This document shows positions 1 to 15,116 of a stretch of 15,116 nt of DNA, one piece after another (within the stretch, counting starts at the first letter, position 1; the number at the start of each line of letters is the position of its first letter). Both the position numbers and the translations under genes were made by a program. The DNA is from Bacteriovoracaceae bacterium. Its GTDB lineage: Bacteria > Bdellovibrionota > Bacteriovoracia > Bacteriovoracales > Bacteriovoracaceae. Where the stretch lies: the NCBI GenBank assembly GCA_041586955.1, contig JBFGZE010000081.1, forward strand, positions 1-15,116, in the 5' to 3' direction. The notes beneath the pieces were generated by a model. The model saw only the letters and a list, made by a program, of their open reading frames with translations. It made no database searches and was not told the DNA's origin.

Positions 1-141
1 CTAAAAATACTTCCTGAAAACTACAGACTGACCGATCTAAACAATTGGCTTTCCTCTCAAACAAGACGGGAAGATGTTTTCAAAAATAAACTAATTCCCG
101 AGCTGAAGGAAAAATTCGACGTTGTAATCTTTGACTGTTCA
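1..141 (+). repeat. Left copy of 141-bp terminal direct repeat (circular assembly overlap)
   Basis: ctaaaaatacttcctgaaaac...tttgactgttca is identical to 14976-15116. Confidence 0.97.
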
Positions 142-534
142 CCAAACTGGAACGAGTTAATTAAAAATGCTTTGTCGTGCTGCGACATGGTTGTTTCACC
201 AGCATCGATTAAAGCCGGCACCTACCAGTGCTTTAATAGATCAATTGCAATGGTTGAGGACTTTTGTGCCGACATCGGAAAAAAGGTAAACGTTGTTGTT
301 CTACCGACCCTTAGAAAGAATACAGTTCTTGCAAGACAAATTGCTGGTGCCCTAGCCACTGATTATGCAGAAGAAATTACCAGTTCAGAAATTAGAGAAG
401 TTGTTGCCGGAGAAGAGGCTAACATTCAGGGCTTAACAGTGTTTGAAAGTTCTCCTAAATCATCTCTTAGCAAAGACTACTTTGACGTCTTTCAGGAAAT
501 CTGGGCGCGACTCAATAAAAAGGACTTAAACTAA
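1..534 (+). CDS. parA: ParA-family partition ATPase, 3' part
   Basis: Frame 1 reads LKILPENY...KFDVVIFDCSPNWNELIKNAL (Walker B), then the ParA-type C-terminus VVVLPT...EANIQGLTVFESSPKSSLSKDYFDVFQEI. Stop TAA at 532-534. Confidence 0.93.
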   Translation, partial: LKILPENYRLTDLNNWLSSQTRREDVFKNKLIPELKEKFDVVIFDCSPNWNELIKNALSCCDMVVSPASIKAGTYQCFNRSIAMVEDFCADIGKKVNVVVLPTLRKNTVLARQIAGALATDYAEEITSSEIREVVAGEEANIQGLTVFESSPKSSLSKDYFDVFQEIWARLNKKDLN

Positions 535-1889
535 TGGCCGGAAAAGACTTTGAAACAAGCTTGAGCAGACATGGGAGACGCACTATTGCAAGAACCGTTG
601 CGACTTCTCGCTGCAATTCTTCCAAGCCTGAGAATATCCTTGACGAAAGAAAAATCAGAAAGAGGGCTCCCGCAAGCATTATTAATAATTACAAAAATCC
701 AATTAGTGAAAATAAGAAGGGCCCTAGAAAACCAGGACCAAAAAAGAAACAAAGTGAAGACAAACTAGAGACGGACCAGAGACAAACTAGAGACAAAGTA
801 AAGGCAAAACCGGAGACAAACCAGAGACAGAGTAAAGACAAGCTAGAAGTAAGGGCAGGGTCGGACAGAGATAAAGTAGAGACAACAGAGTTGAAGCGCA
901 AGCAAAGTGAAGACAAAGTGGAGCCCAAAGTAGAGACGGCACCAGAGACAAAGCAGAGACAAACCGAAGACAAAGTAGAGACAAAACTTCACTTCTCATC
1001 ATTTTCCGATGTCGAAAAACTGCTAATAAGTTTCATATATGAGGACTGCCTCAGTAACGGCTCGCTCAAAACTAACGAGCTGAAAGTTTCGTTCATCGCC
1101 CAAATGACCAGGACCCCCATTGTAACAGTCAAAAAAACGATACAAAGGCTAGAAAAAATAGGCCACCTAGGTCGAGTAAAATTCAAAAATGGTCGCGGAG
1201 GCTGGACTGCTTATAGTATCTCAAAAAACATCTACGATGAAATTCGAGACATTGAAACAAGAGACAAACTAAATACAAAATGGAGACAAAGTAGAGACAA
1301 AGTAGAGCCCAAAGTGGGGACAGAAGTAGAGACAAGCCTCTCTAGTAGTAGTAGTAATATTAAATTAAATACTATTACTACTAGCGACGACTGGGTACAA
1401 GATATCCAGACACCCGAAAATCTCAAAGCTCTTGGATTTGGTGTAGGGCACATTAAACAACTTAAGGAAAAGTTTTCGATATCACCTGATCAGATTCAAC
1501 ACGGTCTAGAAACTTTTGCATACGATTTAGAAAACGGGGAACTTGAAAGACTTAAAGCTCGTGGAGTTCAAAATATTATTGGTTATTTTTTTGGGGCAAT
1601 GAAAAATGGCGGTTATAATTCTGTGAAAGAAGGGTTTATTTCAGCAGAAGAATTGGCAGAACAGGAAATGATTGAACGCCTTGAGAAGAAGAAGCAAGCA
1701 AGAGAAGAACGAAAAAAGAAATTAGAAGAATTATTATTTGAAGAATGGCTTGAGACAAAAACAGAGCAAGAGTTGACTGAGATAGAGAAGCCAGTGCTTG
1801 GCTTTATGGATACGTTACACAGGGCAAGCCTTAGGGGGCATTTTGTCGATAACGAAATGGCAGAATTTAAAGAAAGCGTGGGAATTTAG
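534..1889 (+). CDS. Putative replication initiator (central winged helix flanked by repeat blocks)
   Basis: TAATG coupling to parA. wHTH-like segment VSFIAQMTRTPIVTVKKTIQRLEKIGHLGRVKFKNGRGGWTAYSI. Internal DNA repeats and AT-rich inverted repeat as in lambda O-type initiators. C-terminal helical domain (VQNIIGYFFGAMK). Rep function is inferred. Confidence 0.6.
   Translation: MAGKDFETSLSRHGRRTIARTVATSRCNSSKPENILDERKIRKRAPASIINNYKNPISENKKGPRKPGPKKKQSEDKLETDQRQTRDKVKAKPETNQRQSKDKLEVRAGSDRDKVETTELKRKQSEDKVEPKVETAPETKQRQTEDKVETKLHFSSFSDVEKLLISFIYEDCLSNGSLKTNELKVSFIAQMTRTPIVTVKKTIQRLEKIGHLGRVKFKNGRGGWTAYSISKNIYDEIRDIETRDKLNTKWRQSRDKVEPKVGTEVETSLSSSSSNIKLNTITTSDDWVQDIQTPENLKALGFGVGHIKQLKEKFSISPDQIQHGLETFAYDLENGELERLKARGVQNIIGYFFGAMKNGGYNSVKEGFISAEELAEQEMIERLEKKKQAREERKKKLEELLFEEWLETKTEQELTEIEKPVLGFMDTLHRASLRGHFVDNEMAEFKESVGI
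746..986 (+). repeat. 11-12-bp phased tandem repeats (consensus about GAGACAAAGTA), block 1; candidate iterons or centromere
   Basis: AGAC-type cores start at 758, 769, 780, 791, (802), 814, 825, 836, (869), 880, 911, (922), 934, 946, 957, 968, 979; brackets mark variant cores. Confidence 0.85.
1261..1336 (+). repeat. Same phased repeat, block 2
   Basis: Cores at 1262, (1273), 1284, 1295, (1306), (1318), 1330. Confidence 0.85.
1342..1384. repeat. 15-bp inverted repeat with A/T-only spacer; candidate origin unwinding element
   Basis: ctagtagtagtagta (1342-1356), atattaaattaaa, tactattactactag (1370-1384); one mismatch. Confidence 0.75.
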
Positions 1890-2201
1890 CCAGAAGCCCA
1901 AAAACAACCACGAGCAGGGCGTCAATGAAGAAACCTAACAAAAGCTATGCGCTACTATATTTAAATCAATCTTGGGCCAATCTGAGTCTTCTGAGACATG
2001 ATAAGTTCAAATAAGGAAGCCTTAGGCATGAGTCCTGCACCATTATTGCAACAAATAAGCTAAGAAAGTATCGCAAATATCATCTGGAAATAGCCCTAAA
2101 GACATCTGTCGCTATCTCAAAAATGAAACAAAACCAAGTTATTCATGATCTTCCCTAGATTTTGGTACCTAATGGTACTAGAAGGTGTTTACCTTCCGAA
2201 T

Positions 2202-2239
2202 AAATCAAGTAGCTACGACGGATTGTGGCTACTTGATTT
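2202..2239. terminator. Hairpin, probable bidirectional intrinsic terminator
   Basis: aaatcaagtagc / gctacttgattt perfect 12-bp stem, extendable with G:U pairs. Lies between the convergent rep-like gene and the 58-aa ORF. Confidence 0.55.
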
Positions 2240-2313
2240 TAAAGTGCCTCTAGCAGTGTTGTGTAAGTAAAAGCCTTAAAAGAAGCTTAGATCAATACTC
2301 TGAACTCCAGGTA

Positions 2314-2490
2314 CTAATTCAAAGACGGTTGAATTACTTCAAGCTTAGTATCAGGAAAACAGGCCTTAAGCTCTCCGAGAAAGACGTTAAGGTCAGTCTT
2401 GTCATCGAATCTGTCTACATTCCACCAGCCCTTTTTGTCGGCGCTGGCTGTTGAGTCGTTTAGCTTCTGAGCTGAAATAATTAAATTCAT
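2314..2490 (-). CDS. Small hypothetical protein, 58 aa (not in ORF track)
   Basis: AAGGA upstream of ATG. MNLIISAQKLNDSTASADKKGWWNVDRFDDKTDLNVFLGELKACFPDTKLEVIQPSLN. Hairpin lies downstream. Confidence 0.55.
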   Translation of the reverse strand: MNLIISAQKLNDSTASADKKGWWNVDRFDDKTDLNVFLGELKACFPDTKLEVIQPSLN

Positions 2491-2876
2491 TCGTGATCCT
2501 TTTAGGGTGTGATCCTAGATTAATAGAAGGATTATTCCTCCTAGCATATATTATATAGTGAGGGTGTTATTTTAAGGTTCTTGGTAATTGCTTCTGACCA
2601 CCTGTAGTGGCTTAAAATTAAAGAGTTTTAGTGATAATTTCAGGGAGGTGTGAAATCATCACTTATTTTGGAAAGGGTTCTCGGTTGCCGACTGTAATTG
2701 CTCCAATATCGTGTGAAATCGGAAAATATCAAGCTTTGTATATAAGTCTTAATGCACTACTTGAATTCTGGATAGGGCCAATTAACCTGTCAGACAACAA
2801 GAAAGAGAAGCATGTGTCAGATCAAGTATCAACCGCTACATAAGCTCTAGCTTTTGAGTGAAAGCGCGCGATCGAT

Positions 2877-3011
2877 TTATTTCTTGTTGTTTTTTATTTC
2901 AATCTTACCTTTAAAAAGATCGGCACTAATGTCTTGTTTTTGATTTTTTGCCAAAAAGCTTAGAAAAATAATGAAAAGAATAGAAATAATAAATACAAAA
3001 ACGGTCTTCAT
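2877..3011 (-). CDS. 44-aa single-transmembrane peptide, type I toxin-like
   Basis: AAGGACACCAG-ATG. MKTVFVFIISILFIIFLSFLAKNQKQDISADLFKGKIEIKNNKK: hydrophobic helix plus Lys-rich tail. Confidence 0.55.
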   Translation of the reverse strand: MKTVFVFIISILFIIFLSFLAKNQKQDISADLFKGKIEIKNNKK

Positions 3012-3213
3012 CTGGTGTCCTTATGTTGATGTTCGTTATCTTGTTTAAAAACAATAGCTGCATAAAAACTAGACACTTTTGAAGGCAAAGCATGGCGAAG
3101 TATTTGACACTATAAGAGATTTAAAATGGTTAATATAACGGCTATTCAAAAGCGAAACAAATTAAGGAAGAGGCGTGGCATTTCTCACTGTTCGGTGCGA
3201 GGTGAAGTAAGTC

Positions 3214-3324
3214 ATGTTTTATGAAAATGAAAATGGAAATGGAAAGACCCCCTCAAAAAAAGAAAGCTTTTGTGGTGTCTTTCTAGTCTTATTGGTTTTA
3301 TCAGGATGTTCGATCGAGTACTAA
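3214..3324 (+). CDS. Possible 36-aa peptide ending in a lipobox-like motif
   Basis: GAGGTG 9 nt upstream of ATG. MFYENENGNGKTPSKKESFCGVFLVLLVLSGCSIEY. Confidence 0.25.
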   Translation: MFYENENGNGKTPSKKESFCGVFLVLLVLSGCSIEY

Positions 3325-3332
3325 CTTTTACA

Positions 3333-4253
3333 CTATATCTTTAGGGTTATATTGAAGTCATTTTTTAAGGCATAGCATGCATTTTGCTTGCTCTTTTTGT
3401 TTGCTCTATTGCAAAGTATCACATAGTCCCTTATGTAGCGATAAACGCCTCTTGAGTTTAAAACTTTACGACTACACTTTTCAAATTCTGCAGTTCCTAG
3501 CATTTTCATAGTATTGGTCCACGTGTTTACTTCGAAGTAGTTACATGACTTAGACCCGTGACCATCAATAAAATCGCCAATGCACCAAATTGAGCGGCTA
3601 GTGCTGGAGCCAACTCCTACATATAAAATACAGAAGGGTGAGCTTGAGACAGATTGATAGCTGTAAGATTTCGAAATTAGTTCTCCTACCTCTTTTTTGA
3701 ACTTCTTACTACCCCTAGGTCTAGTTATCCATTTCTTTTCATATTTCTTTTTCTCTTTCTTGAGGTATCTCTCTGTTTTTGTCATTACTTGCTGTATGTT
3801 TTTGATTAAATGACTTTCACTCAGAAATGATCTTAATTTATCACATGGAATTATTTTAAACTTTTGCCCAAGGCCAAAGAGTCCACCGTAACCTTCCCCT
3901 ATCTTGTCCAGAGAAATAGGAAAGCTTTCTTTTTTTCTGTAGAAACAAATTAATTTATCGTCTCCTTTAACTTTCTGAATTTTTTCAACTTTTTGGAAGA
4001 TTGCATTTGCTAGATCAATTCTTTTCATCAAATCAGCACGTTTTTGCATAAACTCTTCATCGCTCATGCTTTCGAGACTGTCTTTTTGAAACAAGAACTC
4101 ATCATTCACTAAGGGCAATAGGTTTTTGTTAATAAAGCTAAGGCTTTCAATATAGCCATATCTCTTAGCTTCATCTTGAGGGTTTTTTGCTATGAGTGGA
4201 TTTACAGTGGTTATTGATATTAAAAATAAAATGATGATGTGAGTTTTTGGCAT
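3333..4253 (-). CDS. Secreted hypothetical protein with 8 Cys
   Basis: 306-aa ORF; signal-peptide-like N-terminus MPKTHIIILFLISITTVNPLIA; family not recognised. Confidence 0.75.
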   Translation of the reverse strand: MPKTHIIILFLISITTVNPLIAKNPQDEAKRYGYIESLSFINKNLLPLVNDEFLFQKDSLESMSDEEFMQKRADLMKRIDLANAIFQKVEKIQKVKGDDKLICFYRKKESFPISLDKIGEGYGGLFGLGQKFKIIPCDKLRSFLSESHLIKNIQQVMTKTERYLKKEKKKYEKKWITRPRGSKKFKKEVGELISKSYSYQSVSSSPFCILYVGVGSSTSRSIWCIGDFIDGHGSKSCNYFEVNTWTNTMKMLGTAEFEKCSRKVLNSRGVYRYIRDYVILCNRANKKSKQNACYALKNDFNITLKI

Positions 4254-4420
4254 GATTAGTTCTTTTTGTAATAATTAATAAAGATTTTCTGCTTAGAGAA
4301 ATAATTCTATCAATAATTGGTATCGATACAAGCTAACTCTAGAAGAGTTAAGAAAAATTGTATTTTAATAGAATCGTTTATAGAAGCTTCCTTGCTGCCA
4401 AGTTTACATATTTTAAAAAG

Positions 4421-4455
4421 TAGATGGGAGTATGAGTTTAGCTCATACCCATCTA
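4421..4455 (-). terminator. Probable intrinsic terminator downstream of 4496-4795
   Basis: tagatgg-ga-gtatgag / ctcatac-ccatcta stem with a 2-nt bulge; followed by cttttt on the minus strand. Confidence 0.55.
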
Positions 4456-4495
4456 ATCGAAAAATTCTAATATTCATATTATGAATTAATTCTAG

Positions 4496-4795
4496 CTACA
4501 GCATTGCCTGATAGATCTTTCCAACTGTAGAGCACGATTTTTTACTGTGCCCTGCTATTGTATAGGTTTTTCCATCCGACCCCAGCATCATGAACCCCCC
4601 CTTGCCACCAAAGGGCTTTACCGTTGCGTTTTTGACTATGAATGAATCGATGGATTTTTGAGAGAGAGTGCACTTGTTAGTGTTCATGTTAAATATCCAC
4701 AACTTCTTTAAGCTCTTAACCTTGGATGAATCATGAGCCTTAACGATATTAAGTGTATTTAAAAATAGTAAGCATACGAGAACTAGTTTTTTCAT
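4496..4795 (-). CDS. Small secreted hypothetical protein
   Basis: GGAG RBS; signal peptide MKKLVLVCLLFLNTLNIVKA; two Cys in the mature part. Confidence 0.75.
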   Translation of the reverse strand: MKKLVLVCLLFLNTLNIVKAHDSSKVKSLKKLWIFNMNTNKCTLSQKSIDSFIVKNATVKPFGGKGGFMMLGSDGKTYTIAGHSKKSCSTVGKIYQAML

Positions 4796-4818
4796 TTAAA
4801 ACAACTCCGGTTTAATAT

Positions 4819-5340
4819 TTATGCAGCGAGTATTTTTTTCTTTTGGCTTTGAAATTCTTCTTCTGTAAGAATACCTTTTTCTTTTAAGTCAGCTAATTTT
4901 AGGAGTTGGCTTGCTGTATCTTCTCCATCATTGCTTGAACCTTGGCTTTTTGTGGCATTATCAATTTGTGTGTTTAATGCCTCAGTAAATGGTCTAACGG
5001 TATTCTTTATGACATTGGAAATGCTCATCTTTGATGATCCATCCCAAATAGTAATTGTTCCAAGCATTAAACCCGTTTTTTGTTCAATTGAATTGATCTT
5101 TTCAAGTGGCGTTTCAACTTGTTTAAGACCATATAGCATTCCTTTATCGAGAAATATGACCCTGTAGTTCGTGCATACAATTAACCATGTATTTCCATTC
5201 ATAAATCCCGATGTAAGGCCTTTTATTGCTTCATTCTGTCTGAGAATTTCCGGAAGATACTTGATTTCCTTTTTTGTCCCCAGCTGATCTGTATGCTCTA
5301 GACTTTTAATTTGATTCTTGATTTCTTCTAGCGTAGGCAT
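4819..5340 (-). CDS. Bacterial PH-domain (YokE/bPH_3-like) protein with C-terminal SHOCT domain
   Basis: GGAG RBS. LIVCTNYRVIFLDKGMLYGLKQVETPLEKINSIEQKTGLMLGTITI is bPH-like. ASQLLKLADLKEKGILTEEEFQSQKKKIL is the SHOCT signature. Confidence 0.9.
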   Translation of the reverse strand: MPTLEEIKNQIKSLEHTDQLGTKKEIKYLPEILRQNEAIKGLTSGFMNGNTWLIVCTNYRVIFLDKGMLYGLKQVETPLEKINSIEQKTGLMLGTITIWDGSSKMSISNVIKNTVRPFTEALNTQIDNATKSQGSSNDGEDTASQLLKLADLKEKGILTEEEFQSQKKKILAA

Positions 5341-5491
5341 TTACATCTCCATAAGTTGACTTTTCTTTTCCGTTGATCGCCTTAATTTAAAATAAAAGTG
5401 AGATAAGTTTTCTTGGATTATTGAATAAGTAGTTATTTAGAGAGCTTACAAAATAATTAAGGATTTTTATATTGTGGGCGATATTGTGAAT

Positions 5492-5740
5492 ATGAAAATT
5501 ATAAACATAATTAGCTTTTGCATTATTTTATTTTCGTTTATAGGTTGCGGGTCTGAGGAAAAAGATGCCAGCGAAAGTTTAACTCGCATTTGCAAGGTGC
5601 CGGTGAAAAGTCACTCCGGTTGTTGTTCAAGTCACGGTGGTTTCAATAATAATAACTGTGAAGCGACTCATTTATTATATGAAGATGGCAACCGTTTAGT
5701 GTGCGACGACGGTGTTGTTTCTCCAACTTGTACATACTGA
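5492..5740 (+). CDS. Small Cys-rich lipoprotein with GCCSxHGG motif
   Basis: Likely start ATG 5492. MKIINIISFCIILFSFIGC lipobox; SGCCSSHGG...LVCDDGVVSPTC. Confidence 0.75.
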   Translation: MKIINIISFCIILFSFIGCGSEEKDASESLTRICKVPVKSHSGCCSSHGGFNNNNCEATHLLYEDGNRLVCDDGVVSPTCTY

Positions 5741-5987
5741 TTCCTGTTTAAATACTAGTTGTAAGTATATGTCTTTTATGTGTGTTTCGATGTTTAGTTA
5801 AGAAAACTTGGGTTTTTTCTTGATAACTTCAGCCGATAAGACAAAAAAGGATGTCTTTATCTTCTATCATTAAAAATGAAGTAGGCATTATGTATCGTAA
5901 TAGAAACACTGATAGCTTTTTTAGAGAAAAATATTTTTTGGTATAAACTTGAAATCTCTGATGAGAAATCAAATAAGGTCGTTGAAT

Positions 5988-7049
5988 ATGGCGTGGTATT
6001 TTAGAAAATCATTGAAGCTTGGTCCTGTAAGACTTAATTTTTCTAAAAAGGGGTTGGGTTGTTCCGTCGGCGTTAAAGGGTTAAGGGTTGGCCAGGCAGC
6101 AACTGGAAAAGAGTATATCCATGCTGGAAGGAATGGTTTTTATTACAGGAAGAGTCTGGGGGGCGCGAAATCAAGCAAAAGTGAAGAGCAAGTTATTGAT
6201 AGCAAGGTAGATAAAGGAAGCGTAATACATACAATAAAGGCTATTTTGTTAAATGACGAGAGTGCGCTTCTTAACCAGCTTAAAAAATCAAAAGAGCAAT
6301 TTCGCCTTGATTACCTTGCTTCGCTCATCTGTTTTATATTGTCATGGGTGCTATGGAGTATTAATAATATCACTGGACTTTTGTTTATAGCAGGAAGTTT
6401 GATTTTAGTGTCAATTGTTGCGTATTTTGAAAGTAAAAGAAGAACTGTCATTATGGATTATGATTTTTCTGAGGCAGAGTATAATAGCTATGAAAATATC
6501 GTTAACTCATTTAACCATCTCGCATCATGTAAGAAGGTGTGGCAGGTCCTACAAAGTAAAGGTATAAGCGGAAAGGATGTTAAAAGAAATGCTGGAGCCA
6601 GCCATCTTGTAGAACGTTTGGATATTCAGTTAGGAGAGGGGCTGCCGCCATGGGTAGAGTCTAATATAAATTTTCCGACGATAAATGGAAAAGATCAAAC
6701 AATTTACTTCCTTCCTGAAGGGGTGCTGATCTATGACAGCAGTGGAATTGGTATAGTGCAATACAAAGACATAGATATCTCTTGTTCTCTTAATAGATTT
6801 ATCGAAGATGGAAATGTTCCTAGTGATTCAACTATTGTAGATTATACATGGCAACATCCTAACAAATCAGGCGGTCCTGATAAGAGATTTTCTAGTAATA
6901 GACAAATTCCGATTTGCTCTTATGGCGGTTTGGATATTACAAGTAAAAATGGTTTTAGAATAATGATATATGCTTCAAATAGTGAAAGTATTGAATTGTT
7001 CTCAAGTGGTTTTGAAAGAGTCATTAGTGTAAAGCCCAGGTCTGCGTAG
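5988..7049 (+). CDS. DUF4236-domain membrane protein
   Basis: N-terminus MAWYFRKSLKLGPVRLNFSKKGLGCSVGVKGLRVG...GFYYRK is the DUF4236 pattern, which places the start at ATG 5988. Two hydrophobic segments; C-terminal WQHPNKSGGPDKRF motif. Confidence 0.88.
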   Translation: MAWYFRKSLKLGPVRLNFSKKGLGCSVGVKGLRVGQAATGKEYIHAGRNGFYYRKSLGGAKSSKSEEQVIDSKVDKGSVIHTIKAILLNDESALLNQLKKSKEQFRLDYLASLICFILSWVLWSINNITGLLFIAGSLILVSIVAYFESKRRTVIMDYDFSEAEYNSYENIVNSFNHLASCKKVWQVLQSKGISGKDVKRNAGASHLVERLDIQLGEGLPPWVESNINFPTINGKDQTIYFLPEGVLIYDSSGIGIVQYKDIDISCSLNRFIEDGNVPSDSTIVDYTWQHPNKSGGPDKRFSSNRQIPICSYGGLDITSKNGFRIMIYASNSESIELFSSGFERVISVKPRSA

Positions 7050-7139
7050 AGAGGATCACTTGGGGCAAGAAAGAACATTAAACTTCATGTCGAGAGATGT
7101 TCTTTGCTTAATCGAGCGAGTTTAAAGGGAGGGAGGAAA

Positions 7140-7442
7140 TTGGCAAATCTAGATACTTTAGAAGAGTGGCACCTAACTCCTGAAGGGTGGAGGAAAAATA
7201 CTTTAAAATCCAGAAACAGAGATAAGAAAAAGGATATTGGAGTACCAGCGGACAGGTATTTAACAATCCAATGCTGGGAATATGAGAGAAGTAACTGGAG
7301 CGCTTTGACAGGCGGTTGTGATTACTCATTTATATCAAATGATAAAAAGACTTTAGGGAAGCTCATTCAAAGCTACGGAAATGCTCCAAAAAGATATTTC
7401 AGCAAATTTAAGAACAGAGATCCATTAAACTTAAGGAGCTGA
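7140..7442 (+). CDS. Hypothetical protein with N-terminal EWHLTPxGW motif
   Basis: Strong GGGAGG RBS just before TTG at 7140; 100 aa. Confidence 0.7.
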   Translation: MANLDTLEEWHLTPEGWRKNTLKSRNRDKKKDIGVPADRYLTIQCWEYERSNWSALTGGCDYSFISNDKKTLGKLIQSYGNAPKRYFSKFKNRDPLNLRS

Positions 7443-7500
7443 TTCTATATGGATTTTTAAAGGGTTTCTCAAACGGATCAAGTGAAGGTTTAAAATTCTT

Positions 7501-8511
7501 TTAAAGAAGATTTCCCGCAGGATTATTTAAAACATTTCCAGCTTCGTAATAGGAGAGAGCTACCGATACTGTTTTGTGCCCTGAAAGCGCCATAGTATCT
7601 CCAAGTGTGATTCCATTTTTTCCGCATTCAGTAATAAAGCCAGATCTTAGGCCATGGGCACTAAACTTCTTCGAATCATAGCCGGCTTTAGCTATTAGTT
7701 TTTTCACAATATTGTTAACTGACTTTGCTGATATTGCCTTTTCTTCGAGTTTGTCGCTTCCTTTTCTAATTGCTCTAAAAATTGACCCTTCTTCAATTTT
7801 TATGGCCTCCAAATACGCCTCTAGAAGCCTTCCAGCGAGTCCTAGTATGGGTAGGCTTAGGCCAATTCCCTCCTGGTCGGTCTTTGAGTGAGTTAAATTT
7901 AAAAGATAACCACCCTCAACCTTTTGCAGGTCTTCCCTTTTAATTTGGGCTATTTCTGATCTTCTTCGGCCACCACTAGAAAAACCTACGGCCACTATCG
8001 CTGCATTTCTCATTCCTCTAAGATCATTTGAGCATTGATTAAGAATTTTTTCTAAGATGTCTTTTGTTATGGCATTTGATTTTGAGCGTTGTCCTTTAAG
8101 GGCCCTTGAGGCCTTGGAAAGAACCTTTTTAACGACTTGATCTCTAGTGGGGTTATCTAGGCCTTTCATTTCGTGAAAAGCTGAAATGGAAGCGATTCTT
8201 CTTTTAACAGTGGTGAGTTTATGAGCGCCTAGTTTAGATTTGACTTTTTTGTCCACTAGCTCCTGGTCTATATGTTTTGGAAGCCCTTCAAGGTGTTCAG
8301 CGATGAAAGCGAGAATAGTCTCGATGCTAATTGGCGGATGAAAGCTTTGGCCTTGAGAAATCTCCATCCACGTCTTGAAATAGGCCAAATCTTTGCGATA
8401 GGCCTTTTTGGTGTTTTCGGCGGTGCCTTGGTCGATTATTTTTTTTAATTTTTTTTCAATTTCCAGATCATTTTTAAAAATTCCCGCATTTTTTTCTAAA
8501 ATATCGCTCAT
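7501..8511 (-). CDS. Cre-like tyrosine recombinase (TnpS-type resolvase)
   Basis: N-terminal core-binding domain (AENTKKAYRKDL...TVKRRIASISAFH). Catalytic motifs GGRRRSE, HSKTDQ, HGLR, LSGH, YY. Confidence 0.93.
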   Translation of the reverse strand: MSDILEKNAGIFKNDLEIEKKLKKIIDQGTAENTKKAYRKDLAYFKTWMEISQGQSFHPPISIETILAFIAEHLEGLPKHIDQELVDKKVKSKLGAHKLTTVKRRIASISAFHEMKGLDNPTRDQVVKKVLSKASRALKGQRSKSNAITKDILEKILNQCSNDLRGMRNAAIVAVGFSSGGRRRSEIAQIKREDLQKVEGGYLLNLTHSKTDQEGIGLSLPILGLAGRLLEAYLEAIKIEEGSIFRAIRKGSDKLEEKAISAKSVNNIVKKLIAKAGYDSKKFSAHGLRSGFITECGKNGITLGDTMALSGHKTVSVALSYYEAGNVLNNPAGNLL

Positions 8512-8530
8512 TTTTAACCACCGTTTTTAG

Positions 8531-8555
8531 TTCCGATAATTTAATCTTAACGGAA
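8531..8555. promoter_or_regulatory. Candidate core recombination site (9-7-9 inverted repeat)
   Basis: ttccgataa-tttaatc-ttaacggaa, one mismatch, asymmetric spacer, about 20 bp upstream of the recombinase start. Confidence 0.6.
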
Positions 8556-8572
8556 GCGCTGTTGAGCGTCAA
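8544..8572 (-). promoter_or_regulatory. Sigma70-type promoter of the Cre-like recombinase
   Basis: Minus strand TTGACG (8572-8567), 17 bp, TAAGAT (8549-8544). Confidence 0.55.
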
Positions 8573-8604
8573 GCATTTTTTTACACGAGGCGTCGTGAAA
8601 TCAG

Positions 8605-8940
8605 CTAGTTATGGAAAGCTTGACAATGTGTGTCAATTATGGTATCCTGAAGGGGTAGGCGGGCGGGCTGCCCTTTTCTAATAAAGGCCTCTGGGAAAAA
8701 AACGCAGGCAAAATAAACATCGCCGCCCTTAAGATATCTCGGTACAAAATAGCCAAACCCCATATAGAAATCCAAATAGCCCAAGGGGTCGAGGAATCTA
8801 ATTTCACAAAAATAAAGATAGATCTCAAAAATTTTATCGAGAGAAAGAAGCAAACCTTCCCCACCGTCCTTCTCTCTAATAAACTCGTTAACAAAGCGTT
8901 CGATAGAATCTTCTGAAAAGTTTTGTATTGAGCTATTCAT
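8605..8940 (-). CDS. Hypothetical protein resembling the C-terminal winged helix of D5/P4-type primase-helicases
   Basis: AAAGGAG RBS favours ATG 8940 (MNSSIQ...). DSIERFVNEF...LDKIFEIYLYFCEIRFLDPLGYLDFYMGF resembles the DPxxxFxxE...LYxxYxxWCxxxGxxPL pattern. Confidence 0.55.
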   Translation of the reverse strand: MNSSIQNFSEDSIERFVNEFIREKDGGEGLLLSLDKIFEIYLYFCEIRFLDPLGYLDFYMGFGYFVPRYLKGGDVYFACVFFPEAFIRKGQPARLPLQDTIIDTHCQAFHN

Positions 8941-9090
8941 GTTTGTGCGCTCCTTTCTTTGTTGTTGCTGGTGAGATTTGAACCCATTTCTTTTCAGCAG
9001 CTTTTCTCCACCTGCTGCCGTCTTTTCGAGTGGTGACATGGCCAATGGGAAATGCTCTGCTATTAAGTGTGAATTTGAATTTCATTTTTT

Positions 9091-9669
9091 CTACCTCAAT
9101 AAATGCGCTATGGAGTTGGCGTTATATTTTCTCACTTCCTCTTGGTAGGAGATAAACTCTTGCGCTGGCCCCTGCTTTTTGTTCCGCTCAAAGAATTTTT
9201 TTCTTTCTAATGTTTCTCGAAAGCGATTTAGGGCCAGGACTGCGCACTTAAGGTAACGATTATCATTTTCGGGATTGTAACTTTTGCGCTCCCCCCACAG
9301 GCGGTAAAATTTTTTGTCATCGACAATTATTCTATCTTCTTTCCAGATTCCAGCAATGGCGCTAGATAGCTCCACATCAAGATCGGCGATATTGGCGCTA
9401 AAGGGAATGCCTTCTACCCTAATGCGATATCTCGCATCGCTATCAATCAGTTTCTCTACAAAGACGCTCTCCCTTGGACTGTTCACCACGATGGAGAAGT
9501 CTTTCGACTCAGGCTCAATCTGGGCGGATAATTCTTTTTTGAGGTGGTGAAATGATGGGGCTTCAATTGAATCCTTCAGAACCATTTTGTTTTTTTCAAG
9601 ATGCCAAACCATCATGAGGGCTTGGCTTGAATTACTATTACAGGGGTTAATGGAAATAATTCGCTGCAT
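9091..9669 (-). CDS. Hypothetical protein; probable degenerate terminase RNase H-like nuclease domain
   Basis: AGGAG RBS next to the terL stop. Motif order parallels the TerL C-terminus but lacks the acidic catalytic residues. Confidence 0.6.
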   Translation of the reverse strand: MQRIISINPCNSNSSQALMMVWHLEKNKMVLKDSIEAPSFHHLKKELSAQIEPESKDFSIVVNSPRESVFVEKLIDSDARYRIRVEGIPFSANIADLDVELSSAIAGIWKEDRIIVDDKKFYRLWGERKSYNPENDNRYLKCAVLALNRFRETLERKKFFERNKKQGPAQEFISYQEEVRKYNANSIAHLLR

Positions 9670-9678
9670 ATTCTTCTC

Positions 9679-11340
9679 CTAGCTAAAAATATCACGGTGT
9701 TCGACTTTTGTTGTGACTCTAATGAGCATCTCCAAAGCGTCGGGAAAGTCGTCGCTGTCGGCATGGGGGAAGTCCTCTAGAGTGTTCAAAATTTCCGGGG
9801 AAATGGCGCGATTGAAGATCACTTGCCCATGAGTCACCCGCGGCTCGATTGAAAAGATCCTGCGCTCCTTGTTTTCAGTATTGTGCAAAGGCAGAAAATA
9901 GAGAGGAATGACCTCGCCAATCTCTTGCTGTCTGCGCTCTCTTTCAGCTTCTAGGTTCTCTATAAGCAGTCCTGAGAAATGATTTTTTTCAACTCCAAAA
10001 TTCTGGTAATGAAAATAGTTATTGAGATCAAAGACTTTTCTAACTATTTCAGTGGGGGGCATGCGCCTAAACACAACGTCGTGAATTAGCACCCTATTGT
10101 CGGGGGAGAGAAAACCCGACACTATTGCGGTGTAATCGGACAATTGGCCGGCCTTGCCTCCGCCACTTGAGGGGTCAATCACCCCAAAAGATTTATGCTG
10201 TAATTCTGAAAAGAGAAATTCTGTGCCCGATTCTAAAATCAGGCGTCCTTCAACAAAGTCGTAATAGTGGATCTTGTCGAACACTTTTTCTTCGGCTCCT
10301 AACGGAGACCCTTGCTTTTCCTTAAAGAATGCCCTTTTTCCCTTCTCTATCAACTCCTTGTAGAGATAGAGAAATGGTTCTTTCTGTGGCCAAAGGACCT
10401 CCACTCCCTGAAGCATATCGTCCTTGTTTTCTTCAAAGAAATTATCCGCTTCAATTGATCTCGCTTCAGATTCGAGATCGGTATAGATTTTTGAAAATTT
10501 GTCCCAAAGGTCTGTTCTCTCTGGCCAATTTAGGACTGCTGAGAAAAGTTCTGACTCGTAGGCAGGGTTTTTAGTGAGGTTCATGAGGAGAGAATCTCTG
10601 TGAAGAATTGTTCCGACTAACTCAATATTGGTACTTGTATCCCCCAGATTAGCGACAACTTGCATGAGCCAATCAAACATTTTGATTCTCAGCCTTTCAT
10701 TAAAAACTTCTTCGGAGTGCTCAATGTCATCTAGAACAATCTTGCTTGGTCTGTAATGTCCATACTTCAATCCTCTCACTTCACTTCCTGCACCAAATGC
10801 CATGAATTTGCATGATCCATTCGCGGTGTGAACGACGAACTCTGTTCGGCCAGGTTTTTTAGTGTCAAAGCGTATTCCAAAGTCATTAATAAGGTCCTTA
10901 TTTGTAAGAAATTCGGTCAGGATTTCGAATATTTTTTGGTTACTCTGGACCATGGTATTGGAAAAAATAACGATAAAGTTTTCATAGCCATAACAGGCAT
11001 CGTGCAGAAGCTTGATGAAACAGGCTATGGTTGACTTTGCATAACCCCTCGGCGCTGCCCAAGCAGCTCGAAGACCTCTTTCATTGTATTTTTCTGTATA
11101 TCTACTAAAGAGCTTTTTGTGGAAATTATTAAAAGGATATTTACAATAATGGGGGAAGTATTTTTTTGAAAAAAGCTCTACGTCTGTTGCCATACGAGCG
11201 ATTAGAACTCTTTTCTTGTTATTTTCAGATTCTTGCCGGTCGTAAAAATCTAGAAAATCCTTCTTCGATAGAGCCGATAATTTGACGATAATTTCCGAGT
11301 AGATTCTTCCAACAAAAGAAGCTCCATGAACTATGCTCAT
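9679..11340 (-). CDS. terL: Phage terminase large subunit
   Basis: Walker A AAPRGYAKST, RG motif, Walker B KIVLDDIE, coupling motif GTILH. Nuclease motifs VIDPS, SDYTAI, FGVEKN, KERRI, DDFPDAL. Confidence 0.95.
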   Translation of the reverse strand: MSIVHGASFVGRIYSEIIVKLSALSKKDFLDFYDRQESENNKKRVLIARMATDVELFSKKYFPHYCKYPFNNFHKKLFSRYTEKYNERGLRAAWAAPRGYAKSTIACFIKLLHDACYGYENFIVIFSNTMVQSNQKIFEILTEFLTNKDLINDFGIRFDTKKPGRTEFVVHTANGSCKFMAFGAGSEVRGLKYGHYRPSKIVLDDIEHSEEVFNERLRIKMFDWLMQVVANLGDTSTNIELVGTILHRDSLLMNLTKNPAYESELFSAVLNWPERTDLWDKFSKIYTDLESEARSIEADNFFEENKDDMLQGVEVLWPQKEPFLYLYKELIEKGKRAFFKEKQGSPLGAEEKVFDKIHYYDFVEGRLILESGTEFLFSELQHKSFGVIDPSSGGGKAGQLSDYTAIVSGFLSPDNRVLIHDVVFRRMPPTEIVRKVFDLNNYFHYQNFGVEKNHFSGLLIENLEAERERRQQEIGEVIPLYFLPLHNTENKERRIFSIEPRVTHGQVIFNRAISPEILNTLEDFPHADSDDFPDALEMLIRVTTKVEHRDIFS

Positions 11341-12008
11341 TGGTGGTCACTCTCTTTAAGGTCGAGCAATTCTTCTAGAATCCTTCGATCATTGCTTTCG
11401 TTAATTGTACTTTTAACTGTTTGATCCTGACTGCTCTCAATTAAATCCAACTCCCTTTGTTTGTTCTTGATGTCACTCAAAATTTTGAATGTGCGTGCCA
11501 GTCCTCTTTGCACCTCTTCTGGATCTTTGAACTCTAGGACGAGCCCGTGTTCAGTGGGGGTAATTTTTTTAATAAGTTTTCTAGCGGGCTGAGGTATCTC
11601 TTCAATGCTCTTTGGAACCCAGTTCCCCTTAAAAAAATCCGTGACATCAGTTGAGACAGATCGTGCCAGCTCCAAATTGTTTTGAGCAAAAATCGCAGAA
11701 AAGGAACTGGTTGCGAGTTGGGTCCTCATGGCGATGTACTCCTGAACTGCCTTGCAACTGTTAAGCAAGGCGTACGCCTTTTGTTTTGCCGTTTTCCTAG
11801 GATAGCCTGCTATTATTGCCGCTTCAGTTTCATCGCGGCCTTGGAGCCATTCGTCACAAAAAGCCCGCTGCTTTTTGGTCAATTGAAATTCATCCTTCGT
11901 TAAATCCCGAAGCTCCTCTATTTTGCTGGCCTTTTTTACATTACCCGACACAAATACCCAGGCGAAAACTAGTTGTGGCGGTGCGTCTGGCTGCACAGCG
12001 AAGGCCAC
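11337..12008 (-). CDS. terS: Phage terminase small subunit (true start may be downstream, e.g. GTG 11951)
   Basis: LTKKQRAFCDEWLQGRDETEAAIIAGYPRKTAKQKAYALL...VQEYI is the Terminase_2-type HTH signature. ATGA overlap with terL. Confidence 0.92.
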   Translation of the reverse strand: MAFAVQPDAPPQLVFAWVFVSGNVKKASKIEELRDLTKDEFQLTKKQRAFCDEWLQGRDETEAAIIAGYPRKTAKQKAYALLNSCKAVQEYIAMRTQLATSSFSAIFAQNNLELARSVSTDVTDFFKGNWVPKSIEEIPQPARKLIKKITPTEHGLVLEFKDPEEVQRGLARTFKILSDIKNKQRELDLIESSQDQTVKSTINESNDRRILEELLDLKESDHQ

Positions 12009-12026
12009 ACGCTAAAACCTGCCGAC

Positions 12027-12938
12027 TCACAACAGGTCCGCTACTAAACATAACGAGTTCTCAAAACCAGCTCTTCTCTTATGGTAGTGAATAGTGGTGG
12101 ATGGTTGCTTATGGCCGACCTCCGTCATAATTTGGTAAAGGTCATGGCCTTGCTCGAAAAGATAAGTAATAAAAGTTGCCCTCAATGAATGAGTAGTGAC
12201 ATTAGGAATGGAGGCTAGCGAAGCGTACTTCTTTACGATGGACCCCATTCCTTTGGGCGATATTTTTTTACAAAAGATCGATTGAAAGAAATAATCCTTT
12301 TGCCCAATGCGGTTTCCTTTTTTTCTTTGAAGATTTCGGTATTCATGAACATAGCGGGCGACATCGTCACGTAGGGGGAGAAAGTACTCCGCTCCACCTT
12401 TGCGTTTTATTTTAATTATGATTTTTCCGTTCGTGAAAGAGATTTCTGAACCCTTAATGTTAGCAATCTCCCCTTGCCTCACCCCTGTCGTTAGAAGCAC
12501 TGAGATTAAAGCGATGTGCATTTTATTTTTACCATTTAGGACTTCGTTGAAAAATCTCTTTGCTTCCTCTTGAGACAAAGCTGTCGTTTCTCGCGTTGGT
12601 CTAACATTTCTAATTTTTACACCCAGAGTGGGATTAATTGGAATTATCGACTCTTCTGATAACCACTGAAAAAAGTCCCTAATGCTCGCAAGTTTTCTGG
12701 CAACCGTTTTTTTAGATGCCTCTCCACCGCTCATCCCTCCCTTTTTTTTTGCCTGGGCCAAAAAGGTTTTGAGGTGCCCTTTTTTTACGTCTTTAAAGTG
12801 GCGAATGCCTTCCTGGCTTAGAAACTCACCAAACTGGTTAAGGTCAATTCGCAGCGCCTTGATTGTGTGCTCGTTGTGCTTTTGCCTCAAAAAGCGCCTA
12901 AAGATCTCTAATTCAGAAATTTTTTTTGTCTCTTCCAT
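12027..12938 (-). CDS. XerC/XerD-like tyrosine recombinase/integrase
   Basis: SAM-like N-terminus (HTIKALRIDLNQF...TVARKLASIRDFFQWL...NP). Catalytic motifs TGVRQGE, KRKG, HSLR, VGH...TTIHY. AAGGA RBS. Confidence 0.93.
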   Translation of the reverse strand: MEETKKISELEIFRRFLRQKHNEHTIKALRIDLNQFGEFLSQEGIRHFKDVKKGHLKTFLAQAKKKGGMSGGEASKKTVARKLASIRDFFQWLSEESIIPINPTLGVKIRNVRPTRETTALSQEEAKRFFNEVLNGKNKMHIALISVLLTTGVRQGEIANIKGSEISFTNGKIIIKIKRKGGAEYFLPLRDDVARYVHEYRNLQRKKGNRIGQKDYFFQSIFCKKISPKGMGSIVKKYASLASIPNVTTHSLRATFITYLFEQGHDLYQIMTEVGHKQPSTTIHYHKRRAGFENSLCLVADLL

Positions 12939-13034
12939 GAAATCATCCTTAATAAAAGTCCTTATTCTCCCCTTATAGAAAATATAAAGTAGTGAAGCTG
13001 GAAAATCTGGAATAACAATGTTATTTCTTTTGCC

Positions 13035-13895
13035 ATGTCGAAAAGGCCTTTAAAAGAGCACGAGAAATACTTTAGTAATCTTGAGAAATTATTACTGGAT
13101 GCCTATGGCCATATGCGACCTCCGGAAAAAGATGACTTTCGCCCGTTGATAAAAAAACTATCAAGACTAAACAGAGAAAGAGATGCTGAGGACTATTTCG
13201 ACAACCTAGAGCAATTGCTATTTGAAGCTTACGATATTTTGAAGTTTTGGGATAATGAGTACCACTACCTGCTGTTTAAAACCATTTCAATGCTAAACTA
13301 TGAAAGAGGCACTGAGGATTATTTTGAAAATTTCGAAGACTTTGGTGAGGTCGCGCGTATCCGACAGGAAAATGAGGAGTTCTCATTGTCAAAAAAACGG
13401 TGCCTTGCTTATCTAAAAAAAATCAATGCAAGGCTTGATGAATATAGCTCTCTTTTTCATTTTGATGAAAGTCAATCTGATCCATTTTTTAATCAAAAAT
13501 TGATGTGGATAAGGAAAGTCTATACGAGCTTGGCATCCTTGAATGATTCGTTTGCGGAGAAGTGCATTATTACACATTTTGATGCTTCCCTATATATTGA
13601 TTTAAAACACTTTAATGATACGGTTGCTGAGGTAAACAGAACCATTGCAAGCATCAAAAAAATGCCTATTAATATTCATCTCAACATGGAAATAAAAGAG
13701 AAAGAAACCACAGACGCCCATCGCTTCCTAAAAGAATATCAAAATGCAAAAGTTCTTGAAGTGGAAACAACAAGGAAACGAAAGCAGAGAGCTGCCAAAA
13801 ATGAAAATAATTCACATCACACAGTTGCTACTCTAGCAATGATCGAGTCCGAAATAAAAAATATTTTGTTAAGCTTGCCAGATGATACGAACTAA
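13035..13895 (+). CDS. Hypothetical helical protein with N-terminal 42-aa tandem repeat
   Basis: 286-aa ORF divergent from the recombinase-terminase block; ExYFxN at residues 10, 52 and 94. Confidence 0.75.
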   Translation: MSKRPLKEHEKYFSNLEKLLLDAYGHMRPPEKDDFRPLIKKLSRLNRERDAEDYFDNLEQLLFEAYDILKFWDNEYHYLLFKTISMLNYERGTEDYFENFEDFGEVARIRQENEEFSLSKKRCLAYLKKINARLDEYSSLFHFDESQSDPFFNQKLMWIRKVYTSLASLNDSFAEKCIITHFDASLYIDLKHFNDTVAEVNRTIASIKKMPINIHLNMEIKEKETTDAHRFLKEYQNAKVLEVETTRKRKQRAAKNENNSHHTVATLAMIESEIKNILLSLPDDTN

Positions 13896-14010
13896 TCCGG
13901 TACAGGCTTATCGAAGAACACAACAGCTCTCTGTCTGTGAGCTGGAAATCGCCGCCTCTGCGCCGCAGAAAAATCTTACCACGATACACAAGAAGAGCTG
14001 TAAAAACTAG

Positions 14011-14048
14011 GGGACATTTTTTTATTATTTTTTTTAAAAAAATGTCCC
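14011..14048. promoter_or_regulatory. Perfect 14-bp inverted repeat (terminator or operator)
   Basis: gggacattttttta (14011-14024), 10 nt, taaaaaaatgtccc (14035-14048), followed by a T run. Confidence 0.55.
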
Positions 14049-14110
14049 TTTTTATTCTACGGCATAAGCCCTAGGCTCGAACAACAACATTGTTAACGAG
14101 GAAGGACAAA

Positions 14111-14329
14111 GTGTACCCACTAGAAAAAGAACTATGTGAAGATGAGTTATTAAAAAGAAGAATTCGTGTCGCCCTTGCTTCACGGGAGATGACCCAGATT
14201 TCTCTATCTAAGAAAGTTTGCATTCAAGAGGGGCGGTTATCAAGAATTGTTAATTCTCACGTTGTGCCATCCATTACCGAAAAAAGAAAAATTGAAAAAG
14301 AGCTAGGCCCAATCTGGAGCAAGTTGTAA
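14111..14329 (+). CDS. XRE/Cro-family helix-turn-helix regulator
   Basis: AAGGA RBS before GTG 14111; RIRVALASREMTQISLSKKVCIQEGRLSRIVNSHVVPSITEKRKIEKELG. Confidence 0.85.
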   Translation: MYPLEKELCEDELLKRRIRVALASREMTQISLSKKVCIQEGRLSRIVNSHVVPSITEKRKIEKELGPIWSKL

Positions 14330-14444
14330 GAATTTAAATGCGGTTTTGCATGCCTTTCGCACAATACGCCGCAATAGGTACGATAAAAAAAGGATTTTAT
14401 TTATCGCTCTTAAATAACGTATTTCATGACCTGTAATGTTTTTT

Positions 14445-14473
14445 TGGACATTTCGTATTTAATAGACTTTAAT
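14445..14473 (+). promoter_or_regulatory. Possible parA promoter
   Basis: TGGACA, 17 bp, TTTAAT upstream of the parA RBS. Confidence 0.3.
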
Positions 14474-14507
14474 ATTGTTAAACACGAAACCGCATAGGAG
14501 ATATTCA

Positions 14508-15116
14508 ATGGAAAGAATGTATTCGCCTTCAGAGGTTATTAATATCCTAAGAAGTGAATTTACCAAGAGATCACTTCAGACCTCTGAGACAGCTGGCGAC
14601 ATTCCAAAAGCAACGAGAATAAAGACCGGACAGGTTGAGCGTAGAAAATGGCCAATTAACGACATTCCATCAATTGGGGAACGTTTTGGTCAGTTCAAAA
14701 AGCCTTCTGAAGCCAAGGTTGTTACGTTTTTCACAGCCAAGGGCGGAACTCTCAAAACGACAACGTCATTCAACTTTGGCAGAACTCTTGCCCTTCATGG
14801 GGTATCTGTTTGCTTGGTCGGTTTAGATATTCAAGAATCGCTCACAATAATGGCCCTGCCCGAACAAGAGGTTGAGTCACTGTCTGACTTTAAGGAAAGG
14901 AAAGGTTTGGGCGATTACTTTTGCGACAAGCTAGAGTCAGTCAATGAGTGCCTGTGTGACACAGACTTACCAACCCTAAAAATACTTCCTGAAAACTACA
15001 GACTGACCGATCTAAACAATTGGCTTTCCTCTCAAACAAGACGGGAAGATGTTTTCAAAAATAAACTAATTCCCGAGCTGAAGGAAAAATTCGACGTTGT
15101 AATCTTTGACTGTTCA
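14508..15116 (+). CDS. parA: ParA-family partition ATPase, 5' part (continues through the junction to 534; 333 aa in total)
   Basis: AGGAG at 14496-14500, ATG at 14508. Translation MERMYSPSEVINILRSEF...KVVTFFTAKGGTLKTTTSFNFGRTLALHGVSVCLVGLDIQESL gives a deviant Walker A and A' after an N-terminal extension of about 70 aa. Missed by the ORF track because it runs off the end. Confidence 0.93.
   Translation, partial: MERMYSPSEVINILRSEFTKRSLQTSETAGDIPKATRIKTGQVERRKWPINDIPSIGERFGQFKKPSEAKVVTFFTAKGGTLKTTTSFNFGRTLALHGVSVCLVGLDIQESLTIMALPEQEVESLSDFKERKGLGDYFCDKLESVNECLCDTDLPTLKILPENYRLTDLNNWLSSQTRREDVFKNKLIPELKEKFDVVIFDCS
14976..15116 (+). repeat. Right copy of 141-bp terminal direct repeat (circular assembly overlap)
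   Basis: Identical to 1-141 and lies inside the parA coding sequence. Confidence 0.97.

What the first reader, a model, noticed from the sequence alone, without database searches (positions are those of the whole stretch)
1..14975. 15-kb circular plasmid-like replicon with a complete terminase but no recognisable head or tail genes: candidate new type of phage satellite
Seen: the circle closes, so the gene inventory is complete. It has parA and a rep-like gene, plus coupled terS-terL with ATPase and nuclease motifs intact. None of the remaining ORFs looks like a portal, capsid, protease, tail or lysis protein. Known: PICIs typically carry TerS or a redirecting factor but not TerL; cf-PICIs carry TerS and TerL together with portal, protease and capsid; P4 carries no terminase; these are usually integrated and lack ParA. 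Inference: this element is maintained as a plasmid and uses its own motor to load its DNA into helper-phage proheads. The size is in the satellite range and might be packaged as concatemers.
Basis: partly seen in the sequence, partly recalled or inferred. Interest (0 to 1): 0.9.

Follow-up and report, generated by a model that had tools for sequence, protein, structure and literature searches.

The report
Small plasmid carrying a phage terminase
A 15-kb circular plasmid carries an intact pair of phage DNA-packaging genes but no other recognisable virus-particle gene, so it may ride in another phage's heads, though this single example cannot show that.

Summary
Bases 1-141 repeat exactly at 14976-15116, so the unit is a 14,975-bp circle, and parA reads in frame across the junction. 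The circle has parA, a 451-aa winged-helix "rep-like" gene filled with 11-nt iteron-like repeats, and an overlapping terS-terL pair. TerL keeps all 80 invariant columns of its family. No head, tail or lysis gene was found by Pfam, PHROGs or NCBIfam, by reverse searches with 6,364 ORFs from 80 related loci, or by a portal profile. Fold tests of two orphan ORFs failed (pLDDT 36.5 and 50.7).

Two tyrosine recombinases flank the terminase block. The element is also a chimera. Its backbone belongs to a recurrent family of small plasmids, including two Bdellovibrio plasmids. Its TerL sits inside a clade of ~44-kb myovirus-like phages with the usual terS-terL-portal-capsid-sheath order.

The satellite reading is plausible. 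The motor is intact, no decayed phage genes remain, three units equal 44.9 kb, and marine plasmid-like VEIME satellites are a precedent. It is not shown: every protein is a singleton, the nearest TerL is about 51-52% identical, and no helper or second copy was found. A recently captured, functionless phage fragment is nearly as likely.

The parts
1..141 (.). Terminal duplicate; it equals 14976-15116 and marks closure of a 14,975-bp circle.
   Evidence: Exact 141-nt direct repeat at spacing 14975; identity checked in a script.
14475..15116 (+). parA, 5' part. The ORF continues through the junction to window 534, 344 aa in all.
   Evidence: AAA_31 3.5e-18, CbiA 3.8e-07; phrog_164 ParA-like 5.8e-20; circular ORF; alignment to the ParA region of pBdHAGR2 spans the junction.
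1..534 (+). parA, 3' part (same ORF as above).
   Evidence: 5'-open ORF 1-534, joined in frame on the circle.
534..1889 (+). Rep-like or centromere-binding winged-helix protein, 451 aa. Its start overlaps the parA stop.
   Evidence: Besides the window's own protein, 85 relatives on contigs of at most 38.8 kb. A homologue lies just after parA in Bdellovibrio pBdHAGR4 and pBdHAGR2. The family profile hits MecI/BlaI/Lrs14 winged helices. Of 12 family members, 5 hit MarR, 4 DnaD_N and 3 Phage_rep_O, all weakly.
745..1336 (+). Two arrays of 11-nt iteron-like repeats (core AGAGACAAA), at 745-995 and 1251-1336. They lie inside the rep-like ORF and flank its winged-helix coding part.
   Evidence: Repeat family D1 with 11-nt spacing. 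22 matches against 7.9 +/- 2.6 expected, with 0 of 200 shuffles reaching 22; 14 of the 22 lie in 745-1336. The same motif forms arrays in the pBdHAGR4 homologue.
1890..3332 (.). 1.4-kb stretch with no ORF over 70 aa; function unknown.
   Evidence: ORF lists; no Rfam or tRNA hit; no convincing repeats.
3333..4253 (-). Orphan 306-aa protein with a hydrophobic N-terminus (probably secreted).
   Evidence: Translation; no Pfam, PHROG, NCBIfam or PADLOC hit; protein atlas blank.
4496..4795 (-). Orphan 99-aa protein with a signal-peptide-like N-terminus.
   Evidence: Translation; no family hit.
4819..5340 (-). Bacterial PH domain plus SHOCT protein, 173 aa; accessory gene.
   Evidence: bPH_3 5.8e-20, SHOCT 5.5e-08; phrog_2700, unknown function, 6.7e-55.
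5474..5740 (+). Small 88-aa lipoprotein-like ORF.
   Evidence: Translation; no family hit.
5949..7049 (+). DUF4236 protein, 366 aa; accessory gene. The exact start is uncertain.
   Evidence: DUF4236 4.1e-17; phrog_17982, unknown function, 9.3e-49; this exact ORF is not in the protein collection.
7104..7442 (+). Orphan 112-aa ORF.
   Evidence: ORF list; no family hit.
7501..8511 (-). Tyrosine recombinase, 336 aa; last gene of the minus-strand block.
   Evidence: Phage_integrase 1.8e-12; phrog_1 6.6e-19; 24% identical to the other recombinase.
8605..9045 (-). Orphan ORF of up to 146 aa downstream of terL; start uncertain.
   Evidence: ORF list; no family hit; this exact ORF is not in the collection.
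9091..9669 (-). Orphan 192-aa ORF 9 nt downstream of terL, preceded by an AGGAG-like ribosome-binding site.
   Evidence: Upstream sequence. Among 1.84 billion representatives only itself and two repeat-protein hits were found. No PDB hit. AlphaFold model pLDDT 36.5.
9679..11340 (-). terL, large terminase, 553 aa, full length.
   Evidence: phrog_38 1.8e-67; TIGR01630 3.3e-10; 80 of 80 invariant columns kept; placed inside a 29-row clade with 99% SH-aLRT support.
11337..12008 (-). terS, small terminase, 223 aa; overlaps terL by 4 nt.
   Evidence: Terminase_2 2e-15; phrog_51 2.3e-15; 27% identity over 91 aa to the TerS of phage locus L004.
12027..12938 (-). Xer-like tyrosine recombinase, 303 aa; first gene of the minus-strand block, 18 nt upstream of terS.
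   Evidence: Phage_integrase 1.9e-21, Phage_int_SAM_1 1.5e-14; XerC/XerD models at 1e-36, below their cut-offs.
13035..13895 (+). Orphan 286-aa protein, mostly helical in a low-confidence model.
   Evidence: No relative in 5.8 billion clusters; protein atlas blank; AlphaFold model pLDDT 50.7, mostly helices.
14090..14329 (+). Small XRE-type HTH regulator, 79 aa, upstream of parA.
   Evidence: HTH_3 4.1e-4, below the Pfam cut-off; phrog_3 repressor 8.3e-05.

Best explanation
The window is a complete 14,975-bp plasmid from a recurrent family of small ParA/winged-helix plasmids. The host is probably a member of Bdellovibrionota or a similar group. The plasmid has captured the DNA-packaging module (terS-terL) of a lineage of ~44-kb myovirus-like phages.

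Shown:
- The circle closes.
- The plasmid module is present, with iteron-like repeats inside the rep-like gene.
- A tightly packed minus-strand block reads recombinase, TerS, TerL, two orphan ORFs, recombinase.
- TerL is intact.
- No detectable particle or lysis gene is present.

Inferred, and my preferred mechanism:
- The plasmid is a phage hitch-hiker. When a related helper phage grows in the cell, plasmid TerS recognises a pac site on the plasmid.
- Plasmid TerL docks on helper proheads and fills them by headful packaging with plasmid multimers. Three units are 44.9 kb, about one helper genome.
- After injection, the tyrosine recombinases and/or homologous recombination re-circularise the DNA and resolve it to monomers.
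- ParA and the iteron-binding protein then maintain it as a plasmid.
For: 1. Closure and plasmid module.

2. The packaging genes look functional. terS and terL overlap by 4 nt. TerL is full length and keeps 80 of 80 invariant columns. Its path length in the tree (1.07) falls within the clade's range of about 0.56-1.18. The longest path belongs to L005, a genuine phage with RecT, TerS, TerL, portal and capsid genes.

3. There is no debris of other phage genes. 6,364 ORFs from 80 related loci, searched against the circle, matched nothing credible outside terL, apart from the TerS and integrase of L020. A portal profile built from 33 sequences found nothing in six frames. A decaying phage would be expected to leave fragments.

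4. The element is a chimera, not a shrunken phage-plasmid. The rep-like family sits only on contigs of at most 38.8 kb. The TerL clade sits on 40-48 kb contigs with terS-terL-portal-scaffold-capsid-sheath order. None of the window's other proteins occurs in the 80 TerL loci, apart from weak matches of the TerS and both recombinases to one distant locus, L020.

5. Size. 35 of 119 listed TerL relatives lie on contigs of 40.2-48.2 kb, none on a longer one, with a median of 44,455 bp. Three plasmid units are 44,925 bp.

6. Of the 60 PLSDB plasmids listed (of 75 that match this TerL family), none with at least 77% coverage is shorter than 37.1 kb. A 15-kb carrier is therefore unusual.

7. Precedent. 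[quoted passage not shown]
Against: - There is only one example. All eight window proteins found in the collection are singleton clusters.
- The nearest TerL is about 51-52% identical, so no candidate helper is known. The gene set is not shown to recur.
- The window TerL departs from the family consensus more than any of the 20 relatives compared. It agrees at 127 of 152 highly conserved columns, against 134-144 of 145-153 for the others. Its end branch is 1.07 against a median of 0.4. This could mean relaxed constraint, though it may simply reflect its basal position.
- GC3 of the xer303-to-o146 block (0.435-0.487) is higher than that of parA (0.406), the rep-like gene (0.372) and the accessory genes (mostly 0.29-0.37; o99 is 0.49). 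This fits a fairly recent capture that has not been tested by selection.
- No pac site, att site or resolution site could be identified.
- No described satellite carries TerL without also carrying portal and capsid genes.
- TerL must fit a portal, and TerS alone is enough for the known satellites that redirect packaging (recalled).
Confidence: 0.4

Rival explanations
1. Functionless passenger. A small plasmid recombined with a phage, perhaps through one of its tyrosine recombinases, and now carries a recently acquired terS-terL fragment. The fragment has no role in the plasmid's transfer and will decay.
For: - The element is a singleton with no recurrence.
- The block has higher GC3 than the backbone.
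- The window TerL is the most divergent of 21 at conserved columns and has a long end branch.
- The two ORFs after terL are orphans without any relative (for o192; no family hit for either).
- Gene flow between phages, phage-plasmids and plasmids, and loss of phage genes from phage-plasmids, are documented (PMC10879196, one passage).
Against: - Both genes are whole and translationally coupled, and all 80 invariant TerL columns are kept.
- No other phage fragment is left on the circle.
- The block from xer303 to int336 takes about 36% of a small plasmid, a heavy load if useless (inference).
- The TerL path length is matched by a genuine phage in the same clade.
Confidence: 0.33
2. Packaging interference or defence cargo. 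The plasmid expresses TerS and TerL to compete with, or misdirect, the terminase of infecting phages of the ~44-kb lineage. This protects the host without the plasmid itself being transferred.
For: - Satellites are known to interfere with helper packaging through TerS-like or terminase-targeting proteins (abstracts in the listing: PMC11071384 and 10.1101/2025.02.27.640495).
- The VEIME paper lists small terminases among phage-interference genes.
- The accessory genes nearby (bPH-SHOCT, DUF4236) belong to PHROG families of unknown function.
Against: - No PADLOC defence model is hit above noise by any of the 17 ORFs.
- Interference would not need a catalytically complete 553-aa TerL (inference).
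- There is no experimental precedent for a whole terminase acting as a defence system. Searches found none, but they do not cover subscription journals.
Confidence: 0.1
3. Integrated mini-element. The block from int336 to terS (about 7.5-12.0 kb) is itself a small integrative satellite-like island that landed in an ordinary plasmid. The plasmid is then only its landing site.
For: - A tyrosine recombinase lies at each end of the block.
- The block's GC3 differs from the backbone.
- Small integrative satellites that are packaged as concatemers are known (PICMI and VEIME; abstracts and passages).
Against: - No direct repeat of 11 nt or more joins the two flanks.
- int336 has low GC3 (0.341), like the accessory region and unlike the terminase genes.
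- No replication gene lies inside the block.
Confidence: 0.08
4. Assembly artefact. The circle is a false loop, or a piece of a larger phage-plasmid genome.
For: - The only evidence for circularity is a 141-nt end overlap. This is the kind of overlap assemblers produce (recalled).
- Read data were not available.
Against: - The junction falls inside parA and restores one full-length ORF that aligns to a plasmid ParA across the join.
- The circle holds a complete maintenance module.
- The rep-like family is never seen on contigs above 38.8 kb.
- The TerL clade's loci lack that family within 10 kb of terL.
Confidence: 0.05

Closest known systems
VEIMEs (virion-encapsidated integrative mobile elements), plasmid-like subgroup; Eppley et al. 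2022, PMC9618062
   Same: Small marine mobile elements without a major capsid gene. [quoted passage not shown] They are packaged as multimers that fill helper-sized heads (passages; Data S5 and S6).
   Different: In Data S5 the only large-terminase annotation (COG4220) occurs in 5 satellites and in 0 VEIMEs, whereas the window has a full TerL. VEIMEs are defined by having been found inside particles, which is unknown here.
Capsid-forming PICIs (cf-PICIs)
   Same: Satellites that carry both TerS and TerL of their own (PMC10085698, passage).
   Different: cf-PICIs also carry capsid, portal, protease and head-tail adaptor and connector genes, and nearly all are chromosomal (969 found, all but three in chromosomes). 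The window has none of these genes and is a ParA plasmid.
Classical PICIs/SaPIs and P4
   Same: Their size is about one third of the helper's. SaPI-type PICIs redirect packaging with their own TerS, and P4 can live as a plasmid (PMC9618062 and PMC10085698 passages; the SaPI and P4 details are recalled).
   Different: They have no TerL. They carry primase/replicase and capsid-size genes that the window lacks (no such hit). They are normally integrated.
Phage-plasmids (P1-like and others)
   Same: ParA-type maintenance together with a terminase. A site-specific recombinase lies beside the packaging genes, which recalls P1 Cre-lox near pac (recalled).
   Different: Phage-plasmids carry the whole virion and lysis gene set. 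Of the 60 PLSDB plasmids listed (of 75 that match this TerL family), none with a near-full-length match is shorter than 37.1 kb. The window is 15 kb with no structural genes.
Bdellovibrio sp. HAGR004 plasmids pBdHAGR4 (11.9 kb) and pBdHAGR2 (48.3 kb)
   Same: The same parA followed by winged-helix gene pair. pBdHAGR4 also has arrays of the same 11-nt motif inside the gene.
   Different: Neither plasmid has an annotated terminase. A tblastn of the window's TerL and TerS against both found nothing.

Membership tests
Large terminase (TerL, PHROG 38 type) | Full-length two-domain protein that matches a TerL profile. | tested here: met
   phrog_38 1.8e-67 over residues 34-541; TIGR01630 3.3e-10, just under its cut-off. 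No Pfam or PDB sequence hit.
Large terminase (TerL, PHROG 38 type) | ATPase (Walker A and B) and nuclease acidic residues conserved. | tested here: met
   G99/K102/S103/T104, D204/D205/E207 and D389/D530/D531/D534 are among 80 columns invariant in 21 sequences. The motif names are recalled.
Small terminase (Terminase_2) | Match above the Pfam gathering score, and adjacency to terL. | tested here: met
   58.1 bits against a cut-off of 26.1; 4-nt overlap with terL.
Plasmid (ParA partition plus iteron-type initiator) | ParA-type ATPase. | tested here: met
   AAA_31, CbiA and phrog_164.
Plasmid (ParA partition plus iteron-type initiator) | Replication initiator of a recognised Rep family. | tested here: inconclusive
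   The window protein passes no Rep Pfam family. Family members give only weak winged-helix hits that include DnaD_N and Phage_rep_O. It could be a centromere-binding protein instead.
Plasmid (ParA partition plus iteron-type initiator) | Clustered direct repeats (iterons or a centromere). | tested here: met
   22 matches to AGAGACAAA with up to one mismatch against 7.9 expected; 14 are clustered at 745-1336 with 11-nt phasing. Binding was not tested.
Plasmid (ParA partition plus iteron-type initiator) | Relatives on confirmed plasmids. | tested here: met
   pBdHAGR4 and pBdHAGR2 of Bdellovibrio sp. HAGR004.
cf-PICI | Own major capsid, portal, protease and head-tail adaptor/connector genes in addition to terS and terL. 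| tested here: not met
   No such hit among 17 ORFs. Reverse tblastn and a portal profile were negative. Folds of the orphan ORFs remain unresolved.
PICI (classical) | Chromosomal island with integrase, master repressor, primase/replicase, and TerS or a redirecting factor, and no TerL. | tested here: not met
   Recombinases and TerS are present, but so are TerL and ParA. No primase/replicase hit was found, and the element is a closed circle.
P4-like satellite | Core genes: psu, sid, delta, alpha primase, and the integrase-cos arrangement. | tested here: not met
   Apart from tyrosine recombinases, no family hit corresponds to these. The list of core genes is recalled.
VEIME | Recovered as concatemers inside virus particles. 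| not testable with these tools
VEIME | Small element without a major capsid gene, with a recombinase and, in one subgroup, ParA/RepA-like genes. | tested here: met
   for the window; for the definition.
Phage-plasmid | Complete virion and lysis gene set on a plasmid replicon. | tested here: not met
   Only terS and terL are phage-like.

The most novel reading that the evidence does not exclude
A new satellite strategy: a capsid-less plasmid that brings a whole terminase holoenzyme (TerS plus TerL) rather than only a specificity subunit. It uses this motor to load three-unit plasmid multimers into the proheads of a ~44-kb helper myovirus, then re-circularises with its own tyrosine recombinases. 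A bolder variant is that the plasmid and a particle-encoding phage form a two-replicon partnership, with the packaging motor residing on the plasmid.
Probability: 0.35. Interest if true: 0.8.

Novelty: new variant of a known kind. Interest (0 to 1): 0.55.

Why it matters
If the terminase is used, this would be the first hitch-hiking element known to supply the complete packaging motor while taking heads and tails from a helper. That would widen the range of ways in which plasmids and phages exchange roles. It would also offer a natural test of how specific the TerL-portal fit is, and it would add a route for plasmid transfer in little-studied hosts (probably marine predatory bacteria). If the terminase is not used, the element is a snapshot of a plasmid that has just captured a phage fragment, which is ordinary. 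Separately, the 11-nt repeats read in all three frames inside the rep-like gene are a clear example of a DNA-level signal shaping a protein sequence.

Tried and rejected
- Nucleotide search of the whole circle against PLSDB found no match.
- PDB sequence searches with o192, with TerL and with the TerL profile found no hit.
- Protein atlas searches for o286 and o306 gave no usable hit.
- An exhaustive HMMER search with o192 and a word-index search with o286 found no relatives, so no alignments were available for folding.
- AlphaFold on single sequences gave pLDDT 36.5 for o192 and 50.7 for o286. Both are too poor for fold comparison.
- Rfam and tRNA scans of the window found nothing.
- The promoter and terminator scan was at chance level: 42 against 32.6 +/- 6.7, and 15 against 12.9 +/- 3.1.
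- Searches for att-like direct repeats around the terminase block, and for lox/dif-like palindromes near the recombinases, found nothing convincing.
- The PADLOC defence scan gave only noise-level hits, on the HTH protein and ParA.
- I considered and rejected the idea that o192 and o146 are a decayed portal. There was no tblastn hit from 6,364 related-locus ORFs and no portal-profile hit. The portal profile was heterogeneous (906 positions from 33 sequences), so it is a weak test.
- I considered Leptospira as host from the GC content. It was dropped, because the rep-like family points to Bdellovibrio plasmids and a marine 'Deltaproteobacteria' MAG.
It did not recover the window itself or any small element with the same gene set.
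- Four literature searches for a TerS+TerL-only satellite found none.

Full report
**1. What is in the window**

Bases 1-141 are identical to 14976-15116. The window is therefore one 14,975-bp unit written with a 141-nt overlap. The join falls inside an ORF, and on the circle that ORF reads through as a 344-aa ParA. Its 5' part hits AAA_31 (3.5e-18), CbiA and phrog_164. The ParA region of a Bdellovibrio plasmid aligns to residues 81-268, across the join at residue 167/168. A false loop remains possible without reads. A junction that restores a full-length conserved gene argues against it.

**2. Gene inventory**

Plus strand:
- An XRE-type HTH protein (14090-14329).
- parA (14475 through the junction to 534).
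- A 451-aa protein (534-1889) whose start overlaps the parA stop.
- An orphan 286-aa protein (13035-13895).
- A small lipoprotein-like ORF (5474-5740).
- A DUF4236 protein (5949-7049).
- An orphan 112-aa ORF (7104-7442).

Minus strand, a tight six-gene run:
- Xer-like tyrosine recombinase (12938-12027).
- terS (12008-11337).
- terL (11340-9679).
- An orphan 192-aa ORF (9669-9091), preceded by an AGGAG-like site.
- An orphan ORF of up to 146 aa (9045-8605).
- A second tyrosine recombinase (8511-7501).

Further along the minus strand are a bPH+SHOCT protein and two orphan proteins that are probably secreted. A 1.4-kb stretch (1890-3332) holds no ORF over 70 aa and no Rfam or tRNA hit.

**3. The terminase**

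- terS matches Terminase_2 (2e-15, above the cut-off) and phrog_51.
- terL has no Pfam hit, but matches phrog_38 "terminase large subunit" at 1.8e-67 over residues 34-541.
- The two genes overlap by 4 nt.
- In an alignment with 20 of its best relatives, 80 columns are invariant in all 21 sequences, the window included. These include the G-x-x-K-S-T stretch (99-104), D204/D205/E207, and D389/D530/D531/D534. I read these as Walker A, Walker B and nuclease residues; the names are recalled.
- The window TerL is also the least typical of the 21. Where the other 20 agree at 90% or more, it agrees at 127 of 152 columns. Each other sequence agrees at 134-144 of 145-153 columns in the same leave-one-out test.
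- In a tree with outgroups it lies inside a 29-row clade (SH-aLRT 99), at a basal polytomy, with an end branch of 1.07 against a median of 0.4.
- I added up branch lengths from the clade's base. Other members come to about 0.56-0.85, and L005 comes to 1.18.
- L005 is a genuine phage: RecT, TerS, TerL, portal, head-morphogenesis and major head protein.
- So the window's TerL evolves at the fast end of the clade's range, but within it. This neither proves nor excludes relaxed constraint.

**4. Where the terminase came from**

- The best relatives are about 51-52% identical.
- Of the 119 relatives listed, 35 lie on contigs of 40.2-48.2 kb and none on a longer contig. The median of those 35 is 44,455 bp by my count. 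That pattern points to complete genomes of about 44 kb.
- In reference genomes the nearest loci are L001, L002, L004 and L005/L006, at 38-47% identity. They include 43-46 kb contigs binned with Chitinivibrionales, Chlamydiae and Bacteriovoracaceae MAGs.
- L002 and L004 show the order terS, terL, portal, head-morphogenesis or scaffold, major head protein (phrog_544), and later a tail sheath. The donor lineage is therefore myovirus-like.
- Among named phages the best matches are only about 30-33% identical. They include Mu-like Pseudomonas phages (D3112, DMS3, MP38), Mushuvirus and others.

**5. No other phage genes**

- None of the 17 ORFs hits a head, portal, protease, tail or lysis family.
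- None of the window's other proteins occurs in the 80 TerL loci. The exception is weak matches of TerS and the recombinases to one distant locus, L020.
- In the reverse direction, 6,364 ORFs of at least 60 aa from those loci were run by tblastn against the circle. Only chance-level hits appeared outside terL, again apart from L020.
- A profile of 33 portal-position proteins found nothing in six frames, with a best E-value of 2. That profile was heterogeneous, so the test is weak.
- At fold level the check failed. o192 and o286 have no relatives, and their single-sequence models are unreliable: pLDDT 36.5, and 50.7 with mostly helices.
A capsid or portal fold is unlikely on size and composition. 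o306 and o99 have signal-peptide-like N-termini, and no ORF other than TerL and the rep-like protein exceeds 366 aa. It is not formally excluded.

**6. The backbone is a known kind of small plasmid**

- Besides the window's own protein, the 451-aa protein has 85 relatives (E up to 0.001, the best about 50% identical). All lie on contigs of 1-38.8 kb, many of 10-22 kb. The one named source is a marine "Deltaproteobacteria" MAG, and some cluster members come from ocean metagenomes.
- In PLSDB the best match is the 11.9-kb plasmid pBdHAGR4 of Bdellovibrio sp. HAGR004 (38% identity over 61% of the query). There the homologue directly follows parA.
- The 48-kb pBdHAGR2 of the same strain has the same gene pair and otherwise ordinary plasmid cargo.
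- The family's central domain is a winged helix. The profile hits MecI/BlaI/Lrs14 structures, and members give weak hits to MarR, DnaD_N, Phage_rep_O and HTH_36.
- On both sides of that domain the gene holds arrays of an 11-nt repeat with core AGAGACAAA. There are 22 matches in the window against 7.9 +/- 2.6 expected, and 0 of 200 shuffles reach 22. Fourteen of them lie in 745-1336.
- Three consecutive 11-mers make one 33-nt, 11-codon unit, so the same DNA word is read in all three frames. The repeat therefore looks selected as DNA, not as peptide (my reading).
- pBdHAGR4 has arrays of the same word in the same places. Other family members have 11-residue peptide repeats of different sequence there.
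- I read these as iterons or a centromere bound by the protein's own winged helix. Whether the protein is the initiator, the partition adaptor or both is not settled.
- Host assignment to Bdellovibrionota is tentative. It rests on these plasmids and on one Bacteriovoracaceae phage in the TerL clade.

**7. Composition**

| Genes | GC3 |
|---|---|
| xer303, terS, terL, o192, o146 | 0.435-0.487 |
| parA | 0.406 |
| rep-like gene | 0.372 |
| int336 | 0.341 |
| Most accessory genes (o99 is 0.49) | 0.29-0.37 |

The terminase block, together with the upstream recombinase, is thus mildly distinct from the rest. This fits capture as one unit.

**8. How it most likely works**

Shown: the circle, the maintenance module, an intact terminase, and the absence of detectable particle genes.

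Inferred: the plasmid uses TerS and TerL to have its own multimers packaged by headful into proheads of a related helper. After injection it is re-circularised and resolved by its recombinases, in the way P1 uses Cre-lox near pac (recalled).

In favour:
- The module is intact and coupled.
- There is no phage-gene debris.
- The origin is chimeric: a small-plasmid backbone plus a motor from a ~44-kb phage lineage.
- Three units make 44,925 bp against the clade's median of 44,455 bp. This is weak evidence, because a headful mechanism does not need an exact fraction and the match could be chance.
- Of the 60 PLSDB plasmids listed (of 75 matching this TerL family), none with at least 77% coverage is under 37.1 kb.

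Against:
- It is a single example with no helper in sight.
- TerL is at the fast end of its clade.
- The block's GC3 hints at recent capture.
- No pac, att or resolution site could be found.
- No precedent exists for a satellite carrying TerL without a portal.

I put this reading at 0.4 and a functionless recent capture at about 0.33. Packaging interference (0.1), an integrated mini-element (0.08) and an assembly artefact (0.05) are well behind.

**9. Comparison with what is known**

- SatelliteFinder's families: cf-PICIs are told apart from PICIs by head-tail adaptor and connector genes and by terL, and nearly all are chromosomal. P4-like elements are almost never found as plasmids in genomes (PMC10085698, passages).
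- VEIMEs were found as concatemers in marine virus particles. They encode no major capsid gene, and some have TerS. [quoted passage not shown] The authors ask whether some exist mainly as plasmids (PMC9618062, passages).
- In that paper's Data S5 the only large-terminase entry (COG4220) counts 5 satellites and 0 VEIMEs. ParA (COG1192) counts 35 VEIMEs. The table may list only the commoner annotations.
- A review lists PICMI, VEIMEs, tycheposons and the plasmid pDolos. It notes that some satellites package several genome copies per head (PMC11389934, passages).
- Conversion of phage-plasmids to plasmids by loss of phage genes is documented (PMC10879196, one passage).
- Four full-text searches found no report of a capsid-less element with both terminase subunits. 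The library lacks most subscription journals, and I read listings and passages only.

The window works most like a plasmid-type VEIME, with a TerL added. It is not a member of the PICI, cf-PICI, P4-like or phage-plasmid families, because defining features of each were tested and not met.

**10. Verdict and what stayed unchecked**

If real, the element is a new variant of a known kind (phage-hitching plasmids and satellites). I score interest at 0.55.

Unchecked:
- Recurrence in metagenome and viral contig collections (closed).
- Read-level closure and virome coverage.
- CRISPR-based host assignment.
- Folds of seven orphan ORFs.

Noticed in passing
window 745-995 and 1251-1336 (inside ORF 534-1889); L081 2527-2734 and 2999-3083: 11-nt repeats (core AGAGACAAA) are phased one helical turn apart and embedded in the rep-like coding sequence on both sides of its winged-helix domain. 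Three 11-mers make one 11-codon unit, so the same DNA word is translated in all three frames. The same word recurs in the Bdellovibrio pBdHAGR4 homologue. Other family members have 11-residue peptide repeats of different sequence at the same places. This suggests iterons or centromere sites that co-vary with the protein.
   Followed up: partly
L020 491-4642 (Peptococcaceae MAG contig, 7.6 kb): In this distant relative a tyrosine integrase gene (1341-2210) and two small reverse ORFs sit between terS (491-1147) and terL (3044-4642). It is the only locus of the 80 whose TerS and integrase resemble the window's.
   Followed up: partly
L005 and L006 (two contigs of 46,191 and 45,558 bp in one Bacteriovoracaceae MAG): One MAG holds two separate ~46-kb contigs whose TerL genes match the window's equally well (38% identity). 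These are possibly two related extrachromosomal or free phage genomes in one bin. L005 has RecT, TerS, TerL, portal and capsid genes.
   Followed up: partly
window 3333-7442: A low-GC accessory region (GC 0.33-0.37 in 1-kb windows) encodes two secreted-looking orphan proteins, a small lipoprotein-like ORF, a bPH+SHOCT protein (phrog_2700, 6.7e-55) and a DUF4236 protein (phrog_17982, 9.3e-49). The last two families are common in phages but have no known function.
   Followed up: no
window 1890-3332: A 1.4-kb stretch without any ORF over 70 aa, RNA family or tRNA, which is unusually long for a 15-kb plasmid. It could hold an origin, a packaging site, an unrecognised RNA or decayed DNA. No homology to related phage genes was found.
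   Followed up: partly
window 12925-12933 (minus strand): A single exact copy of the iteron word AGAGACAAA lies at the 5' end of the Xer-like recombinase gene that heads the terminase block. It may be chance, or a link between the plasmid's DNA-binding protein and expression of the block.
   Followed up: no

Follow-up and report, generated by a model that had tools for sequence, protein, structure and literature searches.

A terL-coupled orphan gene on a plasmid-like element of a Bacteriovoracaceae bacterium encodes a putative non-catalytic protein of the RuvC/terminase fold type

Results

In the window, i.e. the whole stretch of 15,116 nt that was analysed, the large terminase gene terL is directly followed by ORF192, which is a real gene, coupled to terL, and an orphan, known from a single element. 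The best explanation is that its product has a non-catalytic fold of the RuvC/terminase type and acts together with the terminase, a reading to which we assign a probability of roughly one half. It is moderately supported that residues 1-150 adopt an RNase H-like fold of the RuvC/large terminase type, followed by a basic helical hairpin. Every line of evidence for this fold is soft, and all of them concern one protein from one element. The two regions, both encoded on the minus strand, are as follows:

9220..9669, minus strand: residues 1-150, putative RNase H-like domain of the RuvC/terminase type, with the first catalytic Asp missing (glocal profiles, AF2, Foldseek, secondary structure)
9094..9282, minus strand: residues 130-192, basic (pI 9.7) helical hairpin tail

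The regions overlap, sharing one helix (about residues 133-150) that opens the tail and closes the putative RNase H-like domain.

A terminase module on a circular ParA element

The host element is a circular ParA plasmid-like element of 14,975 bp: the first and last 141 nt of the contig, which comprises the whole window, are identical, and the ParA gene spans the junction of the circle. The genes around ORF192 are:

12027-12938, minus strand: tyrosine recombinase
11337..12008, minus strand: terS, small terminase, 223 aa (Terminase_2, 2e-15; phrog_51, 2.3e-15)
9679..11340, minus strand: terL, large terminase, 553 aa (phrog_38, 1.8e-67; AF2; Foldseek)
9676..9680, minus strand: Shine-Dalgarno motif AGGAG, overlapping the terL stop codon (direct sequence reading)
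9091..9669, minus strand: ORF192, orphan protein, 192 aa (ORF list, codon usage)
8605..8940, minus strand: orf111, second orphan, 111 aa (ATG, AAAGGAG upstream, codon score 0.093)
7501-8511, minus strand: tyrosine recombinase, downstream of orf111

The end of terS overlaps the start of terL by 4 nt. Pfam and PHROGs revealed no portal, capsid or tail genes in the window, neither Rfam nor PADLOC yielded a match, and a promoter and terminator scan of positions 7300-13200 gave counts within the shuffle expectation. The second orphan, orf111, matched only itself and no family, PADLOC as well as Pfam and PHROGs included.

Of 236 other genomes of the host's family, 12 also carry the ParA-orf451 backbone. 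Eight ParA-orf451 loci were compared with the window and have only ParA and orf451 in common with it, so that the terS-terL-ORF192 module is an acquisition. The source genome (G000, 88% complete) contains no match to SPP1_portal or to the HK97 family Phage_capsid, and one sub-threshold match to Phage_portal on contig C131. A search for a helper phage in this genome with four related loci (plus-strand ORFs of at least 120 aa) picked up terL and, beyond it, only three small genes that are unrelated.

ORF192 is a gene with no known relatives

ORF192 starts with ATG and encodes a protein of 22.5 kDa with a pI of 9.0. The start lies 9 nt past the terL stop codon, and the motif AGGAG (9680-9676) is situated 6 nt ahead of the ATG. 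The codon-usage log-likelihood per codon is 0.134, compared with 0.125 for terS and, for the recombinases, 0.111 (int303) and 0.206; the antisense ORF opposite ORF192 has a value of -0.212. The ESM recognition value is 2797, and a value of 2300 is reached by 91 of 100 proteins of known families. ORF192 also occurs without any difference in contigs of two further runs (X2 and X3) of one marine-metagenome study. The X2 and X3 contigs cover most or all of the gene and X4 covers part of it, and no polymorphism was found in the contigs of these runs. ORF192 is predicted to be expressed as part of a terS-terL operon.

Among 5.8 billion clustered proteins, the search for homologs of ORF192 retrieved only the protein itself. 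The same was true for an exhaustive HMMER search of 1.84 billion representatives, apart from repeat artefacts: P0002 and P0003 were rejected as homologs, being tandem-repeat proteins that were matched in 14 and 6 stretches, respectively. Plasmid and phage collections contained no match. Genomes of the host's family gave only weak matches, i.e. G191 (7.4e-4, 70 residues) and G160 (0.0078). For 80 loci with a related terL, the best tblastn E value was 0.22, and the best phmmer E value against the ORFs downstream of terL was 0.81.

ORF192 occupies the portal slot behind an intact terL

The AF2 model of TerL has a pLDDT of 90.4, and its best Foldseek match is the PhiV-1 terminase (1.2e-16). In an alignment of 43 TerLs of the family, the window's TerL retains all 60 invariant columns. 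Of the 43, it diverges the most, deviating at 21 of the 139 columns with a conservation of at least 90% (0-19 for the others). The conserved C-terminal tail of the family is missing. For other phages, it has been proposed that a C-terminal arm of TerL contacts the portal (PMC5727402). A mimicry of the family's TerL tail (NNRYK...MGGR) by the C-terminus of ORF192 was considered and rejected, as the best domain scored -5.2 against the tail HMM, lay in another part of ORF192, and was equalled by 974 of 977 scored decoys.

Relatives of TerL are numerous at 42-52% identity, and many of them are located on contigs of 40-48 kb. The element is about a third as long as the contigs of roughly 45 kb on which related terminases lie. 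Among the 75 related loci with downstream sequence, the first ORF past terL has at least 420 aa in 28. Among the closest loci, L005, L009, L012, L013 and L014 have an ORF of 484-514 aa directly behind terL, and L008 has two small ORFs in between. Two of the large ORFs past terL were scanned, and both matched SPP1_portal (1.3e-17 and 3.1e-14). Relatives thus have an SPP1-type portal after terL, and ORF192 sits in the portal slot, in agreement with the sequence-only reading, which had placed it at the usual position of a portal gene.

ORF192 itself was rejected as a portal (BLASTP against the portal of G012, E = 3.7) and as a portal remnant (no match of a portal HMM from 28 sequences in the six frames of 7401-9700). 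Pfam and PHROGs likewise gave no portal or head match, so that none of these four approaches identified ORF192 as a known head or portal-associated protein, the outcome that would have spoken against the initial proposal of a nuclease fold.

None of 83 loci has a second nuclease-like ORF next to an intact terL, and the only short matches to the nuclease profile in them are split or broken terLs (L021, L025, L032, L054) and a lone fragment (L042). Split TerL halves elsewhere retain E values of 1e-31 to 1e-59 to the nuclease profile.

Standard similarity tests

The initial suggestion was that ORF192 resembles the C-terminus of the adjacent TerL. Standard pairwise and local profile methods did not bear this out. 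The best BLASTP alignment of the two proteins had an E value of 0.94, with a different register and elsewhere in TerL. In a profile comparison, hhalign of ORF192 versus the alignment of 43 family TerLs gave a probability of 0.6%; with the option -glob, only a trivial overlap of 5 columns at the ends was obtained and discarded. A local HMM of the TerL C-terminus assigned 0.1 bits to ORF192, a score equalled by 430 of 1835 scored shuffles. Smith-Waterman z values were 0.7 with BLOSUM62 and 2.1 with BLOSUM45, both in another register, and the semi-global z value was -0.4. What stood of the suggested resemblance is a modest signal in the whole-domain profile alignment described below.

For ORF192, Pfam contained no match to a terminase family, RuvC or portal at E 0.1, and NCBIfam as well as PDB sequence searches gave nothing. 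PHROGs also yielded no match, not even to phrog_5573 and phrog_11978, two stand-alone C-terminal families that TerL does match. ORF192 is a separate ORF of 192 aa with its own SD motif and ATG, not a fusion behind an ASCE packaging ATPase domain. A recent duplication of the 3' end of terL was rejected, as there is no similarity at the protein or DNA level.

Whole-domain profile alignment

A glocal Viterbi alignment of ORF192 to a profile of 177 nodes, built from 115 TerL nuclease domains, was calculated. The traceback runs collinearly through the 177 nodes, interrupted by three small deletions and a single-residue insertion. It was made independently of the earlier alignment by eye and recovered five of its six blocks. 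The score is -30.1 bits. Decoys, i.e. real proteins of the same genome, scored as well in 5 of 500, 11 of 700 and 3 of 400 cases, and shuffles in 5-10 of 300; the longer TerS scores -28.6 against the same profile.

For residues 1-150, the z values versus the TerL nuclease profile are 2.37 (shuffles) and 2.12 (decoys), and those versus a RuvC profile, built from 30 genomes of the family, are 2.62 and 2.32. As a benchmark, the nuclease domain of the window's TerL and RuvC, a known remote pair, have a z value of 1.9 by the same method. For comparison, 22 control profile windows (three of the ATPase segment, ten along TerL, and nine along the portal) gave z values from -2.35 to 1.59, with those along the portal ranging from -2.35 to 0.78. 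The z value of 2.0 of full-length ORF192 versus one ATPase segment is attributed to the helical tail. When a separate full-length TerL profile of 520 nodes was used, the 160-node windows nearest to the nuclease domain, the ends of which do not match the domain boundaries, yielded z values of 0.1-0.8. Taken as sequence evidence for a likeness to the fold, the glocal signal is modest, fragile, and boundary-sensitive.

These tests cannot separate a TerL origin from a RuvC origin, which score alike (z of 2.1-2.4 for the TerL nuclease and 2.3-2.6 for RuvC). The proposal that ORF192 is a paralog of TerL therefore survives only in part: the TerL nuclease values are compatible with it, but RuvC is an equally good match and duplication has left no trace in protein or DNA.

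Fold prediction, language model and secondary structure

The AF2 single-sequence model of ORF192 has a pLDDT of 36.7. In this low-confidence model, the order of elements at the N-terminus is E2-9, E17-25, E28-37, H40-50, and E58-62. When the poor model was compared with the PDB using Foldseek, RNase H-like folds were among the best rows, none of which reaches an E value of 1e-3. These rows include Ppx/GppA, poxvirus resolvase, RuvC, YqgF, YeaZ, sugar kinases, and the terminases 8dgc_E and 5oe9_B. Among the BFVD viral models, a viral RuvC of 169 aa is at rank 1 (2.2e-3), and terminases account for at least 10 of the 50 rows listed. All Foldseek alignments span only 60-88 columns, with E values of 2e-3 or worse.

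The secondary-structure string of residues 1-150 is best placed at TerL 383-547, which is the nuclease domain, with a score of 60.5 (next best, 52.6). Of the 30 named ESM neighbour clusters, 29 are Terminase_6C, with lengths of about 200-240 aa and a score of 0.92; the three nearest clusters have no common family. The numbers of shared ESM features, 142-150, are below the 170 that are typical of true family members, and ten concordant matches are also obtained by a third of shuffled proteins.

The four soft lines, i.e. glocal alignment, ESM, Foldseek, and secondary structure, are individually weak, and two of them rest on the same poor AF2 model. They agree with one another and with the RNase H-like fold that had been named beforehand; none of them is decisive. 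The nuclease fold of the sequence-only reading is thus moderately supported, and the low-confidence model, which could have contradicted it, is RNase H-like in its N-terminal part.

Active-site positions

In the TerL register of the glocal traceback, the invariant D389 aligns with N8 (codon at 9646-9648) and P390 with P9. TerL E451 falls on V61 in this register and on N63 in the register of the earlier alignment by eye, while D530, D531 and D534 fall on N137, R138 and K141. Accordingly, two earlier observations, i.e. that the first catalytic Asp is replaced by Asn and that the final DxxD is lost, were reproduced in an independently computed alignment. None of the three metal-binding carboxylates (D389, E451, D530/D531) is kept at the aligned positions of ORF192.

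Aligned to RuvC, ORF192 likewise has N8 at the position of the first Asp, with I-N-P opposite the I-D-P motif of strand 1; of the last two Asp positions, one is occupied by the acidic residue E134. In the middle of the protein, this register is inconsistent with that of TerL. With regard to membership in the RuvC family, there is no Pfam match at E 0.1, the catalytic Asp/Glu/Asp/Asp set is incomplete, and the glocal z values are suggestive of the fold only.

For the G20c TerL, the mutants D294N, D347N and D429N, in which Asn replaces Asp at the three metal-binding positions, had the lowest nuclease activity (PMC5389553). If the fold is right, the residues of ORF192 make canonical (two-metal) DNA cutting very unlikely.

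Alternative explanations

It is possible, albeit doubtful, that ORF192 is an unrelated lineage-specific orphan, e.g. a regulator, an anti-defence factor or other cargo, and that its likeness to nucleases arose by chance. None of the standard methods gave a significant match, the boundary-sensitive alignment reaches a z value of only about 2-2.6, the confidence of the model is low, and the counts of shared ESM features are in the range of chance matches or distant relatives. An N-terminal beta-beta-beta-alpha-beta order followed by helices is a common arrangement, and the neighbouring orf111 is also an orphan, so the segment between terL and the recombinase may be fast-evolving cargo. However, four different soft methods point to a single fold class that was named in advance, 0 of the 22 control windows reach the z values of the two RNase H-like profiles, and ORF192 is translationally coupled to terL. 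Quite unlikely, in our view, is the possibility that ORF192, rather than being a TerL paralog, is a divergent member of the phage-type RuvC-like resolvases that cuts branched DNA before packaging with non-canonical residues. The RuvC z values (2.62/2.32) at least equal those of TerL (2.37/2.12), the BFVD comparison is headed by a viral RuvC of 169 aa, the PDB rows include RuvC, poxvirus resolvase and YqgF, E134 occupies one of the last two Asp positions, and 192 aa is the size of stand-alone resolvases. Yet the first Asp, essential in both families, is an Asn, Pfam contains no RuvC match at E 0.1, the named ESM neighbours are Terminase_6C rather than RuvC, and the two registers diverge in the middle of the protein.

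A decaying, functionless remnant, either of the portal gene or of a second terL that was lost when a plasmid captured terS-terL, is highly unlikely. The element does lack the portal that follows terL in its relatives, broken or split C-terminal halves of terL exist in L021, L025, L032 and L054 together with the lone fragment in L042, and the window's TerL diverges more than any other member of the family. Against decay stand the intact frame with its ATG, good SD motif and gene-like codon usage, as well as TerL, which keeps all invariant residues. The two possible sources are also hard to recognize in ORF192: the portal profile of 28 sequences leaves no trace in the six frames of 7401-9700, and split TerL halves keep E values of 1e-31 to 1e-59, whereas nothing is detectable locally in ORF192.

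Possible role and comparison with known systems

With the large-terminase nuclease domain (Terminase_6C, T7 RNaseH-like, TIGR01630; e.g. G20c, Sf6, D6E, T4 gp17, and PhiV-1), ORF192 appears to share the order of strands and helices, as predicted at low confidence; the whole-domain alignment runs collinearly, the named ESM neighbours are nearly all Terminase_6C, and terminases are present in the Foldseek rows. In contrast to these domains, it stands alone, without an ATPase domain and without a significant profile match, and carries an additional basic helical hairpin. The carboxylates that are indispensable in G20c (PMC5389553) are absent at the aligned positions. RuvC and the phage RuvC-like resolvases (PF02075) have glocal z values equal to or slightly better than those of TerL and are similar in size to ORF192, but ORF192 differs from them by the Asn in place of the first catalytic Asp, by the absence of a Pfam match, and by the inconsistent middle of the alignment.

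The nearest functional precedent, by description, is the C-terminal domain of phi29 gp16. It is characterized as a vestigial nuclease that has lost catalysis and still binds DNA in the motor (PMC7672431). ORF192 would likewise have a terminase-type nuclease fold devoid of catalysis, in which nucleic-acid binding may be kept. In phi29, the domain is part of the ATPase polypeptide and takes the place of the nuclease, whereas ORF192 is separate and lies beside an intact, apparently catalytic TerL nuclease. Although not expected to cut DNA by the two-metal mechanism, ORF192 could, by analogy with this vestigial domain, bind the terminase or DNA.

Such pseudo-enzymes commonly act as binding modules, which, if the fold holds, would make ORF192 a candidate handle on how the motor of a capsid-less element is coupled to a foreign procapsid. 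We favour the view that the protein is a non-catalytic accessory, a binding module of the element's own packaging enzyme. Provided that the fold is right, its preferred role would be either to aid the docking of the tail-less TerL on the procapsid of a helper phage or to tune where and when TerL cuts. What is said here about binding partners, a role in packaging and a satellite lifestyle, we infer only.

ORF192 could also poison the motor of the helper, comparable to Gpi. According to PMC11071384, this PLE protein binds the TerL of the helper ICP1 and inhibits it. Like Gpi, ORF192 is a small protein of a capsid-less element that is encoded together with packaging functions, and by analogy it could bind a terminase. 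As far as this source describes them, PLEs have no TerL of their own, whereas the ORF192 element carries both TerS and TerL.

According to PMC9618062, VEIMEs are marine capsid-less satellites, concatemers of which are packaged into capsids of full size; the monomers range from under 5 to 16.8 kb, and some VEIMEs were suggested to live as plasmids. Judged by this description, the element has several VEIME-like traits, i.e. a marine origin, a size of 15 kb in the monomer range, the absence of capsid genes, tyrosine recombinases, and TerS. VEIMEs encode homologs of the small terminase and motor-like ATPases and are expected to obtain the large terminase from the helper, while the element has a full TerL (PMC9618062 for the VEIMEs). 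A further difference is that VEIMEs are known in the packaged state, in capsids, and the ORF192 element is known here from its genes.

A more far-reaching proposal is that the circle represents a new kind of plasmid-borne satellite with its own TerS and TerL, in which a stand-alone pseudo-nuclease replaces the portal. ORF192, with its Asn-substituted active site, would either adapt the tail-less TerL to the portal of an unrelated helper or poison the helper motor, and the 15-kb unit would be packaged as a concatemer of about three units in capsids of about 45 kb. We regard this combination of assumptions as unlikely.

Literature searches yielded no description of a dead nuclease-fold protein with a gene of its own adjoining an intact terL, and no paper that joins Bacteriovoracaceae, plasmid and terminase. 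If the fold holds, ORF192 would represent a catalytically dead version of the terminase/RuvC nuclease fold, encoded separately from the intact large terminase next to it. This is at best a variation on an already known theme, that of RNase H-like pseudo-enzymes and vestigial terminase nucleases. The gene content of the element consists of a ParA plasmid backbone that is common in the family and a full terS-terL pair, with no virion genes.

A circular element with a ParA-orf451 backbone

The ends of the contig carry an exact 141-nt repeat (positions 1-141 and 14976-15116), which shows that it forms a closed circle with a length of 14,975 bp. The circle junction lies within a gene:

14475-15116, continuing at 1-534: ParA (AAA_31) gene, spanning the circle junction

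Of 236 other genomes from the same family, 12 also contain the backbone composed of ParA and orf451, the 451-aa gene that follows parA (window 534-1889), and it frequently lies on small contigs there. Apart from these two genes, the element has no gene in common with the eight ParA-orf451 loci that were compared, and terS and terL are absent from all eight.

Within orf451, an iteron-like array was observed at 731-1335. It comprises at least 15 copies of a unit with an 11-nt period (GAGACAAAGTA-like), and its translation yields DKVE-type repeats in the 451-aa protein. The array may represent an origin or a centromere inside a coding region.

Additional genes of the element

Further genes of the element are as follows:

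8605-8940: orf111, a second orphan gene; the database record has 111 aa and is not the 146-aa TTG form
4819-5340 and 5949-7049: a pair, listed first a bPH_3 + SHOCT protein (phrog_2700, 6.7e-55) and second a DUF4236 membrane protein (phrog_17982, 9.3e-49)

The two proteins of the pair are members of phage-associated families whose function is unknown, and their genes are surrounded by small ORFs that resemble secreted proteins or lipoproteins. The 50-aa ORF at 8933-9085, between orf111 and the orphan ORF192 that directly follows terL, has a negative codon score; it is probably not a gene.

TerL divergence and split terL genes

Among 43 aligned relatives, the window TerL is the most divergent and deviates at 21 of 139 conserved columns. 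The conserved C-terminal tail of the family (W540, NNRYK...MGGR) is missing from it (9679-9760). Despite this divergence, all 60 residues that are invariant in the alignment are retained.

In four related loci (L021, L025, L032, and L054), terL is divided between two frames around the terL match, with a stand-alone nuclease half, and these halves have E-values from 1e-46 to 1e-59. A further locus, L042, has a terL that is intact and, some 5 kb upstream of it, a lone nuclease fragment of 134 aa (2863-3264). The short Terminase_6C clusters that were retrieved by the language-model (ESM) search with ORF192 are probably explained by such split forms of terL.

Element size and a possible further phage in the genome

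The element has about one third the length of the roughly 45-kb contigs on which related terminases occur, a size ratio typical of satellites and their helpers. The sole sign of another phage in the genome that carries the element lies at 3528-3953 of contig C131, where a 589-aa open frame has a sub-threshold Phage_portal match of 35.9 bits (cut-off 39.1).

On a related phage-like contig (L005), a long hexanucleotide microsatellite (4126-4395) was observed upstream of the terS region. All six frames are open, and the translations are MSQ, VAN, RKC, and similar repeats.
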